NCBI GenBank assembly: GCA_045648745.1
Contig: JAZROM010000078.1
Span: 6,374-70,373 of the forward strand
From: Acutalibacteraceae bacterium
Lineage (GTDB): Bacteria > Bacillota > Clostridia > Oscillospirales > Acutalibacteraceae
Reading direction: 5' to 3'
Length of the DNA: 64,000 bases
Part shown: piece after piece, positions 1-64,000 of the stretch
Numbering within the stretch: position 1 is the first letter of the stretch
Layout: each line of letters begins with the position of its first letter
Program-made: the position numbers and the translations under genes
The notes under the pieces: generated by a model
The model's database searches: none
What the model saw: only the letters and a program-made list of their open reading frames with translations
What the model was told of the DNA's origin: nothing

Positions 1-3000
1 ATGGTATTGACTGCAGCACCGTTAAATGGCTTCGTGGGGCTAGAACTCCCGGAATTACTTGATTTCTCAATCTTATCAAGTGCTGCAGGTGCTACTGAGG
101 AAGAACTTGGTTTTGCTATGAACAATTATATAGCCGGAATAATTCTTAACACTAATTTAGAAAGTTGCGCTGTTTCAGACAGTGGCAAATCAATTGCCAG
201 TATGCATTTGGACTATTATACGCAACTTAATAATGTTAGTTTATCTAAATCTTTTACAGATGCATTGGAGTCCGATACAGGATTTATGTCTTCTGTCGCC
301 GCTTGGGAGACACTAACATTTAGTCCTAAGGATATTTATGAAGAATCAATAAATGAGATAGGTTATTACCAAGCGATTCTGTTTGAAATTTTAGATGTCG
401 CAGTAGATTATAACTTTGTTCCATCTATTATAAGCAATTCGAACAAGCATGTTGTATCTACACTTAAATCAATTAACGAGCTAGAGATAAAGGTTGGTGA
501 AATAACAGTTGACGGAAATACATCTTGGTCGTTGTTAGATGCTGATAAGCAACATAGAATTATACAAGCAACAGCTGGGCGAATGACGGAACTTGATATG
601 AGAAACCAATCCTTAGCGGATTTTAGTATGATTGTTAAAGCTTGCACAACAGTTACTGATTTTGTTGAAAAAGCAGCACAACTAACAGCTTTGGTGACGT
701 TAACTGAGGATGTTAAGACAATTATAGGCGAAATGTATTCCAATTGCTCCTACATCAATAATCCTAAACTAAAAACGGCCATATTGGAGATAAAAACGGC
801 AATGGAAAGCAAAATGGAGAGTGTTGGAACAATAGGATTAGAACTCTTGGCCTCTGCAGGAAAATATTCTATGGATACTTTTCTGGATATAATGTGGGGA
901 GAATGTGTGTCTGTTGTTTTGGGTTATTTAGGTGCTGGATTTCTGATAGGGCAAGTAATTGGAAGAGGAATATCAAATATATTATTTGCAACAGATGAAA
1001 CAATTGAACAGTTCTATACAATGCAAGCATTAGAAGATATTGAAACTTTATTATGCTTTAGTGTGAAAAAATTAGGTTCAAAGTTTTGTTCATCTCAATC
1101 AACAGAAGATGCGAACACATTTTTAAGATCGGTTGATCTACTTTACAATACATACAAAACAGATTTTGAATATGCTATTAAATTTTCTAAAATCATTAAT
1201 GAAAAAGGGTTATGGAATAAAGTAAAACTTTTTTGTACCGGTGGTTCTGATAATGTTGAAGAAGTAAAACGCATAGCGAATTCGATGAACAGTAGCATGG
1301 CAAGTACCTTAGGCATGTTGACTGATATTGATAGCTATTGCTTCTACCTTGAATATGACAAACCGGAAGTCTTTGAAGCATATTATGGCGGATTGACTGA
1401 CGAAGAAATGACGAATAGATATGTAGAAAAAGTTAGGCTACTTACTGTTGCATGCCCTACAGACGTTGAGATTTACAATTGGCAAGGTGATTTAGTCGTA
1501 AGCGTTGAAAACAATGAATTGTTTTTGTGTCAACCTGGCTACTACTGTGTTATTGAGGATGATATAAAGTATGTTTTAACCTCTGTTGAACAGCAGATGT
1601 CAATGAAAATCATTGGAACAGATGAAGGCAAAATGACTTATACGGTTTGCGAAGCTGATGGAGAGGGCTTCAAAAGAACGATGAGCTTTGACAATGTTAA
1701 ACTAACTGATGGTTGCGAGTTTTCAACAGCATTGCCAAAAGAAATCTTGGTTGACTCAAAGAAATACAATTTAAACACAGAAAACGGCAATGAAATTACT
1801 TGCTCTTATGATTCGGAAAATGAAAATATAGGAGGATTTCCGCCCAATCTTTTGCAAAAAGTATTGGAAGCAATAAAATATTCAAATAATGTTGTTGATA
1901 TATCGGTGTTCGAAATTCCTATGGATAAAGCAAAAGATTTAATTACTATGATAGCAACTAAACTCGAAATTGCCGGATATAGTCACTCTTTTTCTTATGA
2001 TGTTATATACGATTCACATAAAAACACTATTGCAAAACTTAATTTTAGTTTTGAAAATGCAACCGAATCAATGGAACCAACAAATTTAATAGATGCAGAA
2101 GAATATGTTTTAACTAAAATTAAAAAAAATACTGAAAGTATGAATGATTTTGATAAAGTTATATATATTCATGATTATCTCGTTCTCAATGGTGAGTATG
2201 ATTTAGAGTTGATGAATATTATTGATACAAACGGAACTCTTTCGGATGAATTAATTTCAAATCGCTATGATAAATATGCTCTTTTAGTAAATGGAACGGG
2301 TATCTGTGATACATATACGCAAGCCTATAAGTATCTTTTAGAGAATTGTGGTATTGATTGTATTACAGTATCAAGTTCCGATATGAATCATGCTTGGAAT
2401 TTAGTTGAAATCGATAATGAATGGTATCATGTCGATTGTACTTGGGACGACCCTGTTAATGATAGGGTCGGAATAACTCGTTATGATTATTTTCTTTTAA
2501 ATGATGAGGAAATCAGCAGCAAAGAACATTATTCTTGGAAGCCCACAACCATTTCAGCAACATCAAATGCTTTTTCTTCAATTCCTCGAGGTGATTCAGA
2601 TAAAATTGCATATGGCGAAGGCAAGTGGTGCTATTATTTAGGAGAGGTATTGTATTGCAGTGATATTTATGGAAAAAATCCTATTGAAATATCAGATGTA
2701 CAATTTTCGGCAATGGATATTTACAATGGTAACATATATGGAGTAAAGGACAATGTGCTATACAGAATAAACATTGAAAAACCTGAAGAAGGTTATGAGG
2801 TTGTTTGTCCTTTCTCTCAATCAGTGAAGTCTATTTATATAGATACCCATGGTGTTTTAGAGTATTATACAAAAGCTGGAAAAAGCTTTGAAACGATTAA
2901 TTTAAATAAATCCTACGAGGTAGAAGGAATTTATCTTGAAAACAATACCATAATTATTAAGAATGGAGATAGCATCCAAATTCAACCAAAGGCAATCGTT

Positions 3001-5373
3001 AACGGTTCACCAATAAATGCTTTCGACGGAAGCTTTGTCTGGGAATCTTTTGACGATGCAATTGTAACTGTCGATTCAGCTGGTGTTTTAACACCTAATT
3101 TGTCAGGAAAAACCACAATAAAAATTTCATTGGGCAAATTTAGTGTAGAATGCACGGTTATTGTAGAAAAATGGGAACATATGATTTGTGGAACACTGGC
3201 GGTAGGAACATCGTGGATGTTTGATGAAAACCAAAGCTTGCTTTACATTAAAGGAGAAGGTCTAATTCCAGATTTTGCTTCAGAAATTGAAACGCCCTGG
3301 TATAAATATAGGAATCACATTAAAAACATCAATATTTCTGATAAGATAACAAGTATTGGTTCCTACTCTTTTTCGCATTTGTCCAATATAAAAGAATTAA
3401 ACATACCTAAAAGTATAGTTGCTATTAACGAATATGCCTTGTCAGGTTGTAACAGCTTGGAAGAACTGTCAATTCCGTTTGTGGGTTTATCAAGAACTGC
3501 AAACAATACGTATGATGCCGTGTTTGGTCACATTTTCGGTCGCAGTGAGACCGGTGTCGGTCAATACCATCGCTTGGAAGACGGAAACTTGTATTATTAT
3601 ACTTATGCAATACCGGAATCGCTACGAACGGTTAGCATAACTGATGCTTCTATAATTCCATTTGGAGCTTTCCATAACTGTTCAAATATCAATAAAATAG
3701 ACATAAATGACGGTGTTGAGCAGATTGGAGCTTATAGCTTCGCAAGTTGCACCGGTCTGACAGATTTTATTGTTCCTGATACCGTTGAGTATATCGCTGA
3801 AGATTCATTTAACGGTTGTTCTTCCTTAGTTTCAATAACCCTTCCGTTTGTTGGTTCATCACGAACGGCAAATAATACATATGATTCTGTATTTGGTTAT
3901 ATTTTTGGCAGATGTGATAGTTCTACAGGAATAATTCAATATTATATGTCCGACGGAAGCAGTTTATCATATTATTATTATGATGTGCCTCAAAGCATCA
4001 AAACCGTAAAGATTACCGATGCAGATTATATCCCGTTTGGTGCATTCCATAATTGCTCGAATGTGATTGATTTTGCAGTTAATGATATATCTGTCATATA
4101 TGGTTATGCGTTCGCTAACTGTTCTGCTGTCAAGGAGATCGAAATTCCTGATAGTGTTTTGACCATTTACGAAAAAGCTTTTAACGGTTGTAATTCATTA
4201 GAAAAAATTTCGCTTCCGTTTATAGGTTCTTCTCGTGAAGCAAGCGGAACATATGATGCGGTTTTAGGTTATATCTTTGGTAGAGCGAATTCAGGAACAT
4301 TACAGTACGGCGTTGTTTCAGGAACATCTATTTCCGGATATTATTATGCAATTCCTGCAACATTAAAATCTGTCACTGTAACGGATGCTAAAAAAATTGC
4401 AGTTGGCGCATTTTGTAATTGCTCGAATTTATCGTTCTTAAGAATAAATGACGGTGTTACACAACTTTCAGATTATTCATTGATGGGTTGTTCAGGTTTG
4501 GAGGAGCTTCGATTACCATCAACATTCAAGACACTTTCAAGTGATATTTTGACGGATTGCTCTAATTTGAAAAAGCTTTATATGTATTCTCGAAGTTGTA
4601 CAATCAGCAACAGCAGTTCATGTATACCGCGTAACGCAACGATCTACGCTTACAGTAATTCTACTGCTAATAAATATGCTGACCAATATAATCGTAATTT
4701 TGTGCCTATTGATGTTGCGATTTCTGCCATGACAGATTCAGGCCTAGTTGTCGATTCGGTTAAAAAGATTATTTACGGCATTGAGTCAGGAAGCGAAGAT
4801 ATTATATCTAAGTTAGTTGTTACTGGTGAAGGTTCAGCGATAGCTAGTACAGTAGGCACAATTTCAACAGGAATAACTGTAACGCTCAAAGATATTGCAT
4901 CTATTATAACGGATGTTTATACCGTTATAATTTTCGGGGACGTTAACGGAGACTCTTGGTACGATGGTCAGGATGCGATTATCGTAGATTGTCTTGCAAA
5001 CGGTATGCTTACGAAGGAAGATGTCAGTGAGGCTGTTTATATGGCAGCAGACTGTAACCATGACGGAGTGATTGATCAACTTGATGTTGGTTTGCTCAAT
5101 CAGGCAGGTGCACTCCTTGCAAATGTAGACCAGTCCAAGTCTGCAGAAGAGCTCCTCGAAACATCATCAGCATATGTTGAGTATCTTGACCTCATCGATC
5201 AGTCTCCCGAGATTGAGGTTGAAGATGATGAAGCAACCGAGAATGAAGCAACAGAAGACGAAAGCGATGATTCAACACCTGTTGTTGAAAACAGTATTTT
5301 TGCATTCATCTCTGAATTTATTGCAATGCTTCAAAAGCTGTTCGATTTCATTTTAAGTTTTGTCAACGTTTAA
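1..5373 (+). CDS. Giant cell-surface protein, probably 5'-truncated by the window edge: helical N-region, transglutaminase-like Cys-protease core, Big_2 Ig-like domain, BspA-type LRRs, type I dockerin, acidic linker, Phe-rich C-terminal helix
   Basis: The ORF runs from base 1, and no signal peptide follows the first Met, unlike its paralog at 6232. The Cys/His/Asp core is 'GICDTYTQAY...MNHAWNLVEIDNEWYHVDCTWDDP' (approx nt 2100-2520). 'LPFVGSSRTANNTYD.VFG.IFGR' occurs three times. The dockerin is 'GDVNGDSWYDGQDA...ADCNHDGVIDQLDV' (approx nt 4920-5110). An intrinsic terminator follows. Confidence 0.85.
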   Translation: MVLTAAPLNGFVGLELPELLDFSILSSAAGATEEELGFAMNNYIAGIILNTNLESCAVSDSGKSIASMHLDYYTQLNNVSLSKSFTDALESDTGFMSSVAAWETLTFSPKDIYEESINEIGYYQAILFEILDVAVDYNFVPSIISNSNKHVVSTLKSINELEIKVGEITVDGNTSWSLLDADKQHRIIQATAGRMTELDMRNQSLADFSMIVKACTTVTDFVEKAAQLTALVTLTEDVKTIIGEMYSNCSYINNPKLKTAILEIKTAMESKMESVGTIGLELLASAGKYSMDTFLDIMWGECVSVVLGYLGAGFLIGQVIGRGISNILFATDETIEQFYTMQALEDIETLLCFSVKKLGSKFCSSQSTEDANTFLRSVDLLYNTYKTDFEYAIKFSKIINEKGLWNKVKLFCTGGSDNVEEVKRIANSMNSSMASTLGMLTDIDSYCFYLEYDKPEVFEAYYGGLTDEEMTNRYVEKVRLLTVACPTDVEIYNWQGDLVVSVENNELFLCQPGYYCVIEDDIKYVLTSVEQQMSMKIIGTDEGKMTYTVCEADGEGFKRTMSFDNVKLTDGCEFSTALPKEILVDSKKYNLNTENGNEITCSYDSENENIGGFPPNLLQKVLEAIKYSNNVVDISVFEIPMDKAKDLITMIATKLEIAGYSHSFSYDVIYDSHKNTIAKLNFSFENATESMEPTNLIDAEEYVLTKIKKNTESMNDFDKVIYIHDYLVLNGEYDLELMNIIDTNGTLSDELISNRYDKYALLVNGTGICDTYTQAYKYLLENCGIDCITVSSSDMNHAWNLVEIDNEWYHVDCTWDDPVNDRVGITRYDYFLLNDEEISSKEHYSWKPTTISATSNAFSSIPRGDSDKIAYGEGKWCYYLGEVLYCSDIYGKNPIEISDVQFSAMDIYNGNIYGVKDNVLYRINIEKPEEGYEVVCPFSQSVKSIYIDTHGVLEYYTKAGKSFETINLNKSYEVEGIYLENNTIIIKNGDSIQIQPKAIVNGSPINAFDGSFVWESFDDAIVTVDSAGVLTPNLSGKTTIKISLGKFSVECTVIVEKWEHMICGTLAVGTSWMFDENQSLLYIKGEGLIPDFASEIETPWYKYRNHIKNINISDKITSIGSYSFSHLSNIKELNIPKSIVAINEYALSGCNSLEELSIPFVGLSRTANNTYDAVFGHIFGRSETGVGQYHRLEDGNLYYYTYAIPESLRTVSITDASIIPFGAFHNCSNINKIDINDGVEQIGAYSFASCTGLTDFIVPDTVEYIAEDSFNGCSSLVSITLPFVGSSRTANNTYDSVFGYIFGRCDSSTGIIQYYMSDGSSLSYYYYDVPQSIKTVKITDADYIPFGAFHNCSNVIDFAVNDISVIYGYAFANCSAVKEIEIPDSVLTIYEKAFNGCNSLEKISLPFIGSSREASGTYDAVLGYIFGRANSGTLQYGVVSGTSISGYYYAIPATLKSVTVTDAKKIAVGAFCNCSNLSFLRINDGVTQLSDYSLMGCSGLEELRLPSTFKTLSSDILTDCSNLKKLYMYSRSCTISNSSSCIPRNATIYAYSNSTANKYADQYNRNFVPIDVAISAMTDSGLVVDSVKKIIYGIESGSEDIISKLVVTGEGSAIASTVGTISTGITVTLKDIASIITDVYTVIIFGDVNGDSWYDGQDAIIVDCLANGMLTKEDVSEAVYMAADCNHDGVIDQLDVGLLNQAGALLANVDQSKSAEELLETSSAYVEYLDLIDQSPEIEVEDDEATENEATEDESDDSTPVVENSIFAFISEFIAMLQKLFDFILSFVNV
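3466..4580 (+). repeat. Intragenic tandem super-repeat (three units of approx 369-372 nt, about 123-124 aa) within the LRR region
   Basis: The 'ccgttt(g/a)t(g/t/a)ggt' anchor encoding LPF(V/I)G recurs at nt 3475, 3844 and 4216. Each unit reads LPFVGSSR..NNTYD..FG.IFGR....YYY..IP.S(L/I)KTV.ITDA..IPFGAFHNCSN. Confidence 0.8.
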
Positions 5374-5392
5374 ATGACTATCTGTTTACACA

Positions 5393-5422
5393 CGGCACCG
5401 GCTTTGTCCGGTGTCGTTTTTC
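5393..5422 (+). terminator. Intrinsic terminator of the first giant surface-protein gene
   Basis: The hairpin cggcaccgg-ctttgt-ccggtgtcg has one G-U pair on the plus strand and is followed by tttttcttgttt, 20 nt after the stop codon. Confidence 0.8.
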
Positions 5423-5442
5423 TTGTTTCGAGCTCGGTTGGC

Positions 5443-5990
5443 AAAAAACCACGAACCACGTGAGGCAAAACAACAAACCACGACGATTTTCACGTCAGGT
5501 GAAAACGACTTTTGCATTGGTTCTCCTTGCTTTTTGATGCATTCAAGTCAAAAAACCACGAGACCACGTGAAAATTCACCTCTTTTTATTAACACATTCT
5601 CGCCGCCAAGAACACGTCATTTCCACCGCAATAGGAGACCGCTTGCACCGGTCTCCGTTTTGTTTGGGAATTCCTTGCATTTTGTCTCTCTCGTTCTCTT
5701 CTCGCCGCCGAACTTTCGGCGTCACAGAATTGTGGCGCAGCCACGTTAGTGGATGCGCCTACATATGTTTATGCTCTATTGAGTAGATTGACCTCTCAGA
5801 AAGTTTGTTTTGGCAGTTCGTCGTCGGGTCGTCGGCAAGTTCGTATGAAGATGCTCCACGTTTGTTGAAACAGCTCAGCTTCGTATGTTTTTCTGTTTTG
5901 GCTCCAAAACCGCGTGCCGAGGGTTAAAGTCCTTCTGCCCCTGCCATAATAAAAAGCCTTGAAACTACGCGGTTTCAAGGCTTTTTATTT
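5443..5990 (+). repeat. Copy A (longest) of a repeated, hairpin-rich intergenic element ending in a C-rich stretch plus a terminator
   Basis: 5443-5722 aligns with 10528-10807. 5548-5610 plus 5700-5985 aligns with 42646-42932. The motif 'aaaaaccacga(a/g)(-/a)ccacgtga' occurs twice. An internal terminator-like hairpin ggagaccg-cttgca-ccggtctcc+gtttt lies at about 5634-5662. The 3' end is gtccttctgcccctgccataa followed by the hairpin aagccttgaaac/gtttcaaggctt and a T-run (5951-5990). Confidence 0.85.
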
Positions 5991-6173
5991 TTTTATCAAC
6001 AAGTAAAGTGATTCGTTTCTATTCGTGTTTAGTTATATTCAGACAGTTCTTTTTGGGCGTCATTCTGCCGTCACGTCATCTTCGGCGACGGCGACGACGA
6101 ATTTTTAGTCTTCGGAATATATAAAAATATCCAACAAAGAAAGACGTAATTTAGTATACTTCTTTGTTGTTTG

Positions 6174-6202
6174 TTGACATTTGTTGACTTCAGTTTTATA
6201 AT
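6174..6202 (+). promoter_or_regulatory. Consensus sigma-A-type promoter for the second giant surface-protein gene
   Basis: TTGACA (6174-6179), an exactly 17-nt spacer, then TATAAT (6197-6202). The RBS ggaggg lies upstream of the ATG at 6232. Confidence 0.6.
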
Positions 6203-6231
6203 TTTTTCATTGGATATCCGGAGGGATCAGT

Positions 6232-9200
6232 ATGAAGAAGCGAATTATCAGTATATTTTTATTAATCGTTATAGTAATGGGCGTTGCGACAACGGCTATT
6301 GTTTCGTCATTGGCATCAGACACCGAAGATGAGTTGTACGACTATGCGAAATTTGAAGTCGATTATCTTATGAATCGGGTTGAGTATAATGGTGACATAC
6401 TTAACGGTAGTGCAAATGTGTATGATATGGTTATCAAAGATGACTTTTTTAATCATGATTTTTATGAGTATTTGCAGGACCATCCTGTTTTGAGAGAAAT
6501 AACTGTTACTCAGGTTCAGTTATATGATAATGACATAAACCTTATTGCACATCCTGAACACTTTTATTCTGTTGTTTTGATGGACATTTTGCAGAGCCAG
6601 GATTTACAGGATTTAAGCAAGGATTCTCTTAAAAGTACGGTTTCATCTGATGTAGACAGAATTATACAGATGACTTTTGCAGAGGATTGTGATAATTTAA
6701 TTGATAATCTCGGGATTAAAAATGTTTCTCAGCTCAAAGCAGCAACCCTGGGTGACCTGCCTAATGAAACGATTAACAAAATTGTTGATAATATTGCTGA
6801 CGTAACTTCAGCTCATATCGGTGTCAAAGACTTATCAGGTATATTAGGCTATGCTCTGGATATATATGGCTCTGTCGAAAACGTAGTTAACAAAATTGAT
6901 TCCCTTTATGCAATTGCCGGTTACAACTTAAAGGCTATAGAAGCCTTAATGCAGATTTCTTACAGAACTGATGATCCATATCTTAAAATGGCAGCAAACG
7001 ATATCATCGGAATTTACAGTGAAATGGACTCTGCTGATGAAGTAGCAGAGATTATGTCAATTGCCGGACAGACTGCAACGGGATATGCTGTTGATAAACT
7101 GTTGTATTATTCCACTAAATTTGCAGTTGGAGCACTTTGTACGGCAGTCGGCAATGTTTTAGTGGCGTGGGATGTTGGTACATCTATTGCGAATATATGC
7201 TTTAAAGTTAATGATTTGAATACCGGATACTTTTTGGTTGAAGCTGCGACGGTTGTTGAAGATGTGTTTCGTCGATATTTATCCTCTTGCAGCGATAACT
7301 ATCTCTCAAGTGGTTCACTTATAGATGCTGAAAGGTGTCGTACTGCATATAAACTTGTTTTAACAACTCAGTATTATTCAAATGAAATAATGCGAGAGCT
7401 TGGTTACACTATTGCAAATAATGTTGCAATATGGAGCGCAATAAGATCTCTTTTTGGATGTGCTTCTTATCAGGACGTTGAAGACATCTGTAATTCAACC
7501 CGAAATATTATTGAACAAAGATACTATAACTGGGTTGCTCTTGCCCAAAAGATGTATAAAACAATTTATGGTGTGAGTTTCAGTCATGCGATCTCTTTGC
7601 AGTCAACTCCTGTAAGCAGTATTTCATTTAAGACAGGCAGTTATACACTTTTTGTTAATGAAGGTGTGTGTAACACTGCCACGGCATACCCCACAAATGC
7701 AGTTGATAGGGAAGTTTATTATTCTTCAAGTGATCCGTCTGTTGCAACAGTAAACTCATATGGCAATATAGTCGCTGTTTCTCACGGTGAAACGACAATA
7801 ACGGCATATACACTTAACGGAACAAAAGCAACATGCAAGATTACTGTTTTGCCATATAAAGTGTCTTTGATTGACGATGAGCGTTATCGTCTTGATAAGT
7901 ATATAGGTGGAGCTATTGCAGCTAATATTCCTTCCGCCTCGTCTACAGGTGTTCCTGTCACTTCAATTGCAGACAATGCATTTGAGGGATCCTCTGTTAC
8001 AAGCGTAACAATTCCTGATAGTGTTACAAGTATCGGTGATTCTGCATTCGCTTACTGTAACGGTCTTATAAGTATAGAAATTGGCGACGGAGTTACAATC
8101 ATCAGGGGTTCTGCGTTCGATTGTTGTGACAGTCTTATGGATGTATACTATACTGGTGATATATCCGGATGGTGTGCAATCAGTTTTGGCAGTCGTTCTG
8201 CTAATCCTATGTATTATGCAGAAAATGTTTATCTGGACGGCAAGCTTATTGACGGGGAAGTCATAATTCCCGACAGTGTCACAAGCATAGGTGATTATAC
8301 TTTTTCAGGCTGTACAGGTCTTAAGAGTATAAGTATTGGCAGTGGTGTTACGTATATCGGCGATTTTGCTTTTTTCGATTGTTTTAATCTTGCTTGCTTT
8401 ACTGTTGATTCTGACAATCCAACATATTTGAGTGATGAATGTGGTGTGTTGTTCAATAAGGATAAAACATATATTGTTCAATATCCTATTGATAACCCAA
8501 TAACAGCTTATGTGATTCCTGATACCGTTGTCGGTTGGGGTCAAATTGCTTTTGCCGGATGCAAAGGTATAGAGGAACTTTCGATTCCTGTTTCGGCTCC
8601 AATATACGACGATAATTATTTAAATGCCCGCGCGTTTAAAGGATGTACAGTTAAAAAGATTATCATTACAGTGGGTAATGGTACAGAAAACGAGTGGCCG
8701 AGAGTAGTACATTATGACTACACTCCGTGGTATATTACCGGGTGCTCTGAAATTGTTATAGAGGACGGTGTAAAATGTATTGATGAAGGTATGTTCCGTG
8801 AGTGCACCGAACTTATAAGTGTAACAATTGGTAACAGTGTTACACTTATCGGAATTTCTGCGTTTGAGTATTGTACAAGTCTTGTAAACATAACAATTCC
8901 TGATAGTGTCACAGAGATTGGTAGTTGTTCATTTATGGGCTGCGAAAGTCTTGAAAGTATATCGATACCTGATAGCGTAAAAGTATTAGGAGGTACTTCT
9001 TTTTATGAATGTTATAACCTTAAAAATGTTAAGCTTGGAAATGGCATAACACAAATAGAATGTGCTACTTTTGCGTATTGTCATAAACTCGAGAGTATCA
9101 TAATACCTGATAGTGTTACTTATATAGACGGAAATGCATTTCGTGATTGCACAGGTTTAAAAGAATTGACGATGCCGATATCAGCCGAATTGTACAATGA

Positions 9201-10464
9201 TTTAGAAGGTGGTATTTTGTTTACACGGTATGCCTCTTTTCAAAATTGTACAGAAATTGAAAAAATTACACTGACAAAAGGTAGTGGTAATGCACAGAAT
9301 TACTATTACCAAGGGAACCCAAATATAGTTTACTATATCAATACACCGTGGTATATAAGTGGCTGCAGTACAGTGGTAATTGAAGAAGGCGTTACTGATA
9401 TAGGTGACTATACATTTAGCCATTGCAAAGAGTTGACAAGTGTATTTATTCGAGATGGCGTCAGAACAATTGGTGAAAATGCTTTTGAGTATTGTATCGG
9501 TTTGACAGAGGTGTCACTTCCTAATACACTTATGGATGTGTATAATGGTGAGGGCATAAGGCAAAACGCATTTTATGGCTGTACCGGTCTGTCTAAAGTG
9601 TGCTTCAATGGCACCGAAGAACAATGGTGGTATACAAGTCGCTTAGGCGGAAATTCATCTTTGACTTCTGTTGCTCATTGTGTCCATAACCATTCTTTCG
9701 ATTGGGAGATTATTTCGGAACCAACCTTTACTGAAACCGGATTTAAAACAGGAATATGTACTGTTTGTGATGGTTGTACGATGTGTAATGGTGTTCAGGA
9801 GGTAGAACTTCCGGAAATAACACTTTCAAATGAAAATGTTGCAGATGTAGATTATTTGTCAAATTTTGTTTCAGGATTCGATGCAGGCTCAACATCAATA
9901 AGTGATTATTTTGCTATAACCAATGAGGGATACTCTGTTGTTTGTGATGATGAAATAATTGCTACAGGCTCGGTAATAAGACTATCCGACAGTCAAACGG
10001 TAATCAGCGAATTTACTGCTGTCATCTTTGGCGACGTCAATAGCGACGGCTGGTATGACGGTATGGATGCAGTTATTGTATCTTGCCTTGCAAACGGAAT
10101 GCTTCCGCATGACGATGTCAGCGAAGCTGTTTATATGGCTGCCGACTGCAACCACGACGGTGTAATTGATCAACTTGATGTTGATTTGCTCAATCAGGCA
10201 GGCGCGCTTCTTGCAAATGTTGACCAGTCAAAGTCTGCAGAGGTTCTTCTTGAAACATCATCAGCTTATGTGAAATATCTCGACCTCATCGATCAGTCAT
10301 TTGAGATTGACGTTGAAGACGAGGAAGATTCAACAACGCCCGACACAGAAGAAAATGTTGAAGAGACAGAACCAAGTCAGGACAATTTCTTCTCTTTCAT
10401 TCTTGATTTTGTTGAATTCTTCAAACAAATTTTCAACTTCATTCTTGAATTCATCAACAATTGA
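6232..10464 (+). CDS. Giant secreted surface protein, paralog of gene 1: signal/TM anchor, helical N-region, Big_2, long BspA-type LRR array, Cys-rich segment, type I dockerin, acidic linker, Phe-rich C-terminal helix
   Basis: The N-terminus is 'MKKRIISIFLLIVIVMGVATTAIVSSLA'. The Big_2-like segment is 'YYSSSDPSVATVNSYGNIVAVSHGETTITAY'. The 'IPDSVT.IG..AF..C..L' LRR unit occurs many times. The dockerin is 'GDVNSDGWYDGMDA...ADCNHDGVIDQLDV'. By eye, the 3' approx 300 nt are highly similar to 4920-5230. Confidence 0.9.
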   Translation: MKKRIISIFLLIVIVMGVATTAIVSSLASDTEDELYDYAKFEVDYLMNRVEYNGDILNGSANVYDMVIKDDFFNHDFYEYLQDHPVLREITVTQVQLYDNDINLIAHPEHFYSVVLMDILQSQDLQDLSKDSLKSTVSSDVDRIIQMTFAEDCDNLIDNLGIKNVSQLKAATLGDLPNETINKIVDNIADVTSAHIGVKDLSGILGYALDIYGSVENVVNKIDSLYAIAGYNLKAIEALMQISYRTDDPYLKMAANDIIGIYSEMDSADEVAEIMSIAGQTATGYAVDKLLYYSTKFAVGALCTAVGNVLVAWDVGTSIANICFKVNDLNTGYFLVEAATVVEDVFRRYLSSCSDNYLSSGSLIDAERCRTAYKLVLTTQYYSNEIMRELGYTIANNVAIWSAIRSLFGCASYQDVEDICNSTRNIIEQRYYNWVALAQKMYKTIYGVSFSHAISLQSTPVSSISFKTGSYTLFVNEGVCNTATAYPTNAVDREVYYSSSDPSVATVNSYGNIVAVSHGETTITAYTLNGTKATCKITVLPYKVSLIDDERYRLDKYIGGAIAANIPSASSTGVPVTSIADNAFEGSSVTSVTIPDSVTSIGDSAFAYCNGLISIEIGDGVTIIRGSAFDCCDSLMDVYYTGDISGWCAISFGSRSANPMYYAENVYLDGKLIDGEVIIPDSVTSIGDYTFSGCTGLKSISIGSGVTYIGDFAFFDCFNLACFTVDSDNPTYLSDECGVLFNKDKTYIVQYPIDNPITAYVIPDTVVGWGQIAFAGCKGIEELSIPVSAPIYDDNYLNARAFKGCTVKKIIITVGNGTENEWPRVVHYDYTPWYITGCSEIVIEDGVKCIDEGMFRECTELISVTIGNSVTLIGISAFEYCTSLVNITIPDSVTEIGSCSFMGCESLESISIPDSVKVLGGTSFYECYNLKNVKLGNGITQIECATFAYCHKLESIIIPDSVTYIDGNAFRDCTGLKELTMPISAELYNDLEGGILFTRYASFQNCTEIEKITLTKGSGNAQNYYYQGNPNIVYYINTPWYISGCSTVVIEEGVTDIGDYTFSHCKELTSVFIRDGVRTIGENAFEYCIGLTEVSLPNTLMDVYNGEGIRQNAFYGCTGLSKVCFNGTEEQWWYTSRLGGNSSLTSVAHCVHNHSFDWEIISEPTFTETGFKTGICTVCDGCTMCNGVQEVELPEITLSNENVADVDYLSNFVSGFDAGSTSISDYFAITNEGYSVVCDDEIIATGSVIRLSDSQTVISEFTAVIFGDVNSDGWYDGMDAVIVSCLANGMLPHDDVSEAVYMAADCNHDGVIDQLDVDLLNQAGALLANVDQSKSAEVLLETSSAYVKYLDLIDQSFEIDVEDEEDSTTPDTEENVEETEPSQDNFFSFILDFVEFFKQIFNFILEFINN

Positions 10465-10480
10465 TTCAATCATTATTAGC

Positions 10481-10520
10481 CCCCGGCACCGACTTTGTCG
10501 GTGTCGGGGTTTTGTTGTTT
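10481..10520 (+). terminator. Intrinsic terminator of the second giant surface-protein gene
   Basis: The hairpin ccccggcaccga-cttt-gtcggtgtcgggg is followed by ttttgttgttt. Confidence 0.8.
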
Positions 10521-10527
10521 CAAGATC

Positions 10528-10807
10528 AAAAAAACCACGAACCACGTGAGGCAAAACAACAAACCACGACGATTTTCACGTCAGTTGAAAACGACTTTTG
10601 CATTGGTTCTCCTTGCTTTTTGATGTATTCAGGTCAAAAAACCACGAGACCACGTGACAATTCACCTCTTTTTATTAACACATTCTCGCCGCCAAGAACA
10701 CGTCATTTCCACCACTATAGGAGACCGCTTGCACGGTCTCCGTTTTTTCTTGGGATTTCCTTGCATTTTGTCTCTCGCGTTCTCTTCTCGCCGCGAACTT
10801 TCGGCGT
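10528..10807 (+). repeat. Copy B of the repeated intergenic element (5' portion only)
   Basis: It aligns nearly base-for-base with 5443-5722, including both ccacg..ccacgtga motifs and the internal hairpin ggagaccgcttgcacggtctcc. Similarity is lost after 'ctttcggcgt'. Confidence 0.85.
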
Positions 10808-10998
10808 GAGGTTGATAAACTTCTTGGCGCTTCACAGGACGCGGAGATAAACAGGTTGTATAACGAGATGTGTTCTATTGGGAATTACAAGGAATCATTA
10901 TCAATTTATGCTGCTAAAAACGTTAAAGAGTTTATAGCAGGTTGATTGAATTGCGCGGTCAAAATTTGAAAAAATTGATAAAGAGGAGATAAAAAAGT

Positions 10999-11240
10999 AT
11001 GTCAGATAAATTAATAAGAATTGACGACGAGCGTGGGAAAGCCGTTTTTTACGAACCTTTATTGACGACAATGGAAATCCCCGCAAAAAAGAAATAGAAA
11101 TTAATCTGCCTGAACAGCCAATGGTTGAAGGGGGGGTGAAAAGAATAGGCTTTGATGATGAGGGCAAAATGTATGAAACTGAAGAGGTTATCAGTTTTCC
11201 GATGTCCGTGCCACTGACGGATACAAGTGAAACTGAATAA
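10999..11240 (+). pseudogene. Small ORF interrupted by a frameshift at an A6 tract (32 codons then stop; the reading frame continues in the +2 frame for about 47 more codons)
   Basis: The RBS agaggaga precedes the ATG at 10999. The product 'MSDKLIRIDDERGKAVFYEPLLTTMEIPAKKK*' stops at 11095-11097, right after the A6 run (11085-11090). Adding one A would give '...PAKKEIEINLPEQPMVEGGVKRIGFDDEGKMYETEEVISFPMSVPLTDTSETE*', ending at 11240. Confidence 0.35.
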
Positions 11241-11389
11241 TTTTCTGCAAAGTTCTTACGAAACAATCATCAAATATTTTTTTAGGAACAAAAGAATCAT
11301 AAAAAAAGGCTTACCTCCTGAATTGCCCCAAATTGAACGGATAGCACAAAAAAGACCTTTATGGTAGTAAAAATTTATATTTTAATAAT

Positions 11390-11428
11390 CAGTAACACCC
11401 CTGTGCACATTGCACAGGGGTGTTACTG
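11390..11428 (-). terminator. Strong intrinsic terminator closing the minus-strand kinase operon
   Basis: The stem cagtaacacccctgtgca / tgcacaggggtgttactg is a perfect 18 bp. On the minus strand it is followed by attattaaaatat, 28 nt after the stop codon at 11456. Confidence 0.8.
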
Positions 11429-11455
11429 ATGTGATAAATAAGGGTTGCTTGTTTA

Positions 11456-13420
11456 TCAGGAAAATGGGTAATTAATATGGATTACATCTGATACAGTTTT
11501 TCCGTCTTCAAATGTAGCTGTAGCGGTTATTTTGTGTCGTCCCGATTCAAATATTTCTGCGTTGAAAATCCAAGTGGTATTATCAACCTTCATCATAGAC
11601 ATACTGTCGTAGTAGTTTCCGTTTACTTCATCTGACAGTTCTATTGCAGTTACACCGGGTGAAGTGGTTGCTTTTAAAATAGCATTTTGGCCGTTAGGCT
11701 TGGGCGGGTTTATGACATTGAATGTAAGTTCCACCGAATGGCTTGGAACGGTGACCTGCTCGGTTGTGGTGGTTGTTGTGGTGGTCGAAGAGGGCTGGGG
11801 TTTAGATGGTGTCGTTGCTTCGGTGTTTTTTTCTGGTGTTGTAAAGCTATACGTCGGGCTTATGTAGGATTGGCCGTCAGCAACAACATATAACTTGTAA
11901 TAATATGTCGTGTCAGGTATGAGGTTATAATTGTATTTACTCATTAAAAATTTTAAATTTATGTAGTTTGAATTAATATTGACAATATCGGGTTTTTCGA
12001 CCTTACGCATATCGGATTCGTTTGTTCCGATATAAAAGCCACCTTCTGAGCATTTTACTTTTGATGAAAAATTGATTGTACCACTTATCTGTGCGTTGGT
12101 TTGACTTAACTGCGTTGTTTTGACCGTTCTCCAATCGAAAGATAGCGATTGAAGCGAGTTACTTGAAGTCAGACCGGAAACAGGTAAGTCAGTGATATCG
12201 GAAGGCTCTGAACTTGTGGAAATTAAATCATCAGAAGACGGATTTATATCGTTTTCTTTGTTTTTACTCAAAATGGAAGAAAGTGCAATGATGGCAATTA
12301 AGCCTATAACCACGAAGCTGACGACTGCATTTCGTGTGCGTGTTTTCGGCTTTTGTGTATCTTCGGCTTTTTGCTCATTTTGAGTGTCGAGTAGATCCGA
12401 TTGTGTCATTTCAGCCACAAAATTTTCAAAAGAGTCGACATTTTGGTCGGGCATAGACTGTGAATTAAAGTAAGCGTTAAATTCAGGAGTTTTTTTGATT
12501 TCCTCAAGCATTTCTTTGTATGAACCGAAGCGGTCTTTCGGATAAAGACTAAGTGCTTTTACAACGATTGCTTTGAGCTGATTCGAACCGTTTTCAGGAT
12601 AAGGACATTGTTGGTTTTTTCGCATAAGACGGTTTCGGGGATCGGAAAAGGGATAGCTGCCGTTATTTAAGTAATAGTACATAGTTGCAGCGACAGAATA
12701 CATATCACTCTTTGAAATATCAATATAATCCCTCTGAGGCGTAGTTCTTTCTTCGTAAGCATCCTTGAGCGCAAACCATTCAGGCGCAGTTGTGGGCAGC
12801 GATCCCCTTATATTCTGAGTGGTTGTATCGCCGTTTTCGTTAATGTGAGTAATGGTTCCGAAGTCACCGAGACGAAAACCTTTGGTAATATCATTATCGA
12901 TGACAAAAATATTTCCAGATTTTATGTCTCTGAAAAGAATACGCTCGTCTTGGCATCGTGCCAACAGAACGATAAGACTGTAGCCGAGTCTTAATGCGAG
13001 TTCAGGATATTTTTCTCGGGGAAGTGTATTATGAAAAAGTTCAAGACACGTTCTGTATTTTTCAATAAGACAGTACAATTTGTTCTTGCCCTCTGTAATG
13101 AAATGCCATTCAATCTTGCAGATCAGTTCTTCGCAGCCAATTTCAACAAGACGTGCACTGGCATCGATTATTTTTTCAAATCGATTTGCAATGTCTTCTT
13201 GTTTATTATCTTGATCATAAATAATTTTCAAAACATATTTTTCAGAGGCGTTAGGTGTGTTGAGGTGATACACGAGAACTTGTCCGCCCTGTGCTATAAA
13301 ATCGCTGACCGTTGCATTTTTAAAAAGTGAACGGTCCGACAACTTATATTCTAAATGTTCGTTAATAGACTCTGTTTCGTCCAAAGTAAGTCGAATGTAG
13401 TCTTTTCCTTGCATAAACAT
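11456..13420 (-). CDS. Membrane Hanks-type Ser/Thr protein kinase with an extracellular FN3/Ig-like region (no PASTA domains)
   Basis: The start was re-picked at the 'MFMQGK' ATG (13420), with RBS aggagg 10 nt upstream. The longer ORF to 13564 would overlap the upstream gene. Kinase motifs are 'YVLKI', 'FRDIKSGNIF', 'LGDFGT' and 'TAPEW'. The TM segment is 'VVSFVVIGLIAIIALSSIL'. A poly-Thr linker and beta-rich C-terminal domains follow. Confidence 0.85.
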   Translation of the reverse strand: MFMQGKDYIRLTLDETESINEHLEYKLSDRSLFKNATVSDFIAQGGQVLVYHLNTPNASEKYVLKIIYDQDNKQEDIANRFEKIIDASARLVEIGCEELICKIEWHFITEGKNKLYCLIEKYRTCLELFHNTLPREKYPELALRLGYSLIVLLARCQDERILFRDIKSGNIFVIDNDITKGFRLGDFGTITHINENGDTTTQNIRGSLPTTAPEWFALKDAYEERTTPQRDYIDISKSDMYSVAATMYYYLNNGSYPFSDPRNRLMRKNQQCPYPENGSNQLKAIVVKALSLYPKDRFGSYKEMLEEIKKTPEFNAYFNSQSMPDQNVDSFENFVAEMTQSDLLDTQNEQKAEDTQKPKTRTRNAVVSFVVIGLIAIIALSSILSKNKENDINPSSDDLISTSSEPSDITDLPVSGLTSSNSLQSLSFDWRTVKTTQLSQTNAQISGTINFSSKVKCSEGGFYIGTNESDMRKVEKPDIVNINSNYINLKFLMSKYNYNLIPDTTYYYKLYVVADGQSYISPTYSFTTPEKNTEATTPSKPQPSSTTTTTTTTEQVTVPSHSVELTFNVINPPKPNGQNAILKATTSPGVTAIELSDEVNGNYYDSMSMMKVDNTTWIFNAEIFESGRHKITATATFEDGKTVSDVIHINYPFS

Positions 13421-13446
13421 ATTACTGATACCTCCTGATATATCTG

Positions 13447-15468
13447 TTACGCAAATGGTGAAAACAAATCTTGCTTCTGTACAGAAGGAAAGGTGTCGTT
13501 TGAGAAAAATGTCTCCAACACGTTTTCGAGGATTGGCAGTTCTTCTAAATGTGTTGTCATACAAGATTCAATTAATGAGTGGGAGTCCTTGCCTAACAAC
13601 TTGATAGACTTATTCCACAGGTCAACTAAGCAGGTGCCGTGCTCCTCAAGGTCGTTTGAGTTGCCCAGAAAAATGCTTTTGGAAGGTTTAATACGAATAG
13701 TGTGGCACGTATCAAAAAAGCGTGGAGCCTTATCATATACGCTAACACAACAGTTATTGCGGTCGGTATGAATTTCAATATGACCCTTTTGTGAATCAAT
13801 AGAATCGGCACCAATATAAATGGTATTATTGATGATTTTAATACCGTTTAACAGGCTATGCTTATTGTTATTAAATCTGCCGATTTTAACACTATCAAAT
13901 GCTGATTTGCGAATGTCAATTAACATACCGCTTTCTTCGTCATTAATTGTTTTGTAGTAGACTCCGCGCCTGTTTGTCTTTTTAATATTGAAGTAATTAC
14001 GCAGAGAACGATTGAAAAAGAAAGAGGCAATGTCTTGTTGTTGGTTATCCGTAAAAATACCGAGTTTTACTTTTCCGGATGGGTATATAACAAGTCCTTT
14101 ACCGTGGCGGTTTCCGTAATTAAACTCTCCCGAGTAGCAGCAGATACCATTATCAGTATTTATAACAGTACCTTTTACATGCGGGTATCCATCGGATATT
14201 TCACCGATATAAACATTATAATTGTGATTGGGATCATTTTTATAAACATATACTCCGACACCGCTTCTTTTGTCATCTGCAAAGCTACCGATATAAACAT
14301 CATCTTTACAAACCAGAATACCTTTACCGTGACGTTTGTTGTTCGAAAACTCGCCGATATAAACCTCACCGTTAGAGCAACAGATAGTACCGTGACCGTG
14401 CATTTTTCCGAAGACTACAGTTCCGTAATAAGTATCGCCATTGCCCAAAATAAGTGTTTCATAAGACTTTTTAACAACAGGCTGTTTGTTGACGCGGTTA
14501 AGAAGAGACGTTGTTTTAATGTATGATTCGTATTCAGTTGTTTTTTTGATTTCCTCAAGCATTTCTTCGTATGAACCGAAGCGGTCTTTCGGATAAAGAC
14601 TAAGTGCTTTTACAACGATTGCTTTGAGCTGTTTTGATCCATTTTGGGGAGGCGGGCATGATTTGTCTTCGCCCATTAAGCGATTACGCGTATCGCTGAA
14701 CGGATATTCTTCGTTGTTAAGATAATAGTATACTGTTGCTGCAAGAGAATACATATCACTCTTTGAAATGTCATCAAAATCAGCTGAAGGTTCGCTGTTT
14801 GTTTCACACGCAGCGCCAAGAGCAAACCATTCAGGGGCAGTAGTGGAAAGAGTGCCTCTCAGGTTCTGTGTTGTGGTACCACCTTTTTCATCAATATGAG
14901 TAACAGTACCGAAGTCACCAAGACAGATTCCGCTGGAGAGGCCGTTACCTTTAAGGAAAAGATTTTCCGCTTTTATATCTCGATGGATAAGCTTATTTTT
15001 TTGACAGTGGCACAATAATTCAAGAACATCAACAGCAACTCTGATTGCGATTTCGGGATATTTATCGCGAGTAACAGTATTCTGATGCTCTTTGAGGCAG
15101 ATCCGGCGTTTTTCTACAAGACAATATAACCGATTTTTATCTTCGGTAATAAAATGCCATTCGATTTTGCAGATTAATTCTGTGCAGCCATTTTCGACAA
15201 GGCACGCACTGGCATCGATTATTTTACTGTATCGACTTGTAACTTCCGCTTGGTTGTTGTAATTAAAAAAGATTTTTAAAACATATTTTTCAGAAGTGTC
15301 AGGTGTATCGAGATTATACACAAGTACTTGTCCGCCCTGTGCGATGAAGTCACCAACCGTTGCTTTTTTAAAAATTGAACGGTTCGTCGACTTATATGCA
15401 AAATGGTTATTGATTGACTCGATTTCATCATCAGAGAGTCGGATATGGTTTTGACCGTATGTAATCAT
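13447..15468 (-). CDS. Cytoplasmic Hanks-type Ser/Thr protein kinase with C-terminal MORN repeats
   Basis: The RBS aggggg is present. Kinase motifs are 'YVLKI', 'HRDIKAENLF', 'LGDFGT' and 'TAPEW'. There are at least 4 MORN-like units ('YIGEFSNNKRHGKGI', 'YIGSFADDKRSGVGV', 'YSGEFNYGNRHGKGL'; approx nt 14061-14436). No TM segment was seen. Confidence 0.85.
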   Translation of the reverse strand: MITYGQNHIRLSDDEIESINNHFAYKSTNRSIFKKATVGDFIAQGGQVLVYNLDTPDTSEKYVLKIFFNYNNQAEVTSRYSKIIDASACLVENGCTELICKIEWHFITEDKNRLYCLVEKRRICLKEHQNTVTRDKYPEIAIRVAVDVLELLCHCQKNKLIHRDIKAENLFLKGNGLSSGICLGDFGTVTHIDEKGGTTTQNLRGTLSTTAPEWFALGAACETNSEPSADFDDISKSDMYSLAATVYYYLNNEEYPFSDTRNRLMGEDKSCPPPQNGSKQLKAIVVKALSLYPKDRFGSYEEMLEEIKKTTEYESYIKTTSLLNRVNKQPVVKKSYETLILGNGDTYYGTVVFGKMHGHGTICCSNGEVYIGEFSNNKRHGKGILVCKDDVYIGSFADDKRSGVGVYVYKNDPNHNYNVYIGEISDGYPHVKGTVINTDNGICCYSGEFNYGNRHGKGLVIYPSGKVKLGIFTDNQQQDIASFFFNRSLRNYFNIKKTNRRGVYYKTINDEESGMLIDIRKSAFDSVKIGRFNNNKHSLLNGIKIINNTIYIGADSIDSQKGHIEIHTDRNNCCVSVYDKAPRFFDTCHTIRIKPSKSIFLGNSNDLEEHGTCLVDLWNKSIKLLGKDSHSLIESCMTTHLEELPILENVLETFFSNDTFPSVQKQDLFSPFA

Positions 15469-15503
15469 TTTGGGTACCCCCTAAAAAATTCTGTTAAATA
15501 GAT

Positions 15504-16244
15504 TTAAAACTCCAGGAAAATAGCGGAATAGTCATCATTGTGAATTCTGGTGATTTCGTTATCAATAAACACATATAAGTCTTTGTTGTCAGTCAGATGT
15601 CCTTTTTGCCATTCACTAAAAATATGTGAAGCAATGTGTTGCTCAGGGTTGTCAGATGTTGGTTTAACCCCGTCAGACATTAGCAGGATAGCCTTGAAAG
15701 ATTCTATGGGAAAACGGGATACCCTCATAAAGTCTACAGCATCATCGTCTACCGTAAAATGAGTCTGATTACGGAATCCCATAATATTGTCTGCTGTGGA
15801 AATACACTTGATCTCATTGTTTTTTGTAAGGCCGAAAACTTCACCGTCTCCAAGATGAAGGATGAGGAACTCTTTGTCCGAAACAACAACTCCGATAAAC
15901 GTTGCACAGAAATCGCGAAGATCAGAATCAGTTAAAAACATTCTTCCAGACAAATTCACTATCGCCTGTCTGCAATACATGACAACATCTTCGCCAATCT
16001 CTTTATTGTCAAGACGGACAAGGTCATTTAACGAATATTTTTCAGTGTATTTGCGCATGTAATTAAAAAAAGCGTTGACATTTGTAAAAGCAGCAAGGTC
16101 CGCAAATCTGGCTGAACCGGCACCGTCACTGAGGGCGGCGGTAATATAATTGTCATAAGTAGGCATTATTGCACAAAAATCCTGGCAAGGTTTGTTTGCA
16201 CAAGCATGCTTGGAACTTGTTATGCAGGCTTTATATATATTCAT
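15504..16244 (-). CDS. PP2C-family protein phosphatase (PP2C_2-like)
   Basis: The RBS aaggag is present. Motifs are 'CQDFCAI', 'ALSDGAGSARFADLAA' and 'LLMSDGV'. Confidence 0.7.
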   Translation of the reverse strand: MNIYKACITSSKHACANKPCQDFCAIMPTYDNYITAALSDGAGSARFADLAAFTNVNAFFNYMRKYTEKYSLNDLVRLDNKEIGEDVVMYCRQAIVNLSGRMFLTDSDLRDFCATFIGVVVSDKEFLILHLGDGEVFGLTKNNEIKCISTADNIMGFRNQTHFTVDDDAVDFMRVSRFPIESFKAILLMSDGVKPTSDNPEQHIASHIFSEWQKGHLTDNKDLYVFIDNEITRIHNDDYSAIFLEF

Positions 16245-16263
16245 ATAAATACTCCTTGAGCAA

Positions 16264-17343
16264 TTAAATTGGCAAGATCGATTCTATATCAATTTCCTCT
16301 TCTGTAAAAATTTGTGACAGAGGATATGACATTAATCTGTTACGGATGTAATAATATAACGTTATTGTGCTTTCCTCTTTATTATTATAACAGTCTTTTG
16401 TGTCCGGTTGCATAAAATGGGATAAAATATAAATTAAAGCACTTTCGAAAGGATCAATGGTAGAAAGCAGAGAATAGTCAGCAGCATTAAATATTTCGTT
16501 TATTTCATCTAACTGTAATTCCATGCAAAGCATCAGACAAAGCAAATCGTGTCGTAAAGGCAAGACAGGAAAAGTGTCGTCAAAGATACAACTGCAATTA
16601 TCGATAACAGAAGCCGGAACAGAGTGTTCGGAACAGAATGCTTGAAAGTTATCATATCCGCAGTTTATAAGCTTTTCTGTAAGGCTTTGACGTACCTTAG
16701 ATGCAGTTAACTGATTGTTACATAATGAAGAAAAATAAGTTGAACAGAAAACGGCGTCGTGACTATACTCAAAATCAGAGGTTAAAGATATATCACATTT
16801 TTTTTTATGGATTACTCTTGCTAATCTTTTGTATTTTGGCATGCACGACGAAAAAACATATTGTTTTTCGGTATTTTTATAGTCTTGTTCATCCCGTTTG
16901 GCGAGGTTTAGAAGATATATATATATTACATCCTCGGGGGTATCCGGATTAAGAGGTTCAAAACCAAAGGTTTTCAGCAAATCAGAACAAGAAAGGGAAT
17001 CTTCGGTTGGTTTTAGTGGGTCAAGACCGTAGAGACAAGAAAGGGATATAAAATATTCACGTCGTTTTGGTTGGGAGTGGAACCATTTTGAAACGGTATT
17101 CAGGCTTACACAACAGGTTTCTGACAGTTTGTTTTTACTGGTTATAAAAATCCCTGTGAAACGGTTATAAAAAAGAATTTGCCATTTATCGTCATTCGTA
17201 TGGTTGTATACACTTCTTTCCGGGTCTAAAAGACGGAGGAAGCTCATATCGGACTTGCACCGGAGAATGTCGCTGTATTTACGAAATTCTCCGGAATTTG
17301 ACTGTGAACTACAGTTGTGTGTATCTGTCATTGTTTTCACCAT
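16264..17343 (-). CDS. Uncharacterized protein with two HTH-like (XRE-type) segments; paralog of 17355-18482
   Basis: It shares blocks with its neighbour: 'VSKWFHSQPKRREYFISLSCLYGL' versus 'VRKWKSEPPKIREHFVALCCYFGL', and 'DPFESALIYIL' versus 'NPFEAALIYTL'. The start is uncertain (ATG at 17343 or 17331). The ORF-track start at 17382 overlaps the upstream gene. Confidence 0.6.
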   Translation of the reverse strand: MVKTMTDTHNCSSQSNSGEFRKYSDILRCKSDMSFLRLLDPERSVYNHTNDDKWQILFYNRFTGIFITSKNKLSETCCVSLNTVSKWFHSQPKRREYFISLSCLYGLDPLKPTEDSLSCSDLLKTFGFEPLNPDTPEDVIYIYLLNLAKRDEQDYKNTEKQYVFSSCMPKYKRLARVIHKKKCDISLTSDFEYSHDAVFCSTYFSSLCNNQLTASKVRQSLTEKLINCGYDNFQAFCSEHSVPASVIDNCSCIFDDTFPVLPLRHDLLCLMLCMELQLDEINEIFNAADYSLLSTIDPFESALIYILSHFMQPDTKDCYNNKEESTITLYYYIRNRLMSYPLSQIFTEEEIDIESILPI

Positions 17344-17354
17344 GTTTATAGTTA

Positions 17355-18482
17355 TTATCTTGGGGTAACAAGATTTCGGCACATCATCTTATCAAGATCG
17401 ACCTTTTCCTCAGCAAAAAACTCCGAAAAGAAATCCTGAGAGAGTCTGTGGTATACTTCCATATAAACAGAGCCTTGAGGAAGGCTGAGCTGAGACTCCT
17501 TATTATGTTCACTGAGCATAATTTCTTCTTTTTTAAGATCGGGGTATTCTTTGTAAATGGTTGAAAGTGTATAAATAAGAGCTGCTTCAAACGGGTTCTT
17601 TGAACATAAAGGTTCGAGGCCTGCGGCAACAAGGAATTCATCTGTATTGTCCAATGGAAGACCCATGTGAAGGAATAAAGAAATGAGGTGATTTCGTTTA
17701 GGAATCATAGTTTCAGAATCAATCGTACGCAAAACAACCCGTGCGTAGGTAGCTCCAAGATTGCCGGCAGGAGCTTCGGTGAAAAATTTTGAAGGAGAAC
17801 CGTAGCCTGTGTCATCAAAAAAGTCATGAATCTTTTCCTTAAAGAGGAGGAGCTTAGGGGCGTAGATTTTTTGAGCCTGATATAAGCTGTTTTCGAAAGA
17901 ATAATCCCTCAGTTTTTTAAGGTCACGCTGTGCCTTGCCGTTCTTTTCACTGTTTGAACTCAGAAGGTAATCTCTGATAACAAAGTAGCGGTCTTTGTGG
18001 TTTTTATAAAAAACCTGTTTTTGTTCATCATAAAAATCAGTTCTGTTTGTATGGTTGAGAAGCTGTATATATACTACGTCATCAAGATTGTTCTTGTCGA
18101 GTGAAGCAAAATCTCCGAAGCGTTTCATCATTCTGGAACAGGTATCAACACCGAGACCAAAGTAACAGCAAAGAGCAACAAAGTGCTCGCGAATTTTTGG
18201 GGGTTCTGATTTCCATTTTCGAACAACTTTTCGATCAAGCAAACAGTTTTCGGCAATTGTTGAATCGCTGACCTGATATTCGGCAAGAAGCTTATTGATG
18301 TATTCAATACACCAGGTTTCGTTTCGTTCAACTATAAGGTCAGAATTTTCTTCATAAATCTCTTTAAATGTCTTGTTGTCTTCAACCGCTTTTAACTTTT
18401 TGGATAAAAAAGTAGTATTGTGACCAGCTTTTTCAAAAGGTCGTATTTTGGAAAAAAGTTTTTTAATTGACGGCATATTCAT
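17355..18482 (-). CDS. Uncharacterized protein with two HTH-like (XRE-type) segments; paralog of 16264-17343
   Basis: The RBS aaaggag overlaps the stop codon of the upstream PP2C gene. Paralogy blocks are as described for 16264-17343. I did not recognise any enzymatic motif. Confidence 0.65.
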   Translation of the reverse strand: MNMPSIKKLFSKIRPFEKAGHNTTFLSKKLKAVEDNKTFKEIYEENSDLIVERNETWCIEYINKLLAEYQVSDSTIAENCLLDRKVVRKWKSEPPKIREHFVALCCYFGLGVDTCSRMMKRFGDFASLDKNNLDDVVYIQLLNHTNRTDFYDEQKQVFYKNHKDRYFVIRDYLLSSNSEKNGKAQRDLKKLRDYSFENSLYQAQKIYAPKLLLFKEKIHDFFDDTGYGSPSKFFTEAPAGNLGATYARVVLRTIDSETMIPKRNHLISLFLHMGLPLDNTDEFLVAAGLEPLCSKNPFEAALIYTLSTIYKEYPDLKKEEIMLSEHNKESQLSLPQGSVYMEVYHRLSQDFFSEFFAEEKVDLDKMMCRNLVTPR

Positions 18483-18489
18483 AACTCCT

Positions 18490-19224
18490 TTACTTTTTTA
18501 TAATGATAACAGAAACATTATCATTGAGCATATTGAGATTTTTGCTATTGATGTTAAAAGTTTCTTTTAAAAGCATTTTTTTCATTTTTTTGGGACCTAA
18601 AAGCTCTAATCCGTCGGACATAACAACAAATTTATCATTTGCAGCACAATAACTTTCAAATATACTTACATCTGAATAACCGTATGAACCTAAACACTGG
18701 GTAAGACTGTGATGGTCTATTTCGTCTATTTGTTTTTCAGGGTAGCCATTGTCACGTTTTTGCTCAGCTACTGTGTGAGGTTTGCTTAACCGGATTAACT
18801 TTTTGTCTCTGATGATGTAAATGGGGCTATCCCCGATATTGTACGTGACAAATCTGTTGCCGTAGAAAACAAGAATACTTATTGTCGTACCGCCAATAGC
18901 GTTTTTCTTTGTCAGCTCATCGGAAATACGGCTCTGTGCTTTTTCTATTGCTTCAAGCACGCTTGTATCGATTGTTTCCCTGTCTGAATTAATATTGATT
19001 CTGTCACTTAGGGTTTCTGCTACTGTTTGAACTGCTATTCGGGAGGCTGTTTCTCCCATACTTTCACCACCGACTCCATCACATACTGCAAATACGCAAA
19101 TGTCCTCGTCGGTTTCCGTTTCAGAACTAAAAGCGATCATATTGGTATAAACGCAATTGCCTGCGAGCAGGCTGTCCTGATTGGTTTTTCGAGTTCCTTT
19201 AAAGCTAAGGACTTTAATATTCAT
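18490..19224 (-). CDS. PP2C-type Ser/Thr phosphatase (Stp/PrpC-like)
   Basis: The RBS aaggagag is present. Motifs are 'NQDS', 'VFAVCDGVGGESMGETAS', 'GGTT' and 'VVMSDGL'. Confidence 0.85.
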   Translation of the reverse strand: MNIKVLSFKGTRKTNQDSLLAGNCVYTNMIAFSSETETDEDICVFAVCDGVGGESMGETASRIAVQTVAETLSDRININSDRETIDTSVLEAIEKAQSRISDELTKKNAIGGTTISILVFYGNRFVTYNIGDSPIYIIRDKKLIRLSKPHTVAEQKRDNGYPEKQIDEIDHHSLTQCLGSYGYSDVSIFESYCAANDKFVVMSDGLELLGPKKMKKMLLKETFNINSKNLNMLNDNVSVIIIKK

Positions 19225-19267
19225 TTATTACATGCTCTCCTTTAGCTCAAAACAACACGATATATAA

Positions 19268-19296
19268 TAGTATAATATAAACACATTGCGTTTTCA
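19268..19296 (-). promoter_or_regulatory. Candidate internal sigma-A promoter for the PP2C-HTH-HTH-PP2C-kinase-kinase sub-operon
   Basis: On the minus strand: TTGAAA (19296-19291), a 17-nt spacer, then TATACT (19273-19268). It lies in the 225-nt gap upstream of the PP2C start at 19224. Confidence 0.4.
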
Positions 19297-19449
19297 ACAG
19301 ATTAATACGCTTGAAAGAATATATTTAGTTATTATAAGTTTTTACAGTACGAACGTGTTGTATTTGAGCTGGTTTTTAATAATTATACCATTTATAGACT
19401 TTCATAAAGAAAAAAAGGAAAACAAATTAAACTATTCTGTAAATTCAAG

Positions 19450-19980
19450 TCAAAAGACTCTTCTGTTAAAAAGCAACTCTCTTTCCAACAGAGTTTTGCA
19501 CCTCTTTGAAGAGAGCGGAGAGCGATTCTTTGCAATTACAACAGGTGAATCGCCTATCCAGACCACACGGGAATGCTTAAATGGAACTTTATCAACCCTT
19601 TTTCCTTTGTAGTACAATTGACATGAGGAATCACAGGCAACAAGCAATGGTCTTTTTGAAGAGCTTCTAATGTATGCATGCAGACCATGCACCTGATTGC
19701 CCGTTATAATTCTGAATGAAGCATCTTTTGAACATCCTATGGTAAAGTTATCATGTGCACAGGGTATGGCAACAGAATTAACAATGTTGCCGTTATTTTC
19801 TAACGAATAAATTCTCCAGTCATACCGTTCAAAGAAAATATTGTTCTCTTGGAGCGATGAACTGCTGGTTATACTCTCGGGATTATTTTGCAATGCTTTT
19901 TTTCTTCTGATTGACAGCAGGATTGCAATCAATCCTGCTGTCAGAGCAATAGTAGTAAGAATAATTTCTGTCCAATCCAT
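19450..19980 (-). CDS. N-terminally membrane-anchored FHA-like protein (divergent FHA)
   Basis: The RBS aggagg is present. The TM segment is 'IILTTIALTAGLIAILLSI'. The FHA-like core is 'FTIGCSKDASFRIITGNQVHGLHAYI...LYYKGKRV'. The pre-FHA block 'WRIYSLENNGNIV' is shared with the two other TM-FHA proteins. Confidence 0.6.
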   Translation of the reverse strand: MDWTEIILTTIALTAGLIAILLSIRRKKALQNNPESITSSSSLQENNIFFERYDWRIYSLENNGNIVNSVAIPCAHDNFTIGCSKDASFRIITGNQVHGLHAYIRSSSKRPLLVACDSSCQLYYKGKRVDKVPFKHSRVVWIGDSPVVIAKNRSPLSSKRCKTLLERELLFNRRVF

Positions 19981-19984
19981 GCAA

Positions 19985-21355
19985 TTAACCTCCTAATGTA
20001 TTGTTTCTGTTAACGTTTTCAAGAATATCATAAAGGTAAAGAGCACCGTCTTTAAAATCACCGCCAAACTTGTTTGTATAGTTAGCTGAAATTACAATCG
20101 TATAATCTTCAGTACAGGAGAGAAACGTTGCTCTGTCCGCTCCTGTTCCTGTTTCAATAGAATGACCGAGTTGAGCGGTACCGGTTTTAGCTGCGATGCC
20201 GTATGATTCAGGGATGTTGTAGTATTTAACCGCTGATTTCTGTAGTGTTTTCATCAGGGTGTTCATTGTATCTTTATCTGCGACCTGAGTAAGTTTTTCT
20301 GTTGAACCGGTGTAGGTCACTTTGTTATCGGAAATGATAGAATCAACAATGTAGGGTTTCAACATAGTGCCACCATTTGCAATAGACGACGCTATCATTG
20401 CAAGATGAATGCTGCTGATAAGGACTTTACCCTGCCCAAAGCTCGTAGCCGCGAAATTCGCAACAGATGTGTCATTGAGGCCGTGGGAAGACTTTATGGT
20501 TGTAAAATCAAGTTCAATGTCGTTGCCGATAAGAAATCGCTCACAGGTATTTCGGATTCCATAAGAACCGAGCTTCTGAGCATAGTGAATGAAATATGTA
20601 TTTGCGGAATAACCCAAGGCCTGTTCGAGATCGATGTTTGTGTACTCAACGCCTTTGAAGTTTGAGAATGTTGTATTTCCGACTTTAATTGTACCTTCTA
20701 CGCAGAGAGTCTCTTTATGCCAGTTATGTTCAATAATCGGAACAGAAAAGGCCGCTTTAATAACGCTTCCCGGAGCGAGTACTGTTTTCCAGTTCGGAAC
20801 AAGCGCTCCTTCGTGCGCATTTGCCTTTTCGATTGTTTTAGCCGAAATAGCGTTTACATCTAATTCATATCCGGAATTTGATGATGCAAGTGCAAGAATT
20901 CTGCCGGTCTTATTGTCTAGAATTACGACAGAAGCATCCTGCCCTTTAATTACATCATAAGCGGCGCATTGTAGTTCATTTATCGTTGTAAGTTTCAGCG
21001 TGGAGCCCTTGTTATCTTTTCCGGTTTCCTTCTTAAGCTCGTTATAAAAGGTGCTTCTGAGACCACTGCAACCAAGCATATTAGTATTATATCCGACAAG
21101 GGGAAAATAGGATTCAAAATTTACCACACCCGGAATGCCCGGTTCGGTTGCAAAACAGATTACTTCTCCGTTTGCATCAATGATATCGCCTTCAATGGAG
21201 CTGTTATATTGATCGGCAACCGCAAGTTCCTCTTTGATTTTATCCGCGGTTTCATCTACACCGGGGAAGTACGCATAACTCATAAGGGGAAAAACAATGG
21301 CAATTGCTGTAATACAAGCGATTACGGTACGAAAAAGCTTAAATCTGATATTCAT
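19985..21355 (-). CDS. Class B penicillin-binding protein (transpeptidase), short PbpA-like form
   Basis: The RBS aggagg and an N-terminal TM segment are present. Motifs are SxxK 'GSVIKAA', SxN 'YSANTY' and KTG 'AKTGTAQ'. Confidence 0.85.
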   Translation of the reverse strand: MNIRFKLFRTVIACITAIAIVFPLMSYAYFPGVDETADKIKEELAVADQYNSSIEGDIIDANGEVICFATEPGIPGVVNFESYFPLVGYNTNMLGCSGLRSTFYNELKKETGKDNKGSTLKLTTINELQCAAYDVIKGQDASVVILDNKTGRILALASSNSGYELDVNAISAKTIEKANAHEGALVPNWKTVLAPGSVIKAAFSVPIIEHNWHKETLCVEGTIKVGNTTFSNFKGVEYTNIDLEQALGYSANTYFIHYAQKLGSYGIRNTCERFLIGNDIELDFTTIKSSHGLNDTSVANFAATSFGQGKVLISSIHLAMIASSIANGGTMLKPYIVDSIISDNKVTYTGSTEKLTQVADKDTMNTLMKTLQKSAVKYYNIPESYGIAAKTGTAQLGHSIETGTGADRATFLSCTEDYTIVISANYTNKFGGDFKDGALYLYDILENVNRNNTLGG

Positions 21356-21371
21356 TATAGAGCCTCCTATG

Positions 21372-22775
21372 TTATCTGGTTAATGTAACTTTAATGTTTG
21401 TGGCAGCATCTTTAACCTTGTTATCCAGGTTAAATGAAAGGGATTTACGTTGTGTACTATATAAAACAAGTCCGACCAAAAACCAATTAATCACACCGGA
21501 GCTTTCTCCGGAGGCGATAAACGGAAGCACCACGCCTGTCAACGGAACAAGTCTGATATTGCCTCCAATTGAAACCATCGCAGAAGTAAAAATAATAATT
21601 CCGGCGATTAAAGCCATTGTATTTACAAAGGTATGATCAGGTTTACTTGCTGTTTTCTCATAATTCTTAACAGTTCTCCACAAGATCAGGGCAAACAGCA
21701 GAATTATGATGATACCGAAAATAATTCCCATTCGTAGAAGCAGAGCGGCAAAGGTGTAATCGTATCGTTCTACGGGGATGTGGATGACTTCATCGCTACC
21801 AAGCCACCCTCCTCGGATGATTGCCTTGTGAGCAATTGCGGGCTGGGAGTTAGGTTCAGGTGTAGTTGCGAAGTCTTTAAATCGCACAGAAATCTTTGCA
21901 AATTGTACGGACATGAATGAAACCAGCTTAGGAATAGCCTGTTTTGTCTCTAAAAGGCTTTTATACACTGAATGTGCAAGTGCAAGTATACCGACACCGA
22001 AGCAACCAAGACCTGTTACACCGCCGATGATTCCGAAAAGTGTCTTTTTATTATCAATAAGCAGTGTGTTGATCGCAATCCAACAGAGAAAAAGTATGAG
22101 AGCAGTGCCAAGTTCTGCACAAATTGCAAGGCACAAAGTGGTGAGGATAATATAAATGCAAGACCATAACCACTTTTTATTGAGTGACGAATTAAACAAT
22201 AACGCGAAGAAGAGGGCAAACAATGGTTTATGTACCTCTGTCAACTGGAACTGATGACTACCGATGGATAACCATGAGTGAGTTCCTTTCTGAGCAGGAA
22301 GAAGAAGGAGGATCGCGGTGATTGCAACCGTTGTTATGAGAATTAAAACAAGAAAAAGCTTTAACACAGAGGGCTTAATTTTCGAAAGAGGTTTAGCAAG
22401 AAACAACATAAACACAACGGCAACCAGACCAAGAAAGGTTGCAAGTGAAGTCTCTTCAAAGTTAGCTTTGAAATCAGTTTCGTTCGAATCTGCAATCAGA
22501 AGAAACTGAATATACAATCCGATTGTATAAAGAGCATTTGTAGCGAGCGTGATGAAAATATCACAGCCAGTATATGCTGAGTAGAACACAAACATCTGTG
22601 TTACGGTAACCGTTGCAAAAACAATCGGTACAGGAATAATAATGTCTTTTGAAGATACGAACATTTCCATCAGACAAGTAATGAGAAGGTTAATGATAGT
22701 TGCGGGGATCAACTGATTTTCTCTGAGGTTAAAAGAAAACCAGCTGAAAGAACGGTTTGTAAGGCGTTTGTTCAT
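21372..22775 (-). CDS. SEDS-family peptidoglycan polymerase (FtsW/RodA/SpoVE family)
   Basis: The RBS gggagg is present. The protein is polytopic, with 'QFQLTEVHKPLFALFFA' and 'PLTGVVLPFIASGESS', a variant of the P(L/F)(I/V)SYGGSS motif. It lies directly upstream of the bPBP gene. Confidence 0.85.
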   Translation of the reverse strand: MNKRLTNRSFSWFSFNLRENQLIPATIINLLITCLMEMFVSSKDIIIPVPIVFATVTVTQMFVFYSAYTGCDIFITLATNALYTIGLYIQFLLIADSNETDFKANFEETSLATFLGLVAVVFMLFLAKPLSKIKPSVLKLFLVLILITTVAITAILLLLPAQKGTHSWLSIGSHQFQLTEVHKPLFALFFALLFNSSLNKKWLWSCIYIILTTLCLAICAELGTALILFLCWIAINTLLIDNKKTLFGIIGGVTGLGCFGVGILALAHSVYKSLLETKQAIPKLVSFMSVQFAKISVRFKDFATTPEPNSQPAIAHKAIIRGGWLGSDEVIHIPVERYDYTFAALLLRMGIIFGIIIILLFALILWRTVKNYEKTASKPDHTFVNTMALIAGIIIFTSAMVSIGGNIRLVPLTGVVLPFIASGESSGVINWFLVGLVLYSTQRKSLSFNLDNKVKDAATNIKVTLTR

Positions 22776-22793
22776 AAACTTACCTCCCTGGAT

Positions 22794-23438
22794 TCAGCGA
22801 TTGACAGATACTCTGAACGGTCCGTTTTCATTTTTATTGTTATTGTCATTTTTCTCTACCGAAAATGTGAGATTATCGTCTACAGTTATATCTGCAGGCT
22901 TAATAATATCCTGTTTAAGTGAGTTTTTGAAAAAACAGATCGGTGTATCGGCCAGATATACAACCAACTGATGCTCAAGATCAAAAGCGTTTGTAACCGG
23001 AACGCCTTTGATATATGAACTGTTTAGAGACCCGTTGTCTTTGGCATAGAATCCGTTACTGTCTTCTGAAATGATAAGGTGAGTTTTTGAAACAAATTCA
23101 CTTGATTTAATTATAAAATCATCAGAGTTGCTTGAACCGATTGAAAATGCCTTAATTCCATTACCCTTGTCTTTGAGAACAACTTCTTGTGGCTTAGAGA
23201 TAATTCGTCCGGAGGAGTCAAGCTGACATACAGACCATCTTGCAAAAATGCTGGTTTCGTTGTCGGTGGGTTTGCGAAATTTGAATTTCGGATTTTTATC
23301 ACATCTTTTTGAAGAGAGATCACTCTTTTCGGAACCGGCATTCGCAAAGATTTCGGTAAAGTTGAGACCGTTGCCAAGGTTGGAAACAATGATGAATACA
23401 GCGATGATGATTGCGGCGATGAGAATAAGCTTTGTCAT
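22794..23438 (-). CDS. N-terminally membrane-anchored FHA-domain protein
   Basis: The TM segment is 'LILIAAIIIAVFIIV'. The FHA core is 'FSIGSSNSDDFIIKSSEFVSKTHLIISEDSNGFYAKDNGSLNSSYIKG'. The pre-FHA block is 'WSVCQLDSSGRII'. Confidence 0.75.
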   Translation of the reverse strand: MTKLILIAAIIIAVFIIVSNLGNGLNFTEIFANAGSEKSDLSSKRCDKNPKFKFRKPTDNETSIFARWSVCQLDSSGRIISKPQEVVLKDKGNGIKAFSIGSSNSDDFIIKSSEFVSKTHLIISEDSNGFYAKDNGSLNSSYIKGVPVTNAFDLEHQLVVYLADTPICFFKNSLKQDIIKPADITVDDNLTFSVEKNDNNNKNENGPFRVSVNR

Positions 23439-23596
23439 AATAGTGCCTTCTTTCTAAGTATTAATATTTGTTTATCGCAAGTATAATTATCTCACGAACT
23501 TAAAGGTGTAACTGAAAATAGGAATACTAACTTCAAAAAAATTAATATAGTGTGCAAAAAATGTTTAAGTCAGAAGCATCTGTAAAGATTATAAGT

Positions 23597-24475
23597 TTAG
23601 TACGTTTTATCAGCGATGCTTTCAAGATAGTCCTTATCCAGATAAATGGTTTCAATTAGTTCGATGTTGAAATTGAACTTACCTATGAAGAAGCAGTGCG
23701 AAATCTTGTCATAATCGTATTCTCCAGACTCATAATCGTATCCTGTGATGGATACAAGCAGATATTCTTTTTCTGTATTAAGACTCAGAATTTCGACTTG
23801 TGAATTAATATGAACTCCTGCCAGCGATGAAATTCCTTTGAAAGACTGGTTTAACAAATCCTCAGGTGACCAGTAATTAAAGGATTTGCCGTAATCAGGC
23901 GACACAAGTAACCAACCACCCAACGTAACAGGGGAGACTCCGGTTGAAAAAAGATTGTTTTTGCAAGATCTTATGGTGTGGCATTCTAACCCCGTTTCAT
24001 ACTCAGGATTTATTGACCAGGTTTTTCCATAGTCCGTAGTTCTCCAGACATATCCATATTTTTGATGCATTCCGGGATGCTCAATGTACTGAACAATACC
24101 TACACCGCTATCGTCGAAAAAGTATTCGACTGTCATATCATATAAGACGCCTGATGAATAGTCCTTTAAATCACTGTTGTATTCGACATCAAAATTTCCG
24201 AATTTTGCAGCAAAATAATTGTTGTATTCCAACATGATTTCTGCACTTTCAGGAGTAATATATACCGGGAGAAGCATATCTTTGTACACGTATCGGGTAT
24301 CGTGATTTTCTACATGAAGAAGATGTGTATATTCATTTTCATCTGATGTTGATGATTCTTCTTCAACAGAAGGGGTTGTTGGTTTGACAGACTTGATGCC
24401 ACAAATGGCGAGGGCTGAAACTACGACAAGAAAAAGACATACGATCAAAAAAATTGCTGTTTTATTGTTTTTCAT
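23597..24475 (-). CDS. Secreted or membrane-anchored protein with two Asp-box (BNR-like) motifs; function unknown
   Basis: The signal/anchor is 'TAIFLIVCLFLVVVSALAICG'. The Asp-box motifs are 'TTDYGKTWS' and 'SPDYGKSF'. Confidence 0.6.
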   Translation of the reverse strand: MKNNKTAIFLIVCLFLVVVSALAICGIKSVKPTTPSVEEESSTSDENEYTHLLHVENHDTRYVYKDMLLPVYITPESAEIMLEYNNYFAAKFGNFDVEYNSDLKDYSSGVLYDMTVEYFFDDSGVGIVQYIEHPGMHQKYGYVWRTTDYGKTWSINPEYETGLECHTIRSCKNNLFSTGVSPVTLGGWLLVSPDYGKSFNYWSPEDLLNQSFKGISSLAGVHINSQVEILSLNTEKEYLLVSITGYDYESGEYDYDKISHCFFIGKFNFNIELIETIYLDKDYLESIADKTY

Positions 24476-24518
24476 AAAATCATTCCTTTACATTATGTAA
24501 TATGGGGTGTACTTATCT

Positions 24519-25079
24519 CTAGCGGAGATTAAAGTTTTTTGTTTTACCGTCCGTATGGCTACCAGAGCCAGCAGTAGAAGAACCACCATAGAGTCTGGTT
24601 CCGTCAGAGAAGAACTCGGGTTCAAAAACATAATTTTTCATAAATGCAATGTACGTGTCTCCAAGACAAAGTACTTTTTTGTCTTCGAGCGGAATAAGAC
24701 TTTTTACACGCTCTCCTTTGAAAAACGTACCGTTGGAAGATTCGTTATCAATTGCAAAATATTCGCCGTTTTTCTTCAGCACAACAAGGTGGCAGTTGTC
24801 CACATAGTGACTCTTAAGCCTGAACTGGCAGTCGGATGAGGTGCCGATTGTAAAAACGTCGTCATTGTCAAGGTTGATGGTTGCTCTGTTTGTACGACCG
24901 TTTCTGACGATTCTTTTTCCGTTCTTGTCGAGCTCATAGACAACCCATTCAGCAGGATCGGGGGATCGGTTGCTTGTGTTACACTGTTTTTTGAGGTGTT
25001 TAGTGAGCCAAACGGCCATGCCGACTATGGCAGCTGAAAGAATGACGATAAAGATTTCGGGATAGATGACTGTTTTCAT
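24519..25079 (-). CDS. N-terminally membrane-anchored FHA-domain protein
   Basis: I prefer the ATG at 25079 (RBS aaggtg 6 nt upstream) over the GTG at 25088. The TM segment is 'IFIVILSAAIVGMAVWL'. The FHA core is 'FTIGTSSDCQFRLKSHYVDNCHLVVLKKNGEYFAIDNESSNGTFFKGERV'. The pre-FHA block is 'WVVYELDKNGKRI'. Confidence 0.8.
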   Translation of the reverse strand: MKTVIYPEIFIVILSAAIVGMAVWLTKHLKKQCNTSNRSPDPAEWVVYELDKNGKRIVRNGRTNRATINLDNDDVFTIGTSSDCQFRLKSHYVDNCHLVVLKKNGEYFAIDNESSNGTFFKGERVKSLIPLEDKKVLCLGDTYIAFMKNYVFEPEFFSDGTRLYGGSSTAGSGSHTDGKTKNFNLR

Positions 25080-25425
25080 GTTTTTCACCTTTCTTTCTTG
25101 TTTCAGGAAAAGATTTCCTTGTAAAAATTATAAAACAGAATAAAAGAAACAATAAAAAATAGGAATATAAAACAGAAAAACTGATATTGATTGAGAACAA
25201 CATCAGTTTTCAGAAGGTTTCAGATTTAGGCTATCTTTGAAATACAACTGCAAAAAGCTTACCGCATCAGCGATTTCTTTGTCAGTTGCACAGGTTCATT
25301 GCAGTCTGCCCGATAACGTGAGGAGTTATCAGAGATTACGAAGATTTCAAATTGCATTCCGTAAATCAGAGAACTTTAAAATCCAACAAACAACAAAGGT
25401 TTTTAAGTTGTTTTCATAGATAATA

Positions 25426-25836
25426 TTATATTACATCATTACTTGTTTTCGGCTCCTTAAAAAGCTTATATTGCTTTCTGTAGAAAATACGAGTGATTAA
25501 ACCCAGGACAATTTGCTCGATAGCAAACAATATCGCATATATAATAAATCCGGCAAATACACTGGTTGCAACGATATCATAATCAAAGAAGGATGCCTCA
25601 GATATCATCTTAACAAGAGAGATGTTTATCGGAATGGTTGTAAATGTTGCTATAACAAACATCCAAAGGTTTTCTCGATGTTTAAACACGGGTATTTTAA
25701 GTATAAGAAGCATACCGAGTGCTATTATTGTAAAAAGGATTACGGAAGTATAATAAGTTGCAATTGCCGATAAAATTGCAGGTACAGTTACTAACAGTAA
25801 AAATTTTACAGAATTAAATGTGTTTTTCTTTTTCAT
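25426..25836 (-). CDS. Small polytopic membrane protein (about 4 TM segments), unknown function
   Basis: The RBS agaggtga overlaps the end of the upstream gene. Four hydrophobic segments are visible, and there is a 1-nt gap to the S2P-like gene. Confidence 0.6.
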   Translation of the reverse strand: MKKKNTFNSVKFLLLVTVPAILSAIATYYTSVILFTIIALGMLLILKIPVFKHRENLWMFVIATFTTIPINISLVKMISEASFFDYDIVATSVFAGFIIYAILFAIEQIVLGLITRIFYRKQYKLFKEPKTSNDVI

Positions 25837-25837
25837 T

Positions 25838-26818
25838 CTAAATCACCTCTAATATGCACAAAACATTCCATACAAACAGTGCAGGAACAGTTAGTCGTAA
25901 AACCTGGAAAATACACGCACTTGCGATAATGGCATAACCGGCCAAGCCTGTATTCAAAACCTTTTGTCTTTTTCTTTTATTCCAAACAAGTCCACGTGAT
26001 TTGCTTATAAAACTAATAGTATTATCACCGAGAAGCTCACAGATTACGTTGGCTCCATCGATTCCGTTGTTGAAAACAAGATTGACGAATCCTAAAAAAA
26101 CGTTTTGAATAGCGGCACCAAAGAATGCTTCTCCCCAAAAATCTCCTCCGAAACTGGAAAGAAAAAGAAAGAGACCACAGAGGAAAAGATTAGTTTCAAT
26201 ACCCGCCAGATTGACCTGAATTCTCTGGAATCGACTTTTCACTTGTTTAGCATCAATAAGTGCATAGCCAGCGGGCATAAAATTTAATATACCTATCCCG
26301 ATTTCAAAGAATTTGCCTCCAGGACAGGCGAGCGCAGCACAAGCGTGACTGATTTCATGCAGAAAAAGGCCAAGGATAGTTCCCAGAGTCAATCCGGTAT
26401 ATATTCCGCCATCACCATAATTGAAATGCGTACGGAAATAATAGATGCCAAAGACGAGCATGGGTAAAAATGATATTTGTAAAGTCTTATTATAAAACCA
26501 AGCCAATAAACGCATGGCGCGTGTTATTCTGTGCGGTATGTATATGCTGTAAAGAAAGGTTCCGGTGGTTTTTAATAAAACCCTGTTTGTTCTTATGCAG
26601 TCAAAGTCAGCCAGAAGTTTCAAACGATCACGAACAGCTGCTTCACTGAGGGTTTTATCGATACTACGAGGATTTGTTATTCCGTCGAGCCTTCTTCCCC
26701 AACGAACAATTTCTATAGGCAAGCAGTATGATTCTTCCAGAAGATAATTAGTGATTTCAACCAGCGCATCATCTTTCCTTTTTATTGTACAGTAGCTGTT
26801 CCATTTGGGATATTTCAT
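25838..26818 (-). CDS. Site-2-protease/M50-like intramembrane zinc metalloprotease with an N-terminal soluble domain
   Basis: The RBS aaggagg is present. An HExxH motif 'LHEISHACAAL' sits in a hydrophobic segment, and a downstream 'FNNGIDGANV' matches the DG motif of S2P. The roughly 100-aa N-terminal domain has a PqqD/RRE-like flavour ('YCLPIEIVRWGRRLDG'), but that call is low confidence. Confidence 0.6.
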   Translation of the reverse strand: MKYPKWNSYCTIKRKDDALVEITNYLLEESYCLPIEIVRWGRRLDGITNPRSIDKTLSEAAVRDRLKLLADFDCIRTNRVLLKTTGTFLYSIYIPHRITRAMRLLAWFYNKTLQISFLPMLVFGIYYFRTHFNYGDGGIYTGLTLGTILGLFLHEISHACAALACPGGKFFEIGIGILNFMPAGYALIDAKQVKSRFQRIQVNLAGIETNLFLCGLFLFLSSFGGDFWGEAFFGAAIQNVFLGFVNLVFNNGIDGANVICELLGDNTISFISKSRGLVWNKRKRQKVLNTGLAGYAIIASACIFQVLRLTVPALFVWNVLCILEVI

Positions 26819-26848
26819 AATAAAACCTCCTTGCGGTGATGAACATTT

Positions 26849-26879
26849 GCATGCTTGTACAGGTTGTGTACAAGCATGC
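26849..26879 (-). promoter_or_regulatory. Perfect 13-bp stem-loop in the Lon to S2P intercistronic region
   Basis: The structure is gcatgcttgtaca-ggttg-tgtacaagcatgc. It lies between the Lon stop (26890) and the S2P RBS, and no U-tract follows on the minus strand. Confidence 0.5.
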
Positions 26880-26889
26880 TGTGTTTTTA

Positions 26890-29800
26890 TTAGGCGATTT
26901 TTCTGTGAAGCTCGGTGAAGATATTTTCAATGACCTGAGAAACATGATTAATTGGGATAACCTCAACGGAAAACATGTCCAGATCATCTTTTGAAAGCTC
27001 TTTATAGTTTCCTTCAGGAATAAACACCTTTGAGCAACCGGACTGTTCTGCGGCCTGAATCTTCGCAATAGTGCCACCGATGTTGAAAACATAACCATTA
27101 CCGTTAATTTCACCGGTATACGAAACATTTTCAACAATAGGAGTGTTGAAAACTGCAGAAAGCAGTGACATAAGAATTGCGACACCAGCAGAGGGGCCGT
27201 CCTTCTGAACTGCACCTTCGCCAAAATGAATGTGAATGCCCTTGTTTGAGAGGATTCCCTTGTAGTGGCGTTTTATATAGCTGATTGCAAGCTTTACACT
27301 GTCAACAGTACTTTCTTTAGGAAGACCCGTAATAGTCAACGAGTTTTCGTCAGGAATAAGCATAGTTTCAACAGAAAAAGCCATGCCGCAGTTGTTACCG
27401 GTAACAGCAAGAGCTTTTGAAAGACCGGGGTAATTTTCATAAGGAAAGTTACCTCTTTCTGCAGGAGGATTGCCGAGAACAGACTTGATATCATCGGCAC
27501 CAATGATAAGCTTTCTTTCATCGGAAGAGAACAACTTGTCTCTTATGAGTCTCTTGATAGCCTTGTCAGCATCACGAACACCGAAGGAACGACAGTATAC
27601 TTCGACAATAAGCTTCTGTGCTTCCTTAGAAAAGGTTACTTCGTAACCTGTAGGAACAAGTTCCGAAACAGCCTTGGGAATAATATAATTATGGATGATT
27701 TCAGCCTTTTCTTTTTCTGTGTAGCCTTCAAGATGAATAACTGTAAATCTGTCAAGAAGAACAGAATCGATTGCAGAAAGATCATTAGCTGTTGCAATAT
27801 ACATAACTCCTGATAAGTCAACAGGCTGTCCGATAAAACTGTCTGTGAATTCGGAAGAATCATCAAGCAGATCAACCAAAGCATTAGTTGCCGAAACTCC
27901 TTCTCGTGAACCCATTTTATCAATCTCATCAAGGTGAACAATACCTTTTGATGTTTTCATTTTGTGAACAGCTCTGATAATCATTCCGGCGTCTGCACCG
28001 ATATATGATAATGAATGACCTTTAATTGATACATCATCGGAAATACCGTTTAAAGAAATTTTACAGTATGCTGAGTTGCATGCCTTGGCAATACTCTTAA
28101 CGATAGATGTTTTTCCGATACCGGGAGGTCCTACAAAAAGCAGTCTCGTTGCAGACAAAGGTCTGCTATTAAGAGCACAAACATTAAAAATCTGTGCAAC
28201 CTCTCTCTTTACATTCTCCATACCGTAGTGAGTTGTATTAACTTCGGCATAAAAATGTTCTTTATCGAAACAAGAAAATGCATTACCGACAGGAATAAGA
28301 TTCACAAGATAATTAAGCTTTTTCTCGTATTTCTCTTTTACCTCGCTGTCAAGGTTTTCCCGTTTAAGCTTCGCAATAAGGTATTTTATTTCTTCTGAGA
28401 TTTCAGGAGAATAAAGCGATTTGTTACGACGATGAATAATAGCCGGAGAATTCTTGTTAACAGTACTGTCAAGTGTTGCGTCAACAAAGGCTTTGTCAAC
28501 GATGATCTGGTTTCTCGTTCCTGCCGAATCCCATATTGAAAGCACTCTTCTTACGATACTTTCAATACCTTTTTTAAGATCTCTTGCGCCATCGTCTTCA
28601 CAAAAATTCTGTGCAATATATTTTATTACATCATCATTAATGATAATCTCTTCAGCACCAATATCAAAATCCTTGAGAATGGAAGGTGAAATGAATTTCT
28701 GTGCAATTTCAACCTTTTCGTCTTCTTCATAATCATCAACATTGATAACTGTAAATCTGTTAAGAAGATTTGCAGGGATGGTATCAGTTGAATTAGCAGT
28801 TGCGATGAAGATGGTGTTTTGTGTATTTATGTATGTCCCAAGAAAAGCATCCTTGAAATAATGCTCATCTGAAAGAGCATCATTGAATGCTTTGCTTACG
28901 GTTCCGCCTTCTTTAGTGGATTCATAGGATTTATCATATTCATCAAGTCCGAAAACTACTCGTGTGGTACCAACCTTGTAATAGTTCTTAACTACCTCAC
29001 CACAATCTGAAGCATCATAGTGCGGTGCATCTCCCAAAACATCAACTACTGATGTTGAGGATCCGAGCGGGATTACAAAGAAAGGAATTCCAAGCACTTC
29101 CGCAACAGCTTTCATAATAGCGGTTTTTCCGACTCCCGGGGAGCCTACAAGAAGAACGCAAAAGCCTTTCTTGTTACTGTACTTAGACGCCACAATCGCT
29201 TCAGCAAGCTTTTCTTTGAGTTTGTTGTGTTTGTGTAAAATACTGTCAAGTTTCGCAATGATTTCTTCTTTAGTCATTGAAATGTCCTGTGAAACACCCT
29301 GATTGATATTAAGGATATATGAAAGTCTTCTTGTAGCTCTTGTTTTGTTTGCATAAGTCAGACTTCTGCATTCTTCAAACATGGCTTCAATATCCCTTTG
29401 CTGCTGAGGAGTGTATGTGTTTCTGCACATATCAAACTTGAGCCTGAGCGTTTCTGTATCTGTAGAAGGAACAGGTGAGTTTTTTACTGTTGCAAACTTT
29501 TCACCGAAGAGCTGTTCCTTGAATGATTCCTGAACGCTTGCCGGAAGATTAAGGAACATATTCATCGCATTAAGCTTTTTTTCAACAGTATCAAAAGCAT
29601 TAAACATGTCGTAAAACTCTTTTGATACAACTGCTTTTGCAACACATTCAGTGTTGATTCTACACATAATATATACCGTTTCACCCGCAATAATATATTT
29701 CTGAGGCATAATTGTATCTGATGAGATTTTAGCCTCAAGAGGGTGATTCTTAAAAAGAAGTTTCATGGACATGTCAGCAGATAAAACAAGATTGCTTTCG

Positions 29801-29982
29801 TAGATATGCTCAAATACGATATAGCCTGATTTGTCAAGAGTTGTATTCGTGCATTTTGTGTTTGTTTCAGAACTTATCTGCGACTGAATCAGCTCGTTTG
29901 CGACACGGTCGAGAATAGCTACAACGTTTTCTTCCGGAAGTGTATTGATAAGTTTGATAAAATGCTCTATTTTGTCCATCAT
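26890..29982 (-). CDS. Lon-family protease with a unique N-terminal region, two tandem Lon-type AAA+ modules and a C-terminal Ser-Lys protease domain
   Basis: The RBS gaggagg is present. The first AAA+ module has 'LLVGSPGVGKTAI...GLDEYDK...IATANSTDTIPANLLNRF'. The second has 'LFVGPPGIGKTSI...HLDEIDKMG...IATANDLSAIDSVLLDRF'. The protease domain has 'KDGPSAGVAILMSLLSA' and 'GGTIAKIQAA'. Confidence 0.85.
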   Translation of the reverse strand: MMDKIEHFIKLINTLPEENVVAILDRVANELIQSQISSETNTKCTNTTLDKSGYIVFEHIYESNLVLSADMSMKLLFKNHPLEAKISSDTIMPQKYIIAGETVYIMCRINTECVAKAVVSKEFYDMFNAFDTVEKKLNAMNMFLNLPASVQESFKEQLFGEKFATVKNSPVPSTDTETLRLKFDMCRNTYTPQQQRDIEAMFEECRSLTYANKTRATRRLSYILNINQGVSQDISMTKEEIIAKLDSILHKHNKLKEKLAEAIVASKYSNKKGFCVLLVGSPGVGKTAIMKAVAEVLGIPFFVIPLGSSTSVVDVLGDAPHYDASDCGEVVKNYYKVGTTRVVFGLDEYDKSYESTKEGGTVSKAFNDALSDEHYFKDAFLGTYINTQNTIFIATANSTDTIPANLLNRFTVINVDDYEEDEKVEIAQKFISPSILKDFDIGAEEIIINDDVIKYIAQNFCEDDGARDLKKGIESIVRRVLSIWDSAGTRNQIIVDKAFVDATLDSTVNKNSPAIIHRRNKSLYSPEISEEIKYLIAKLKRENLDSEVKEKYEKKLNYLVNLIPVGNAFSCFDKEHFYAEVNTTHYGMENVKREVAQIFNVCALNSRPLSATRLLFVGPPGIGKTSIVKSIAKACNSAYCKISLNGISDDVSIKGHSLSYIGADAGMIIRAVHKMKTSKGIVHLDEIDKMGSREGVSATNALVDLLDDSSEFTDSFIGQPVDLSGVMYIATANDLSAIDSVLLDRFTVIHLEGYTEKEKAEIIHNYIIPKAVSELVPTGYEVTFSKEAQKLIVEVYCRSFGVRDADKAIKRLIRDKLFSSDERKLIIGADDIKSVLGNPPAERGNFPYENYPGLSKALAVTGNNCGMAFSVETMLIPDENSLTITGLPKESTVDSVKLAISYIKRHYKGILSNKGIHIHFGEGAVQKDGPSAGVAILMSLLSAVFNTPIVENVSYTGEINGNGYVFNIGGTIAKIQAAEQSGCSKVFIPEGNYKELSKDDLDMFSVEVIPINHVSQVIENIFTELHRKIA

Positions 29983-30038
29983 AGTTTACCTCCTCGTTGA
30001 TGGTTTGTATCTTCACTGTCTGTATCGGTTACTGTTGA

Positions 30039-30800
30039 TTAAGAAATGTCGCTTTTGCCTTCTTCATCCGGAATTGCGAGGAGCTGATCAAAAAGACTGC
30101 CCGGGACAACATCAGAAGAATCTTCTGATGATTCCTCTTCCTTTTTTGCAAAAAGACTGGATGCAATGGCATCTCTGCGTTCAGCTCTTTTACGAATCCA
30201 CTCTGAAAATCCGGGAGGTTCGGGAAGGTTTATGTGATGAAAATCTTCTTTATCTTCATTTTCGTTTTCGCCGAACGGGAAGTTATCAGGTAAATCTTCT
30301 GTGAGCTGCTTTGCAATTTTCTCGATATGTTTTTTAATTACTTTTTCAACATCAGCTTCATCAGGTTCAAGAAGCTTCATGTGAGCGAGCTTTTCGAGAG
30401 GGATGTTAAATGCATCAAGAATTTTAACACATTCGCCTTCCATAATTTTGAACATTAAAACACTGAGTGGTGCATCATCAAAACGCTGTTCTGTGTGAAT
30501 ATGAAGGTTTCCGTTAGGTGCAATACGGAGATTGCAACATTTGTAGTTTGCGTTTATCTTGTCAATGTATTCCCCAATCTGTGAACGGGCCTCTTTAGGG
30601 CAATGAATTGAAGGGGAGATTTCCATAATGACCACTTCTGCGCTTTTATCGATTCTTGTGATTACAGAGTAGGTTCTGTCTGATGTATCAATGCGGGCTG
30701 TAAAGCCTTCACCATCCATCATTTTGGCGGTGTATTTGTGATCTGATATTGCATAATAAGTTTCACCGTTATGCATTGTTTCGTTAAAGTATTTTGACAT
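30039..30800 (-). CDS. Hypothetical cytoplasmic protein with an acidic C-terminal tail (N-domain vaguely YbjN/chaperone-like)
   Basis: The RBS aaggaga is present. There is no TM segment. The C-terminal 90 aa are rich in D, E and S. The fold assignment is only a guess. Confidence 0.55.
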   Translation of the reverse strand: MSKYFNETMHNGETYYAISDHKYTAKMMDGEGFTARIDTSDRTYSVITRIDKSAEVVIMEISPSIHCPKEARSQIGEYIDKINANYKCCNLRIAPNGNLHIHTEQRFDDAPLSVLMFKIMEGECVKILDAFNIPLEKLAHMKLLEPDEADVEKVIKKHIEKIAKQLTEDLPDNFPFGENENEDKEDFHHINLPEPPGFSEWIRKRAERRDAIASSLFAKKEEESSEDSSDVVPGSLFDQLLAIPDEEGKSDIS

Positions 30801-30937
30801 AATAACATCTCCTTTTTGATAATTGCTTATTGGATTTAAGCATTCTTCATTTATAAGTAAAACAGATTTTTGAGCCTTTGACGGGAAATAGGAGAGCTTT
30901 TTAAATGTTTTTCTCCATAGACTCGTCCATCGTTGGC
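30801..30937 (-). promoter_or_regulatory. Leader/promoter module, copy 1 of 2 (duplicated upstream of two consecutive genes)
   Basis: On the minus strand, the blocks 'cctatttcccg(t/c)caaa', 'aaaaatctgttttacttataa', 'cttaaa(a)tccaataagcaattat' and 'aaaggagatgtt' are shared with 31304-31420. Each copy ends at the RBS and ATG. Confidence 0.6.
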
Positions 30938-31303
30938 TTAGTCTGAAAGCACATTGGGCATTTTACCGTTTTTAAGTGCAATATAATGTAAAATCAAATA
31001 GACGAGCATTTCTGAATCGGAAAGAATTCCTTCTTCATCATAAATTTCACAATTTACGATGGATGAAATGATAGCAATAAGAGGTTTAGTGTTTTTTTCG
31101 TCTTTCATTACCGCAAAGGGCTGGTTGGCGATTCTTGTGAATGCAATGGATTCGTTTCTTTTAATGCCGGAGGACATACTCAAAATATCGTGTATTTTTT
31201 TGAACATAATCAAGTCTTCAAAATTAAGCATACAGTCGATTTCGAGAAGGGTGTTTGTGATGCTATCGAAGGTGTAGGTGTTGATAATTTCTTTGATTGT
31301 CAT
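30938..31303 (-). CDS. Hypothetical small cytoplasmic protein (121 aa), first gene of the minus-strand supercluster
   Basis: The RBS aaggaga is present. I recognised no motifs. Confidence 0.55.
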   Translation of the reverse strand: MTIKEIINTYTFDSITNTLLEIDCMLNFEDLIMFKKIHDILSMSSGIKRNESIAFTRIANQPFAVMKDEKNTKPLIAIISSIVNCEIYDEEGILSDSEMLVYLILHYIALKNGKMPNVLSD

Positions 31304-31420
31304 AAGAACATCTCCTTTAATAATTGCTTATTGGATTTTAAGTATCCTTTAATTATAAGTAAAACAGATTTTTAAGTATTTGGCGGGAAATAGGAATAAA
31401 TTTAAAATTTTTTCTATGGA
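31304..31420 (-). promoter_or_regulatory. Leader/promoter module, copy 2 of 2
   Basis: See 30801-30937. It contains TATAAT (minus strand) preceded by 'ctgttttact'. I found no good -35 hexamer at 17 nt. Confidence 0.55.
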
Positions 31421-31773
31421 GCAAAGAAACCCTGTGCACTTTAATCTACACAGGTTTTCTTTCACTATATTGATAAGTTTAATTTGTGTTTTTCTTGGAG
31501 TCTTAATGACTGTGCGTTTCTACCTTTTAATGTATCAAGGTAGGCGTTGCTGTATTTTTTGAAGCTTGCGGTATTTGCAATCAGTTTTTGTCTTTAAAGG
31601 TTGAGCTGCTGAATTTTCTTGTCAGCGGGTTTTTCTTTTTTATCAACAAGTAAACCTCTTATAGGTTACGTATGTTATAAGTATAGTTTTTACACTTTTT
31701 GCGTGGAAACAACTTTACAAAAATGACACCGAGAATGCTGATTCTCGATGCCAATAAAGCAAATTTATAATTA

Positions 31774-31802
31774 TTGAAAAGAATATTATTTTATGATAAA
31801 AT
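31774..31802 (+). promoter_or_regulatory. Candidate sigma-A promoter (extended -10) for the secreted LRR-protein cluster
   Basis: TTGAAA (31774-31779), a 17-nt spacer ending in TGa, then TAAAAT (31797-31802). Confidence 0.35.
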
Positions 31803-31960
31803 GCCACTAACGATATAGTGAAAAGAAAATTTACCCGTTTCAGACCCATAAAAGGCGGTTTCGGGTCGTTGGATGTACCGAAACCGCAAAAAGCTGTATA
31901 ATAATTATGGGTTATTTTTGCCTTATATTCAAAAGTTTTTTAAACGAAAGGAAGTCTAAA

Positions 31961-34258
31961 ATGAAACACATTTTTAAAAAAGGCATCGCAATACTGCTTT
32001 CAATACTGTGTGCTTTTAACCTTGCTGTTGTGTCCTTTGCGGAGGAAACGGTGGTGACGGGCACCTGTGGTGAAAATGCAAGCTGGTCATTCAACACTGT
32101 TTCGGGGTTGTTGGTTATCAGTGGAGACGGGGAGATGAAGAGCGAATCAAATAATAATTATATGCCCTGGAATAAATATAAAGAAGAAGTCAAGGAAGTT
32201 GTAATTGAAAATGGTGTTACAACTATATGTAAAAATGCTTTTAGCGGTTGCAAAAATCTTGAAACGGTTACGATTCCAAACAGCATTATGGCTATAGATA
32301 CTTATGCTTTTTTCCATTGTGAGTCTCTTGTTGAAATAACAATTCCTGATAGCGTAGTTAGTATTGGCAACTATGCTTTTGACAATTGTGTTAGTCTTAC
32401 GATGATTTCTATAGGTAAAGGCGTTGCTGATATGAAATACACCTCGTTTCTTAGATGCAAAAGTCTTACAGATATCACGGTAGACAGCGAGAACTTGAAT
32501 TTCTCAAGTGAAGATGGTGTTTTGTATAACAAAGATAAGACAAAACTTATAAAATATCCGGTAGGAAACAGCAGAACAGCTTTTGAAATCCCCGAAGATG
32601 TTGAAGATATTGAAATCGATGCTTTTTACGGTTGTAGTTATCTGGTTAATGTTAAAATTCCGGAAGGCGTAGTGAATATTGGATTCGCTGCATTTTATAA
32701 TTGTGATAATATAACAGGCGTAACTTTGCCTAAAAGTATCAAGAGTATAGCCGAATCTGCTTTTTCAGACTGTAATGCACTTAAAGATATATACTATTCC
32801 GGTGATTTAACAAGTTGGTGTTCAAATAATTTTGAAACATTCCTTTCTCAATCAACAAACTATTATATTGACGGAGAACTTGTTTCAGGCGATTTGGTTT
32901 TACCCGAGGGTATTACATATATTGGAAGCAACGTGTTTAATCACTGTATAGGTATTACAAATGTAATAATACCGAACAGTGTTACAAGTGTTGGTGAAAG
33001 TGCTTTTCGCGACTGTATTTGGCTTAAAAAAGTCCATATTCCTGATAATGTTAATTCTGTCGGGGAGGGGTGTTTTGTTGGTTGCTACTATTTATCAGAT
33101 GTAAAATTACCTGATGCTATTGTTGAGATAAAGGATTTTACCTTTTCAAGCTGTGATAAACTCAAACAAATCACGATTCCTGAAAATGTAACGAGTATTG
33201 GCGAATATGCTTTCCAATATTGTAACGCGTTAACAAATATTACTATACCGGAAAGTGTAATTGAAATTGGAAAAGGCGCATTTAGATATTGCCCCAATCT
33301 TGCCACGACCTATTATACCGGTACTGAGGAACAATGGAATGCAGTTTCCATTGGCACCGAAAACGAACCTCTGACTCGTAATGTCGTTTTCAATTATGGT
33401 AAACCTTCCGATATCTGCGGTGAAAATGCAACGTGGGCTTTTGACGAAGCAAGCGGAGCTCTCACAATCTCAGGTACAGGGGCAGTCAGTGATTACTCCA
33501 ACTGGAACGATATTGCAAATGCAGTTGCTTATGTTGAAATAGGCAACGGTATCGCATCCGTGGGCGAAAATGCATTTAACGGATTCAGTTCACTTAAAGA
33601 AGTGTATATGGCTGAAAGTGTATCCGAGCTTGGCAACAATGCTTTTACAGGTTGTCCGAAGCTTGCAACTGTAACAGCACTTTCGGATGATTTGAGTTTC
33701 ACCAATGCCTTTTCTGGCAATGATTCACGTCTGTTTTTCGTTGCAAAAGCAGGTTCAGGAACATACACTGCCTTCAAATCGGCAGGCTTTACTGTTAACG
33801 GAATAAGCAGCGACAAGGAAAAAGACGGTCGCAAGGTGCTTTCATTCGACGGCAAAACAACCATATATCAGAAACTTGATTATAACTATATTTCAAATCT
33901 GATTGCTGACAATTCTGATACATATTATTTGTATTTCGACAAGATAACCTTTGAGGGAATAGCTCCCGATATAATTATTATTGACGAAGAAAATCTTGAC
34001 AGTGCAGAACAATATTTTACTCTTAACGAGGTTTATATCAGCGTTTCTGTTAACGGAAAAACAGTTTCTCTTCCTGAGCTTGTGCAACTGCTTCAGGATG
34101 AAGATGCCGACGGAATTATAAGCTTTGAAGAGAAGGAAGGCGAAACATTTTTTGAAATGCTTTCGGATTTCTTTGAAGAAACGGTCGGGGAATTTGTTAC
34201 ACAGGCGTTCAAGGTAATCAAAACCGTTATAAATGCAATACGCAAACTTTTTAAATAA
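31961..34258 (+). CDS. Secreted BspA-type LRR surface protein with a Phe-rich C-terminal helix
   Basis: The start was re-picked at 'MKHIFKKGIAILLSILCAFNLAVVSFAEE' (RBS gaaaggaag). The LRR unit 'IP.SV..IG..AF..C..L' occurs many times, and 'CGENA.W.F' caps occur twice. The C-terminus is 'FFEMLSDFFEETVGEFVTQAFKVIKTVINAIRKLFK'. Confidence 0.85.
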   Translation: MKHIFKKGIAILLSILCAFNLAVVSFAEETVVTGTCGENASWSFNTVSGLLVISGDGEMKSESNNNYMPWNKYKEEVKEVVIENGVTTICKNAFSGCKNLETVTIPNSIMAIDTYAFFHCESLVEITIPDSVVSIGNYAFDNCVSLTMISIGKGVADMKYTSFLRCKSLTDITVDSENLNFSSEDGVLYNKDKTKLIKYPVGNSRTAFEIPEDVEDIEIDAFYGCSYLVNVKIPEGVVNIGFAAFYNCDNITGVTLPKSIKSIAESAFSDCNALKDIYYSGDLTSWCSNNFETFLSQSTNYYIDGELVSGDLVLPEGITYIGSNVFNHCIGITNVIIPNSVTSVGESAFRDCIWLKKVHIPDNVNSVGEGCFVGCYYLSDVKLPDAIVEIKDFTFSSCDKLKQITIPENVTSIGEYAFQYCNALTNITIPESVIEIGKGAFRYCPNLATTYYTGTEEQWNAVSIGTENEPLTRNVVFNYGKPSDICGENATWAFDEASGALTISGTGAVSDYSNWNDIANAVAYVEIGNGIASVGENAFNGFSSLKEVYMAESVSELGNNAFTGCPKLATVTALSDDLSFTNAFSGNDSRLFFVAKAGSGTYTAFKSAGFTVNGISSDKEKDGRKVLSFDGKTTIYQKLDYNYISNLIADNSDTYYLYFDKITFEGIAPDIIIIDEENLDSAEQYFTLNEVYISVSVNGKTVSLPELVQLLQDEDADGIISFEEKEGETFFEMLSDFFEETVGEFVTQAFKVIKTVINAIRKLFK

Positions 34259-34270
34259 AATAGATTGATA

Positions 34271-34309
34271 ATCGGCAGGAAGTGCTTTTCGGCATTCCTG
34301 CCGATTTTT
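34271..34309 (+). terminator. Intrinsic terminator
   Basis: The hairpin atcggcaggaa...ttcctgccgat is followed by tttt. Confidence 0.75.
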
Positions 34310-34483
34310 GTTGCCCTGGAATGTGTAAAAACACCAAATCTAAAAACAGCAAGAGATTTAAGTTGTATTTTCCAAACATTTCAGGTCGTCAAAACGGCAT
34401 TTCAGGTCTTCGTGTAAAAAACATTGCTTTTTTAATGATAAAATCTATGCATCATAGCCAAACGGCAGAAAGAAGTTGTTTAT

Positions 34484-35911
34484 ATGAAAAAACTATTATC
34501 TATTTTATTGGCAATCCTTTGCGTGATGAACCTGACCGTGGTTTCATTCGCAGCGAAAGAAGTTTCGTACTTTGATGAAGAAACAGGTACTTTGTATCTG
34601 ATGACCGAGAATTGGATTGAAGATTTGGGAATCGAAGAAACAGATGAAGCATTATTAGCTTTTTGCGGAAAAGTAAAAACTGTGTATTTTGACGAGAAAT
34701 GCAATATTACTGATAATTTTAGTATCTGTATTTACTTTAATAATCTTGAAAAAATTGTAGTTGACGAAGATAGCACCGAATGGTTTGTTTACGACAATGC
34801 GCTATATTATAATGCTATTAGCGGTGATGAAGAAGTCTGTGGCTTAGCATTCTACCCGGCAAAGTGTCCAGACAAGGATATTGTTCTTCATCCGGATGCA
34901 ACACAATTCATTTTATCGGCGTTTTATGTGTATGACCCGGTGCTTTACGTTCGTCCGAATGAAAACGAGTACAACTTGTATGTTGTTGACGAAGGTCAGT
35001 TTCAAAAAATCATAAATGACAGTGCTGGTGAAGGAAATTTTTTGCATCTTAAATTTACGAATATTTATGTAAATGATACTCAGGAAAGCATAGATGCAAT
35101 CGGTGAGAATTCTCAGTACTCATTTGAAACTTATAATAAGAGATTAGAATATGAATGCTTTACAGTATATTACTTCGAATGCAATGCAGGAAATGATGAG
35201 AAATGTGATGAAATCTTGAATAGAATAGGAAAAATCGCTGATGAAGTCGAATACCCTGAGAACACGGATGACACAGCGGCTATGAGTGAATATTATGATA
35301 CACTTTATTGCAGGGTGTCGGAATACATAAACACATTAGATTATGTAGAATACACAGAAGAAGCTCATGCCTTAGCAGGAAGACCGGCTGAAGAATATGC
35401 TTATTACAAGGCAGAGATAGATTATTGTTATAACCTTTACCTTTTCTTCAAAAATCGCGGCAATCCCATTAAACCCCTCTCAATCCTCACATCAGGTATT
35501 TGCGGTGAAGGTGTAGAATGGGCAATCGACCGTGAAAACGGTGTGCTTTCAATCACAGGCAACGGAGCAATCAGCGACAATTATTCAGGCTTTGATGCTT
35601 TTAAGGGTATCGTTACAACTGTTGAAATCGGCAACGGTATCACAGCAATCGGTGAAAATGTTTTCACAGGCTTCACAGCTCTTACCGAAACAAAGTTTGA
35701 CGGTACACAGGCACAGTGGGATGCTGTTGCAGTGGCAGAAGGAAACGACGATTTGCTCAAAAATGTAACCGTAAATCCCGACCCGCCCGTTGAGCCCGAA
35801 CAGCCTGAAGAGGAACCCACCTTCTGGGATAAGGTTGTTGCTTTCTTCAACGAGGTTGCGAATTTCTTTATCAAAATTTTTGATTGGTTCAAAAATCTTT
35901 TGGGTATCTAA
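34484..35911 (+). CDS. Secreted protein with one C-terminal BspA-LRR module and a Phe-rich C-terminal helix
   Basis: The signal peptide is 'MKKLLSILLAILCVMNLTVVSFAAKE'. The LRR module is 'GICGEGVEWAIDRENGVLSITGNG...GITAIGENVFTG'. The C-terminus is 'PEEEPTFWDKVVAFFNEVANFFIKIFDWFKNLLGI'. Confidence 0.8.
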   Translation: MKKLLSILLAILCVMNLTVVSFAAKEVSYFDEETGTLYLMTENWIEDLGIEETDEALLAFCGKVKTVYFDEKCNITDNFSICIYFNNLEKIVVDEDSTEWFVYDNALYYNAISGDEEVCGLAFYPAKCPDKDIVLHPDATQFILSAFYVYDPVLYVRPNENEYNLYVVDEGQFQKIINDSAGEGNFLHLKFTNIYVNDTQESIDAIGENSQYSFETYNKRLEYECFTVYYFECNAGNDEKCDEILNRIGKIADEVEYPENTDDTAAMSEYYDTLYCRVSEYINTLDYVEYTEEAHALAGRPAEEYAYYKAEIDYCYNLYLFFKNRGNPIKPLSILTSGICGEGVEWAIDRENGVLSITGNGAISDNYSGFDAFKGIVTTVEIGNGITAIGENVFTGFTALTETKFDGTQAQWDAVAVAEGNDDLLKNVTVNPDPPVEPEQPEEEPTFWDKVVAFFNEVANFFIKIFDWFKNLLGI

Positions 35912-35969
35912 AGGACAATCAAGGCGATAAACCTTATCAATGCATATATAACAGTCAAGGAGGAAGTTT

Positions 35970-37193
35970 ATGTATTGCAATCATTGCGGAAAAGAAAACC
36001 CTGACGGCAGTAAAGTGTGCAGCTCCTGCGGTCTTGAAATCGGGAAAACAGAGGCAATAAATTATAAGCAGACAAAACCCGAAAAAAAGAAACTCATTAC
36101 CTTTGGCGGAATCGGTCTTGGCGTATTAGCTGTGATTATTATTGCGGTTGTTATAGCTGTTTCTGCAAGTTCAAAGGTTTCTCTTAAAAAATATGTTGCA
36201 GAAGAGCTTGAATACTCAGGCCTTAACGGATACGGTTTTGTTGAAAATGCTGACAGTCTGATAAATTGGGCGGCACTTCAGAGCGACATCTCCGATAGTA
36301 AAAACGACGGGTATGTCGATGGTCATTATGCTCCGATTGCAGGTTATATTACATACGAAATAACATCTGAAAACAACGGAACTCTTTCAAATGGTGACAA
36401 GGTAGTATTTACAGTCAGAATTGCTCAGGACAAGCTCCAAGAAAACCCGGCATATAAAAAGGGAATTTCGGGAGGCGAGGAGCAGAAGTTTGAGTTTACT
36501 GTTTCCGGTCTTGAGGAAGGTGTTACGATTGATGTTTTCGATGCTGTTGAGGGAGTTGTTATTGACTCTACACGTAACAACAATATGACAATCAAAGTTA
36601 AGGATAATTATGTCAGGGATTACGGTAAAGACGGCATAAATGTAAAGACAGAGAACGGAAAAATCCGTGTATACGGTGACAAATTCCAGTCTTTTGAAAT
36701 TAGTGTCCATTCAAAGTCAGATAATTATGACAAAACCAAGGGTACGCATAAGATGACTGTATCTGATGAGGCAGACAGATATAAGGAATATGGCATACTT
36801 CTTGCGAAGACAGAAGCGGATGTTAATATAACATACATTTCTTATGTTGCTGATAACACTATCAATTCCGCCGACCTTGCTAAGATTACTCAGAAAGCAA
36901 AGGACGATATAAAAAACAGATTCCCTGACCAGAACTGTGTGCTTGAAAAGACAATATTATATGTTTATGACGGTACTCGTTACTACAACTCAGTTGTTTA
37001 CTTTTTCAGAGGTACCGAGTCATATTATGCCGTATGGTGCGACAATGTTAAACAGTACAGTAACAACAGCATAGTTGACATTGATAAGCTGAAAATTGAC
37101 TCCAACGCATGGTATATGGTGTACGGCTCCCTTGCAGAGGCAGAACAGGATATGCTGAAGCCTGTAAAACAGTTTACTCTTTCTGCTTTCTGA
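35970..37193 (+). CDS. Zinc-ribbon / single-TM protein with a large extracellular domain of unknown function
   Basis: The RBS aaggagga is present. The zinc ribbon is 'MYCNHCGKENPDGSKVCSSCG'. The TM segment is 'FGGIGLGVLAVIIIAVVIAV'. Confidence 0.75.
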   Translation: MYCNHCGKENPDGSKVCSSCGLEIGKTEAINYKQTKPEKKKLITFGGIGLGVLAVIIIAVVIAVSASSKVSLKKYVAEELEYSGLNGYGFVENADSLINWAALQSDISDSKNDGYVDGHYAPIAGYITYEITSENNGTLSNGDKVVFTVRIAQDKLQENPAYKKGISGGEEQKFEFTVSGLEEGVTIDVFDAVEGVVIDSTRNNNMTIKVKDNYVRDYGKDGINVKTENGKIRVYGDKFQSFEISVHSKSDNYDKTKGTHKMTVSDEADRYKEYGILLAKTEADVNITYISYVADNTINSADLAKITQKAKDDIKNRFPDQNCVLEKTILYVYDGTRYYNSVVYFFRGTESYYAVWCDNVKQYSNNSIVDIDKLKIDSNAWYMVYGSLAEAEQDMLKPVKQFTLSAF

Positions 37194-37273
37194 TAACGAA
37201 GTAGCAGGAGCATAAACGAAATCAAAAACGATTAACTATTATTTGAGCCGGAAGGCAGAAAGAAGAGATATTT

Positions 37274-38161
37274 ATGAAAAAGTTATTATCCGTTATGTTG
37301 GCAATCTTGTGTATGATGAGCCTTACGGTTGCATCATTTGCAGCGGGGAATTTATATGATGACAGTCAGGACCTGACATGGACACTTGAAAACGGTACAC
37401 TCACAATCACAGGTGAGGGTGAAATGGCTGATAAAAACGGCGGTGAAGACTGGACACAGGGATATGCCGCTGACATAAAAAAGATTGTTATAACTGACGG
37501 TATAACACGTATTGGTAAAAATGCGTTTGGCAGAACATTGTTCTATGTATATGACCACCCAATCAATTGGAATTGTGAGAATCTTGAAGAGGTTCAGATT
37601 GCTGAAGGCGTAGAGTCAATTGGCGAAGGAGCTTTCGGCTCAGCAACATCTCTCAAAACGGTCTACATCCCATCGAGTATGAAAGAAATTGAAGTTGACG
37701 CTTTCGGTGACTGCACAGCCATTAAGGATGTTTATTTTAACGGTACTCCGGAGCAGTGGGTAGCTCTTAAACTTAAAATCGCTGACAATAATGATTATCT
37801 TGTAAATGCAGAAGTTCACTTCCCGGGTGAAGATGATGAGAATGAAAAAGTCGGTAAGGTCAACTCTGTATCGATTGGCGATATTTCAATTAATTACAAG
37901 GCTTCAGCAAAAATAGAATGTAACGTCAACGCAGATGCAGGCGTGAAGTATACTGTTAAATATTCTTCATCAAATCCTTCAGTTGCAACAGTTGACGGCA
38001 ACGGAAACGTTAAAGCAACAGGCACAGGCGACGCAACAATTACCTGTACCGTAACAGATGAATACGGCAACACCGTTTCTGATACCTGCGAAGTAAGTGT
38101 CAGCTATGCATGGTGGCAGTGGATTATTGTTATCGTTCTTTTCGGATGGATCTGGTATTAA
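37274..38161 (+). CDS. Secreted LRR plus Big_2 protein with a C-terminal hydrophobic (Trp-rich) TM anchor
   Basis: The signal peptide 'MKKLLSVMLAILCMMSLTVASFAAGN' is nearly identical to that of 34484. The Big_2 segment is 'YSSSNPSVATVDGNGNVKATGTGDATITC'. The C-terminus is 'YAWWQWIIVIVLFGWIWY'. Confidence 0.8.
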   Translation: MKKLLSVMLAILCMMSLTVASFAAGNLYDDSQDLTWTLENGTLTITGEGEMADKNGGEDWTQGYAADIKKIVITDGITRIGKNAFGRTLFYVYDHPINWNCENLEEVQIAEGVESIGEGAFGSATSLKTVYIPSSMKEIEVDAFGDCTAIKDVYFNGTPEQWVALKLKIADNNDYLVNAEVHFPGEDDENEKVGKVNSVSIGDISINYKASAKIECNVNADAGVKYTVKYSSSNPSVATVDGNGNVKATGTGDATITCTVTDEYGNTVSDTCEVSVSYAWWQWIIVIVLFGWIWY

Positions 38162-38202
38162 TATTTTTGTGTTCAGTGTTTAAATAAAAGAGGAAAGTTT
38201 TT

Positions 38203-39141
38203 ATGAAGAGTAAATTTGTCAGAGCAATTGCTCTTGTGCTGTCGTTAATGTTGATTTTTTCAACTTCTGCGTTTGCACAAACAGCGACAATTGAAAATGT
38301 GTCAGTCGGAATGTTTGATACATGTCTGGAGTTGATGGAAGATAGATTAATATCGTTCTCTGTTGACACCTCGGAGACTGAGGGCGAAATCATCGATACT
38401 GAAGATCCTTCTGATCCGTCCGAATCGGGCGAAGAACCTGACGAACCTCCGACGGAGCCGGAAAATCCTGAAGCTCCCGAAAACCCCGAAAACCCTGACA
38501 ACCCTGACAATCCGGATAATCCGGACACTCCCGATATCCCTGATACACCCGAGGAGCCCGAACCGCCGAAACCGACCTTCGACGAATTACCCGGTGATAC
38601 GGTTGTCGGCAGAATGTATATCTGTTCGGAAATTGTTTTTCTCGGTCACTCGTGGATATACATCGAAAGCACTTTCGATGGTGAAATGCAGGTAGGTGGT
38701 TACACGGTTGCGCCGTTCGGCAGTGTGTCTGTCGGTACGTTCCTTATGTCCCGCAGAGACGGTATGGGTGTGTACTATAATGTTGAGAGATATAGTGCAA
38801 CTAAGTTCGGTCTCAGGAGTGCAAATTGGTTGGGAATGGACATTACCAAAGACCAGCTTATAAAAGTAAACAAAGAAATCAAAGGTTGGAATTACTGGGA
38901 TTTATATTTCAATTGCACATTCTTTGCATCCAAGGTATGGAACAGTGTTTCTGACAAATTCTTTATGCCGATGATGTTCCCTGTTTTCACCAAAGCGCAG
39001 GCAAACACTAACGGCGGGAACAAAAATGTGACAATGCAGCCCCACGATAATCCCGCGGATTGTTTTAAACAGCGCGGTTCAGGTGACAATGCAAGACTTG
39101 AAACCGTAAGTTCAGGTTCACTGAAAACAAGAATCGGATAG
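38203..39141 (+). CDS. Secreted protein: signal peptide, Pro-Glu/Asp-Asn tripeptide-repeat linker, C-terminal domain with His...NC motifs (possible LRAT/NlpC-P60-like permuted papain fold)
   Basis: The signal peptide is 'MKSKFVRAIALVLSLMLIFSTSAFAQT'. The repeat is 'PENPEAPENPENPDNPDNPDNPDTPDIPDTPEEPEPPKP' (nt approx 38440-38580). The C-terminal domain carries 'FLGHSWIYIE' and 'YFNCTFFASKVW'. Confidence 0.7.
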   Translation: MKSKFVRAIALVLSLMLIFSTSAFAQTATIENVSVGMFDTCLELMEDRLISFSVDTSETEGEIIDTEDPSDPSESGEEPDEPPTEPENPEAPENPENPDNPDNPDNPDTPDIPDTPEEPEPPKPTFDELPGDTVVGRMYICSEIVFLGHSWIYIESTFDGEMQVGGYTVAPFGSVSVGTFLMSRRDGMGVYYNVERYSATKFGLRSANWLGMDITKDQLIKVNKEIKGWNYWDLYFNCTFFASKVWNSVSDKFFMPMMFPVFTKAQANTNGGNKNVTMQPHDNPADCFKQRGSGDNARLETVSSGSLKTRIG

Positions 39142-39154
39142 GGAAAGAAAAATA

Positions 39155-39195
39155 AAACGCGACAGAGTTTTTGCTCTGCCGCGTTTGTTTTTGTT
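39155..39195. terminator. Bidirectional terminator between convergent genes
   Basis: The hairpin aacgcgacagag-ttttt-gctctgccgcgtt has A-rich and T-rich flanks. Confidence 0.7.
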
Positions 39196-40464
39196 TTAAA
39201 ACAGTAGGCCGACTTTGATTGAAAATTCAGTATCCGTACTGTCGAGTGTAACAAAACCGTTGTATTTTTGCGCTGTATGTTTAATGTTGCTTATGCCGAA
39301 ACCGTGGTTATCCGTGTCGCGTTTCGTTGTTTTGATTGCATTGTTTTTAATCTCAACTTTTTTCGGAACAGGGTTGGTAACGGTGACTGTACAACCCTTT
39401 TCGTTCGTTGAAGCTTTAATTTGAATTGTACAGGGTGACAGCGGAACGCTTGCCCGTACTGCATTGTCAAGGCTGTTTGCAAGGATTGTGCAAAGGTCGC
39501 TGTTGTCAATTTTGTTGGGGTGAATGCTGCCGTGGAATGTGATTTGAATATTGCTTTTCAATGCTTCATCTGCCTTGTGGGCAATCAACGCATCTGCAAA
39601 ATAATTGCCCGTTGCAAACTTTGTTTCGGTTTCTTTGATGTCTTCCGTCAGCCGTGCAAGGTGCTTTTTTGCATCGTCAAGCTTGTTTTCGTCAAGCATA
39701 ACTCCGAGCATAAAAAGGTGGTTTTTGTAGTCGTGTCTGAAACGGCGGATATCCTGACTTTTTTTAGCAAGCTCTTCGTAATGCTGAATCTGCATATCGA
39801 GCTGTTCAAGAGAGTCTTTTTCTTTGAGTGAAACGGTGATATATTTGAACACCATATACGAAAGGCAAACAAGGATGAATCCCGCGGAAACAATCAGCAA
39901 CAGCTGAGCCACGTCAGCGTAAGATGTTGCATCTTGCGAAAGGGTCAACGTATATTGTGTGGCAACACACGCGACAAGAATAACAAAATAAAACAAAGAC
40001 GGTATGCTTTCAAAAAAGTCAACAGGAACTACGAAATCTCGCTTGTAGTATATCGCAAACACAATTATCAGAAGAACGGCAAGAATACCTGCATATATCC
40101 AATTCGTTGTTACTTCCGATGTGATGTTTATTGTGGTGGTTATAACTGCAACCGACAAATCAAGAAGCAGATTTAAAATTAAACCGAAAAGAAAGAATGT
40201 CTTTTTCTTGGTCGGTTTTAACACACAGTAAGGAAAAGCCGCGAACAGAAGCAGTGTTGACAGGTCGGCAAGGGTGAAAGCTAACTCAGCATCGTTGAGA
40301 GTGAAAAACGGAGCCGTTGACATAGAAGCCAGTGCTATGGCCGAGATAACAGTTGCCGCTTTTTTGACCTGCACCTTGTAACCTATCATCTTATTGAGAA
40401 TAAACAGAACAAAAAACGTGCCGATGATGTTCTTAGCAAAATATGAAATACATTCAATGAGCAT
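39196..40464 (-). CDS. AgrC-like membrane sensor histidine kinase (GHKL, HPK10-type)
   Basis: I prefer the ATG at 40464 (RBS aggtga) over the TTG at 40482. There are about 6 N-terminal TM segments. Motifs are 'FRHDYKNHL' (H-box), 'LANSLDNAV' (N-box) and 'DNHGFGISNI' (G-box). Confidence 0.85.
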   Translation of the reverse strand: MLIECISYFAKNIIGTFFVLFILNKMIGYKVQVKKAATVISAIALASMSTAPFFTLNDAELAFTLADLSTLLLFAAFPYCVLKPTKKKTFFLFGLILNLLLDLSVAVITTTINITSEVTTNWIYAGILAVLLIIVFAIYYKRDFVVPVDFFESIPSLFYFVILVACVATQYTLTLSQDATSYADVAQLLLIVSAGFILVCLSYMVFKYITVSLKEKDSLEQLDMQIQHYEELAKKSQDIRRFRHDYKNHLFMLGVMLDENKLDDAKKHLARLTEDIKETETKFATGNYFADALIAHKADEALKSNIQITFHGSIHPNKIDNSDLCTILANSLDNAVRASVPLSPCTIQIKASTNEKGCTVTVTNPVPKKVEIKNNAIKTTKRDTDNHGFGISNIKHTAQKYNGFVTLDSTDTEFSIKVGLLF

Positions 40465-40478
40465 AATATCACCTGAAA

Positions 40479-41195
40479 TCAAGCTTCAAGAAACAGTTCG
40501 CGAAGCTTTGCGTAGTTCTTTTCGCTGGTGTAAACTGTATCACCGTTTTTCATAACAGCAGTTTTGCTGTTGATACTTTTGATTTTTGAAATATTCACAA
40601 GATACGAACGGTGTGTTCTGAAAAAGCCAAACTTAGTAAGCTCTTTTTCAAACTCGGTAATTGATTTGTGGCATCGCAGAGTTTCGTCATCAGTATGAAT
40701 GAAAACATCCTTGTGAAAAACTTCAATATAATGTATTTTATCTGTGTCCACAAAGTGGATTTCGTTATTGATATTTACGGCTACGGTGCCTGAGTTGGTA
40801 ACTGAATAAAAGTAATTATCCAATGCCTTAAACAGGTCTTCTTTACTTGTAGGTTTACGAAGGAACCATACTAAGCCGATATCAAAAGTGTCATATACAA
40901 TATCGTGATATGCAGTCAGAATGATGATGCCTTTTTTACTGTCTGATGATTTGCGGATAATTCTTGCAAATTCTTTGCCTGTCATGAGCGGAGATTCATC
41001 AGGGTTAATAATAAAGTCATCCATATTGTGGTCAAGCACAAACAGGTCAAATTCGTCGATTCTGCTTGTAAGACTTTCGTAGGATTTGAAAGTTTCGTAA
41101 GTCAGGTCAAAAGCCTGAGCGTTGGCATATTCTTCTATTTCACGTGAAATTTCGTCAAGTACAACCTGTTCGTTATCACATATAGCAATTTTCAT
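40479..41195 (-). CDS. LytTR-family response regulator (AgrA/LytR-like)
   Basis: The start is at 'MKIAICDNEQ' (41195). The receiver domain has 'FDLFVLDHNM', and the C-terminal LytTR domain has 'FFRTHRSYLVNISKI'. Confidence 0.85.
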   Translation of the reverse strand: MKIAICDNEQVVLDEISREIEEYANAQAFDLTYETFKSYESLTSRIDEFDLFVLDHNMDDFIINPDESPLMTGKEFARIIRKSSDSKKGIIILTAYHDIVYDTFDIGLVWFLRKPTSKEDLFKALDNYFYSVTNSGTVAVNINNEIHFVDTDKIHYIEVFHKDVFIHTDDETLRCHKSITEFEKELTKFGFFRTHRSYLVNISKIKSINSKTAVMKNGDTVYTSEKNYAKLRELFLEA

Positions 41196-41424
41196 TTTCT
41201 CACCCATAAAACTGATTTTATCGACATTTATTTTAGCATTTTTTCGTGAAGAATACAATATGATTTCCTAAAAATGAAACCCTCAAAACAATTATTGAAT
41301 TTCTCTTTTCATATCTTCCGATGCCAATTAAATAAACCTTTGACATCTGTGGGTGAACTGTTTTTAGCTCCGAAGTCTGAGGCGGTGCTGTTGCAAAGCA
41401 ACGGCCGCCGAGGACGCAGCCTGT

Positions 41425-41491
41425 GAAACAGGCGTGTCCTTCTGCCCCTGCCATAAAGAAACGGTTACCAAAAGGTAGCTGTTTTCTTTTT
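41425..41491 (+). repeat. Copy D (3' module only) of the repeated element: C-rich stretch plus terminator
   Basis: 'gaaacaggcgtgtccttctgcccctgccataaa' is identical to 42859-42891. It is followed by the hairpin gaaacggttacc-aaaa-ggtagctgttt and a T-run, and preceded by a separate hairpin ggcggtgctgttgc-aaa-gcaacggccgcc, which has a plus-strand U-G pair. Confidence 0.75.
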
Positions 41492-41564
41492 GCATTTTAT
41501 CCGAGTTGACAGTTTTTTGTTTTAGATTTATAATTGATAATAGAAATTTGTTCGGAGGTGCGAT

Positions 41565-42629
41565 ATGGCAACTTTAAAACTTATTTTAGCTTTTTTTCTT
41601 TCCTTTTTCCGTGTTCTTGCTCCCGTAGGAGCACTTGTTGTGAATTTCGGTGAAAGCAATTTCTTCACCGAGTGGTCGGTAACAGATGAATTCACGGCGG
41701 ACTACTGTGCAGAAATTGAAAAGAATCCCGATGAAGATTTTATCATTCTCAATCTTGCCGATGTTCAGCTCAAGGATGATCTCGTTTTTGAAGAAGAAGG
41801 CGAGAAGACAGTCGAAATGATTGATAATCTCGTCAGAGAAACCGAGCCCGACCTCATTACTCTGACAGGTGACAACGCGTGGGGAACGGTCGCATATATC
41901 AACCTTGTCAAGCAGATTGATGCTTACGGTATCCCGTGGGCACCCATTATGGGTAATCACGACGGTCAGTGCTGTATCAATGAATTCTGGGCTGCACATC
42001 TTCTCTTCAAGGCTGAAAACTGCCTGTTTGAGTTCGGTCCTGAGGATATGGGATACGGCAACTATATCATAAACATTACTGAAAACGGACACATTATACA
42101 CACTCTCTTTATGGTTGATACTCATAACAATACTGAATATACCCTTGAGGACGGTTCAACCGTAGGCGGTTATGATCATCTCTGGGATAATCAGATTGAG
42201 TGGTACAAGTGGGCTGTTAAGGGGATTTCAGAAATTGAAGGCCACACGGTTGAAAGCTCAGTTTTTATGCACATTCCCGTTTATGAGTACAAGGACGCGT
42301 GGATATCTGCCAACGGCAGTGATGAGATTGGAGCTCTCGCTCCCGAGCTTGCCCCCGATGCTCTCGGACTTTTGGGTGAAGGAGTGAGCTGTCCGCCTGT
42401 AAACAACGGTTTTTTTGATGTCTGCAAGGATCTCGGAAGCACAAAAAATATATTTGCAGGTCACGATCACGCAAACAATTTCCAGATATATTATGAAGGC
42501 ATCAGGCTTACGTATACGCTCAAAACAGGATACGGAGCTTATTATACGGACGGCATTATGGGCGGAACAGTAATTTCAATCGGCTCCGACGGTGCGGCCT
42601 ATGCAGAGCATATTTATATGGTAGATTAA
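41565..42629 (+). CDS. Secreted or membrane-anchored calcineurin-like metallophosphoesterase
   Basis: The RBS ggaggtg is present. The hydrophobic N-terminus is 'LKLILAFFLSFFRVLAPVGALVV'. Motifs are 'LADVQ', 'TGDNAW', 'MGNHD' and 'AGHDHANN'. Confidence 0.8.
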   Translation: MATLKLILAFFLSFFRVLAPVGALVVNFGESNFFTEWSVTDEFTADYCAEIEKNPDEDFIILNLADVQLKDDLVFEEEGEKTVEMIDNLVRETEPDLITLTGDNAWGTVAYINLVKQIDAYGIPWAPIMGNHDGQCCINEFWAAHLLFKAENCLFEFGPEDMGYGNYIINITENGHIIHTLFMVDTHNNTEYTLEDGSTVGGYDHLWDNQIEWYKWAVKGISEIEGHTVESSVFMHIPVYEYKDAWISANGSDEIGALAPELAPDALGLLGEGVSCPPVNNGFFDVCKDLGSTKNIFAGHDHANNFQIYYEGIRLTYTLKTGYGAYYTDGIMGGTVISIGSDGAAYAEHIYMVD

Positions 42630-42645
42630 CGGCAGACAAAATGGC

Positions 42646-42932
42646 AAACCACGAGACCACGTGACATTTCACACTTTTTTATAAGCACATTCTCGCCGCC
42701 GAGTTTTCGGCGTCACAGAATTGTGGCGCAGCCACGTCAGTGGATGCGCCTACATATGTTCATGCGCTATGGAGTTGATTGATGTTTAGGAAAGTTTACT
42801 TTTACAGTTCGTCATCGAGTCGTCGGCAAGTTCTTGCGAAGTTGTTCCACGTTTGTTGAAACAGGCGTGTCCTTCTGCCCCTGCCATAAAAAGTCCGCAA
42901 ATCCTTGATAAATAAGGGCTTGCGGGCTTTTT
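42646..42932 (+). repeat. Copy C of the repeated intergenic element (lacks about 100 nt between two 'ttctcgccgcc' direct repeats that are present in copy A)
   Basis: It aligns with 5548-5610 and 5700-5985. It retains the hairpins ggcgca-t-ccac-tgac-gtgg-c-tgcgcc and cgccga-gttt-tcggcg, the C-rich 'gtccttctgcccctgccataa', and a terminator. Confidence 0.85.
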
Positions 42933-43039
42933 CTTGCTTTTTGATATTTTCGGCAATATCGGAACACTTGACAAAAAAACAGAAGATGTTATAATACGTC
43001 CAATAGAATATCGATATAAGAAGATACGGTTTGAACAGT

Positions 43040-43255
43040 TGTAAACTTAGTAGATTGAAAGGGAAATCCGGTTCAAGTCCGGAGCAACCGCCATTACTGT
43101 ATGTGATGAAGGGCAATTTGGCATAATAGGAAGTTGTCGTATCACAAGTCAGAACACCTGCCGTATTTTTCAGGTTTAACACAACTTTGGTGAGAAGAGT
43201 GCAACCGATTTATCGCAGTATGGTAAATTTCGGATTGCCCTCTTTTTTGTTTTTA
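43040..43255 (+). promoter_or_regulatory. Cobalamin (B12) riboswitch number 1 with a terminator-type expression platform
   Basis: The sequence shows 'aaagggaa', 'ccggttcaagtccgg', 'gcaaccgccattactgt' and the B12 box 'agtcagaacacctgcc'. The downstream hairpin agagtgcaaccga...tcggattgccctct is followed by tttttgttttt (43196-43255). A second hairpin plus T-run lies at about 43302-43336. Confidence 0.85.
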
Positions 43256-43394
43256 TTGCAGTCCGAAGTCACTCTTGCTGAACCGCGTTTAATCTGTTGT
43301 ACTCTTTTGACCTTTTTGGTTGAAAGGGTATTTTTTATTCAAAATCAGTGGCCACTGTTTTGATAAATTTTTAAAAGTTAAAGGAGTTTTTAAA

Positions 43395-44165
43395 ATGAAA
43401 AAAGTTTTATCACTTGTACTGTCAGCTATTATGATTCTTAGTTGTATGAGTGTAAGTGCTTTTGCTGAGACAGATTCCGTGACAGTTTATGTAACTGTTG
43501 CAAACAAAGGGGAGTTGGTTGCAGCTCAGGTTGAAGTAAATGTTACTGACATTGATAATGACGGTGCTTTCACAGTAAACGATGCGCTGTATGCATTGCA
43601 CGAGTCAGTTTATGACGGCGGAGCAGAGGAAGGCTACAGCTACTACATACATAAGGATTACGGTCTTTCACTCGGAAAGCTTTGGGGTGATACGAGCGGA
43701 AACTTCGGATATTATGTAAACAATGCGTCCTGCTGGGGTCTTGCTGATGTTGTTGAAGACGGCGACTACCTGAATGCGTTTGTTTACACTGATACAAAAT
43801 TTTATTCAGACACATATTGTTTTTTCAGCGAATACAAGGTTACAGCAGACAAGGGTACAGAAATTGAGCTTACACTCAGCGGTGCAGGTTATGATGAAAA
43901 CTGGAATCCGATAACTGTACCTGTTGCAGGGGCTGAAATCACTGTTGACGGAGTAAGTACAGGTGTTATTACAGACGAAAACGGAAGGGCAACAATAACA
44001 ATTGACAAATCAGGGGATTACATTATCAGTGCAGTTTCATCTTCAAAGATAATTGTACCTCCTGTATGTACTGCTGATGTCAACGGCTTTTTTGAAACTG
44101 TTTTCAATGCAATTGTCAGCTTCTTTGAGAATGTTATTAATTTCTTTGTTTCGCTTTTTGCATAA
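43395..44165 (+). CDS. Secreted protein with a DUF4430-like (transcobalamin beta-domain-like) region, an Ig/CarboxypepD_reg-like domain and a Phe-rich C-terminal helix; putative surface B12 binder
   Basis: The start is at the ATG at 43395 (RBS aaaggag). The signal peptide is 'MKKVLSLVLSAIMILSCMSVSAFA'. Motifs are 'FTVNDALYALHES...GYYVNN' and 'VAGAEITVDGVSTGVITDENGRATITI'. The C-terminus is 'FFETVFNAIVSFFENVINFFVSLFA'. It lies directly downstream of a B12 riboswitch. Confidence 0.7.
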   Translation: MKKVLSLVLSAIMILSCMSVSAFAETDSVTVYVTVANKGELVAAQVEVNVTDIDNDGAFTVNDALYALHESVYDGGAEEGYSYYIHKDYGLSLGKLWGDTSGNFGYYVNNASCWGLADVVEDGDYLNAFVYTDTKFYSDTYCFFSEYKVTADKGTEIELTLSGAGYDENWNPITVPVAGAEITVDGVSTGVITDENGRATITIDKSGDYIISAVSSSKIIVPPVCTADVNGFFETVFNAIVSFFENVINFFVSLFA

Positions 44166-44171
44166 AATCAG

Positions 44172-45878
44172 ATGAAAAAAGTTTCGAGATTTTTAATTTT
44201 GGCATTTGTTTTAATTTTTGCAGTGGTGGGGTGTATTCCTGCCACTGCAGGCAACGCAACATCTAAGACGATAATCGAAAATGTTATTGATTTTAATCTT
44301 AAAGTATCCGGTTCTATAAATGTTCAGAATTGGATTGACGGTTATCTGTCCGAAAATGCATCTGCCGGTACAGAATGGTACATTATTGCCTTGAGCAAAT
44401 ACGGAAAATATGATTTTACATCATATAAAAAGGCTCTCAACGAGTATCTGTCTGAAAACGAAATCGGGTCTGCTTCATCGCGGTTGAAGTTTGCACTTGC
44501 TTTGGTTGCAACAGGTGAAAAAAACTCTGAGTTTATCACAGATTTTCTTGAAAACTCCGTTGGCGAACAGGGTATAATGAGTCTTATTTTCGGACTGCAT
44601 ATACTTAATAACAATTACTCCTGCAAAAAATATTCATTAAAGTCTTTGACTGATGAATTGATTTCTTTGCAATCAGCTGACGGAGGTTGGTCCCTGACGG
44701 GAACAAACAGCGATGTGGATATTACGGCAATGACTGTTCAGGCACTTGCACCGCAATATAATACCAATTCAGCCGTCAGAAAAACTATAGATGAAGCAGT
44801 TGTTTTTTTGTCTTTGCGCCAAAACGAAAACGGAACATATTCGAGTTACGGAGTGAGTAATCCCGAAAGCATTTCTCAGGTTATAATCGCACTTTCGGCA
44901 CTTGGGATTGATTCGGAAAAAGATGAAAGATTTATTAAAAATTCAAAGAATCTTTTTGATGCTCTTGAATCTTTTCGTTCAGCGGATGGAGGATATTTTC
45001 ATCAATACGGAAAAGGGACGGATCCAACTGCTACTGTTCAGGTGTTTTGTGCGGCTGTTGCATATAAAAATATGAAAGACGGAGAATCTCCGTTTTATAT
45101 TTTCGGTCAGAAAGAAAATGCAACATCCTCAGGTCAAAAAGAGGAAGCAGTAACAACAACTACTGCAAAGAAAACGGAGAATATCGAAAAAATTGTAACG
45201 CAGGAAACCGAACAGACATCTTCACTGACAGAGAAAGAAGAAATCATATCTGTATCAACACAAACTGTTACTTCGTTTGAAGAAAATGAAGATAACAACA
45301 AGTCATACACTTCATATAAAATATGGATAATTTCGGCAACTATTCTGTTTACGGTTTGCCTTTGTGCAGTTCTGTTAATGACAAAGCGGATAAACCGACG
45401 TAGTTTCGTTGTAATAATGCTTGCCGCCATTTGTGCAATACTGGTTGTGATTTTTTCAAACATAAAATCTGACAAAAACAAAGATCTTTCTGCAGACGGT
45501 AATTCGGCAATGGGAACAGTCACAATCAGCATCAGGTGTGATACAATAAAAGATGCAAAAAATGATCTCATTCCCGAAAACGGTGTTATTCTTGGAGAAA
45601 CGGAGATTCAGATTGATGCTGATGATACGGTTTACGATGTGCTTTTAAAAGCCTGTAAAGAGAATGGCATCCACTTTGAAACCACAGGTGTAACGGAAAC
45701 TTTGTATATAGAAGGAATCGGCAATATCTACGAAAAGGATTACGGAGATTTATCCGGATGGATGTATTTTGTCAATGGTAAATCTCCGTCAGTAGGCTGC
45801 GGAAAATATAAACTGTCAGATAAGGATGAAATAGTATGGTGCTACACCTGCGAAATGGGAGCAGATCTGAACTATTGA
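44172..45878 (+). CDS. Lipoprotein-like surface protein: alpha/alpha-toroid (prenyltransferase/squalene-oxidase-type repeats), two TM helices, C-terminal DUF4430 domain; overall transcobalamin/intrinsic-factor-like
   Basis: A possible lipobox is 'FAVVGC'. The repeat motifs are 'QSADGGWS', 'NENGTYSSYG' and 'RSADGGYF'. The TM segments are 'IWIISATILFTVCLCAVLLM' and 'FVVIMLAAICAILVVIF'. The DUF4430-like region is 'VYDVLLKACKENGIHFE...LSGWMYFVNGKSPSVG'. Confidence 0.7.
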   Translation: MKKVSRFLILAFVLIFAVVGCIPATAGNATSKTIIENVIDFNLKVSGSINVQNWIDGYLSENASAGTEWYIIALSKYGKYDFTSYKKALNEYLSENEIGSASSRLKFALALVATGEKNSEFITDFLENSVGEQGIMSLIFGLHILNNNYSCKKYSLKSLTDELISLQSADGGWSLTGTNSDVDITAMTVQALAPQYNTNSAVRKTIDEAVVFLSLRQNENGTYSSYGVSNPESISQVIIALSALGIDSEKDERFIKNSKNLFDALESFRSADGGYFHQYGKGTDPTATVQVFCAAVAYKNMKDGESPFYIFGQKENATSSGQKEEAVTTTTAKKTENIEKIVTQETEQTSSLTEKEEIISVSTQTVTSFEENEDNNKSYTSYKIWIISATILFTVCLCAVLLMTKRINRRSFVVIMLAAICAILVVIFSNIKSDKNKDLSADGNSAMGTVTISIRCDTIKDAKNDLIPENGVILGETEIQIDADDTVYDVLLKACKENGIHFETTGVTETLYIEGIGNIYEKDYGDLSGWMYFVNGKSPSVGCGKYKLSDKDEIVWCYTCEMGADLNY

Positions 45879-45914
45879 CAGTTTCAGAAAATTTATTATA
45901 ATAAAAATACTTAA

Positions 45915-46170
45915 TACGGTTCTGCGATGTCAGATTAAAAGGGAAATCAGGTCAGATTCCTGAGCAACCGCCATTACTGTGTTTATGCGTATGCATATCA
46001 GTCAGAACACCTGCCGTATATTCAGGGTTTTACACAACTTTGGTGAGAAGAGTGCAACCGATTTATTGCAGTATGGTAATTTGTGGTTTATTAAACCTTG
46101 TTTTTGCCGTGCTTAGTTTGATCTGTTGTACTCTTTTGACCTTTTGGGGTTAAAAGGGTATTTTTATTTA
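45915..46170 (+). promoter_or_regulatory. Cobalamin (B12) riboswitch number 2 (near-duplicate of number 1) with a terminator hairpin
   Basis: The sequence shows 'aaaagggaaatcaggtcagattcctgagcaaccgccattactgt' and the B12 box 'agtcagaacacctgcc'. It shares the downstream 'acaactttggtgagaagagtgcaaccgattta' with number 1. The hairpin cttttgacc-ttttgg-ggttaaaag is followed by ggtattttta (46131-46170). Confidence 0.85.
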
Positions 46171-46187
46171 CAAAGGAGGTTTGACAA

Positions 46188-46415
46188 GTGATATCAGAAG
46201 ACAAAAAGTTATGGGCACAGGAAATTCTGCGGCAAAAAGCCGAGGAGCTCGGAAGACTTCCTAAAAAGGATGATTTTGACGAACTCACACGTTCACGAAT
46301 CAAGGCCTTCCTCGGTCCTTGGCCGAGAGCATTGGAAGCGGCAGGACTAAAGGAAGCAAAACCTGTTCCTGAAAAATCTAAAAAGCCTAAAAAACGTTTA
46401 AAAAAACAGTTCTGA
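46188..46415 (+). CDS. Small basic protein resembling a single 'homing-endonuclease-associated (HNH) repeat' unit
   Basis: It has a GTG start with the RBS aaaggagg. The motif is 'AEELGRLPKKDDF...IKAFLGPWPRALEAAGL', and the tail is Lys-rich. It is the first ORF after riboswitch number 2. Confidence 0.5.
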   Translation: MISEDKKLWAQEILRQKAEELGRLPKKDDFDELTRSRIKAFLGPWPRALEAAGLKEAKPVPEKSKKPKKRLKKQF

Positions 46416-46428
46416 TTGGATTAAAAAT

Positions 46429-47319
46429 ATGAAAGATTCTTTTGCAGACTATCATCCGTTTGTAAACTTAATATTTTTCGCGTTTGCGATAGGCTTTTCT
46501 CTTGTGCTGACACATCCGTTGGCGCAGGGGCTTTCACTCGTTTGTGCGATTGCTTATGCAGTAAGTGTCAACGGTAAAAAAAGCGTAATTTTTCTTTTGA
46601 AATACTGCTTGCCGATGGTGCTTTTAACTGCATTTATTAACCCTGTATTCAACCACGAGGGTGTGACAACTCTGCTGTATTTTCCGAACGGAAATCCGCT
46701 TACACTTGAAAGCATTTTATACGGACTTTCTGCAGGTGCGATGATTGTAACAACTCTTATGTGGTTTTCGTCATTTAACCGAGTAATGACAACGGACAAG
46801 TTCATTTATCTTTTCGGCAAAGTCATTCCTGCTTTATCACTTGTTCTGAGTATGTCATTGAGATTTGTTCCCAAATTCAAATCCCAGATGCAGACAGTAA
46901 CAGACGCACAGAGAAGTATCGGCAGGGATGTGAGCTCAGGAAGTCTTTTGGAGAGAACAAAAACGGCAGTTCATATCTTTTCAATTATGATAACCTGGTC
47001 ACTTGAAAATGCGATTGAAACGGCTGACAGCATGAAAAGCCGTGGCTACGGACTTAAAGGCAGAACAGCTTTTTCAATTTACCGATTTGATAAAAGAGAT
47101 AAGGGTATTCTTATATGGCTTTGTGTCTGCGGAGTTGTAATTGTTGTCGGAGCAATTTTAAATGCATTCAGCTTCAGATTTTTCCCCGACATCCGTTATT
47201 CCGCATTTGATATAACAACGATACCTTTCTATTGCATATATTTCGCACTTTGCATCACACCTGTGATATTAAACTATAAGGAGGAGAGAAAATGGAAAAC
47301 TTCAGTTTCAGAAATGTAA
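46429..47319 (+). CDS. ECF transporter transmembrane (T) component, CbiQ/EcfT family
   Basis: The protein is polytopic, with 'ALSLVLSMSLRFVP' and 'ETADSMKSRGY', which resemble the conserved Ala-Arg-Gly coupling-helix region. It overlaps the ATPase gene. Confidence 0.75.
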   Translation: MKDSFADYHPFVNLIFFAFAIGFSLVLTHPLAQGLSLVCAIAYAVSVNGKKSVIFLLKYCLPMVLLTAFINPVFNHEGVTTLLYFPNGNPLTLESILYGLSAGAMIVTTLMWFSSFNRVMTTDKFIYLFGKVIPALSLVLSMSLRFVPKFKSQMQTVTDAQRSIGRDVSSGSLLERTKTAVHIFSIMITWSLENAIETADSMKSRGYGLKGRTAFSIYRFDKRDKGILIWLCVCGVVIVVGAILNAFSFRFFPDIRYSAFDITTIPFYCIYFALCITPVILNYKEERKWKTSVSEM

Positions 47320-49934
47320 GCTTCACATATCCCGAGCAGGAAAACAAAGTACTCCGTAATATCTCCTTTGATGTTTCGCAGGGTGAGTTCCTTATTCTTT
47401 GCGGTCCGTCGGGTTGCGGTAAATCAACACTTCTCCGCCACCTTAAGGCGTGTCTTTCTCCTCACGGTATGCTTGATGGTGAAATCCGTTTTGACGGAAA
47501 ACCGCTTAAAGAAGTTGACGAAAGAACACAGTCTCAGGAAATCGGATTTGTTCTGCAGTCTCCCGAAAATCAGGTTGTAACGGACAAGGTGTGGCACGAG
47601 CTTGCCTTCGGTCTTGAAAGTCTCGGCTATGATACTCCTACCATCCGACGACGTGTTGCAGAGGTTGCGGCTTTCTTCGGTATAGAAAATTGGTTTTATA
47701 AAAATGTAACAGAGCTTTCAGGCGGTCAGAAACAACTTCTGACTCTTGCTTCAGTTATGTGTATGAATCCGAAGATACTTGTTCTTGATGAGCCGACAGC
47801 ACAGCTTGACCCTATTGCCGCTTCGGATTTTCTTGCTCTTCTCGGTAAAATCAACCGCGAACTCGGGATAACGGTTATTCTTACTGAACACCGACTCGAG
47901 GAAGCGTTTCCGTTTGCTACGAGAGTCATTGTAATGGAAAAAGGCGAAATCGTCTGTGACGATGCCCCTGAAAAAGTGGGACTGCATCTTCGTGACAAGG
48001 ACAGCGGAATGTTCCTTGCAATGCCAACGGCTATGAGGGCCTGGGCAGGAGTTGAAACGAAGCTTCCTTGCCCCGTTACTGTTCGTGACGGCAGTGATTT
48101 CCTGACCGAACGGAATAAAGAAAAAGCAATTCTTCCTCTTGAAAAGGAAAAACTGCATACTTATACAGATGAAATAACTCTTAATTGTGATGAAATTTGG
48201 TTCCGCTATGAAAAAGATCTGCCCGATGTTGTCAAAAGATTCTCGCTCACCTTACATAAAGGCGAATTTTATGCAATTCTCGGCGGTAACGGTGCAGGTA
48301 AAACAACATCACTCAAAGTAATTTCAGGGCTTCGCAAAGCTTACCGAGGCACAGTGACCGTAAACGGAAAAGTCGCAATGTTACCGCAGAATCCCCAGAC
48401 ACTTTTTGTAAAAAGAACTGTGCGTGAAGATTTATATGAAGCACTCAGTAATGCAAAAATCACGAAAGAAGAAAAAGATGAACAGGTTGCCCGTGTGGTT
48501 GCTCTTTGCTCTCTTACCGATTTTCTTGACCGTCACCCTTATGATATTTCAGGCGGTGAACAGCAAAGAACTGCACTTGCAAAAGTTCTGCTCACTGCAC
48601 CCGATATTCTTCTTCTGGACGAGCCGACAAAAGGCTTTGATGCAGAATTCAAAGTAAACTTTGCGGATATCATCGACAAGCTGACTAAGCAGGGCGTAAC
48701 CGTGCTTATGGTCAGCCATGATGTAACATTCTGTGCCGAATATGCTCACAGATGCGGAATGTTTTTTGACGGAAACATCGTAGCAGAAGGCACTCCCCGT
48801 GAATTTTTCTCGGGTAACAGTTTCTACACTACATCGGCAAACCGTATGGCAAGACATATTCTTCCCGAGGCGGTAACGGTTGACGAAATCATTGCCTGCT
48901 GTGGTGGGGAGATTAAGAAAACAGGGAGTTCAGATGAAGTTTTTCCTTTACCTGAACCTGCTGCGCGAAGTGTGAATTTCAAACCCGAACCTCTAAAATT
49001 GTGGCGAAAAATTCTTGCTACTGTTTCAGCTCTTGTTTCGTTAGGAGTATTTTTATATGCTACGGGAACAACCGACTTATCAGCACTTATTAATTTTTCA
49101 GGTATCAGTGCGGAAGGTGAAAATCAACTGTGGATTTACGGTATTCTGTTTGTTGCGCTGATGGTGTTTATGCTCGCAATCGGACGAAGAAGCGAGCCGC
49201 CGCTTACAGTACAGACACCAAAAGAAAAACGAAACTTAAGTAAACGAACGATCGTTGCTTCTGTTGCGATTCTGCTTTTTATTCCGTTGACTATATTTGC
49301 AGGTATTTTCTGTCTGGAAAACCGTCAGTATAATATTGTTGCACTGCTTGTACTTTTAGAATGTATGTTGCCATTCATTCTTGTGTTTGAAGGCAGAAAG
49401 CCGAAAGCAAGAGAGCTTGTAACAATAGCGGTGCTTTGTGCAATAGGAATAGCGGGAAGAAGTCTGTTTTTTATGCTGCCGCAGTTTAAACCCGTACTTG
49501 CACTTGCGATTATCGCGGGAGTAGCCTTCGGTGGTGAAACGGGATTTCTGGTCGGATCAGTTACAATGCTTCTTTCAAATATGCTTTTCTCGCAAGGGCC
49601 GTGGACACCGTGGCAGATGTTTGCTGCCGGAATTATCGGTTTTCTTGCAGGTATTCTTTTCAGAAAAGGATGGCTTCGCAGAACACGGGTTTCACTTGCC
49701 GTGTTCGGTGCGCTTGCCACTGTTGTGATTTACGGCGGTATTATGAACCCTGCATCAATGTTTATGTACTCACCTCAAAGTATATCTTTAAAAACATTGA
49801 TGGCTTATTACATTACGGGACTTCCAATGGATCTGGTGCACGGATTCTCAACTGTAATATTCATTATGCTCGCTGCCGAGCCCATGCTCGAAAAAATGGA
49901 CCGTATCAAAGTCAAATACGGTCTGGTTGAGTAA
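47292..49934 (+). CDS. Fused ECF module: two ABC ATPase domains (EcfA-EcfA') plus a C-terminal ECF S-component-like membrane domain
   Basis: The RBS aaggagga is present. Walker A motifs are 'GPSGCGKST' and 'GGNGAGKTT'. Signature motifs are 'LSGGQKQ' and 'ISGGEQQ'. Walker B motifs are 'LVLDEPT' and 'LLLDEPT'. The C-terminal approx 290 aa is polytopic, with 'AGVAFGGETGFLVGSVTMLLSNMLFSQGPWTPWQMFA'. Confidence 0.8.
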   Translation: MENFSFRNVSFTYPEQENKVLRNISFDVSQGEFLILCGPSGCGKSTLLRHLKACLSPHGMLDGEIRFDGKPLKEVDERTQSQEIGFVLQSPENQVVTDKVWHELAFGLESLGYDTPTIRRRVAEVAAFFGIENWFYKNVTELSGGQKQLLTLASVMCMNPKILVLDEPTAQLDPIAASDFLALLGKINRELGITVILTEHRLEEAFPFATRVIVMEKGEIVCDDAPEKVGLHLRDKDSGMFLAMPTAMRAWAGVETKLPCPVTVRDGSDFLTERNKEKAILPLEKEKLHTYTDEITLNCDEIWFRYEKDLPDVVKRFSLTLHKGEFYAILGGNGAGKTTSLKVISGLRKAYRGTVTVNGKVAMLPQNPQTLFVKRTVREDLYEALSNAKITKEEKDEQVARVVALCSLTDFLDRHPYDISGGEQQRTALAKVLLTAPDILLLDEPTKGFDAEFKVNFADIIDKLTKQGVTVLMVSHDVTFCAEYAHRCGMFFDGNIVAEGTPREFFSGNSFYTTSANRMARHILPEAVTVDEIIACCGGEIKKTGSSDEVFPLPEPAARSVNFKPEPLKLWRKILATVSALVSLGVFLYATGTTDLSALINFSGISAEGENQLWIYGILFVALMVFMLAIGRRSEPPLTVQTPKEKRNLSKRTIVASVAILLFIPLTIFAGIFCLENRQYNIVALLVLLECMLPFILVFEGRKPKARELVTIAVLCAIGIAGRSLFFMLPQFKPVLALAIIAGVAFGGETGFLVGSVTMLLSNMLFSQGPWTPWQMFAAGIIGFLAGILFRKGWLRRTRVSLAVFGALATVVIYGGIMNPASMFMYSPQSISLKTLMAYYITGLPMDLVHGFSTVIFIMLAAEPMLEKMDRIKVKYGLVE

Positions 49935-49936
49935 AC

Positions 49937-49970
49937 AAAACTCCGTCAGTTTTTCCTGACGGAGTTTTTG
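49937..49970. terminator. Bidirectional terminator between the convergent ECF and ClC genes
   Basis: The hairpin ctccgtcag-tttttc-ctgacggag is flanked by aaaa and ttttt. Confidence 0.8.
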
Positions 49971-49991
49971 CTTTTGTTTAGTTTTAACCTG

Positions 49992-51224
49992 TCAGCACTT
50001 GAGCTCCATTGCCTTTTGTTTGCGGTAAAGGCTGACTTTGCCCGAGAACACACGCGATGAAAATGCCGCTGCGGCAAAAAGAACGAAGCCCTCTGTACCG
50101 AAAAGCTCAACAGCAAGTACGGCAGACGCAATAGGACAGTTTGTAACTCCGCCGAAAAACACCGTCATACCGATTGCTGCACAGAATCCTATCGGCAGAC
50201 CGAAAACAGATGCCAATGCCGCACCAAGAGTTGCACCGATAAAGAACGAGGGGACAATCTCACCGCCCTTATATCCGCTGGAAACGGTTATAAGGGTGAA
50301 GACTATTTTTAACAAAAATGCTTCGGGACGGACTGTGCCTTCTTCAAAAATTCTTTCTATGACAAAAACGCCGCCGCCGTTGTAATCTGTGCCGAATATC
50401 ATTGTAAGAACAACTACGAAGCATCCGCCGACGAAAATTCTGATAAAAGGATTTTTAAAAAGATGTGCCGAAATCTTTTCACTGCCGTGTAACATATGGC
50501 AGAAAGCGTACGCGGTCAACGATACGATAACTGCTATACCGAAAGTTTTAAAAAGAGAAATCAGACTGAATTCGGGGATTGCTTCAACGTGAAATCGTTC
50601 GGGATGCACACCTATTGCAGTTGAAATGAAATGTGCCGTTATACTTGAAACAAAAGCAGGGAACACAGCAACAGCGTTCATTCTGCCGATTACAGCCACC
50701 TCAAGTGCAAAGACACACGCACCGACAGGTGTTCCGAAAACGGCTGAAAAAAGTGCAGCCATACCGCAGATAGTCATTACGGACTCCATTCTGCGGTCTG
50801 CTTTTACGAGCTTGGAAATCAGTTCAGCGGTACCGCTTCCGAGCTGAAGCGCGGCACCTTCCTTGCCTGCCGAGCCGCCGAAAAGATGAGTTATCACGGA
50901 AGCGACAAAAATAACGGGCACCAGCAGAATCGGAACTTTTTTGTTCCCCTGAGCACACTCGAGGGCTCTGTCCGTGCCGAGTCCCTCTGTTTTTGTCAGT
51001 TTGTACAGACCGACGGAAGCAAGTCCTCCGAGGGGGAGAAGAAAAATGAGCCATTCGTGTTCGCTTCTCAACTTGGTTACGAGACTGATGCTCTGTGCAA
51101 AAGCACCGCCGACTGCACCGCAGAGAAGACCTACTGCAAGAGCGGAGATTATAAGAAGAGCCCATTTAAAAATTTGCTTTTTTCTGTCTGTAGCTTTTTC
51201 TTTGTTTATTTTAGGATAGTTCAT
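49992..51224 (-). CDS. ClC-family voltage-gated chloride channel / anion-proton antiporter
   Basis: Motifs are 'GGSAGKEGAALQLGS' (GxEGP-like), 'GTPVGA' and 'GGEIVPSFFIGATLG'. There are more than 10 TM segments. Confidence 0.85.
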   Translation of the reverse strand: MNYPKINKEKATDRKKQIFKWALLIISALAVGLLCGAVGGAFAQSISLVTKLRSEHEWLIFLLPLGGLASVGLYKLTKTEGLGTDRALECAQGNKKVPILLVPVIFVASVITHLFGGSAGKEGAALQLGSGTAELISKLVKADRRMESVMTICGMAALFSAVFGTPVGACVFALEVAVIGRMNAVAVFPAFVSSITAHFISTAIGVHPERFHVEAIPEFSLISLFKTFGIAVIVSLTAYAFCHMLHGSEKISAHLFKNPFIRIFVGGCFVVVLTMIFGTDYNGGGVFVIERIFEEGTVRPEAFLLKIVFTLITVSSGYKGGEIVPSFFIGATLGAALASVFGLPIGFCAAIGMTVFFGGVTNCPIASAVLAVELFGTEGFVLFAAAAFSSRVFSGKVSLYRKQKAMELKC

Positions 51225-51303
51225 TGTGTCACCTGAATATCTGAAACTGTTTTACTGTCAACAATTGCCGTCTGTGAGCTTGGTTTTGCTGAGTCGAGCG
51301 GTA

Positions 51304-51332
51304 ATTATACCACAGAAAAATAAAAACTACAA
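51304..51332 (-). promoter_or_regulatory. Candidate promoter of the ClC gene (extended -10)
   Basis: On the minus strand: TTGTAG, a 17-nt spacer ending in TGg, then TATAAT. Confidence 0.4.
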
Positions 51333-51364
51333 TATGCATTTCGAAAAACAACAGAAAGGTCGGC

Positions 51365-51393
51365 TTGATGTTTATACTTGCCTGTGCTATACT
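51365..51393 (+). promoter_or_regulatory. Candidate promoter of the WbsX-like / radical SAM transcription unit
   Basis: TTGATG (51365-51370), a 17-nt spacer, then TATACT (51388-51393). Confidence 0.4.
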
Positions 51394-51423
51394 CAAAACA
51401 CAAAGTGAAACGGAGGTATGTTT

Positions 51424-52548
51424 ATGAAATACGATATAGCTGCATTCATCTGGCCGTCATATACAGGCGACGAGCCGCGCACACGCATTTTCTGGCCCGA
51501 AGGCTACGGTGAATGGCAGACGGTCAAGGCAATGACGGACAGAGGCTACGACGGTTGCAGATGGCCGAGAATCCCGACCTGGGGTTACGTCAACGAAGCG
51601 GATAGCCGTGTTATGGAAATGCAGATTGACTGTGCCGTGTCGTACGGAGTGAATGTGTTTATCTACGATTGGTATTGGTACGATAACCGTCCGTTTCTTG
51701 AAAACTGCCTTAATGACGGTTTCCTTAAGGCTCGTAACAATACGGATATGAAATTTATGCTGATGTGGGCAAACCACGATGCAACACATTTGTGGGATAA
51801 GCGTAACTCGGACAACGACCTGTCAACCGTTATCTGGAGCGGTGTTGTCACTCCAGAGATTTTTTCGAACATCTGTGACAGAACGATTGAAAAGTATTTT
51901 TCTAAAGAAAATTACTATATGATTGACGGATGTCCTGTTTATATGATTTTTGAAATTGATAATTTTATTCGTTCTTTCGGAACAACACAGGAATGCAAAA
52001 AGGGGCTTGATGAATTCCGCCGAAAGACGGTTGAGGCAGGTTTCAACGGTTTGCATTTTCAGGTCGTACATTGGAGAGACCGTGTATACAATTGGTTGAA
52101 CGATGACGACGAGTGCAAGGGTGTCAACTCTTTTGTGCTTTACGACTACCTCGGCATTGATTCTGTAACAAACTACAACTGGGGAGGCTGTGCACATCTT
52201 GACGGGGAGTATGCTGATGTTACCGGAGCGTATATCGATCGGCTGGCAATCGAGTCGGAGAAGATGAATGTACCGTTTTACCCGAATATCTCGGTCGGTT
52301 GGGATAACAACGTAAGGTTCAATAAATTTATGCCGGGAGTTGTAAAAAACAATCCGCCTGAGCTTTTCAAGGCTGCGTGTGAAAAGGTAAAAGATTTTGC
52401 TGATGACTCATTGAACAAGGGCATTATGAAAGCTCCGTTTATCACGATGAACAGCTGGAATGAGTGGACTGAGACAAGCTACCTCCAGCCCGATGACCTC
52501 TACGGATACGGCTACCTCGAAGCGATAAAAGAAGTTTTTGCAGAATAA
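51424..52548 (+). CDS. WbsX-like glycosyl hydrolase/transferase family protein (PF14307-like)
   Basis: I prefer the second ATG (51424) because of its RBS spacing. Motifs are 'YDIAAFIWPSYTGDEPR' and 'INSWNEWTETSYLQPD'. The family assignment is from memory of this signature. Confidence 0.6.
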   Translation: MKYDIAAFIWPSYTGDEPRTRIFWPEGYGEWQTVKAMTDRGYDGCRWPRIPTWGYVNEADSRVMEMQIDCAVSYGVNVFIYDWYWYDNRPFLENCLNDGFLKARNNTDMKFMLMWANHDATHLWDKRNSDNDLSTVIWSGVVTPEIFSNICDRTIEKYFSKENYYMIDGCPVYMIFEIDNFIRSFGTTQECKKGLDEFRRKTVEAGFNGLHFQVVHWRDRVYNWLNDDDECKGVNSFVLYDYLGIDSVTNYNWGGCAHLDGEYADVTGAYIDRLAIESEKMNVPFYPNISVGWDNNVRFNKFMPGVVKNNPPELFKAACEKVKDFADDSLNKGIMKAPFITMNSWNEWTETSYLQPDDLYGYGYLEAIKEVFAE

Positions 52549-52571
52549 AATATTAAGGGAAAGAGATTCTT

Positions 52572-53954
52572 ATGGGTTTACAAAATTTATTGGCACAGTA
52601 TAAACAGTATAAACACGGTATAAGTCACTGTACATTTAATCCGGAAGGTCCAGGTGTTGTAAGGATTCACTTGGTTCCGCCGAAGTTCAGACTTATCTCG
52701 GACAGGACATATATAGTTATTTTAAACGGATACTATATGTTGCCGTTAGGTTATTCGTGGGCTTTACTGCTTTCTGCGTTTATGGCAGAAGTTAATACTT
52801 TTGACGGTAGACCCATAAGCGAAAAAGACGAGGAGCAGATTTTTAAGAATACCGTCAAAAAAGTGTCATCAGTATATCCCACGGTCAGCAAACAGAGTAT
52901 TGAAGAAGATTTGAATTATATTTTAAGGGTTCTTTTCGCTGTTGCAAAAGGTAATGACCCCGAGGTAGAAATTGAAAAGCTTTCTCTTCGTCAATACAGT
53001 AAACACATGACGGCGCCGCACAGAATGGATTTGCTGGTAAGCTCTATGACAGATAAAAACGGAAAGTGGCAGTGCAATCAGAAATGCCTTTTCTGTTACG
53101 CGGCAGGGCAGTGCAAAAGCAGCACAGAAGAGCTGTCAACCGAGGATTGGCAAAATATAATCGACAAACTCTACAAAGCAAAGGTTCCGATGGTAACATT
53201 TACGGGCGGCGAACCCACGATGAGAAACGATATTGATATCCTTGTTGCTCACGCAAAGAAAATGGTTACCCGCCTTAATACCAACGGTGTGAACCTGACT
53301 GCTGAATTAGTTGAGCGTTTGAAAAGTGCAGGCTTGGACAGTGTTCAGATAACATTATATTCACACAATAAAGATGTGCATAATCTGCTCATTGGCAGTG
53401 AACATTTTAAGGATACCGTTGCAGGCATAAAAAATGCAGTGAATGCCGGTTTGGATGTAAGCGTAAATACTCCGCTATGTAAAAGAAATGAGGATTATAT
53501 AAAAACTCTTGAATTTATCAAATCATTGGGAGTTCGTTTTGCTACGGTCAGTGGTCTTATCTGCACGGGAATGGCAGAAATAAATCATCAGGAATATGAC
53601 CTTTCTGAAAACGAATTGTTTGATATTGTTAAAGATGCCAAAGCTTTCTGCAATGCTAATGAAATGGAAATTGATTTTACGTCTCCCGGTCTGATTTCAA
53701 AGCAGAAGCTTGAACAAATCGGTATGAATGTTCCAATGTGCGGTGCGGCTCTGAGCAATATGGCAATTGCACCGGACGGAACGGTTGTGCCCTGTCAGAG
53801 CTGGTTGAAGGGTGACGGGACTTTGGGCAATATCCTGACCGACAGATTTTCTGATATATGGAAAAATAGGAAATGTATTGAACTGAGAAAAATGTCAGAG
53901 GATGAGGCTCTGGATTGTCCTTTTAGAAAGCAAAGCGGGGTAAAAGCAAAATGA
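52572..53954 (+). CDS. Radical SAM enzyme with a SPASM/Twitch-type C-terminal extension and an approx 170-aa N-terminal extension
   Basis: The CxxxCxxC motif is 'CNQKCLFCY'. 'FTGGEPT' is present. 'CGAALSNMAIAPDGTVVPC' fits CX9-15GX4C. Additional Cys residues occur at 'KCIELRK...LDCPF'. Confidence 0.8.
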   Translation: MGLQNLLAQYKQYKHGISHCTFNPEGPGVVRIHLVPPKFRLISDRTYIVILNGYYMLPLGYSWALLLSAFMAEVNTFDGRPISEKDEEQIFKNTVKKVSSVYPTVSKQSIEEDLNYILRVLFAVAKGNDPEVEIEKLSLRQYSKHMTAPHRMDLLVSSMTDKNGKWQCNQKCLFCYAAGQCKSSTEELSTEDWQNIIDKLYKAKVPMVTFTGGEPTMRNDIDILVAHAKKMVTRLNTNGVNLTAELVERLKSAGLDSVQITLYSHNKDVHNLLIGSEHFKDTVAGIKNAVNAGLDVSVNTPLCKRNEDYIKTLEFIKSLGVRFATVSGLICTGMAEINHQEYDLSENELFDIVKDAKAFCNANEMEIDFTSPGLISKQKLEQIGMNVPMCGAALSNMAIAPDGTVVPCQSWLKGDGTLGNILTDRFSDIWKNRKCIELRKMSEDEALDCPFRKQSGVKAK

Positions 53955-55009
53955 AAAAGAAAAAGAGAAAAGAAGTGGATAAGTTTTCTGAAGAGTATAT
54001 CAAGACACACAGAAAATTCCCTGTCAAAAATACAGTGATAATAGTTTTCTGTATTATTGCACAGATTGGTCTGGTATTTTTTGCGGCAACAACAGAACCG
54101 AAGCCTATAGATGTTATTGAAAAGTATACCGTCACGGTTGAACCGTTGGGAAACGGAACACTTGACATTGAATATTCAGTTTTGTGGAAAGCCCTGGATG
54201 CGACGGAAGATCTAACATGGGTTCAGATAGGCTTACCCAATGAAAATTGTTCTGTTTATAAGAATTCCCTTTCGGAAAATATAATGGATTACTCTTATTT
54301 GGATGAGGAAGGCTATACGGGGATAAGACTTGACTTTATAAAGGGCTACGGATACGGAGAGACAGTTGAGTTCTCTTTCAGGGTAAATCAGCGTAATATG
54401 CTTTGCAAGGACGAAGAGTCTTGTTTTTATGAGTTTGTTCCGAACTGGTTCAACAGTATACCGGTTGAATTTTATAAATTCAGATGGAAGCAGACGGAAT
54501 CTTGCACAGGAGCAGTAGGTGCAAAGGTAGAAGACGGATATTATATCTGGTCGGGAAGCCTGGACTGCGGTGAATATAAAAGTATGTTTGTCTCATACGA
54601 ACCTGATGCTTTCGGCAATGCCGAAACGGTAGAGTATATTCCGTTCAGCTCAGACGGAGCATATAATGCACTTGAAGAAGAACGCATTTTCAATATAGTT
54701 CTGTGTGTTATTATAATAATCGTGCTTCTGGGTGTTGAAATATATCTGTTGGACAGCCACGTTTCATACCACAGAGGACGAGGCTTCCTCAGGGGATACG
54801 GTCACCCGATACATATTTACGGAGGTCAGAATCCTATATATGTCAGGGAGTATAACCGAGCAAAATCCTATACAGGTCACGGAAGCGGAGGTTATCGCGG
54901 TGGCGGTTGCGCGTGTGCCTGTGCGTGCGCCTGTGCAGGAGGCGGAAGAGCGGGATGCAGCCAGAAAGATACATATACAAACATTGAAAACTACAAAAAA
55001 ACTGATTAA
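53951..55009 (+). CDS. Bitopic membrane protein (DUF2207-like layout) with a Gly-rich C-terminal tail containing (Cys-Ala)4
   Basis: The start overlaps the radical SAM stop codon (ATGA). The TM segments are 'VIIVFCIIAQIGLVFFAA' and 'IFNIVLCVIIIIVLLGVEIYLL'. The tail is 'GHGSGGYRGGGCACACACACAGGGRAGCS' (the Cys-Ala repeat is at nt approx 54908-54937). Confidence 0.7.
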   Translation: MKKKKRKEVDKFSEEYIKTHRKFPVKNTVIIVFCIIAQIGLVFFAATTEPKPIDVIEKYTVTVEPLGNGTLDIEYSVLWKALDATEDLTWVQIGLPNENCSVYKNSLSENIMDYSYLDEEGYTGIRLDFIKGYGYGETVEFSFRVNQRNMLCKDEESCFYEFVPNWFNSIPVEFYKFRWKQTESCTGAVGAKVEDGYYIWSGSLDCGEYKSMFVSYEPDAFGNAETVEYIPFSSDGAYNALEEERIFNIVLCVIIIIVLLGVEIYLLDSHVSYHRGRGFLRGYGHPIHIYGGQNPIYVREYNRAKSYTGHGSGGYRGGGCACACACACAGGGRAGCSQKDTYTNIENYKKTD

Positions 55010-55125
55010 TTTTATAAACCAAAAACATACACCCTCTACCGTCGGCAGAGGGTGTAATTTTCATTCACAATAAATCTTAATCGCTTCAGAGATGAATTTT
55101 GCTGTACCTTCTCCGTTTTGTATGT

Positions 55126-56310
55126 TTATTCGCCAAGTTTTATTTTAGCAACGGAGATTTTGTATGTCGCATCATAGCAGGGAGGGTTGTTGACATAGTA
55201 AAGCGTTGTACCGTCAGGGGAGAAGAAAAGGCACGGACTGTAAGAGCATCTGTCATAAGGGTCGAGCGTGTATGGAATCGGATTGTCAACGGGGACAAAT
55301 TTTTTGCCGTAGTCAAAGCTTATAAATATATCTGTTCCTGTATCACTTCCGCCTCTTATCGGATGCTTGCCGACGACAATCAGCGTGCCGCATTCGCCAC
55401 CGACGGGTGACCACGCAACGTATGGCGAAGAGCCGAAGGTTTTGCCTGTTGCACGGATAATTTTACCATAGTCCGCAACATCACCCCAGTCATCGAGTGA
55501 TGTTGTCTTCTTATAATAAATCGGATTTCCTTCTATACCGACCATTTCATAAACCATAAAGTATTCGCCGTTGCCCATTCTGACAACCGATGCCATACCG
55601 GGTCTGATGTCAGGGTCATCACAGGCAACACATTCAGATTTTTCACTCCAGTTAACGAGGTCGGTCGTGTACTTGTAAACAAGCTTCTGCGAATGCTCGG
55701 GATCGGAATCGTCAGAGTAAAAACAGAAAAGTCTGCCTGTTTCCTCTTCATAAATCAGATAAGGTTCCCACACACCCCAGCCTGTACCGCCTGCCTTGTC
55801 GACATTGCAGAACGCGTTGAAGGTTCTGCCGAGGTCGGTGCTTGAGTAAAGAGTGATTGTACTGTCGGTTACACCCTCACCGTAAACGGAAGTAGCAGCA
55901 AGAATAACCGTACCTTTTTCAAATTCACCCATATCGACAGGCAGTTCATATAAAAACGGCATCCACTCGTTCAAAAAGCCGGTGTTGAGATTGTCCTTTA
56001 CGGTGCTTACATAGTGCCATGTTTCTGCGTCATCGGTACTTTCATAGACGGGATATGTATCTGCCCATTTTTCAAACGTTGCAAGGAGCTTGCCGTTGTC
56101 TTCTTCGTTTTTCTGGTGACAGAGTCGGATGAGAGAGGGATATTCCTGCACATTGGTGCTGTTCTTGTCAGACGGGACATAAATATCCGTTACGCTCTGA
56201 ACTTCAAAATTAATCGGCAAGTTGTTGTATTTCACGTTGTTGGCATTCGGGAAGACCAACCCGAAAACAGTCATAAGTATAACCAATAAGTTAAAAAAGA
56301 AATTACACAT
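55126..56310 (-). CDS. Secreted BNR/Asp-box beta-propeller protein (sialidase-superfamily glycoside-hydrolase-like)
   Basis: The hydrophobic N-terminus is 'FFFNLLVILMTVFGLVF'. The Asp-box motifs are 'STDDAETW', 'SSTDLGRTF' and 'ISFDYGKKF'. Confidence 0.65.
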   Translation of the reverse strand: MCNFFFNLLVILMTVFGLVFPNANNVKYNNLPINFEVQSVTDIYVPSDKNSTNVQEYPSLIRLCHQKNEEDNGKLLATFEKWADTYPVYESTDDAETWHYVSTVKDNLNTGFLNEWMPFLYELPVDMGEFEKGTVILAATSVYGEGVTDSTITLYSSTDLGRTFNAFCNVDKAGGTGWGVWEPYLIYEEETGRLFCFYSDDSDPEHSQKLVYKYTTDLVNWSEKSECVACDDPDIRPGMASVVRMGNGEYFMVYEMVGIEGNPIYYKKTTSLDDWGDVADYGKIIRATGKTFGSSPYVAWSPVGGECGTLIVVGKHPIRGGSDTGTDIFISFDYGKKFVPVDNPIPYTLDPYDRCSYSPCLFFSPDGTTLYYVNNPPCYDATYKISVAKIKLGE

Positions 56311-56347
56311 AATTCAACCTCATTTTCAGTAAAATCTGCAAAACATT

Positions 56348-57019
56348 TTACCACACAAACGGAATCAGACGGTATTTGACTCGGGTTTTATATTCGCGGT
56401 AGCCGTCGAGTTCTTTTTCAAGCAGTTCCTCTTCGTTCTTTATGCGTTTAGCAATTATGAACGGATAGGTGAGAAAAATAAGAAAAGAAAAAACCGAGCC
56501 TAACACAATCGGCATAGACAGGAATAAAAGCAGTGTCACTGCGTACATCGGGTGACGCACGATGCCGTATAATCCGGTGTCAATTACCTTCTGATTTTCC
56601 TGAACCTCTATTGTGCGGGAAAGGTATGTGTTTTCGCGAAGTACCTCGGCATAAAGTGCGTACGCAACAAGAAACACAACACAAGCACCGATAACAACAC
56701 CTTTCGGCAATGTGTGCCAATCGAAACGGTAGTTGAGTCCTGCAACAATAAATCCTGCAAGGAACATAAGACCGCTGAGCTTTACAACAAGATTCTGCTC
56801 ACGCTCTTTTTCCTTTGCATTAAGACGCTTTTTTAAAAGTTGGGGATTCTTGAATATCATCACGATACCTGCAAGAAACATCGGGATAAATAAAATTGAC
56901 ATAAAAATCCAACCGTTGGTAAAGCTAAAAGAGCCTGCAGGCAAAAAGACCAACAAGCCGACAAGGATAACGCCCGATGCGAACTTCAATATTGCCTGAA
57001 AGAGCAGATTTTTGGTCAT
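56348..57019 (-). CDS. Isoprenylcysteine carboxyl methyltransferase (ICMT)/PEMT-family membrane methyltransferase
   Basis: There are 4-5 TM segments. The motif is 'TGLYGIVRHPMYAVTLLLF'. Confidence 0.75.
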   Translation of the reverse strand: MTKNLLFQAILKFASGVILVGLLVFLPAGSFSFTNGWIFMSILFIPMFLAGIVMIFKNPQLLKKRLNAKEKEREQNLVVKLSGLMFLAGFIVAGLNYRFDWHTLPKGVVIGACVVFLVAYALYAEVLRENTYLSRTIEVQENQKVIDTGLYGIVRHPMYAVTLLLFLSMPIVLGSVFSFLIFLTYPFIIAKRIKNEEELLEKELDGYREYKTRVKYRLIPFVW

Positions 57020-57152
57020 ATCAACACCCCGGTTACAAGTTTATGGATACATTATAGCATTGAGCGTATCATTTTTCAATATCACAGTGACTTACTTGCG
57101 GCAGGGTCAGGGATATGGTATAATAAAGTATATTGGTTAAAGAGGTTTTCTT

Positions 57153-57902
57153 ATGAGTAACATTCCGACACAAAGAGTGCTTGATAAACTTGACGAGCAT
57201 CTCGGCAGAAACGATTATGATTCTGCAGAAAAACATCTGTTATATTGGCTCAGTGAGGCAAAAGCCGTCGGCGACAAAAGGTCGGCACTGCTTTTTCTTA
57301 ATGAACTTGCAGGACTTTACCGTAAGCTCAGCAAGGAAGAGAACGCACTTTCGGTTGTTTCGTCTGCGCTTGATTTAATTGTTGAAATGGGTATCGAAAA
57401 CAACATCGGCGCTGGTACAACCTACATCAACTGCGCAACGGTTTACAAGGCATTCGGCAAGGCGGACAAGTCGTTGCCGTTGTTTGAAAAAGCAAGAAGC
57501 GTTTATGAAAACGCGTTGCCTCCCGCGGACAAAAGGTTCGGCGGTCTTTACAACAATATGGCGCTGACGCTCGTTGACCTTGAACGCTTCGATGAGGCGT
57601 ATGAACTGTATGATAAGGCAATTTCTGTTATGCAGAGTGTACCTGACGGTGACCTCGAGGTTGCAATAACTTATCTGAACATCGCAAGTGCAAAAGAAAC
57701 CGAACTCGGGGCGGTCGAAAGCGATGAGATTGTCAGAGACTATCTCGAGAAAGCAATAACAATCCTTGATAATCACGAAGAAAAAGACGGATATTATGCC
57801 TTTGTGTGCGAAAAATGCGCTTCGGTTTTCGGATATTTCGGATATTTTCTTTACGAAAAAGAATTAGGCAGGAGAGCAAGTGAGATTTATGAAAGGTCTT
57901 GA
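57153..57902 (+). CDS. Tetratricopeptide-repeat protein
   Basis: The repeated A/Y/L-pattern helices include 'LNELAGLYRKLSKEENAL', 'YINCATVYKAFGKADKSL', 'YNNMALTLVDLERFDEAY' and 'YLNIASA'. Confidence 0.65.
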   Translation: MSNIPTQRVLDKLDEHLGRNDYDSAEKHLLYWLSEAKAVGDKRSALLFLNELAGLYRKLSKEENALSVVSSALDLIVEMGIENNIGAGTTYINCATVYKAFGKADKSLPLFEKARSVYENALPPADKRFGGLYNNMALTLVDLERFDEAYELYDKAISVMQSVPDGDLEVAITYLNIASAKETELGAVESDEIVRDYLEKAITILDNHEEKDGYYAFVCEKCASVFGYFGYFLYEKELGRRASEIYERS

Positions 57903-58830
57903 ACTTTCTGAAAAGTTTTATTACGAATACGGCGAAAAGATGATAAAGGAACAGTTCCCTGAAGTTGAAAAATATCTTGCCGTCGGACTTGTCGGCAGCG
58001 GATCGGAGTGTTTCGGCTACGATGACGAAATTTCTCAGGATCACGATTTTGAGCCGGGCTTCTGTATCTTCATCCCCGATGAAGACCTGGTTGATTCTCG
58101 TACGGAGTTTGCGCTCGAAAGAGCATACGCAAAGCTTCCGAAGGAGTTTATGGGATATAAAAGAAGTCCGCTGAATCCCGTCGGAGGCAACCGACACGGG
58201 GTTATCCGCACGGATAATTTTTTTGAAATGAAGACGGGCAATAAGGATGCCGATATTTCAGCCGACGGTTGGTTCTGTATTGCAGAGCAGTTTCCGTTGG
58301 AAGCAACAAACGGCAAAATTTTCTGCGATAATTTCGGTAAAGTGACTCAGTTAAGGGAGAAAATTGCCTATATGCCTGAGGATGTGAGACTCAAAAAGAT
58401 GGCAGGCAATCTGCTTCTTATGGCGCAGTCGGGACAGTATAATTACGGCAGATGTATAAAGCGCGGTGAAACCGCCGCCGCACAGCTTGCCCTCGGTGAG
58501 TTTGTCAATGCTACGCTTAAGGTGATTTTTCAGCTGAATAAAAAATATATACCTTATTATAAATGGACTTTCCGTGCATTGAAAGGTCTTGATGTGCTGA
58601 GTGACCTGTATGACAGTCTCGAATACCTGATTTCAAGCGGAAACACGGATATGGAAGCAACCAAAAAGCAGGAGATTGTTGAAGAAATTGCAATCCGTGT
58701 GATTGACGAGTTGCATAATCAGAGTCTGACACGTATCGATTCGTACGAGCTTGAAAGACAAGCGTACGCAGTGAATGATGCTGTAAAAGATGTAAACATA
58801 CGCAATCTGAATATTCTTTACGCAGTTTAA
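57880..58830 (+). CDS. DUF4037-domain (nucleotidyltransferase-fold-like) protein
   Basis: The motif 'GLVGSGSECFGYDDEISQDHDFEPGFCIF' matches the DUF4037 signature as I remember it. The start is either the GTG at 57880 (RBS aggaga) or the ATG at 57889. Confidence 0.7.
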   Translation: MRFMKGLELSEKFYYEYGEKMIKEQFPEVEKYLAVGLVGSGSECFGYDDEISQDHDFEPGFCIFIPDEDLVDSRTEFALERAYAKLPKEFMGYKRSPLNPVGGNRHGVIRTDNFFEMKTGNKDADISADGWFCIAEQFPLEATNGKIFCDNFGKVTQLREKIAYMPEDVRLKKMAGNLLLMAQSGQYNYGRCIKRGETAAAQLALGEFVNATLKVIFQLNKKYIPYYKWTFRALKGLDVLSDLYDSLEYLISSGNTDMEATKKQEIVEEIAIRVIDELHNQSLTRIDSYELERQAYAVNDAVKDVNIRNLNILYAV

Positions 58831-58873
58831 AAAGAGAACGGATGACAGAAAAGCTGTCATCCGTTTTTAATGT

Positions 58874-59920
58874 TTATACCAATTTCCACTTCTGCTGAAG
58901 TATGTTACAGGGGTGCTCTTCGTCTTCTCTTGCATAAAAAACAGTAAGAAGCGTACCGTCATTGAGTTCAACCGTTGTCGGATATCCGAGGTCGTCGCTT
59001 TGAGTGTTTTCAAAAAGTCGGAGGTCCTTTTCCCAACTTTCACCACCGTCACGGCTGACCATTACCATAATTCCGTAAGGCTGTTTTCTGCGTCCGTAGG
59101 CAGAAATCAGGATACCTGAACTCAGCAGCTTAAGGTGGGGCGGTGCACCGCCGTCAATTTCAAGAAGCATTTCGGGGTCTGTCCACGTTTTACCATTATC
59201 GTGTGAAACGCTCTGGTAAGTGGTAAATACCGTGTCGTTTTCTGCCCTGATGTGGCAGATCAGCTTACCGTCAGGCATTTCAATCAGGTTAGGCTCGTTG
59301 AGAAATATGTTTTCGTCATCAATCGTAATTTTTCCGACAAACTCGGTCTCACCGTTTTGTGGGTTGAGCTTTACGATTTCAATTCCGCCTTCAACATCAT
59401 CAAATCTGTTTCCTGCCCAGAGAATTGTACCGTCCCTGAGCTCAACAGGACCGTGCGGAGAGGTGACAGGGGAGCGTAAAATCTCACCGAAGGTTTTGCC
59501 GCAGTCATGACTGATACGGAATGTTGAGCCGAGATATTTTTCTTCGTCTTCTGCTGTGATTGTGTCGATATAGCTCTGCACATAAGCGTTGTCCGTGTTA
59601 TGCTCCCTCTGCATTTCTGCAGAGTTATTGAAGGAGGTCACGATAACACCGCTTTCACCGAAGGTGCAGATGCCTGCATCTCTGTCGTCAAGGGGAGTGT
59701 CAATTACGGGTGCAGGCAATGTGTAGGTTTTGCCCTCGTCAGAGCTGAAAGAAAGAACAGCCTTACCGAAGGGGCAGACGTGTTCAAATCTGAAGCCCGA
59801 AGCACCCACGGCGATTCTGCCGTCCTGCAGACGCATTGCAGTCGGCCAGCCGAAATATCCATGCTTACTGTGTGGATTTGACATAATTGTTTCGGGTTTT
59901 CCGATAAGTTCTATTTTCAT
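58874..59920 (-). CDS. Cytoplasmic BNR/Asp-box beta-propeller (exo-alpha-sialidase-like) protein
   Basis: There are four Asp-boxes: 'SSDEGKTY', 'SHDCGKTF', 'SHDNGKTW' and 'SRDGGESW'. There is no signal peptide. Confidence 0.7.
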   Translation of the reverse strand: MKIELIGKPETIMSNPHSKHGYFGWPTAMRLQDGRIAVGASGFRFEHVCPFGKAVLSFSSDEGKTYTLPAPVIDTPLDDRDAGICTFGESGVIVTSFNNSAEMQREHNTDNAYVQSYIDTITAEDEEKYLGSTFRISHDCGKTFGEILRSPVTSPHGPVELRDGTILWAGNRFDDVEGGIEIVKLNPQNGETEFVGKITIDDENIFLNEPNLIEMPDGKLICHIRAENDTVFTTYQSVSHDNGKTWTDPEMLLEIDGGAPPHLKLLSSGILISAYGRRKQPYGIMVMVSRDGGESWEKDLRLFENTQSDDLGYPTTVELNDGTLLTVFYAREDEEHPCNILQQKWKLV

Positions 59921-60101
59921 ATTATCACCTCAGACAACATTATAGTAACACAAAATTAACATAAAGTCTATGGTATGTTTAATTGTAGGACACAAATTGA
60001 CAAACAATTTGGTATAAGATTGTGCATAAGTGACTGTTGATATCTCAATTGATAAAGTGTAGAATATTATTGTGCAAAAATTTTTAAAGGAGAGAGAAAA
60101 A

Positions 60102-60818
60102 ATGAGTGAAAATTTATGCTTTTATGATTTTTTTGTCAGCGAAAGCAACCGCGTTGCAACCGAACTGTGTTTTAATACGGTGAACGGTCCAACGGAGGAA
60201 GGAAAAATTCTGTTTATCAGCGGAGACTCAGGCTGCGGAAAAACGCATCTTCTCAACGCGGCATACAGAATGTTTCAGGAGCATAATCCTGACGGTAAAG
60301 CCGTTATGGTAACGCTTGAGCAGTTGGTTGAGGATTACATACTAATTATTGATTCAAGTGATGTGAAGTTGTTTTGGGAAAAGTACTCTGACATAAATTT
60401 GCTTATGGTTGACGATGTCGGATTTCTTATCGGCAAGAACGCAACACAGGAAGAACTGGCTGATATTTTTAAAAGAATGGCAGATTCGGGTACAAAGGTT
60501 ATCCTTTGCTCGGAGTACGGGCGTGAGCGTTTTGAAGCGTTTGAAAAATATTTGTTCAACTACCCGAAATGTACGGTTGCACGTATGGAAAAAGCAGATG
60601 CACAGTTGAGAGCATATGTACTTGACAAGATTCTGGCAGACGAAAATATTACACTTTCGTCTGATATACGAGATTATATTATCAACGGAAGTGACAAAGA
60701 ACTTTCGGGAATCAGAGCATACGTGTTGAGGCTTGGATTGTCGGAAATATTATACGGTACGGTGCAGGACGGCAAGGCTGTAAATCTTACGAGGGTGTAT
60801 TATGACGAGACACTTTGA
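60102..60818 (+). CDS. DnaA/Hda-like AAA+ ATPase lacking a DNA-binding domain IV
   Basis: The ATG at 60102 has the RBS aaaggagag. Walker A is 'GDSGCGKTHL' and Walker B is 'LLMVDDVGF'. 'QEELADIFKRM' resembles the DnaA box VI/VII region. Confidence 0.6.
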   Translation: MSENLCFYDFFVSESNRVATELCFNTVNGPTEEGKILFISGDSGCGKTHLLNAAYRMFQEHNPDGKAVMVTLEQLVEDYILIIDSSDVKLFWEKYSDINLLMVDDVGFLIGKNATQEELADIFKRMADSGTKVILCSEYGRERFEAFEKYLFNYPKCTVARMEKADAQLRAYVLDKILADENITLSSDIRDYIINGSDKELSGIRAYVLRLGLSEILYGTVQDGKAVNLTRVYYDETL

Positions 60819-61767
60819 AATGGAAATTCATCCTGTAAAATGGTTGTATTACCACCTTCCTGAGCAGACAGAAAATATTGCCGTGCTGATTGCATCTTCA
60901 TATGATGTCAGGCACGATAAACTTGATTCTGTGAAAATTTTACTCGTTTTATCCTTTGCAGATATTACAGACAGTAAAAATCCGCAGGCACTCAGACCTG
61001 AACAGGCGGTTGAAATTCACAGTTACATTGATAACCTTCCGACGAATATCACAAGGCTGTTTATCTGTTGCGAAAGCGGGGAGTCGAGAAGTGCGGCAAT
61101 AGCGGCAGCGGTTTTAAGATATTTCGGTGATGACGATATGCATATATGGCAGAATCCGCATCTGCATCCGAACAGTCTTGTTTATTCAATGTTGTGCGAA
61201 GAATTCGGGTGTACAGTTATGAGTGCTGAGCTGGAACAAAAGTTAAGTATCAGCAACAATGCATTCAACGAAGCAGTGGAGGTTCATCGGAAAAACACAG
61301 GGACACCTGAAATAATTGATATACACAGCAAGGGTGAATATCCGTCGTGTGCACTTTCCAATTTTTTTGCACACTCGTTTGTCATTGATTCGGTCAGGTG
61401 TGCAAGTATGGAAGGCTTTTTACAGGCGCTTAAATTCAGGAGTACTGCAAGACAGATAAAGGTTTGTTCTTTGTCGGGCAAGGAAGCCAAAAATTCAACA
61501 AAATATACCTTTGCGCAGTTCAGGTGGAAGTTGACACAGACACTTTATTGGCAGGGCAAGAAATACAAAAGAGACAGTGATGACTATCAGCTTTTGTTGG
61601 ACAGGGCATATGAAAATTTGTCTGAAAACACAGACTTTACAACGGCGCTCAAGCTCACTGCCGATGCAGACCTTTGCCATACAATCGGTGAAAAAAACAG
61701 CAGAAAAACTGTGCTGACGGAAGAAGAGTTTGTTTCACGCCTGTTGAACATCAGGCGAAAATTATAA
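60802..61767 (+). CDS. Two-domain protein: N-terminal CX5R (dual-specificity/COG5350-like) phosphatase-like domain fused to a C-terminal NADAR (YbiA/DUF1768) domain
   Basis: The phosphatase-like motif is 'LSFADITD...RLFICCESGESRSAAIAAAV' (C-X5-R). The NADAR-like motif is 'ALSNFFAHSFVIDSVRCASMEGFLQALKF'. It overlaps the upstream gene by 17 nt. Confidence 0.65.
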   Translation: MTRHFEMEIHPVKWLYYHLPEQTENIAVLIASSYDVRHDKLDSVKILLVLSFADITDSKNPQALRPEQAVEIHSYIDNLPTNITRLFICCESGESRSAAIAAAVLRYFGDDDMHIWQNPHLHPNSLVYSMLCEEFGCTVMSAELEQKLSISNNAFNEAVEVHRKNTGTPEIIDIHSKGEYPSCALSNFFAHSFVIDSVRCASMEGFLQALKFRSTARQIKVCSLSGKEAKNSTKYTFAQFRWKLTQTLYWQGKKYKRDSDDYQLLLDRAYENLSENTDFTTALKLTADADLCHTIGEKNSRKTVLTEEEFVSRLLNIRRKL

Positions 61768-61784
61768 AATTCTGAGGTGAAAGT

Positions 61785-63158
61785 ATGTTTGCGAAAATAT
61801 ATGATGCAGAAATTAAAATTGACTACAACCACGTGCATGGCTTCAACAGATATCCGTCAGATATTATGGCGGAATATAATCAGTGCATCGAGGAAGGCAT
61901 CGATGTTGAACAGTACAAGGATTTGTTTGAGTCCGTTGCTGCACTTAAAAACGGTGAGATGAAAACAAAGATGAGTGACATCATCTTTGAAACGGTTGTT
62001 AACGCAGGAATGCAGAAGGATTATAAATACAACGAACCGAACAATCTTAAAGAAATCAAAGCTTTGCGTAAGGCACACGACTTTGATGCAGTCAAGCCCG
62101 ATGAAGAAACCCTCCGCAAAAAAATTCTCGGTGCGTGGACGGGCAGAGCGTGTGGTTGTCTTCTCGGAAAACCTGTTGAAGGCATCAGAAGCAATGAGCT
62201 TATCCCTCTTCTCAAGGAAACAGGCAACTACCCGATGCACCGTTATATACTCAGCACGGACATCACGGATGAAGTGAATTCGCATTATACATTTTTCCTG
62301 CGCGGCAAGGCTTACGCGGATACTGTTGACGGTATGCCTGTTGATGATGATACAAACTATGTTGTACTTGCACAGAAGATTATCGAAGACTGTGACAAAA
62401 CTTTCGACTCGGAGGATGTTGCAGATGCGTGGTTAAAATATCAGTCCGTCCATTCGTATTTCACGGCAGAAAGAATCGCGTATGTAAACTTTATTAACTG
62501 CGTTGAACCGCCTGCATCTGCGATGTACAAAAACGTGTGCCGTGAATGGATCGGTGCGCAGATAAGAGGCGACTACTTCGGCTACATAAATCCGGGCAAG
62601 CCCGAAAAGGCAGCTAAAATGGCGTTCACCGACGCAAGAATTTCGCACGTCAAAAACGGAGTTTACGGTGAGATGTTTGTTTCTGCAATGATTGCCTGTG
62701 CGGCAGTTACGGACAGCATTGACGATATCATTCTCGGCGGTCTTGCACAGATTCCCGAAACATCCCGTCTGTATGAGTCTGTGATGAAGATTTATAATGA
62801 TTTCAAAAACGGGGTATCTCTTGACGATTGCTTCAATTATATTCATTCTGCCTACGATGAACACACCGACCACGGCTGGTGCCATACAATCTCAAATGCA
62901 ATGATTGTTACTGCGGCTTTACTTTACGGTGAGGGTGATTTCGGCAAGTCAATCTGCACCGCAGTCGGTATGGCTTTTGATACGGACTGCAACGGTGCAA
63001 CCGTCGGTTCAATCCTCGGTATGCGTGGCGGAATAGACTGTATCGATGAATACTGGAAGAAGCCGGTCAACGGTAAAATTCACACATCAATCTTCGGTGT
63101 CGGCACTGTGAATATTGACGAGGCTGTTGATAAGACAATTGAACACATAAACGGATAA
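61785..63158 (+). CDS. ADP-ribosylglycohydrolase-family protein (DraG/ARH-like) with an N-terminal extension
   Basis: The RBS gaggtga is present. Motifs are 'GAWTGRACGCLLGKPVEG', 'DDDTNY' and 'AFDTDCNGATVGSILG'. Confidence 0.8.
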   Translation: MFAKIYDAEIKIDYNHVHGFNRYPSDIMAEYNQCIEEGIDVEQYKDLFESVAALKNGEMKTKMSDIIFETVVNAGMQKDYKYNEPNNLKEIKALRKAHDFDAVKPDEETLRKKILGAWTGRACGCLLGKPVEGIRSNELIPLLKETGNYPMHRYILSTDITDEVNSHYTFFLRGKAYADTVDGMPVDDDTNYVVLAQKIIEDCDKTFDSEDVADAWLKYQSVHSYFTAERIAYVNFINCVEPPASAMYKNVCREWIGAQIRGDYFGYINPGKPEKAAKMAFTDARISHVKNGVYGEMFVSAMIACAAVTDSIDDIILGGLAQIPETSRLYESVMKIYNDFKNGVSLDDCFNYIHSAYDEHTDHGWCHTISNAMIVTAALLYGEGDFGKSICTAVGMAFDTDCNGATVGSILGMRGGIDCIDEYWKKPVNGKIHTSIFGVGTVNIDEAVDKTIEHING

Positions 63159-63214
63159 CTGAGCAAACATAATATTAAAAAGCAGAAACTTCGGAAATGA
63201 AGTTTCTGCTTTTT

Positions 63215-63697
63215 TTATAGTGAAAATGATTTGGTTTTCAACAAATCTTCCAACAAACCCTCGCACCCGTCAAGCACGTCGCGATAAGTTACATCAAAAC
63301 TGCGTGTGTACCACGGGTCAGCGACGTCACCTCCGCGGTCGGTGTAGTCCATAAGCTTACGGATTTTACCGTCGGGATCACCGTCAAGAATACGGTGCAT
63401 ATTACGGATGTTTGCACTGTCCATCCCGATAAACAGATCGTACTTATCATAGTCAAAGGGACTAAGCTGAACGGCACGCTTGCCCTCGCACGAAAGTCCG
63501 TGCTTTGCGAGCTCAGCTTTTGCAGGCGGATAAACGGGGTTGCCCACACCGTTCCATATCTCCTCGGTGCTTGTTGCCGAGGATTTAATTATAAAATCAT
63601 CTTCCTTGCCCTGTTTTTTCACGAGGTCTTTGAGTATAAATTCTGCCATCGGTGAACGGCAGATGTTGCCGTGGCAGACAAACATTATTTTTATCAT
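63215..63697 (-). CDS. Low-molecular-weight protein-tyrosine phosphatase
   Basis: The motifs are 'IMFVCHGNICRSPMAE' (CX5R(S/T) P-loop) and 'DVADPWY' (DP loop). Confidence 0.9.
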   Translation of the reverse strand: MIKIMFVCHGNICRSPMAEFILKDLVKKQGKEDDFIIKSSATSTEEIWNGVGNPVYPPAKAELAKHGLSCEGKRAVQLSPFDYDKYDLFIGMDSANIRNMHRILDGDPDGKIRKLMDYTDRGGDVADPWYTRSFDVTYRDVLDGCEGLLEDLLKTKSFSL

Positions 63698-63713
63698 ATT
63701 GTTTTTCCCCGTT

Positions 63714-64000
63714 TCAATCTGCGTTGATTACATAAAGCTCAACGCTGTGAGGACGGAGCTTTGTTTTGTAAGAGTTTTTGATTTCAAACTCCTTGTCTGC
63801 CCAGACGTTGTAAACATCGTATTCATCTGCTTTCGGAAGGTCAACAAAGTTTTCTTTGATAATATCGTTTATGTTGAACGAAACTTCGGCTTCCTTCGGA
63901 CCCTTGTTAAGAAGACAGACTGCGACTTTTTTGTTTTCAAGCGGCTTTACAAGTACATCTGTCAGACCGTTTGTTTTGATACGTCGGCATTGTATACCGA
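63714..64000 (-). CDS. 3' end of a gene running off the window; the C-terminal beta-sandwich resembles GH27-type alpha-galactosidase
   Basis: My own minus-strand translation is '...TDVLVKPLENKKVAVCLLNKGPKEAEVSFNINDI...YDVYNVWADKEFEIKNSYKTKLRPHSVELYVINAD*'. This ORF is not in the supplied track because it is open at the window edge. Confidence 0.5.
   Translation of the reverse strand, partial: GIQCRRIKTNGLTDVLVKPLENKKVAVCLLNKGPKEAEVSFNINDIIKENFVDLPKADEYDVYNVWADKEFEIKNSYKTKLRPHSVELYVINAD

Follow-up and report, generated by a model that had tools for sequence, protein, structure and literature searches.

RESULTS

Five genes whose products end in a helical tail

The window, a 64,000-nucleotide stretch of DNA from an Acutalibacteraceae bacterium, carries five genes on the + strand whose products had been proposed, in a sequence-only reading, to share one kind of C-terminal tail. 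Each of the five proposed tail peptides was recovered exactly by translation, and in all five carriers a stop codon directly follows the tail. The carrier 1 gene (1..5373), the 5' end of which lies beyond the window start, encodes a transglutaminase-like core, Big_2, LRR_5, a dockerin (4936..5103, residues 1646-1701), an acidic linker, SPEIEVEDDEATENEATEDESDDSTPVV (5203..5286, by translation), and a type A tail, ENSIFAFISEFIAMLQKLFDFILSFVNV (5287..5370), which makes up the final 28 residues. The carrier 2 gene (6232..10464) encodes a signal-peptide-like N terminus, Big_2, LRR_5, a dockerin (10030-10197), a linker (10297-10380), and a second type A tail, DNFFSFILDFVEFFKQIFNFILEFINN (10381..10461). 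These two proteins are paralogues that have the dockerin, spacer, linker, and tail in common, and they were counted as one independent case.

Carrier 3 is an LRR_5 protein (31961..34258; alternative ORF starts at 31907 and 31961) that likely begins at MKHIFKK, which would yield a signal peptide, and its orthologues are present in loci L077, L089, and L114. Its type C tail, ETFFEMLSDFFEETVGEFVTQAFKVIKTVINAIRKLFK (34142..34255), is acidic in the first half and basic in the second and is kept in P0014, P0020-P0030, P0061-P0063, P0065, and P0067. Carrier 4 (34484..35911) has no Pfam domain and consists of a signal peptide, MKKLLSILLAILCVMNLTVVSFA, a passenger, a Pro/Glu linker that is predicted to be disordered, NPDPPVEPEQPEEE (35774..35815), and a type B tail, PTFWDKVVAFFNEVANFFIKIFDWFKNLLGI (35816..35908). 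The carrier 5 gene (43392..44165) is preceded, as the sequence-only reading had recognized, by a cobalamin riboswitch (43010..43179, + strand; Rfam RF00174, 49.8 bits), adjoins a gene for a membrane DUF4430 protein, and lies near an ECF-type transporter operon; its product has a signal peptide, a beta-rich Ig-like passenger, an invariant VPPVC, and a type D tail, NGFFETVFNAIVSFFENVINFFVSLFA (44082..44162). A C-terminal tail of another kind, Trp-rich and hydrophobic (SYAWWQWIIVIVLFGWIWY, 38102..38158, + strand), is found on an LRR_5 and Big_2 protein (37274-38161).

Signal-peptide-like N termini were detected by a heuristic, rather than by SignalP, in carriers 2 to 5 (the N terminus of carrier 1 is outside the window) and in all relatives with intact N termini, which upholds the proposed tie between the tails and signal-peptide proteins. 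Many carriers have a near-identical, family-specific signal peptide (MKKLLSILLAILCVMNLTVVSFA). Linker length across the carriers varies from approximately 6 to 30 residues. The proposal that all five proteins have the same ending, with an acidic or Pro-rich linker, held for the terminal amphipathic helix but not for the linker of carrier 5, in which only about 6 residues separate the folded domain from the helix and no acidic/Pro-rich stretch is present, nor for the tails themselves, which are of four types. The near-absent linker of carrier 5 makes sense if this binder is held at the membrane.

Amphipathic character and strict C-terminal position

The tails are strictly C-terminal helices of 24 to 38 residues with a best periodicity of 96 to 102 degrees. 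Whole-tail hydrophobic moments were 0.40 to 0.56 across the five tails and exceeded those of composition-matched shuffles (z of 3.5 to 4.4), with no more than 3 of 2000 shuffles reaching as high a value. The carrier 1 tail, for which no transmembrane (TM) call was made, had a moment of 0.43 (z of 3.5) and the carrier 2 tail a moment of 0.55 (z of 4.0). These moments are within the range of the control sequences, the E. coli PBP5 anchor, PSM-alpha3, and delta-toxin. The 20-residue PBP5 tail is aromatic-rich and similar in appearance to the window tails. In AlphaFold2 models, the C termini of carriers 4 and 5 each form a single, unbroken terminal helix (residues 447-473 and 232-255, respectively), and the carrier 4 linker has a pLDDT of <50 at residues 436-444. 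As modeled, the layout of both proteins is a folded passenger, a low-confidence linker, and a free terminal helix.

The frequency of such endings was assessed by counting ORFs whose final 25 residues include at least 5 F/W/Y and whose moment is 0.38 or higher. This combination was found in 4 of the 44 window ORFs of at least 150 amino acids, in 6 of 22 from related loci, and in only 3 of 555 from 113 unrelated 8-kb loci (Fisher p = 7.6e-4, window versus unrelated loci); the type C tail, with fewer aromatics at its extreme C terminus, falls below the aromatic cutoff. Strict C-terminal position was also evident in database searches, since 17 of the 19 significant matches among 1.84 billion representative proteins, and 14 of 14 local matches of >20 bits, ended within 6 residues of the C terminus.

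Hydrophobicity of the tails

The tails had been described as too amphipathic and charged for a plain TM anchor, and our measurements agree. The five window tails contain from 2 to 10 charged residues, none reached the Kyte-Doolittle threshold of 1.6, and their best 19-mers sum to +6 to +11 kcal/mol on the Hessa scale, compared to +0.9 for the TM segment of the protein A sorting signal used as a control. Tails of types A and D finish in -NV, -NN, or -FA, without K/R, and the -LLGI form of type B has no positively charged residues after the helix; type C has a K/R-rich end, yet it is the most polar helix.

For type D, 110 unique orthologous tails were compared. Within these, large hydrophobic residues make up 90% or more of each of 14 columns, out of approximately 24 in the helix, and these columns alternate with Ser/Thr/Asn/Ala columns at a periodicity of 99 degrees; a K/R end occurs in 15 tails, and 57 have no charged residue in the final 25. 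Where charges are present, almost all are in the polar columns, and that face must therefore tolerate water. The type D consensus, GGIFASVLSAITSFFSAIINFILSIFA, is uncharged, and its Hessa sum, a hand estimate rather than tool output, is about +1.7 kcal/mol, which is borderline for a TM segment. The borderline consensus and the many uncharged type D tails would be compatible with ordinary C-terminal TM anchors of type I topology, perhaps in small oligomers with the polar stripe inward; a helix of this length could span the bilayer, and C-terminal TM helices have already been proposed as cohesin scaffoldin anchors (PMC11557425). We nonetheless consider this unlikely, given the charges, Hessa sums, and Kyte-Doolittle values of the window tails, the lack in most tails of the basic stop-transfer cluster that is present in the homologues P0190 and P0191, and the placement of nearly all type D charges in polar columns, which fits a water-exposed face.

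Sequence types, passengers, and dockerins

The five tails make up four sequence types, A to D, and leave-one-type-out profiles failed to detect the other types. Judged by sequence, the types are not demonstrably homologous, and what they have in common appears to be physicochemical. No Pfam or NCBIfam model matched any tail, and among the sorting-domain NCBIfam/TIGRFAM models none matched at E <= 0.1 with full carriers or at E <= 10 with isolated tails. For orthologues of carriers 4 and 5, newer precomputed Pfam annotation was mostly "-", the sole entries being three carboxypeptidase-regulatory-like matches (PF13715, PF13620), a family that also matches the carrier 5 passenger at residues 176-214. 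The tail profile also matched amphipathic Trp/Phe repeats in P0071, which we read as a phage tape-measure-like protein.

The sole recurring feature of the tails was a helix start of the form Thr/Ser/Asn-x-x-Glu/Asp, which we read as a helix cap and not as a site of cleavage. Types B and C have a recurring E-P-T-F/[FW]-[DE] start. An invariant Trp and an N-L motif were found in the tails of the carrier 4 orthologues (n=13). For the dockerin-linked tail, 18 metagenomic relatives had a mean ungapped identity of 26%; many of these are Lys-rich, with a net charge of +1 to +4, and Phe-richness is not kept. All 23 of the 23 tails tested nevertheless beat their own shuffles (z of 2.1 to 5.6). Such drift in sequence with amphipathicity kept fits selection acting on lipid binding and not on a motif that some enzyme or receptor would recognize.

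The tails are carried by unrelated proteins, as had been stated, and these relatives are from Acutalibacteraceae or Clostridia metagenome-assembled genomes (MAGs). The type B tail is on at least four unrelated passengers (found on P0015, P0017, P0016/18/19, P0064, P0066, and L014), and the dockerin-linked tails related to type A follow subtilase, LRR, PHP, and phosphoesterase passengers, with the sequence unconserved and amphipathicity kept. The idea of a portable module holds for two cases, type B and the dockerin-linked kind, but not for a single module shared by all types.

Dockerins (Pfam Dockerin_1, PF00404; gathering cutoff of 22.9 bits) lie before the tail in carriers 1 and 2, in line with the two dockerin-bearing carriers noted previously. 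The carrier 2 dockerin scored 26.0 bits, and that of carrier 1 scored 20.8 bits, under the cutoff, and is a clear, near-identical paralogue of the former. Dockerin_1 was also found just 5' of the tail in L110 and in 8 of the 9 metagenomic relatives scanned; L122 had no dockerin match at E <= 1e-4. A conserved segment of approximately 35 residues (DQSK...LIDQS) lies between the dockerin and the linker and helix.

Other anchors at the tail position and the search for processing enzymes

Two homologues of carrier 5 show identities to it of 56% (P0190) and 55% (P0191), and their alignment with it extends as far as the invariant VPPVC. From there on, both proteins continue with an acidic/Pro linker, and the place of the carrier 5 helix is taken by a hydrophobic span plus KKK or KKR. 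In P0191, which has KKR, the span is preceded by SPDTG, and the protein matches the C-terminal part of an LPXTG-protein model (E = 1e-4), with a near-threshold TIGR01167 score of 13.8 bits versus a cutoff of 15.9; P0190 is the looser case of the two. Likewise, the positional homologue in L089 of the protein with the Trp-rich hydrophobic tail (37274-38161) ends in an amphipathic helix. By these alignments, the tail position is taken by other surface anchors in homologues. This swap shows no more than that some element at that position holds the protein on the cell; it does not single out the membrane as the target.

The sequence-only reading had likened the tails to LPXTG, PEP-CTERM, and the type IX secretion system (T9SS) C-terminal domain, and this analogy was not supported: those signals are recognized and cleaved by enzymes, whereas the tails contained no conserved cleavage or recognition motif and the window genes scanned included no sortase, exosortase, rhombosortase, or other processing enzyme. 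Its observation that LPXTG is missing was correct, in that a loose regular expression found no LPXTG-like pentapeptide near any carrier C terminus, and TIGR01167 matched neither the five carriers nor the isolated tails. We regard it as very unlikely that a dedicated enzyme recognizes the tails as true sorting signals and cleaves or transfers them in the style of LPXTG/sortase, PEP-CTERM/exosortase, or GlyGly-CTERM/rhombosortase. Such signals would be strictly C-terminal on signal-peptide proteins and portable across passengers, as the tails are, and the recurring start in types B and C and the near-identical signal peptide on many carriers, which recalls YSIRK/LPXTG pairing, also point that way. 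Set against this are the lack of a tripartite signal (motif, TM segment, and basic cluster), of a matching sorting-domain model, of sequence conservation across types, and of a candidate enzyme among the window genes scanned, together with the caplike character of the recurring start.

The tails might instead be released as membrane-active peptides, in the style of the phenol-soluble modulins (PSMs) and delta-toxin, against competitors or host cells, with the passengers serving as carriers or prodomains. Their moment, length, and composition are like those of PSM-alpha3 and delta-toxin, but no conserved protease site was found in the tails, the passengers consist of large, conserved domains that look functional, and homologues have anchors at the tail position; we consider release extremely improbable.

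A candidate noncovalent membrane anchor

The reading that we favor, with slightly better than even confidence, is that the tails act as noncovalent membrane anchors, by analogy with the E. coli PBP5 anchor, rather than as an enzyme-processed signal. The main support for this reading is the presence of other anchors at the tail position in homologues, joined by the column pattern of type D, the persistence of amphipathicity as sequence drifts, the polarity of the tails relative to translocon TM segments, the strict terminal position, the modeled architecture, the genomic context of carrier 5, and the PBP5 precedent. Carriers would be exported via Sec, using the N-terminal signal peptide, and the folded passenger would come to lie outside the cell. 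In the amphipathic helix formed by the final 24 to 38 residues, a wide face of Phe/Ile/Leu/Val would be buried in the outer leaflet of the cytoplasmic membrane, and a narrow face of Ser/Thr/Asn/Asp/Glu/Lys would stay at the level of the head groups and water. We infer that the tail binds the membrane and stays on the mature protein, and likewise the orientation of the helix, for which an in-plane or oblique arrangement is favored. The distance of the passenger from the membrane would be set by the linker, a disordered stretch of variable length (about 6 to 30 residues) that is acidic or Pro/Thr-rich, and retention on the cell would involve neither sortase, lipidation, nor a classical stop-transfer TM segment.

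Several observations do not sit easily with membrane anchoring. Several window tails are net acidic (-3 for carrier 2 and -2 for type D), and helices known to bind the lipids of anionic bacterial membranes are as a rule cationic. In types A and B, hydrophobic residues occupy 4 of 7 heptad positions with a periodicity of about 102 degrees, which also fits helical bundles. With a dockerin already present in carriers 1 and 2, a second attachment looks redundant, and linkers of 6 to 30 residues may be too short to cross a thick Gram-positive wall. The first two points would suit tails that are protein-protein association helices, either bundling as homo- or hetero-oligomers or docking on a dedicated surface receptor, which would give multivalent adhesin or enzyme clusters and a second assembly code beside cohesin-dockerin. 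The sequence conservation of type B across unrelated passengers, including the invariant Trp and N-L motif of the carrier 4 orthologues, could reflect a specific partner. Also in favor of association, a protein with a Zn-ribbon, a TM segment, and an extracellular domain (35970-37193) is conserved beside the carriers in L089 and L114. The P0071 repeats matched by the tail profile are of a tape-measure-like class that packs helix against helix. We find association doubtful all the same: a receptor common to all tails is hard to reconcile with the lack of sequence conservation between types or among the dockerin-linked relatives, most type D orthologue helices are uncharged, Ser-lined, and almost TM-like, and homologues have a hydrophobic-span-plus-basic-tail signal in place of the tail. 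A broader version, which we think quite unlikely, is a lineage-specific Clostridia assembly or sorting code paired with the family signal peptide (MKKLLSILLAILCVMNLTVVSFA), receptor-read or self-bundling, that would form a display system parallel to cohesin-dockerin and sometimes on the same proteins.

DISCUSSION

In this uncultured gut Clostridia bacterium, several proteins exported to the surface end in a short helix with one oily and one polar face, which most likely pins them to the cell membrane. The hosts are uncultured gut or rumen Clostridia known from Acutalibacteraceae-type MAGs, and it is probably through large proteins with LRRs, dockerins, or enzymes that they contact fiber, the host, and neighboring cells. 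If the tails are membrane anchors, proteins that a hydropathy threshold leaves unflagged, and that are perhaps annotated as secreted, would be cell bound, which would change the reading of surface proteomes and of cellulosome-like dockerin systems, in which a membrane-tethered dockerin protein could be an anchor point rather than cargo. They would also provide monoderms with a route that uses neither sortase nor lipid modification and that no Pfam or NCBIfam model covers, and for surface display in anaerobes a short portable tail would be a practical tool.

Comparison with known systems

Like the LPXTG or (S/P)PXTG signals of sortases, the tails are portable C-terminal elements on signal-peptide surface proteins after a Pro/acidic linker; unlike them, the window tails have no motif, hydrophobic span, or basic tail. 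The PEP-CTERM and GlyGly-CTERM combination of signature motif, TM segment, and Arg-rich cluster was not detected by NCBIfam/TIGRFAM models. The T9SS C-terminal domain is a beta-sandwich of approximately 80 to 100 residues in Bacteroidota, whereas each tail is a single helix of 24 to 38 residues with Clostridia/Acutalibacteraceae relatives. The likeness to PSMs and delta-toxin, in length, helicity, moment, and Phe/Lys/Asn-rich composition, is compositional only; those are free, unprocessed, formylated peptides with a dedicated ABC transporter, whereas the helix here ends a large Sec-exported protein. Dockerins are normally the C-terminal module but are followed here by the segment of about 35 residues, the linker, and the amphipathic helix, an order for which we found no description in the literature searched.

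C-terminal hydrophobic-tail anchoring is a recognized class of Gram-positive surface proteins, exemplified by Listeria ActA, that combines a signal peptide with C-terminal membrane retention and no covalent wall link (PMC4010754, PMC2375117). The carriers resemble this class, and P0190 and P0191 have its span and basic tail at the tail position. The class uses a span with a positively charged stop-transfer, for which the window tails are too polar and, in most cases, lack the basic end. The uncharged span of approximately 20 residues of a type I TM anchor is absent from the five window tails and borderline in the uncharged type D consensus.

A close parallel is the exported low-molecular-weight penicillin-binding protein PBP5 of E. 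coli, which is anchored by a C-terminal amphipathic helix to the outer side of the inner membrane (PMC2909392). The sequence-only reading knew of no described equivalent of the tails, a statement that is not borne out in view of PBP5-type anchors (PMC2909392) and the hydrophobic-tail class (PMC4010754, PMC2375117). Two features of the PBP5-like class, which is a functional rather than a sequence family, were found here, namely, a Sec signal peptide and a strictly C-terminal amphipathic alpha-helix. As in PBP5/DacA and PBP6, the pattern is that of Sec export with a cleaved signal peptide and a terminal amphipathic helix (approximately 18 residues in PBP5) in place of a classical span (PMC2909392), and the hydrophobic moment is similar. 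The tails differ in being longer (24 to 38 residues), often acidic or neutral rather than basic, and placed behind disordered linkers, in ending many unrelated adhesin-like and enzyme passengers rather than one enzyme family, and in belonging to a monoderm Clostridia lineage; no sequence homology is claimed. No new principle is involved, because PBP5-type anchors have long been known, and the tails would be an unannotated variant of a known way to hold exported proteins on the cell.

Exported proteins ending in an amphipathic helix

The five tail peptides listed by the sequence-only reading were identical to our translations, with a stop codon directly after each. The proteins bearing them (carriers 1 to 5) are all encoded on the plus strand, and their tails were assigned to four sequence types, A to D. 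Carrier 1 (1-5373, its 5' end cut by the window; tail type A) contains a transglutaminase-like core, Big_2, LRR_5 and a dockerin; carrier 2 (6232-10464; type A) contains Big_2, LRR_5 and a dockerin; carrier 3 (31961-34258; type C) contains LRR_5; carrier 4 (34484-35911; type B) has no Pfam domain; and carrier 5 (43392-44165; type D) gave only weak carboxypeptidase-regulatory-like matches. The Pfam domain scan bore out the dockerins reported on two carriers, and, as had been claimed, no LPXTG-like motif was found near any carrier C-terminus. Signal-peptide-like N-termini were found on carriers 2 to 5 by a simple heuristic, the N-terminus of carrier 1 lying outside the window.

The tails had a helical periodicity of 96-102 degrees and whole-tail helical hydrophobic moments of 0.40-0.56, higher than those of composition-matched shuffles (z 3.5-4.4). 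When all window ORFs were ranked by aromatics in their last 25 residues, four of the five tails were within the top six, the remaining two being short, spurious-looking ORFs (81-103 aa); the type C tail, with three aromatics in these residues, ranked lower yet had the highest moment. A criterion of at least five F/W/Y in the last 25 residues and a moment of at least 0.38 was passed by 4 of 44 long window ORFs, 6 of 22 in related loci and 3 of 555 in 113 unrelated loci (window versus unrelated loci, Fisher p = 7.6e-4). For carriers 5 and 4, AlphaFold2 predicted a confident folded passenger (the protein ahead of linker and tail) followed by one terminal helix, with an intervening linker of pLDDT <50 in the carrier 4 model. 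The original observation of the tails stands.

Upstream of its LRR region, carrier 1 has a transglutaminase-like cysteine protease core (residues 670-847; window 2008-2541) that matches Pfam Transglut_core and an NCBIfam MAG6410-family lipoprotein region (E = 4e-23). Because of this core, the giant carrier 1 may be an enzyme as well as an adhesin.

Four tail types with one design

By eye, the four types have the pattern [TN]-F-[FW]-x-x-[VIL]-x-x-F-F... in common, and their MAFFT alignment was plausible. Carriers 1 and 2 are paralogous across dockerin, conserved spacer, acidic linker and tail and therefore count as one independent case. Leave-one-type-out profiles were scored on every stop-to-stop segment in the window and in 118 loci, and a held-out type never rose above background (at most 19 bits), in a test that is conservative because this background was enriched for look-alikes by our own DNA pattern. 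On sequence grounds, common ancestry of types A to D is not demonstrable. The single shared module proposed earlier gives way to four types, and a single origin or family for all five tails was dropped, the held-out scores lying within noise. The types have their physico-chemical design in common: all are amphipathic helices of 24-38 residues that stand strictly at the C-terminus of an exported protein.

No tail was covered by a Pfam or NCBIfam model when full proteins or isolated tails (E <= 10) were searched; the match to a described sorting domain that would have refuted the sequence-only reading did not turn up. A weak NCBIfam match of the tails to PorH porin (E 0.04-0.07) was treated as compositional. 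Precomputed annotations of carrier 4 and 5 orthologues, made with a newer Pfam release, were mostly empty; the sole entries were three carboxypeptidase-regulatory-like matches, a family that also matches the carrier 5 passenger. The tails lack the defining features of the LPXTG family, of PEP-CTERM-like families and of the T9SS C-terminal-domain family and so are members of none of them, and the likening of the tail to these signals was given up. The window genes scanned included no sortase or other processing enzyme, and the tail sequences drift; on both counts it is highly improbable that the tail is a sorting signal processed by an enzyme.

Tails linked to a dockerin

Scanning metagenomes with the C-terminal 155 residues of carrier 2 yielded 20 loci, 18 of which encode, in order, a dockerin, a conserved DQSK...LIDQS segment, an acidic/Pro linker and a strictly terminal amphipathic helix. 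The passengers of these relatives include subtilase, LRR_5 + GLUG, LRR_5 + Big_2 and a PHP domain, several being without a Pfam domain, and a locus from the genome scan (L110) added a metallophosphoesterase. Mean ungapped identity among the helices was only 26%, and every helix had a moment greater than its own shuffles. Many have few aromatics and are Lys-rich, with a net charge of +1 to +4. The Phe-richness by which the tail was first described therefore belongs to this genome's copies and their close relatives, not to the class. Such drift with amphipathicity kept speaks for selection on a bulk property, e.g., lipid binding, and against a motif that an enzyme or receptor would recognise. 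The Thr/Ser/Asn-x-x-Asp/Glu that recurs where the helix begins looks like a helix cap.

The segment of about 35 residues between dockerin and linker (..NVDQSKSAEELLETSSAYVEYLDLIDQS; window 5104-5202 and 10198-10296) is kept in metagenomic relatives of this dockerin subtype (L119-L136; DQSK...LIDQ), and domain scans of carriers and relatives found no Pfam family for it.

Spread of the tails

The carrier 4 orthologues at 46-85% identity have all kept the type B tail, which also ends unrelated proteins, namely the LRR_5 proteins P0015 and P0017 and a 379-380-residue family (P0016, P0018 and P0019). An exhaustive profile search of 1.84 billion representative proteins (E <= 1e-3) gave 19 matches only, 17 of them at most 6 residues from the C-terminus, and added the passengers of P0064, P0066, P0069 and P0070; the count is a lower bound because types A and D reach only 21-24 bits with this profile. 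The two internal matches were P0068 (168 aa), a short repeat ORF, and P0071 (962 aa), which has repeated Trp/Phe amphipathic units (e.g., TVWDKVTGFFKAVGGAIADAF) and looks like a phage tape-measure-like protein; the resemblance is a compositional and structural likeness to amphipathic repeats. A word-indexed protein search with the tail alignment found words common to the query in one candidate only, and looking up carrier 4 by exact sequence among public contigs gave no record.

The degenerate DNA pattern FF[NE]x[VI]x[ND]FF[IV]x[ILV][FY], scanned against 185,579 species genomes, matched at least 118 stretches. Among the matches listed, 113 were due to chance, most in non-coding frames of AT-rich genomes and three inside long ORFs, and five were true tails, all ending long ORFs of Acutalibacteraceae or 'Clostridia bacterium' MAGs, two of them from ruminant gut samples. 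Chance matches had been underestimated for this pattern, which leaves the taxonomic spread under-sampled. The type C tail was always accompanied by a conserved upstream domain of its own (roughly 200-300 residues), and L077, L089 and L114 have the gene order of the window, a type C carrier immediately followed by a type B carrier. The type D tail was found, among the 120 homologues listed, on the carrier 5 passenger only. The portability claimed for the tail is well supported for type B and the dockerin-linked kind, which occur on unrelated passengers.

P0070 (L139 4001-4855; GCA_041692815.1, contig JACGJH010006837.1) is an Asn-x-Thr/Ser-rich protein with a poly-Gly linker and then a type B-like tail (..ISSFFTGVGDFFTSVIDWFKNLFS). 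Its contig has 32% GC, its other genes being almost without Pfam matches. Tails like type B may, from this protein, be present beyond Acutalibacteraceae.

Replacement of the tail and its likely function

Two relatives of carrier 5, P0190 and P0191 (56% and 55% identical), align with it through an invariant VPPVC, which is followed in them by an acidic/Pro linker, a hydrophobic span and then KKK or KKR. P0191 has SPDTG ahead of the span, matches the C-terminal part of an LPXTG-protein model and falls just below the TIGR01167 cut-off; we take its signal to resemble the (S/P)PXTG signals of clostridial sortases. In P0190, AAKTGD stands at this place and is a possible degenerate sorting signal. 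Likewise, the window ORF 37274-38161 has a Trp-rich, hydrophobic end, and its positional homologue in L089 ends in another amphipathic helix. Replacement at the same position is the most informative result on tail function: since homologues have other anchors there, the tail would fill the slot of a surface-retention element.

Such an element could be an ordinary spanning transmembrane (TM) helix, perhaps oligomeric, a reading that we consider quite unlikely. On the Hessa scale, the window tails score +6 to +11 kcal/mol, compared to +0.9 for the protein A TM control, and none passed the Kyte-Doolittle TM threshold, in agreement with the earlier judgment that they are too amphipathic and charged for a plain TM anchor. 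In 110 unique type D tails, 14 of about 24 helix columns have large hydrophobic residues in at least 90% of cases and alternate with Ser/Thr/Asn/Ala columns at 99 degrees. Half of these tails have no charge at all, and almost all Asp/Glu/Arg are within the polar columns, so one helix face tolerates water, which would not fit a lone helix spanning lipid.

We lean toward reading the tails as non-covalent membrane anchors of the kind found in PBP5, an E. coli low-molecular-weight penicillin-binding protein, with the helix lying in-plane or oblique. Several features speak against direct anchoring in lipid. A net negative charge is present on some of the window tails, the type B sequence is conserved across passengers, and a membrane anchor next to a dockerin seems superfluous, unless it is the tethered dockerin that provides the attachment point. 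In addition, the heptad-like pattern of types A and B also suits helical bundles, as it would if the helices served protein-protein association, bundling or docking to a receptor; we judge this explanation unlikely. That the helices are released as membrane-active peptides is scarcely credible.

The context of carrier 5 fits the membrane anchor reading: its gene follows a B12 riboswitch, with a membrane DUF4430 protein as its neighbour and an ECF-type transporter operon not far away, and the protein has almost no linker. The cobalamin riboswitch reported 5' of carrier 5 proved real (43010-43179) and precedes carrier 5 and the DUF4430 protein (genes 43392-45878), the latter having weak prenyltransferase-like matches and two predicted TM segments. 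A second (45900-46032) precedes CbiQ and a single 880-aa ORF in which two ABC ATPase domains are fused to an ECF S-component (genes 46429-49934). A Foldseek comparison of the carrier 5 model with PDB structures gave generic Ig-like matches only (TM-score <=0.27), a result neutral on B12 binding.

Other features of the surface locus

A near-identical signal peptide, MKKLLSILLAILCVMNLTVVSFAAE, was found on proteins with unrelated passengers and different tail types (window 34484-34555, 37274-37345 and 31961-32040; P0015-P0019; L089 6692-7465), the type C version being MKHIFKKGIAILL..NL.VVSFAEE. It seems that these surface proteins retain, or swap, each of their two ends as a cassette. The LRR_5+Big_2 protein at 37274-38161 has its Trp-rich tail at 38102-38158 (SYAWWQWIIVIVLFGWIWY, no charged residues), and a 678-aa protein in L110 (3429-5477) has the same tail. 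An orthologue, P0036, has the precomputed Pfam entry PF26918.1, which is absent from our local Pfam copy. The protein at 35970-37193 has a zinc ribbon at its N-terminus, a single TM segment and, without a Pfam match, an extracellular domain about 340 residues long; its position right after the type C and B carrier genes is conserved (L089 5294-6610; L114 7462-8001), and it is a candidate partner of the carriers.

A GHKL histidine kinase and LytTR response regulator (39196-41258, minus strand) are 92-97% identical in L077, where carrier 3 has a counterpart of only 55% and carrier 4 one of only 46% identity; divergence is thus far more rapid in the surface proteins than in the regulators next to them. 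At 11456-25088 (minus strand) are two Ser/Thr kinases, one with MORN repeats, two PP2C phosphatases, a PBP transpeptidase, FtsW/RodA and two FHA proteins, a block of Clostridia genes that we take to resemble the fhaA-fhaB-pstP-rodA-pbpA-pknA-pknB cluster of actinobacteria. Between this block and the carrier 3 gene, a 1029-aa Lon-like protease (26890-29982, minus strand) matches AAA+ in two distinct regions and has a Lon S16 domain at its C-terminus.

Comparison with known anchors

Literature searches for amphipathic C-terminal anchors on Gram-positive surface proteins gave general classes only, and a search for a dockerin followed by a C-terminal helix likewise turned up nothing on this tail. 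Pneumococcal DacA/PBP3 was set aside as a monoderm precedent, since the text found on it describes an N-terminal helix. PBP5 is exported and tethered by a C-terminal amphipathic helix to the outer face of the inner membrane (PMC2909392), a C-terminal hydrophobic-tail class of Gram-positive surface proteins is described (PMC4010754, PMC2375117), and C-terminal TM helices have been proposed as anchors of cohesin scaffoldins (PMC11557425). The first two are predicted to be closest to the tails in function. The tails introduce no new principle and are of use in annotation and in understanding how these bacteria display proteins on their surface. What is new, besides the lack of a curated model, is the conserved composite of dockerin, spacer, linker and helix, and the fact that an uncultured gut Clostridia lineage uses such helices time and again to end many unrelated passengers, both adhesin-like proteins and enzymes.

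Follow-up and report, generated by a model that had tools for sequence, protein, structure and literature searches.

Seventeen ORFs on the minus strand fill positions 31303 down to 11456 of the window (the whole 64,000-nucleotide stretch analyzed), as the preliminary description had claimed, and the ORF listing holds no sizeable plus-strand gene among them (Table 1). The short intergenic gaps described for the whole array, in contrast, were not found throughout, as it is interrupted by gaps of 337 bp (25089-25425), 225 bp (19225-19449), 158 bp, and 137 bp. The two ORF overlaps listed, of 118 nt and 28 nt, are probably an artifact of upstream TTG/GTG starts; the true start of the last kinase is probably 13420 (MFMQGKDY...). 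Pfam recovered most of the domains originally assigned (Pkinase twice, MORN, PP2C, PP2C_2, FHA twice, SEDS, transpeptidase, and two AAA+ with Lon_C), whereas the third FHA and the HTH-like proteins had no Pfam match and the M50 and Asp-box calls remained below threshold. For the bPBP, SEDS, kinases, PP2Cs, Lon, and M50-like protein alike, catalytic motifs can be read in the sequence. Kyte-Doolittle scans supported the 4-TM assignment; by the same scans, the bPBP, the 292-aa protein, and each of the three FHA-like proteins have a lone TM helix at the N terminus, and the last kinase has one TM helix. The array is surrounded by variable BspA-LRR/dockerin surface-protein genes.

TABLE 1 Features of the array in order of transcription
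Feature	Position	Strand	Basis or remark
Promoter-like/5'-leader repeat, copy 1, 5' of the 121-aa gene (w01)	31337..31413	-	77-nt direct repeat
w01, 121-aa protein	30938..31303	-	No domain assigned
Promoter-like/5'-leader repeat, copy 2, 5' of w02	30835..30911	-	77-nt direct repeat
w02, ~165-aa globular domain plus long acidic tail	30039..30800	-	Recurrent partner of tandem-AAA+ Lon
Lon protease with two complete Lon-type AAA+ modules, 1030 aa	26890..29982	-	Pfam AAA x2, Lon_lid x2, Lon_C
M50/S2P-like intramembrane metalloprotease, 326 aa	25838..26818	-	Pfam M50 below cut-off; motifs
4-TM small membrane protein, 136 aa	25426..25836	-	Four hydrophobic segments
Gap between Lon and FHA-SEDS modules, 337 bp	25089..25425	-	Predicted terminator-like hairpin at 25176-25211
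TM-anchored FHA protein, 189 aa	24519..25088	-	Pfam FHA 3.5e-11; N-terminal TM helix; degenerate phosphate-binding site
TM-anchored, presumably extracytoplasmic 292-aa protein with two Asp-box-like motifs	23597..24475	-	Weak BNR matches; N-terminal TM helix
TM-anchored FHA protein, 214 aa	22794..23438	-	Pfam FHA 9e-10; lacks canonical Arg
Divergent SEDS glycosyltransferase, 467 aa	21372..22775	-	Pfam FTSW_RODA_SPOVE 3e-23
Short class-B PBP transpeptidase (bPBP), 456 aa	19985..21355	-	Pfam Transpeptidase 4e-37, sole Pfam domain
TM-anchored FHA-like protein, 176 aa	19450..19980	-	Strongly degenerate; paralogy
AT-rich gap (25% GC), 225 bp, promoter-like sites 5' of PP2C gene	19225..19449	-	Predicted
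PP2C phosphatase, 244 aa	18490..19224	-	Pfam PP2C_2 4e-16, PP2C 1.6e-10
HTHx-1, all-alpha, Xre-like HTH	17355..18482	-	Kinase-associated family without description
HTHx-2, HTHx-1 paralog (27% identity)	16264..17382	-	Paralogy
PP2C_2-type phosphatase, 246 aa	15504..16244	-	Pfam PP2C_2 7e-30
Soluble Hanks kinase with C-terminal MORN repeats, 673 aa	13447..15468	-	Pfam Pkinase 3.5e-17, MORN 1e-22 (4 stretches)
Membrane-spanning Hanks kinase, S/T-rich extracellular part	11456..13564	-	Pfam Pkinase 5e-15; one TM helix
GC-rich hairpin right after last kinase stop	11388..11430	-	ATCAGTAACACCCCTGTGCA..TGCACAGGGGTGTTACTGAT seen in sequence

Two borders delimit three modules, A (31303-25426), B1 (25088-19450), and B2 (19224-11456). 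At the A/B1 border, the terminator scan predicts in the 337-bp gap a terminator-like hairpin with a 14-pair stem followed by a T-run. The B1/B2 border is the AT-rich gap, with a predicted promoter-like site (TTGAAA-17-TATACT at 19297-19269) plus TGGTATAAT in the sequence. The same scan was silent on the hairpin after the last kinase because a clean T-run is missing there. GC and GC3 are even over all modules, and composition thus gives no hint of separate origin.

Module A begins with w01 and w02, each preceded by a copy of the leader repeat. The two copies are 81% identical, and their 42-nt core has two matches in the window against zero expected. The common TATTTCCCGYCAAA..AAAAATCTGTTTTACTTATAA and the common RBS region in both leaders suggest separate yet coregulated transcription starts for w01 and w02. 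w01 has no Pfam or PADLOC match; its ortholog was found solely in a near-identical locus, L011, and it is absent from the Lon unit of other loci. w02 has no Pfam, PDB, or NCBIfam match, and AF2 run on the single sequence gave an unreliable model (pLDDT 46). Its homologs lie directly upstream of Lon in L011 (87%), L005 (70%), L007 (32%), and L001 (26%), and another (54%) is at the head of a Lon-less cluster in L008.

The two AAA+ modules of the Lon protein are 33% identical to one another over 203 aa (E 5e-37), and both have readable Walker A/B motifs. As in LonA (endopeptidase La), the C-terminal half (residues ~556-1020) comprises a LonA-type AAA+ module and an S16 protease domain with the Ser motif (GPSAG) and Lys; this part matches LonA structures at 1e-70, while the first AAA+ module is covered by no solved Lon structure among the PDB sequence matches. 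Unlike LonA, the protein lacks the LON_substr_bdg N-domain (the canonical Lons matched carry PF02190, the window family does not) and has instead a ~250-aa N-terminal region of no assigned type and a further complete AAA+ module of the Lon type, which has a lid of its own. It scores 482 bits against TIGR00763, under the 608 cut-off. The family comprises ~55 90%-identity clusters, and we found no description of a two-AAA+ Lon in the literature. The M50/S2P-like assignment of the next protein fell short in Pfam (21.5 bits versus a cut-off of 27.2), but HExxH and NxxxxxxxDG are invariant in homologs down to 26% identity, including those adjoining Lon in L005, L007, and L045. Its best NCBIfam match is the daptide HExxH intramembrane protease (38 bits versus a cut-off of 300). 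With that protease and the site-2 proteases (Pfam M50: RseP/RasP/SpoIVFB) it shares a multipass topology and HExxH with a downstream N..DG; it differs from them in that PDZ and CBS domains are absent, the N terminus carries a soluble domain of ~95 aa and no assigned type, and the tandem-AAA+ Lon is the usual neighbor. In L005 (62%) and L045, the M50-like gene is followed by one for a homolog of the 4-TM protein.

In module B1, the canonical phosphate-binding Arg is missing in all three membrane-anchored FHA domains, which weakens the case for a classical pThr-FHA mechanism. GR is replaced by GT and SRxH by DNCH in the first protein (24519-25088; alignment to the Rv1747 FHA), GR by GS with S/H/N retained in the second (22794-23438; L008 ortholog, 43%), and GR by GC with the NG motif gone in the third (19450-19980; L008 ortholog, 31%). 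The latter, also reported initially as a TM-FHA protein, has no Pfam match and is FHA-like solely by paralogy to the first (28% over 107 aa, E 5e-10). Likewise, the 292-aa protein, put forward as an Asp-box exoprotein, gave only sub-threshold matches (E 0.016); two paralogs (36-37%) occupy the equivalent place in L008. The bPBP has readable SxxK (SVIK), SxN (SAN), and KTG motifs and is 64% identical to its L008 ortholog. Neither a canonical pedestal nor, at E<=0.01, PF21922 (PBPA_dimer) was detected in it by Pfam. Its best PDB sequence matches are chains of ~450-480 aa (4mnr, 4ra7, 4jbf, 4n1x), next Enterococcus faecium PBP5 and next Mycobacterium tuberculosis (Mtb) PbpA (2e-12).

Module B2 opens with a PP2C whose best NCBIfam model is Stp1/IreP; the second phosphatase, of PP2C_2 type, is 68% identical to its L008 ortholog and is present in L012 too. 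The signaling parts are indeed multiplied, as first noted, the two kinase domains, 63% identical in amino acids and 71-78% in nucleotides, being a recent tandem duplicate. HRD and DFG are readable in the MORN kinase, which has zero TM helices by Kyte-Doolittle, and the membrane kinase has FRD in place of HRD. The stated lack of PASTA domains in both was confirmed (zero Pfam matches at E<=0.01).

Between the two phosphatases lie the HTHx paralogs. Neither has a Pfam match of its own, but relatives match HTH_3, HTH_26, and Cro weakly at the equivalent N-terminal position. Foldseek sub-matches to Xre-type HTH proteins, among them C.AhdI, HigA, and 3op9, also recall Xre-family regulators, from which HTHx proteins differ in being ~350-aa, all-alpha, with an apparent internal repeat (alignment, by eye) and no Pfam family. 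The AF2 model of HTHx-1 (pLDDT 79) found no whole-fold PDB match with Foldseek (best E, 1.8). The family has 266 representatives at E<=1e-3, among which some carry fusions to Pkinase, PP2C, or 2xFHA and others adjoin kinase/FHA genes. A kinase gene lies at most ~3 kb downstream of HTHx in 12 of 12 GTDB loci (with an FHA gene in between in L021), and in L032 HTHx is flanked by a kinase and an FHA gene. L008 keeps the two paralogs as a pair (53% and 51%). The paralogs belong to an undescribed family that adjacency and fusion tie specifically to Hanks kinases, PP2C, and FHA.

Comparison of neighborhoods shows that of the three adjacent modules only the synthase and signaling units, B1 and B2, travel together in another organism. 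Their gene order is kept in L008-L010 at 31-68% amino acid identity, without Lon, M50-like, and 4-TM genes; in L008, whose SEDS is 50% identical, no gene is missing from the FHA/SEDS/bPBP/PP2C/HTH/HTH/PP2C_2/kinase/kinase block. This co-conservation represents two independent lineages, a small sample. Besides the window, only L011, a 90%-identical relative, was found to have the full array. Smaller units also exist: L025 has a minimal FHA-like/SEDS/bPBP trio isolated between LRR genes, and L012 a minimal PP2C/HTHx/PP2C_2/kinase unit on a contig so short (6.3 kb) that the missing SEDS/bPBP is weak evidence. Relatives of the tandem-AAA+ Lon (81%, 58%, 54%, 44%, and 38% identity) occupy small units free of FHA, SEDS, bPBP, and related kinases (L001-L007, L044, and L045; five other lineages), usually alongside the acidic-tail partner, the M50-like protease, or both. 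The initial view of a single self-contained 17-gene system including both proteases is therefore not upheld. The array does split in part, the Lon unit being separable, while the FHA/SEDS/bPBP plus signaling block recurs at ~50% identity in a second lineage.

Overall, we favor, with a probability of roughly 0.6, a co-directional juxtaposition of three modules rather than an indivisible system, an accessory phospho-regulated peptidoglycan synthase lying beside a separable Lon module. Module A (acidic-tail protein, Lon with internally duplicated AAA+, M50/S2P-like protease, and 4-TM protein) would be a proteolysis unit that stands alone in other Clostridia. B1, with its degenerate membrane-anchored FHAs, extracytoplasmic protein, divergent SEDS polymerase, and short PbpA-like transpeptidase, would be the accessory synthase, and B2 (PP2C, two HTH paralogs, PP2C_2, soluble MORN kinase, and membrane kinase with a non-PASTA ectodomain) a Ser/Thr phospho-signaling unit probably passed on with it. 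The membrane kinase may sense an envelope or external cue. Putative targets of the kinases are the HTH proteins, the synthase with its FHA-like anchors, or both; the two PP2Cs would reset the state. The HTH proteins, likely outputs of the system, would set transcription, and the FHA-like anchors would serve the SEDS-bPBP pair as a scaffold or gate. The outcome would be conditional, specialized wall synthesis in a Ruminococcus-like Clostridium.

An integrated 17-gene system, in which Lon and the M50-like protein form a regulated-proteolysis arm that cleaves and degrades membrane-tethered FHA proteins, HTH proteins, or w02 and so gates the phospho-regulated wall synthase, is an improbable alternative. 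The genes are contiguous and co-directional in both the window and L011, and the single-pass membrane-anchored FHA proteins would be plausible S2P substrates. In L008, the genes directly upstream of module B encode a w02 homolog and a p129 protein, and the same pair brackets Lon-M50-4TM in the Lon-only L005, where the p129 homolog comes after the 4-TM gene. The adjacency of an A-type module to B therefore predates the divergence of the two lineages and is older than the window's own lineage, and a functional link of A with B is conceivable. Yet L008 has all of B without Lon, M50, and 4-TM, and the five Lon lineages lack a nearby FHA, SEDS, bPBP, or related kinase. The 1128-aa Pkinase gene ~2 kb upstream of the L045 Lon unit, which might have pointed to integration, is unrelated to the window kinases (no match to the kinase profile). 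Within the window, the predicted terminator-like hairpin in the 337-bp gap divides the modules, and the promoter-like leader repeated on w01 and w02 is not seen before module B genes.

Still less probable is a conflict or defense island, with kinase/PP2C/FHA signaling and a Lon-like protease serving an anti-phage or interbacterial response and wall remodeling as the effector. A rare, patchy distribution, fast sequence divergence, and a location among variable surface-protein genes would fit it, as would the Lon units of L005 and L007 near a helicase/AAA/DUF2201 gene set, HD_3 proteins, and transposases. The PADLOC matches of the kinases (MAD6, PD-T4-6, and Stk2 models), however, reflect generic kinase or AAA domains, with zero system-specific components, and relatives of the tandem-AAA+ Lon were not found in viral contigs. 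We know of no defense system employing a SEDS-bPBP pair, and HTHx-kinase pairs of other Clostridia lie in ordinary metabolic contexts.

That the set is not a housekeeping one, as the preliminary description held, is supported by NCBIfam scores far under equivalog cut-offs and by the rarity of the SEDS. The SEDS scores 100 bits for FtsW (cut-off, 337), 80 for RodA (337), and 49 for SpoVE (449); the bPBP 130 for PBP2 (455), the PP2C 102 for Stp1 (230), and the kinases 47 for PknB_PASTA (450). Among 5.8 billion proteins, just two relatives of the SEDS exceed 30% identity (90% and 50%), the rest being at 30% or less, and none was found among GTDB representatives (one genome per species, 185,579 species). 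A merely divergent housekeeping locus for elongation/division, equivalent in this Firmicute to PrkC/PrpC plus RodA/PBP2, would agree with one SEDS, one bPBP, PP2C, and Hanks kinases with intact catalytic motifs but is very improbable given scores 3-9 times under every equivalog cut-off, the missing PASTA domain, a SEDS without the thousands of relatives that a housekeeping RodA/FtsW would have, and the similar SEDS/bPBP forming an isolated trio in L025. The SEDS/bPBP/PP2C/kinase set thus appears, from its sequence, to be accessory.

The accessory synthase proposed here shares with the Firmicute PrkC/PrpC (Stk1/Stp1) PASTA-kinase locus a Hanks kinase and PP2C with an envelope link, but differs in its lack of PASTA, its scores far under the cut-offs for those two proteins, its duplicated kinases and phosphatases, and its embedded SEDS/bPBP pair. 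In content it does resemble, as first pointed out, the actinobacterial fhaA-fhaB(fipA)-pstP-rodA-pbpA-pknA-pknB locus (Mycobacterium, Corynebacterium), both having FHAs, a PP2C, a SEDS, a short nonpedestal bPBP, and two tandem Hanks kinases on one strand. One class of the FHA proteins has, like FhaB/FipA, an N-terminal TM helix and a C-terminal FHA. The window differs in gene order (FHA-SEDS-bPBP-FHA-PP2C-...-kinases), in having two kinases without PASTA and FHA domains without the phosphate-binding Arg, and in the addition of a PP2C_2-type phosphatase, two HTHx proteins, and an extracytoplasmic protein. Orthology is not evident from the Mtb PbpA match or the PknB_PASTA_kin score, and the host is a Clostridium-type Firmicute in which the cluster is rare, not phylum-wide. 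The assertion that no characterized system has this composition holds for the whole array, within which lie two families without characterization, but not for a kinase/phosphatase-flanked PbpA-type bPBP plus SEDS, which is known in Actinomycetota: such genes are flanked by Ser/Thr kinase and phosphatase genes in Senegalimassilia and Streptomyces, PBPA_dimer-type bPBPs being reported mainly from Actinomycetota and Bacillota (PMC12516126). Like these pairs, the short nonpedestal bPBP of the window adjoins SEDS, kinase, and phosphatase genes; unlike them, it has no detected PF21922, and the HTHx pair, degenerate TM-FHAs, and Lon module fall outside that description. We infer that the accessory synthase system is functionally analogous, not orthologous, to the actinobacterial locus, the likely common logic being phospho-control of a SEDS-bPBP synthase.

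The seventeen consecutive minus-strand ORFs that the preliminary description reported between 31303 and 11456 were borne out by the ORF listing of the window, and most of its domain calls were upheld by Pfam (see the table). The membrane topology it described was backed by hydropathy, and neither of the two kinases gave a PASTA match (Pfam, E≤0.01), as it had stated. Other claims needed qualification. The third transmembrane (TM) FHA protein had no Pfam match and is recognizable solely as a paralog of the first (E 5e-10). The M50-like protease did not reach the Pfam gathering score (21.5 versus 27.2 bits), but it has an HExxH motif in a TM segment and a downstream Asp-containing N..DG motif, with H154, E155, H158, N246, D254, and G255 unchanged in four homologs, the most distant of them at 26% identity. 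The Asp-box call is a weak one, its matches being subthreshold, and the gaps are not short throughout, four of them measuring 337, 225, 158, and 137 bp. The array is flanked by genes for BspA-type LRR proteins with dockerin domains and relatives derive from Clostridia, which makes the proposed placement in a Ruminococcus-like Firmicute reasonable.

Features of the array, its surroundings, and the comparison loci (L numbers, loci from public assemblies)
Feature	Locus	Position	Strand	Basis
Module A (w02, an acidic-tail protein; Lon; M50-like protease; 4-TM protein)	window	31303-25426	minus	
Module B1 (TM-FHA proteins, exoprotein, SEDS, bPBP)	window	25088-19450	minus	
Module B2 (PP2C, HTHx-1, HTHx-2, PP2C_2, MORN kinase, membrane kinase)	window	19224-11456	minus	
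Lon, 1,030 aa: two AAA modules, two Lon lids, Lon_C protease domain	window	26890-29982	minus	Pfam
FHA proteins (two)	window	array	minus	Pfam
First TM-FHA protein	window	24519-25088	minus	
Third TM-FHA protein	window	19450-19980	minus	paralogy
SEDS (FTSW_RODA_SPOVE) and class B transpeptidase (bPBP)	window	array	minus	Pfam
PP2C and PP2C_2 phosphatases	window	array	minus	Pfam
HTHx-1; HTHx-2	window	17355-18482; 16264-17382	minus	
Hanks kinases (two), one with four MORN stretches	window	array	minus	Pfam
Kinase domains	window	12455-13423; 14506-15471	minus	
Leader before w01 (121-aa gene); before w02	window	31337-31413; 30835-30911	minus	
BspA-type LRR surface proteins	window	1-10464; 31907-38161		
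Cobalamin riboswitches (two)	window	43010-43179; 45900-46032	plus	Rfam RF00174
p147	L005	14595-15038		
Features near the Lon unit	L005	7029-8399; 8811-9017; 16700-18007; 18004-18498		
HD_3-domain protein	L005	1283-4255		
HD_3-domain protein and helicase/AAA/DUF2201 trio	L007	3476-9022; 15792-18761		
BspA-type LRR surface proteins	L008	1-85		
p129	L008	6696-7085		
Fourth TM-FHA protein	L008	13333-13887		
BspA-type LRR surface proteins	L025	998-5086; 9007-15604		

The array is best read as three adjacent modules, in which an accessory SEDS-bPBP synthase (B1) and a kinase/PP2C/HTHx unit (B2; HTHx, the family of the two HTH-like paralogs) form a coinherited system and the Lon unit is a neighbor with a distribution of its own. 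This emerged when each part was traced through public assemblies. Among 5.8 billion proteins, only two relatives of the SEDS protein exceed 30% identity, one at 90% and one at 50%, and none was found in the GTDB species representatives. The 90% locus (L011) has the layout of the window, Lon module included. The 50% lineage (L008 to L010) has the order FHA, SEDS, bPBP, FHA-like, an additional FHA, PP2C, the two HTHx genes, PP2C_2, MORN kinase, and kinase, the proteins of this block being 31 to 68% identical to those of the window, and carries no Lon, M50-like protease, or 4-TM protein. Lon relatives, conversely, occur in small units at 81% (L005), 58% (L007), 54% (L001 to L004), 44% (L044), and 38% (L045) identity. 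In four of these five lineages Lon has as company a w02 homolog, the M50-like protease with the 4-TM protein, or both, L044 being the exception; FHA, SEDS, and bPBP genes lie near it in none. Because of these two complementary distributions, the proteolysis genes are separable from the wall/signaling genes, and the earlier view of one self-contained system is only partly supported. The two halves of the wall/signaling block also occur as minimal units, an FHA-like/SEDS/bPBP trio alone between LRR genes in L025 and a PP2C/HTHx/PP2C_2/kinase unit on the short contig L012. A gene for a 1,128-aa Pkinase protein lies about 2 kb upstream of Lon in L045 and is unrelated to the window kinases.

A closer tie between Lon and the remainder of the array would find its footing in L008, where a w02 homolog (54%) is followed by p129, a homolog (45% identity) of the protein that in L005, a Lon-only locus, comes after the 4-TM gene. 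Since w02 and p129 are kept, L008 looks like a module A minus Lon, M50-like protease, and 4-TM gene placed before module B. Adjacency of an A-type module and B thus predates the window's own lineage, and for this reason a functional A-B link retains some probability, albeit a low one. The fullest version of such a link, which we consider distinctly improbable, would make the Lon unit (w02, Lon, M50-like, 4-TM) a dedicated regulated-proteolysis arm wired in this lineage to the kinase/PP2C/HTHx/SEDS-bPBP system: the M50-like protease would free tethered pseudo-FHA anchors, or Lon would remove HTHx or w02, irreversibly switching on a specialized wall-synthesis or differentiation program, while the two-AAA+ Lon and the kinase-linked HTHx would each, independently, be a previously unrecognized family with its own mechanism. 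Conserved chromosomal synteny between the window and L008 was rejected as an argument, the histidine kinase/LytTR pair near L008 being only 34% identical to the one inside the window. The p147/p129 protein (about 130 to 147 aa; in L008 directly after w02) is absent from the window, and no remnant of its gene was found in the intergenic gaps.

With regard to the three-module reading, the accessory nature of the wall-synthesis part is argued for by equivalog scores below cutoff and by the rarity of the SEDS protein, in agreement with the earlier view that this is not a housekeeping locus. The SEDS protein is a clear family member (PF01098, 82.9 bits against a cutoff of 26.4, profile positions 14 to 349 of 356) and falls below the NCBIfam equivalog cutoffs for FtsW (100 versus 337.5 bits), RodA (80 versus 336.7), and SpoVE (49 versus 448.8). 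Array components likewise scored far under the equivalog cutoffs for PBP2, SpoVD, Stp1, PknB_PASTA, and Lon. By its sequence the bPBP is a class B PBP: it combines a transpeptidase domain (PF00905, 128 bits) with the motifs SVIK (SxxK), SAN (SxN), and KTG and has a TM helix at 7-25 as its N-terminal anchor in the membrane. Its N-terminal region is just ~140 aa long, with neither the canonical pedestal (PF03717) nor PBPA_dimer (PF21922) detected (Pfam, E≤0.01).

The kinases scored 46 to 47 bits on PknB_PASTA_kin, for a cutoff of 450. Their catalytic domains are a tandem duplication, still 71 to 78% identical at the nucleotide level, and their C-terminal parts have wholly diverged: one kinase carries MORN repeats there, the other a TM helix and an S/T-rich ectodomain. 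When the FHA domains were aligned with that of Rv1747 and homologs, none of the three window proteins showed the canonical GR-motif Arg (T, S, or C occupies its position) and the Ser was missing too in the first of them, the loop alignments being approximate; these losses make classical pThr recognition by the window set doubtful. In the second lineage (L008), a fourth TM-FHA protein, whose GR/S/H/N residues are canonical, is encoded between the FHA-like gene and PP2C. No remnant of such a gene was found by tblastn in the gaps of the window, where an AT-rich 225-bp gap occupies that place.

Two uncharacterized families lie inside the array, the tandem-AAA+ Lon and HTHx, each worth study in its own right, and these by-products may outweigh the cluster itself in importance. 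The Lon has an S16 protease domain with a Ser-Lys dyad after a Lon-type AAA+ module (Pfam AAA, Lon_lid, and Lon_C, the last at 121 bits). In a PDB search its C-terminal half matched LonA structures at 1e-70, and no solved Lon covered its first AAA+ module. The two modules, which share 33% identity (E 5e-37), both retain Walker A and B motifs and arose by internal duplication; a 63-nt stretch of the gene is 79% identical between copies 1,008 nt apart. The family amounts to about 55 clusters at 90% identity, every one of them from assemblies of gut/rumen-type Clostridia; a scan of viral contigs found no relatives, and a search of the literature turned up no paper on a Lon with two AAA+ modules. 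The helical N-region of LonA has been proposed to derive from a lost first AAA+ module (PMC6722904). A family in which a duplicated AAA+ module is apparently intact, a natural two-tier Lon, bears on such proposals.

Its partner w02 gave only chance-level matches to PDB sequences (profile search, E 0.16 to 0.2) and an unusable single-sequence AF2 model (pLDDT 46); our impression is of a YbjN/T3SS-chaperone-like protein. The best NCBIfam match of the M50-like protein is a RiPP (daptide) intramembrane protease. Two radical-SAM/SPASM-type enzymes, several ORFs of 44 to 68 aa, and IS66 and Mutator transposases flank the w02-Lon-M50-4TM-p147 unit of L005, the nearest of the Lon-only loci.

For HTHx, a word-indexed search returned three relatives only and an exhaustive profile search 266 representatives at E≤1e-3, mostly of 330 to 400 aa. 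The longer members are fusions, namely kinase+HTHx (P0106), PP2C+HTHx (P0147, P0173, and P0216), and HTHx+2xFHA (P0130 and P0191). In all 12 loci from GTDB Clostridia genomes, HTHx is followed at a distance of no more than about 3 kb by a gene for a Hanks kinase, which directly adjoins it in nine and comes after an FHA gene in L021. A metagenome scan with the close subgroup retrieved distant relatives only (23 to 24% identity), mostly of one human-gut locus type. In a distant human-gut subgroup, HTHx is preceded by a kinase gene and immediately followed by an FHA gene. In the pattern scan two alignments were too divergent and a four-sequence alignment was usable. The window proteins have no Pfam match; near the N terminus of some relatives, HTH_3, HTH_26, or Cro matched weakly (E 4e-5 to 5e-3). 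The AF2 model is confident and all-alpha (pLDDT 79, pTM 0.81). Foldseek against the PDB yielded no whole-fold match, only submatches to Xre-type HTH proteins, and a PDB sequence search with the HTHx profile found nothing. We conclude that HTHx is an uncharacterized family of kinase-linked, putative HTH proteins, all-alpha and lacking a Pfam model or solved structure. In Clostridia, its members stand beside Hanks kinases, PP2C, or FHA or are joined to them in one protein. They probably serve the kinases as substrates or outputs and are candidates for a direct transcriptional output of Ser/Thr kinases in bacteria.

Predicted transcription signals include a terminator-like hairpin in addition to the 337-bp gap after the 4-TM gene and a promoter-like character for the gap before PP2C. 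Both w01 and the w02-Lon unit are preceded by a ~77-nt leader, the two copies of which are 81% identical and have no counterpart elsewhere in the window. The leader carries a -10-like TTATAA and an RBS region common to both copies, and its 42-nt core occurs at these two sites only in the window (0 expected). It may act as an operator or promoter common to both. Because the promoter/terminator scan of the window was overall not enriched over shuffles, operon boundaries remain predictions.

The array is set among very large BspA-type LRR surface proteins, as are its relatives in L008 and L025; some have dockerin, Big_2, or transglutaminase domains, and L008 also has an M23 peptidase gene upstream. 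The association of the array and its relatives with variable surface-protein regions thus recurs. The two cobalamin riboswitches, each scoring ~50 bits, precede plus-strand genes and are unrelated to the array. A ~990-aa HD_3-domain protein is encoded a few kilobases from the Lon unit in L005 and L007, the latter also with a helicase/AAA/DUF2201 trio, and these surroundings may represent a defense-island context. A PADLOC-DB scan of the array proteins other than FHA, SEDS, bPBP, and PP2C returned no system-specific defense component, only generic kinase and AAA domain matches, and nothing for w01, w02, M50-like, 4-TM, HTHx, and w07.

Among known systems, LonA combines a LON substrate-binding N-domain (PF02190) with a single AAA+ module, whereas the window Lon has two modules and no PF02190, a domain present in canonical Lon matches and absent from all ~55 family members. 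Much work has been done on phosphorylation-based control of SEDS-bPBP pairs in Actinobacteria and on PASTA kinases in Firmicutes. All seven component types of the actinobacterial fhaAB-pstP-rodA-pbpA-pknAB locus (two FHA, PP2C, SEDS, PbpA-type bPBP, and two Hanks kinases) are codirectional in the window, with extras, so that the likeness drawn earlier stands for content. It does not extend further. Membership would call for extracellular PASTA repeats in the terminal kinase (PknB), and no PASTA match was obtained for either window kinase (E≤0.01); for FHA domains with the Arg/Ser/His/Asn set of pThr binding, which the window proteins, in approximate loop alignments, do not have in full; and for orthologous components in a locus conserved and essential across the lineage, whereas the window cluster is rare, found in two lineages and in none of the GTDB representatives, and similar at the domain level only. 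An earlier survey (PMC12516126) describes, for Senegalimassilia and Streptomyces, pairs of a PbpA-type bPBP and a SEDS gene with Ser/Thr kinase and phosphatase genes on their flanks, and reports bPBPs of the PBPA_dimer type mainly from Actinomycetota and Bacillota. On the best reading, the B1-B2 system would work by analogy like the actinobacterial locus but is no member of it. The cluster would then be a PASTA-less, accessory version of SEDS-bPBP phospho-control in gut/rumen Clostridia, its FHA domains probably devoid of classical pThr binding and its own putative HTH proteins the likely outputs.

Follow-up and report, generated by a model that had tools for sequence, protein, structure and literature searches.

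A double-AAA+ Lon protease encoded beside an S2P-like membrane protein: a candidate two-ring Lon lineage

Can a natural Lon protease be built with two ATPase modules in the same chain, and what would the second one contribute? Lon is among the best-studied AAA+ proteases. The current classes of the family (A, B, C and BA) have one ATPase domain per chain (PMC9569914). The question is raised by a gene, here called Lon2, located in the window (the whole stretch of 64,000 nucleotides that was analysed), whose product had been described in an earlier note as carrying two complete Lon-type AAA+ modules and a Ser-Lys protease. The gene and its parts are the following.

26890..29982, minus strand: Lon2 gene, double-AAA+ Lon protease, 1030 aa (ORF; Pfam AAA twice, Lon_lid twice, Lon_C; AlphaFold2)
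29461..29982, minus strand: family-specific N-terminal region, residues 1-174 (without Pfam or NCBIfam match)
28549..29460, minus strand: repeat unit 1, residues 175-478, pre-AAA helical bundle and AAA+ module D1 (hhalign, best relatives LonA); key residues Walker A K286, pore-loop Y322, Walker B D347/E348, sensor-1 N397, Arg finger R409, sensor-2 R467
27541..28458, minus strand: repeat unit 2, residues 509-814, pre-AAA helical bundle and AAA+ module D2 (BLASTP, hhalign); corresponding residues K624, Y660, D685/E686, N733, R745, R803
26917..27504, minus strand: Lon S16 protease domain, residues 827-1022, Ser931 and Lys974 (PF05362, E 6e-35)

The described composition was borne out by Pfam, BLASTP and hhalign. 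Pfam rendered two AAA (PF00004) and two Lon_lid (PF22667) matches, together with Lon_C at residues 827-1022, and the AlphaFold2 model of the monomer had a mean pLDDT of 85. The motifs that had been quoted are present, both in the ATPase region ('FGLDEYDKS' and 'VHLDEIDKMG') and in the protease domain ('KDGPSAG' and 'AKIQAA'), as are 'IATANSTDTIPANLLNRF' and 'IATANDLSAIDSVLLDRF'. The distance from Walker A to Walker B is 61 residues in both modules (K286-D347 and K624-D685). Hydrophobic segments are confined to the AAA core, and because they are absent outside it and there is no insert of the LonB type between Walker A and Walker B, the protein is predicted to be soluble. An exact look-up found no identical copy of the window's protein in the records.

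Both modules are of Lon type, and they are related to each other. The D1 half aligns to the D2 half by BLASTP with 33% identity over 203 aa (E 1e-37), and a profile-profile comparison with hhalign of residues ca. 175-478 with ca. 509-814 rendered 302 aligned columns with a probability of 100% (E 4.5e-67), the duplicated unit taking in the helical bundle found ahead of the AAA+ core of LonA. On its own, module 1 is an AAA+ module of Lon type: LonA accounts for all of its best matches of known structure (E 1e-29), and TIGR00763 matches it with E 1.4e-44 vs 7e-7 for ClpX; it is indeed the more diverged copy, with 29% identity to LonA vs 34% for module 2. The second module and the protease match LonA structures with E ~1e-70, and a Foldseek comparison of the AlphaFold2 model with the AAA+ and protease parts of LonA gave a TM of ~0.8. 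In a tree, modules 1 and 2 of the family form separate clades with parallel topology, which therefore indicates one old duplication with both copies retained. As judged from sequence and model, the LonA unit of helical bundle and AAA+ module is duplicated in tandem within the gene, the predicted domain order being family-specific N-domain, AAA+ D1, AAA+ D2 and Ser-Lys protease.

The N-terminal region had been considered novel over ca. 250 aa. A family-specific part does exist, but it comprises ca. 174 aa (residues 1-174); residues 175-271 duplicate the helical segment found ahead of module 2 and, in LonA, ahead of the AAA+ core. In the model, residues 1-174 form helices (4-33), a six-stranded beta domain (42-120) and further helices (121-158), with a pLDDT of 81 for residues 1-272 and of about 90 for the beta domain. 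Neither Pfam nor NCBIfam rendered a match for residues 1-174. The LonA N-domain, whose absence had been noted, was found neither with PF02190 or NCBIfam nor with Foldseek; no other known fold could be assigned to residues 1-272 (best Foldseek E 0.06 in PDB and 0.03 in BFVD, TM <0.25). Faint echoes of small beta barrels (OB, cold-shock, RuvA-I) were seen in the Foldseek output. The region is conserved in most of the family, since the profile match begins at position 100 or earlier in 50 of 72 representatives.

The protein is no lone oddity. At least 72 clusters at 50% identity with the double-AAA+ Lon architecture were found in a search set of 1.84 billion representatives; in many of them the first ring is degenerate, and some lack the protease. 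A scan of 185,579 species genomes recovered the architecture in 6; it was limited to two peptide patterns, and the 6 loci are to be read as a floor. The carriers are abundant but uncultured gut and rumen Clostridia. No near-identical public sequencing run was found, the best one sharing 12% of words, and the runs being of bovine or other gut DNA. None of the sources has a name for the family beyond 'AAA family ATPase', and no dedicated NCBIfam or curated model, solved structure or paper covering it was found, while TIGR00763 scores below its cutoff. It is therefore not a named Lon subfamily, as the note had anticipated, but apparently an unnamed and undescribed design.

Whether both rings could work was approached through residue conservation. 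In an alignment of 50 sequences of the window's clade, spanning 33-82% identity, D1 residues K286, D347, N397, R409 and R467 are invariant and E348 is kept in 49, and all six D2 residues (K624, D685, E686, N733, R745 and R803) are invariant. The pore-loop position of Y322 is Y or F in all 50 sequences, and that of Y660 is Y in 48, F in one and W in one. Neither S931 nor K974 varies among the 50 sequences or among the 72 family representatives, and P930 is invariant in the clade. This conservation of ATPase motifs, pore-loop aromatics and Ser/Lys dyad makes both AAA+ rings of the window's clade look active. Across the 72 representatives of the whole family, D2 and the protease are essentially invariant (K624 and N733 in 72, E686, R745 and R803 in 71, D685 in 67). 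The catalytic set of D1 is intact in just 25, at least one of its residues being lost in 47 and three or more in 39; 40 have lost the Walker-B Glu, yet 56 retain the Walker A Lys and 71 the pore-loop aromatic. Degeneracy in 47 of 72 representatives implies that ATP hydrolysis by D1 would be inessential to the basic function of the family. About nine relatives have no protease domain; D1 is intact in these, and they bear a conserved C-terminal [KR][KR]IGF. Three natural states are thus found in the family: both rings intact, D1 degenerate, and protease lost.

These data bear on an alternative in which the chief role of D1 is structural, regulatory or substrate-holding, the ring binding nucleotide to stabilise the hexamer and presenting its pore-loop aromatic, while D2 translocates; the intact D1 motifs of the window's clade would then be ancestral and functionally unrequired. 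There are precedents for a non-motor ring in NSF D2 and Pex1/Pex6 D1, and the frequent loss of the D1 catalytic set with its Lys and aromatic so often retained, set against constant D2 and protease, is what such a ring could leave. However, the near-invariance of the six D1 catalytic residues in a clade as divergent as the window's indicates purifying selection on hydrolysis, and the protease-less relatives also retain an intact D1. For this clade we regard a structural D1 as unlikely, and keep two active rings as the preferred reading.

The neighbours that had been pointed out, an acidic-tail protein upstream and an S2P-like protease downstream, are as described, and both recur beside homologues. 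The features around Lon2 are these.

30039..30800, minus strand: upstream partner, 253 aa, with acidic tail (19 homologue clusters, alignment)
25838..26818, minus strand: M50/S2P-family HExxH membrane protein (PF02163 in orthologues, S2P profile match)
25426..25836, minus strand: small polytopic membrane protein, 136 aa, ca. 4 hydrophobic segments (conservation, hydropathy)
25176..25211, minus strand: terminator-like hairpin downstream of the cassette (consensus scan alone)

The recurring unit is made of the acidic-tail partner, Lon, a divergent M50/S2P membrane metalloprotease and a membrane protein of ~130 aa. Its genes are separated in the window by 56, 71 and 1 nt, and the same cassette genes adjoin homologues of 38-81% identity. 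The hairpin is consistent with a transcription unit running from 30800 to 25426. Co-occurrence with the neighbours is frequent but not universal: 6 of the 13 loci have the partner family, and at 10 of 13 Lon2 is adjoined by a membrane HExxH protease, either M50-like or of a second membrane-anchored type, no adjacent HExxH membrane protein being found in loci L001, L011 and L013. No anti-sigma factor, sigma factor or other obvious substrate of regulated intramembrane proteolysis is encoded in the cassette.

The partner, whose homologues fall into 19 clusters, every one of them unnamed, adjoins Lon2 homologues in L001, L005, L008 and L010, and a distantly related form does so in L013. It consists of a folded N-domain of ca. 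150 aa, an acidic linker and a tail with conserved motifs ('LPEPPGFSEWIRKR' and 'SLFDQLLAIPDEE'), the tail peptides being 'EPPGFSEWIRKR' and 'SLFDQLLAIPDEE'. Within the tail, 'EPPGFSEW(L/I)RKR' is a conserved motif that reappears as 'EPPDFDSFVKRL' beside a distant protease-less relative; contact of the partner is therefore suggested to be with the N-domain/ATPase part and not with the protease. A PDB profile search with the partner rendered acidic low-complexity matches alone, and no fold could be given to it. A fold like that of YbjN or T3SS chaperones was discarded, the sub-threshold YbjN match (E 0.054) having come from the unrelated upstream protein of L004, which gave an hhalign probability of 2.6% against the partner family.

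The downstream neighbour combines HExxH in a membrane segment with a downstream N...xDG zinc-ligand motif, as in the M50/S2P family. PF02163 matches 16 of 17 orthologues (best E 5e-10), the window's own copy scoring 21.5 bits, under the cutoff of 27.2, and a profile match was obtained to the M. jannaschii S2P structure 3b4r (E 0.007); HExxH, AGxExN and N...(I/L/M)DG are invariant. The gene lies directly downstream of Lon2 in L004 and L006-L010, where the 136-aa membrane protein is kept after it (E 3e-7 to 1e-52). A PqqD/RRE-like reading of its N-terminal ca. 90 aa ('LDGxxxP') was abandoned, Pfam support being absent in the 17 orthologues. Weak NCBIfam matches to a daptide-type HExxH protease (E 1e-9) and to YydH/LiaK (E 0.002) suggest another role for the cassette, namely maturing or disposing of a RiPP, with the M50-like enzyme cleaving a leader or precursor, as proteases of daptide or epipeptide pathways do; in L005, L013 and L014, radical-SAM, YcaO or Cys-rich peptide genes are indeed no more than a few kb away. 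We hold this to be highly improbable: both matches are far under curated cutoffs (38 vs 300 bits), the window contains neither precursor peptide nor modifying enzyme, and radical-SAM genes are common in Clostridia generally. We know of no AAA+ protease in any known RiPP pathway.

The cassette had also been viewed as an arm of a larger supercluster, and this part of the proposal was not sustained. The kinase, PP2C, FHA, FtsW and PBP genes of the window matched no other locus by tblastn (E <=1e-6) and were rejected as partners. L010 shows a weak PP2C match by blastp (E 1.6e-6) and has an FHA-FtsW fusion and a PP2C gene upstream, and L004 carries a kinase gene. It is possible that these genes are a loose association outside the conserved unit.

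The variable, island-like surroundings and patchy distribution of the loci are also features that would be expected of a conflict or anti-phage module of the abortive-infection type, in which Lon would serve as effector, or as a protease under sensor control, and on infection destroy a partner or proteins of the host, with effector functions for the membrane proteins. Among the neighbours are an integrase fragment and a large kinase in L004, a SNF2 helicase, an HD protein and a MoxR plus vWA/DUF2201 pair in L006-L008, and Fic, HTH and RelA/SpoT-like HD genes in L012, and Lon2 has weak PADLOC similarity to the AAA+ proteins DolB, PDC-M37B and IetA. These PADLOC matches, with that to BrxL (E 1e-8 to 1e-17), correspond however to generic AAA+ similarity, and the partner genes match no PADLOC model, so that membership in a known anti-phage defence system was discarded. 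Moreover, no phage or plasmid record with the architecture was found, and some loci lie among sugar-metabolism or sporulation genes. A defence role appears to us distinctly unlikely.

A more ordinary explanation would be that Lon2 is the housekeeping quality-control Lon of the organism in an unusual format, its neighbours being unrelated. The LonA-like, conserved protease and D2 would fit this, as would the fact that no second Lon gene was found within the 64-kb window. We consider it very unlikely, given that the four genes stay together in homologues with as little as 38% identity, that the LonA substrate-binding N-domain is absent, that protease-less variants exist, and that so few genomes (the above floor of 6) yielded the architecture.

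Our preferred reading, to which we give little more than even confidence, is that of a hexameric three-tier double-ring Lon working together with intramembrane cleavage in a four-gene cassette; it builds on sequence, structural model and analogy. Lon2 would assemble as a hexamer of three stacked tiers, as in other Lon proteases and double-ring AAA+ machines, with the N-terminal beta domains crowning its entry. A substrate could be gripped by the D1 pore loops (Y322), passed to those of D2 (Y660) and then fed to the protease chamber (S931/K974), and the consumption of ATP by both rings would make a stronger or more processive unfoldase than a single-ring Lon. The M50/S2P-type metalloprotease and the small polytopic membrane protein may clip a membrane-embedded target, and the double-ring Lon would then extract and destroy its released or cytoplasm-exposed part, as ClpXP does after RseP on RseA. 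The upstream partner, by its layout, could be an SspB-like tethering adaptor or equally the regulated substrate. Lon2 and its cassette are probably a dedicated protein-destruction pathway.

A broader proposal, which we put forward tentatively and at somewhat below even chances, is that Lon2 represents a natural 'type II' Lon, the first to be recognised, and with it a new subfamily of at least 72 clusters. In such a self-compartmentalised protease two homologous Lon-type rings, arisen by internal duplication of helical bundle and AAA+ module, would be stacked over the protease chamber, and with membrane metalloprotease and tethering partner it would have the extraction and destruction of membrane-associated targets in gut Clostridia as its dedicated task. 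If this is true, a two-ring Lon lineage would be a natural experiment on what a second ring adds in grip, processivity or regulation, and would bear on the origin of tandem-ring machines by internal duplication, its sister clades, with every stage represented, offering a view of one ring decaying into a non-catalytic scaffold. In the protease-less relatives, the 'IGF' ending hints that a fused protease may have given way to a docked one, and the linkage of Lon2 to a metalloprotease and a tail-peptide partner would constitute a compact four-gene system coupling membrane cleavage to cytoplasmic degradation.

By its C-terminal Lon proteolytic domain with a Ser-Lys dyad, Lon2 belongs to the Lon family (MEROPS S16). 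In LonA the catalytic Ser is preceded by Pro, and the Ser-Lys spacing is that of EcLon S679/K722 (PMC9569914). The active site of Lon2 is of this type, with 'DGPSAG', P930 before S931, and K974 43 positions after S931; it also shares with LonA (endopeptidase La; E. coli Lon, human LONP1) the Lon-type lid, the helical bundle before the AAA+ core and the predicted solubility. Unlike LonA, it has a second complete unit of helical bundle and AAA+ module, and in place of the PF02190 N-domain and the coiled-coil HI(CC) region it has the 174-aa region, although the canonical LonA matches in the same search carry PF02190. Its scores are accordingly below the LonA equivalog cutoffs (482.5 bits vs 608 for TIGR00763; 339 vs 891 for PRK10787).

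In LonB a membrane anchor is inserted between the Walker motifs, and the catalytic Ser follows an Asp; in LonC the ATPase is degenerate; LonBA is membrane-bound and lacks the long N-region (PMC9569914; PMC3391209). Lon2 resembles these classes in the fusion of an S16 protease domain to an AAA+-like module and differs from them in having two such modules, neither with a hydrophobic insert, and Pro instead of Asp before the Ser; Walker, sensor and Arg-finger residues, degenerate in LonC, are all present in both. The NCBIfam LonB and LonC models match the protease part alone, and the TIGR02903 match is limited to residues 726-1019. With two tandem AAA+ modules in one polypeptide, each with a pore loop, Lon2 has the chain layout of type II (tandem) AAA+ ATPases such as ClpA, ClpC, ClpB/Hsp104, p97/Cdc48, NSF and Pex1/6, and would also form their hexamer of two stacked rings around one continuous axial pore; as in type II unfoldases, its family members differ in whether one ring is catalytically degenerate. 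The D1 and D2 of Clp/Hsp100 proteins are of different clades in the established AAA+ classification, whereas both rings of Lon2 would derive from a single Lon-type module by internal duplication; also, ClpA and ClpC dock onto a separate ClpP, whereas the protease of Lon2 is fused in the same chain.

As for the proposed pathway, RseA is cleaved by the S2P protease RseP and then degraded by ClpXP with the adaptor SspB (PMC10202637). The Lon2 cassette resembles this DegS/RseP/SspB-ClpXP system in that one proposed pathway would join intramembrane cleavage by an S2P-family metalloprotease to degradation by an AAA+ protease of the cytoplasm, and its partner has the layout of SspB, with a folded domain followed by flexible linker and tail peptide. 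It differs in that its genes are linked in one cassette without a sigma/anti-sigma pair, and in that the AAA+ protease is a double-ring Lon and not ClpXP.

The gene at 26890-29982 (minus strand) is an open reading frame of 1030 aa in which Pfam recognises two AAA (PF00004) and two Lon_lid (PF22667) stretches and, at residues 827-1022, a Lon_C protease domain; the NCBIfam model of endopeptidase La (TIGR00763) also matches in two stretches, with a score of 482.5 bits where the curated cutoff is 608. Two Lon-type AAA+ modules (D1 and D2) and a Lon Ser-Lys protease domain had been claimed in the earlier note, and the motifs quoted there are all present in the translation. Homology between the two halves is evident from BLASTP (residues 241-525 against 526-825, 33% identity over 203 aa, E 1e-37) and from a profile-profile comparison of sub-alignments, in which residues ~175-478 are colinear with ~509-814 over 302 columns (probability 100%, E 4.5e-67). 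When D1 is searched alone (175-510), its closest relatives of known structure are all LonA (E 1e-29), and it matches TIGR00763 with E 1.4e-44, other AAA+ clades being far weaker (midasin 1e-15, ClpX 7e-7). At the level of sequence D1 is a Lon-type AAA+ module, and therefore the possibility that it is not AAA+ at all, which would have undone the claim, falls away. We regard the double-AAA+ architecture as practically certain.

The pre-Walker A helical segments match each other also when compared separately (175-271 against 509-607, probability 97.9%, E 3.9e-13), and that of D1 aligns to the pre-AAA+ helical region of the LonA crystal fragment 6n2i (query 5-307, chain 14-316). Because of these matches, together with the 302-column one, the duplicated unit can be said to comprise the LonA helical bundle, the AAA+ alpha/beta domain and the lid domain. 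The N-terminal region, previously taken as some 250 aa of novel sequence, is thereby shortened: from ~175 on it is a copy of the LonA-type helical segment, and only residues 1-174 are family-specific. Neighbour-joining of the modules from 14 family members, with 7 Lon-family sequences as outgroup, places the first and second modules (M1 and M2) in two separate clades that branch in parallel. Mean identity is 34% between M2 and LonA, 29% between M1 and LonA and 29.5% between M1 and M2, in agreement with the first copy having been described as the more diverged. The pattern is consistent with one duplication at the root of the family, with both copies kept and M1 evolving faster.

An alignment of 50 relatives (33-82% identical) shows K286, D347, N397, R409 and R467 of D1, K624, D685, E686, N733, R745 and R803 of D2, and S931 and K974 of the protease to be invariant, with E348 of D1 kept in 49. 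The pore-loop-1 aromatic is Y or F in all 50 for D1 (Y322), and Y in 48, F in one and W in one for D2 (Y660). A Pro precedes the catalytic Ser, and Ser and Lys are as far apart as S679 and K722 of the E. coli enzyme, both hallmarks of A-type Lon (PMC9569914). The protein demonstrably derives from LonA and has two intact ATPase modules of Lon type and an intact A-type protease.

A word-indexed search returned some 55 clusters (90% identity) that share the architecture and are 1,000-1,050 aa long, for which the sole name in any source is "AAA family ATPase [Clostridiales bacterium]". In an exhaustive HMMER search with a full-length profile against 1.84 billion representatives at 50% identity, at least 72 representatives have D1, D2 and the protease covered by one match, and in 50 of them the N-terminal region is also matched (from position <=100). 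Canonical LonA reaches only ~33% identity over the C-terminal ~45% of the protein in the former search; in the latter it starts below the 72, at ~418 bits, and its matches do not begin before profile position ~470-540. Canonical LonA matches also carry PF02190, which Pfam does not find in the double-AAA+ protein. A pattern-limited scan of 185,579 species genomes gave six loci, all from uncultured Clostridia: four belong to Acutalibacteraceae, one to Lachnospiraceae, and one to a "Clostridia bacterium" of sheep colon. The closest is 81% identical to the Lon of the window, so that the window probably stems from an organism of rumen or gut that is akin to Acutalibacteraceae. The architecture was not found in phage or plasmid records. 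The current classification into LonA, LonB, LonC and LonBA describes "an ATPase (A) domain followed by a protease (P) domain" (PMC9569914), and the only remark from Rotanova's group is that the HI(CC) domain of LonA resembles part of the first module of ClpB (PMC5509003). In the literature searched, Lon proteins with two AAA+ modules are not described. The lineage is real and sizeable, does not belong to an already named Lon subfamily, and is undescribed within the collections searched.

The 72 representatives bear on whether D1 is mainly a structural ring. K624, N733, S931 and K974 are kept in all of them and E686, R745 and R803 in 71, while the six-residue catalytic set of D1 is intact in only 25, with at least three changes in 39 and the Walker-B Glu lost in 40, counts perhaps somewhat inflated by alignment error in the most distant members; the pore-loop aromatic of D1 is kept in 71. 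For the clade of the window, two stacked translocating rings, both active, seem the somewhat better reading by analogy with other AAA+ proteins. Nine further representatives have both modules matched and intact, and their chain stops at the end of the D2 lid with a conserved [KR][KR](I/C)GF (among them P0044, P0183, P0184, P0185, P0189, P0193 and P0227). In P0044 (locus L013, 7001-9511) the protease is truly absent, because the next gene encodes histidyl-tRNA synthetase. ClpX and ClpA dock on ClpP through IGF/IGL loops, which this C-terminal motif recalls.

An AlphaFold2 model, with the 50-sequence alignment as input, has a mean pLDDT of 85, and its C-terminal ~530 residues superpose on LonA (Foldseek, TM ~0.8 when normalised to the target); among the solved structures searched, none had a chain spanning both modules. 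Residues 1-272, modelled separately (pLDDT 81, about 90 in the beta domain), are predicted to form helices at 4-33, a beta domain of six strands at 42-120 and further helices as far as 269. Foldseek gave no significant match for this model (best E 0.06 in PDB and 0.03 in BFVD), and the Lon N-domain was absent among the matches.

Comparison of the window with eight other loci rendered exactly four genes in common:

30039-30800, minus strand: upstream partner with acidic tail, 253 aa; 56 nt to the Lon gene
26890-29982, minus strand: double-AAA+ Lon; 71 nt to the next gene
25838-26818, minus strand: HExxH membrane protein (M50-like), 326 aa; 1 nt to the next gene
25426-25836, minus strand: polytopic membrane protein, 136 aa; followed by terminator-like hairpins at 25176-25274

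Both neighbours that had been pointed out, the acidic-tail protein and the S2P-like protease, recur beside homologues. HExxH, AG-x-E-x-N and N...(I/L/M)DG are kept in all M50-like orthologues, 16 of 17 match PF02163 (best E 5e-10), and the family profile matches the M. jannaschii S2P structure 3b4r (E 0.007). The cytoplasmic N-terminal ~90 aa (25838-26110 region) carry an invariant 'L.G...P' (L44, G46, P50) and look like a PqqD/RRE-type peptide-binding winged helix, for which Pfam support was not found. L005, L012 and L014 lack the M50-like gene, and Lon is adjoined there by another kind of membrane-anchored HExxH protein (359-367 aa), which has transmembrane segments at its N-terminus and weak, sub-threshold SprT-like matches in three orthologues (L005 12589-13668; L012 10520-11599; L014 5901-7004). 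One or the other type adjoins Lon in 10 of 13 loci. In the aligned partner family (19 clusters, all "hypothetical") a folded domain of ~150 aa is followed by an acidic linker and a tail with two conserved motifs; the partner adjoins Lon in the window, L001, L005, L008 and L010, and a distant version with the tail motif EPPDFDSFVKRL adjoins P0044. The gap between the Lon stop and the M50-like start holds a perfect palindrome with a 13-bp stem (26849-26879, GCATGCTTGTACA...TGTACAAGCATGC), which may act as an attenuator or as a site of RNA processing or protein binding. Immediately before the partner gene, on its upstream side, a 121-aa reading frame (30938-31303, minus strand) has no family match and no homologue in related loci.

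By analogy with established AAA+ proteins, the Lon hexamer would have D1 stacked on D2 and D2 on the protease chamber, the N-terminal beta domains would form a receptor crown, and substrate would be handed hand-over-hand through both rings. The membrane metalloprotease might clip a membrane-embedded target, possibly with the small polytopic protein, and the Lon would extract and degrade the remainder. The partner, by its layout of folded domain, flexible linker and tail peptide, could be a tethering adaptor or equally a controlled substrate. Membrane clipping followed by AAA+ degradation has a precedent in RseA/RseP/ClpXP/SspB (PMC10202637), and from this and the gene context we tentatively propose, at rather less than even odds, a RIP-like pathway.

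Gene surroundings vary among the loci (SNF2/HD/MoxR-vWA, sugar-utilisation, or Fic and RelA/SpoT-like genes). Alternatively, the Lon might be a plain housekeeping enzyme, or the cassette might be a defence or conflict module. In three Acutalibacteraceae MAGs (L006, L007, L008) the neighbourhood looks like a defence island: a SNF2-type helicase (~1070 aa) and a pair made up of a MoxR-like AAA (AAA_3) and a DUF2201 vWA/metallopeptidase precede the cassette, and a ~990-aa HD-domain protein lies upstream in L006 and L007 and downstream, on the opposite strand, in L008. A role in peptide maturation is a further alternative; three loci have RiPP-like genes (radical-SAM, YcaO-nitroreductase, short Cys-rich peptide) no more than a few kb from the cassette, which may be a coincidence, because such genes are common in Clostridia. 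A calcineurin-like metallophosphoesterase (~225-242 aa) occurs within a few genes of Lon in six loci and is absent from the window.

SNF2/MoxR/HD regions: L006 612-9316; L007 591-9280; L008 2955-8501 and 15271-18258
RiPP-like genes: L005 6299-7839; L013 11209-16511; L014 16680-17297
Metallophosphoesterase: L005 14842-15519; L006 13924-14619; L007 13931-14620; L010 18699-19373; L012 12991-13719; L013 5297-6013

In the window, 11456-25088 (minus strand) encodes two FHA proteins, FtsW/RodA, a PBP transpeptidase, two PP2C phosphatases and two Ser/Thr kinases (one with MORN repeats), with unannotated genes at 16264-18482, 19450-19980 and 23597-24475. This cluster resembles the actinobacterial fhaA-fhaB-pstP-rodA-pbpA-pknA-pknB operon, although the host here is a member of the Clostridia. 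Its kinase, PP2C, FHA, FtsW and PBP genes match no other locus (tblastn E <= 1e-6); L010 shows a weak PP2C match (blastp E 1.6e-6) and has an FHA-FtsW fusion and a PP2C gene upstream, and L004 has a kinase. In the earlier interpretation, a regulated-proteolysis arm of a "supercluster", the architecture and the neighbours stood, and the size of the N-terminal region and the tie to the supercluster did not. Large BspA-type leucine-rich-repeat surface proteins lie at 1-5373, 6232-10464, 31907-34258 and 37274-38161; the first two match Dockerin_1 (one below the Pfam cutoff) and the first also matches a transglutaminase core. Such matches suggest a Ruminococcus-like organism that bears cellulosomes. 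These genes and bovine-gut read sets agree with a rumen or gut habitat.

With respect to known systems, the protein qualifies as neither LonB nor LonC. No LonB-type insert was found between the Walker motifs, and no hydrophobic segment except a core strand, so that it is soluble by sequence. It differs from LonA in lacking the LonA N-domain, in having two AAA+ modules instead of one and in falling short of the curated score. By the sequence-level definition it is a tandem (type II) AAA+ protein, but one in which both rings derive from Lon and the protease is fused in the chain, and its proposed way of working would be that of a LonA with a ClpA/p97-style second ring.
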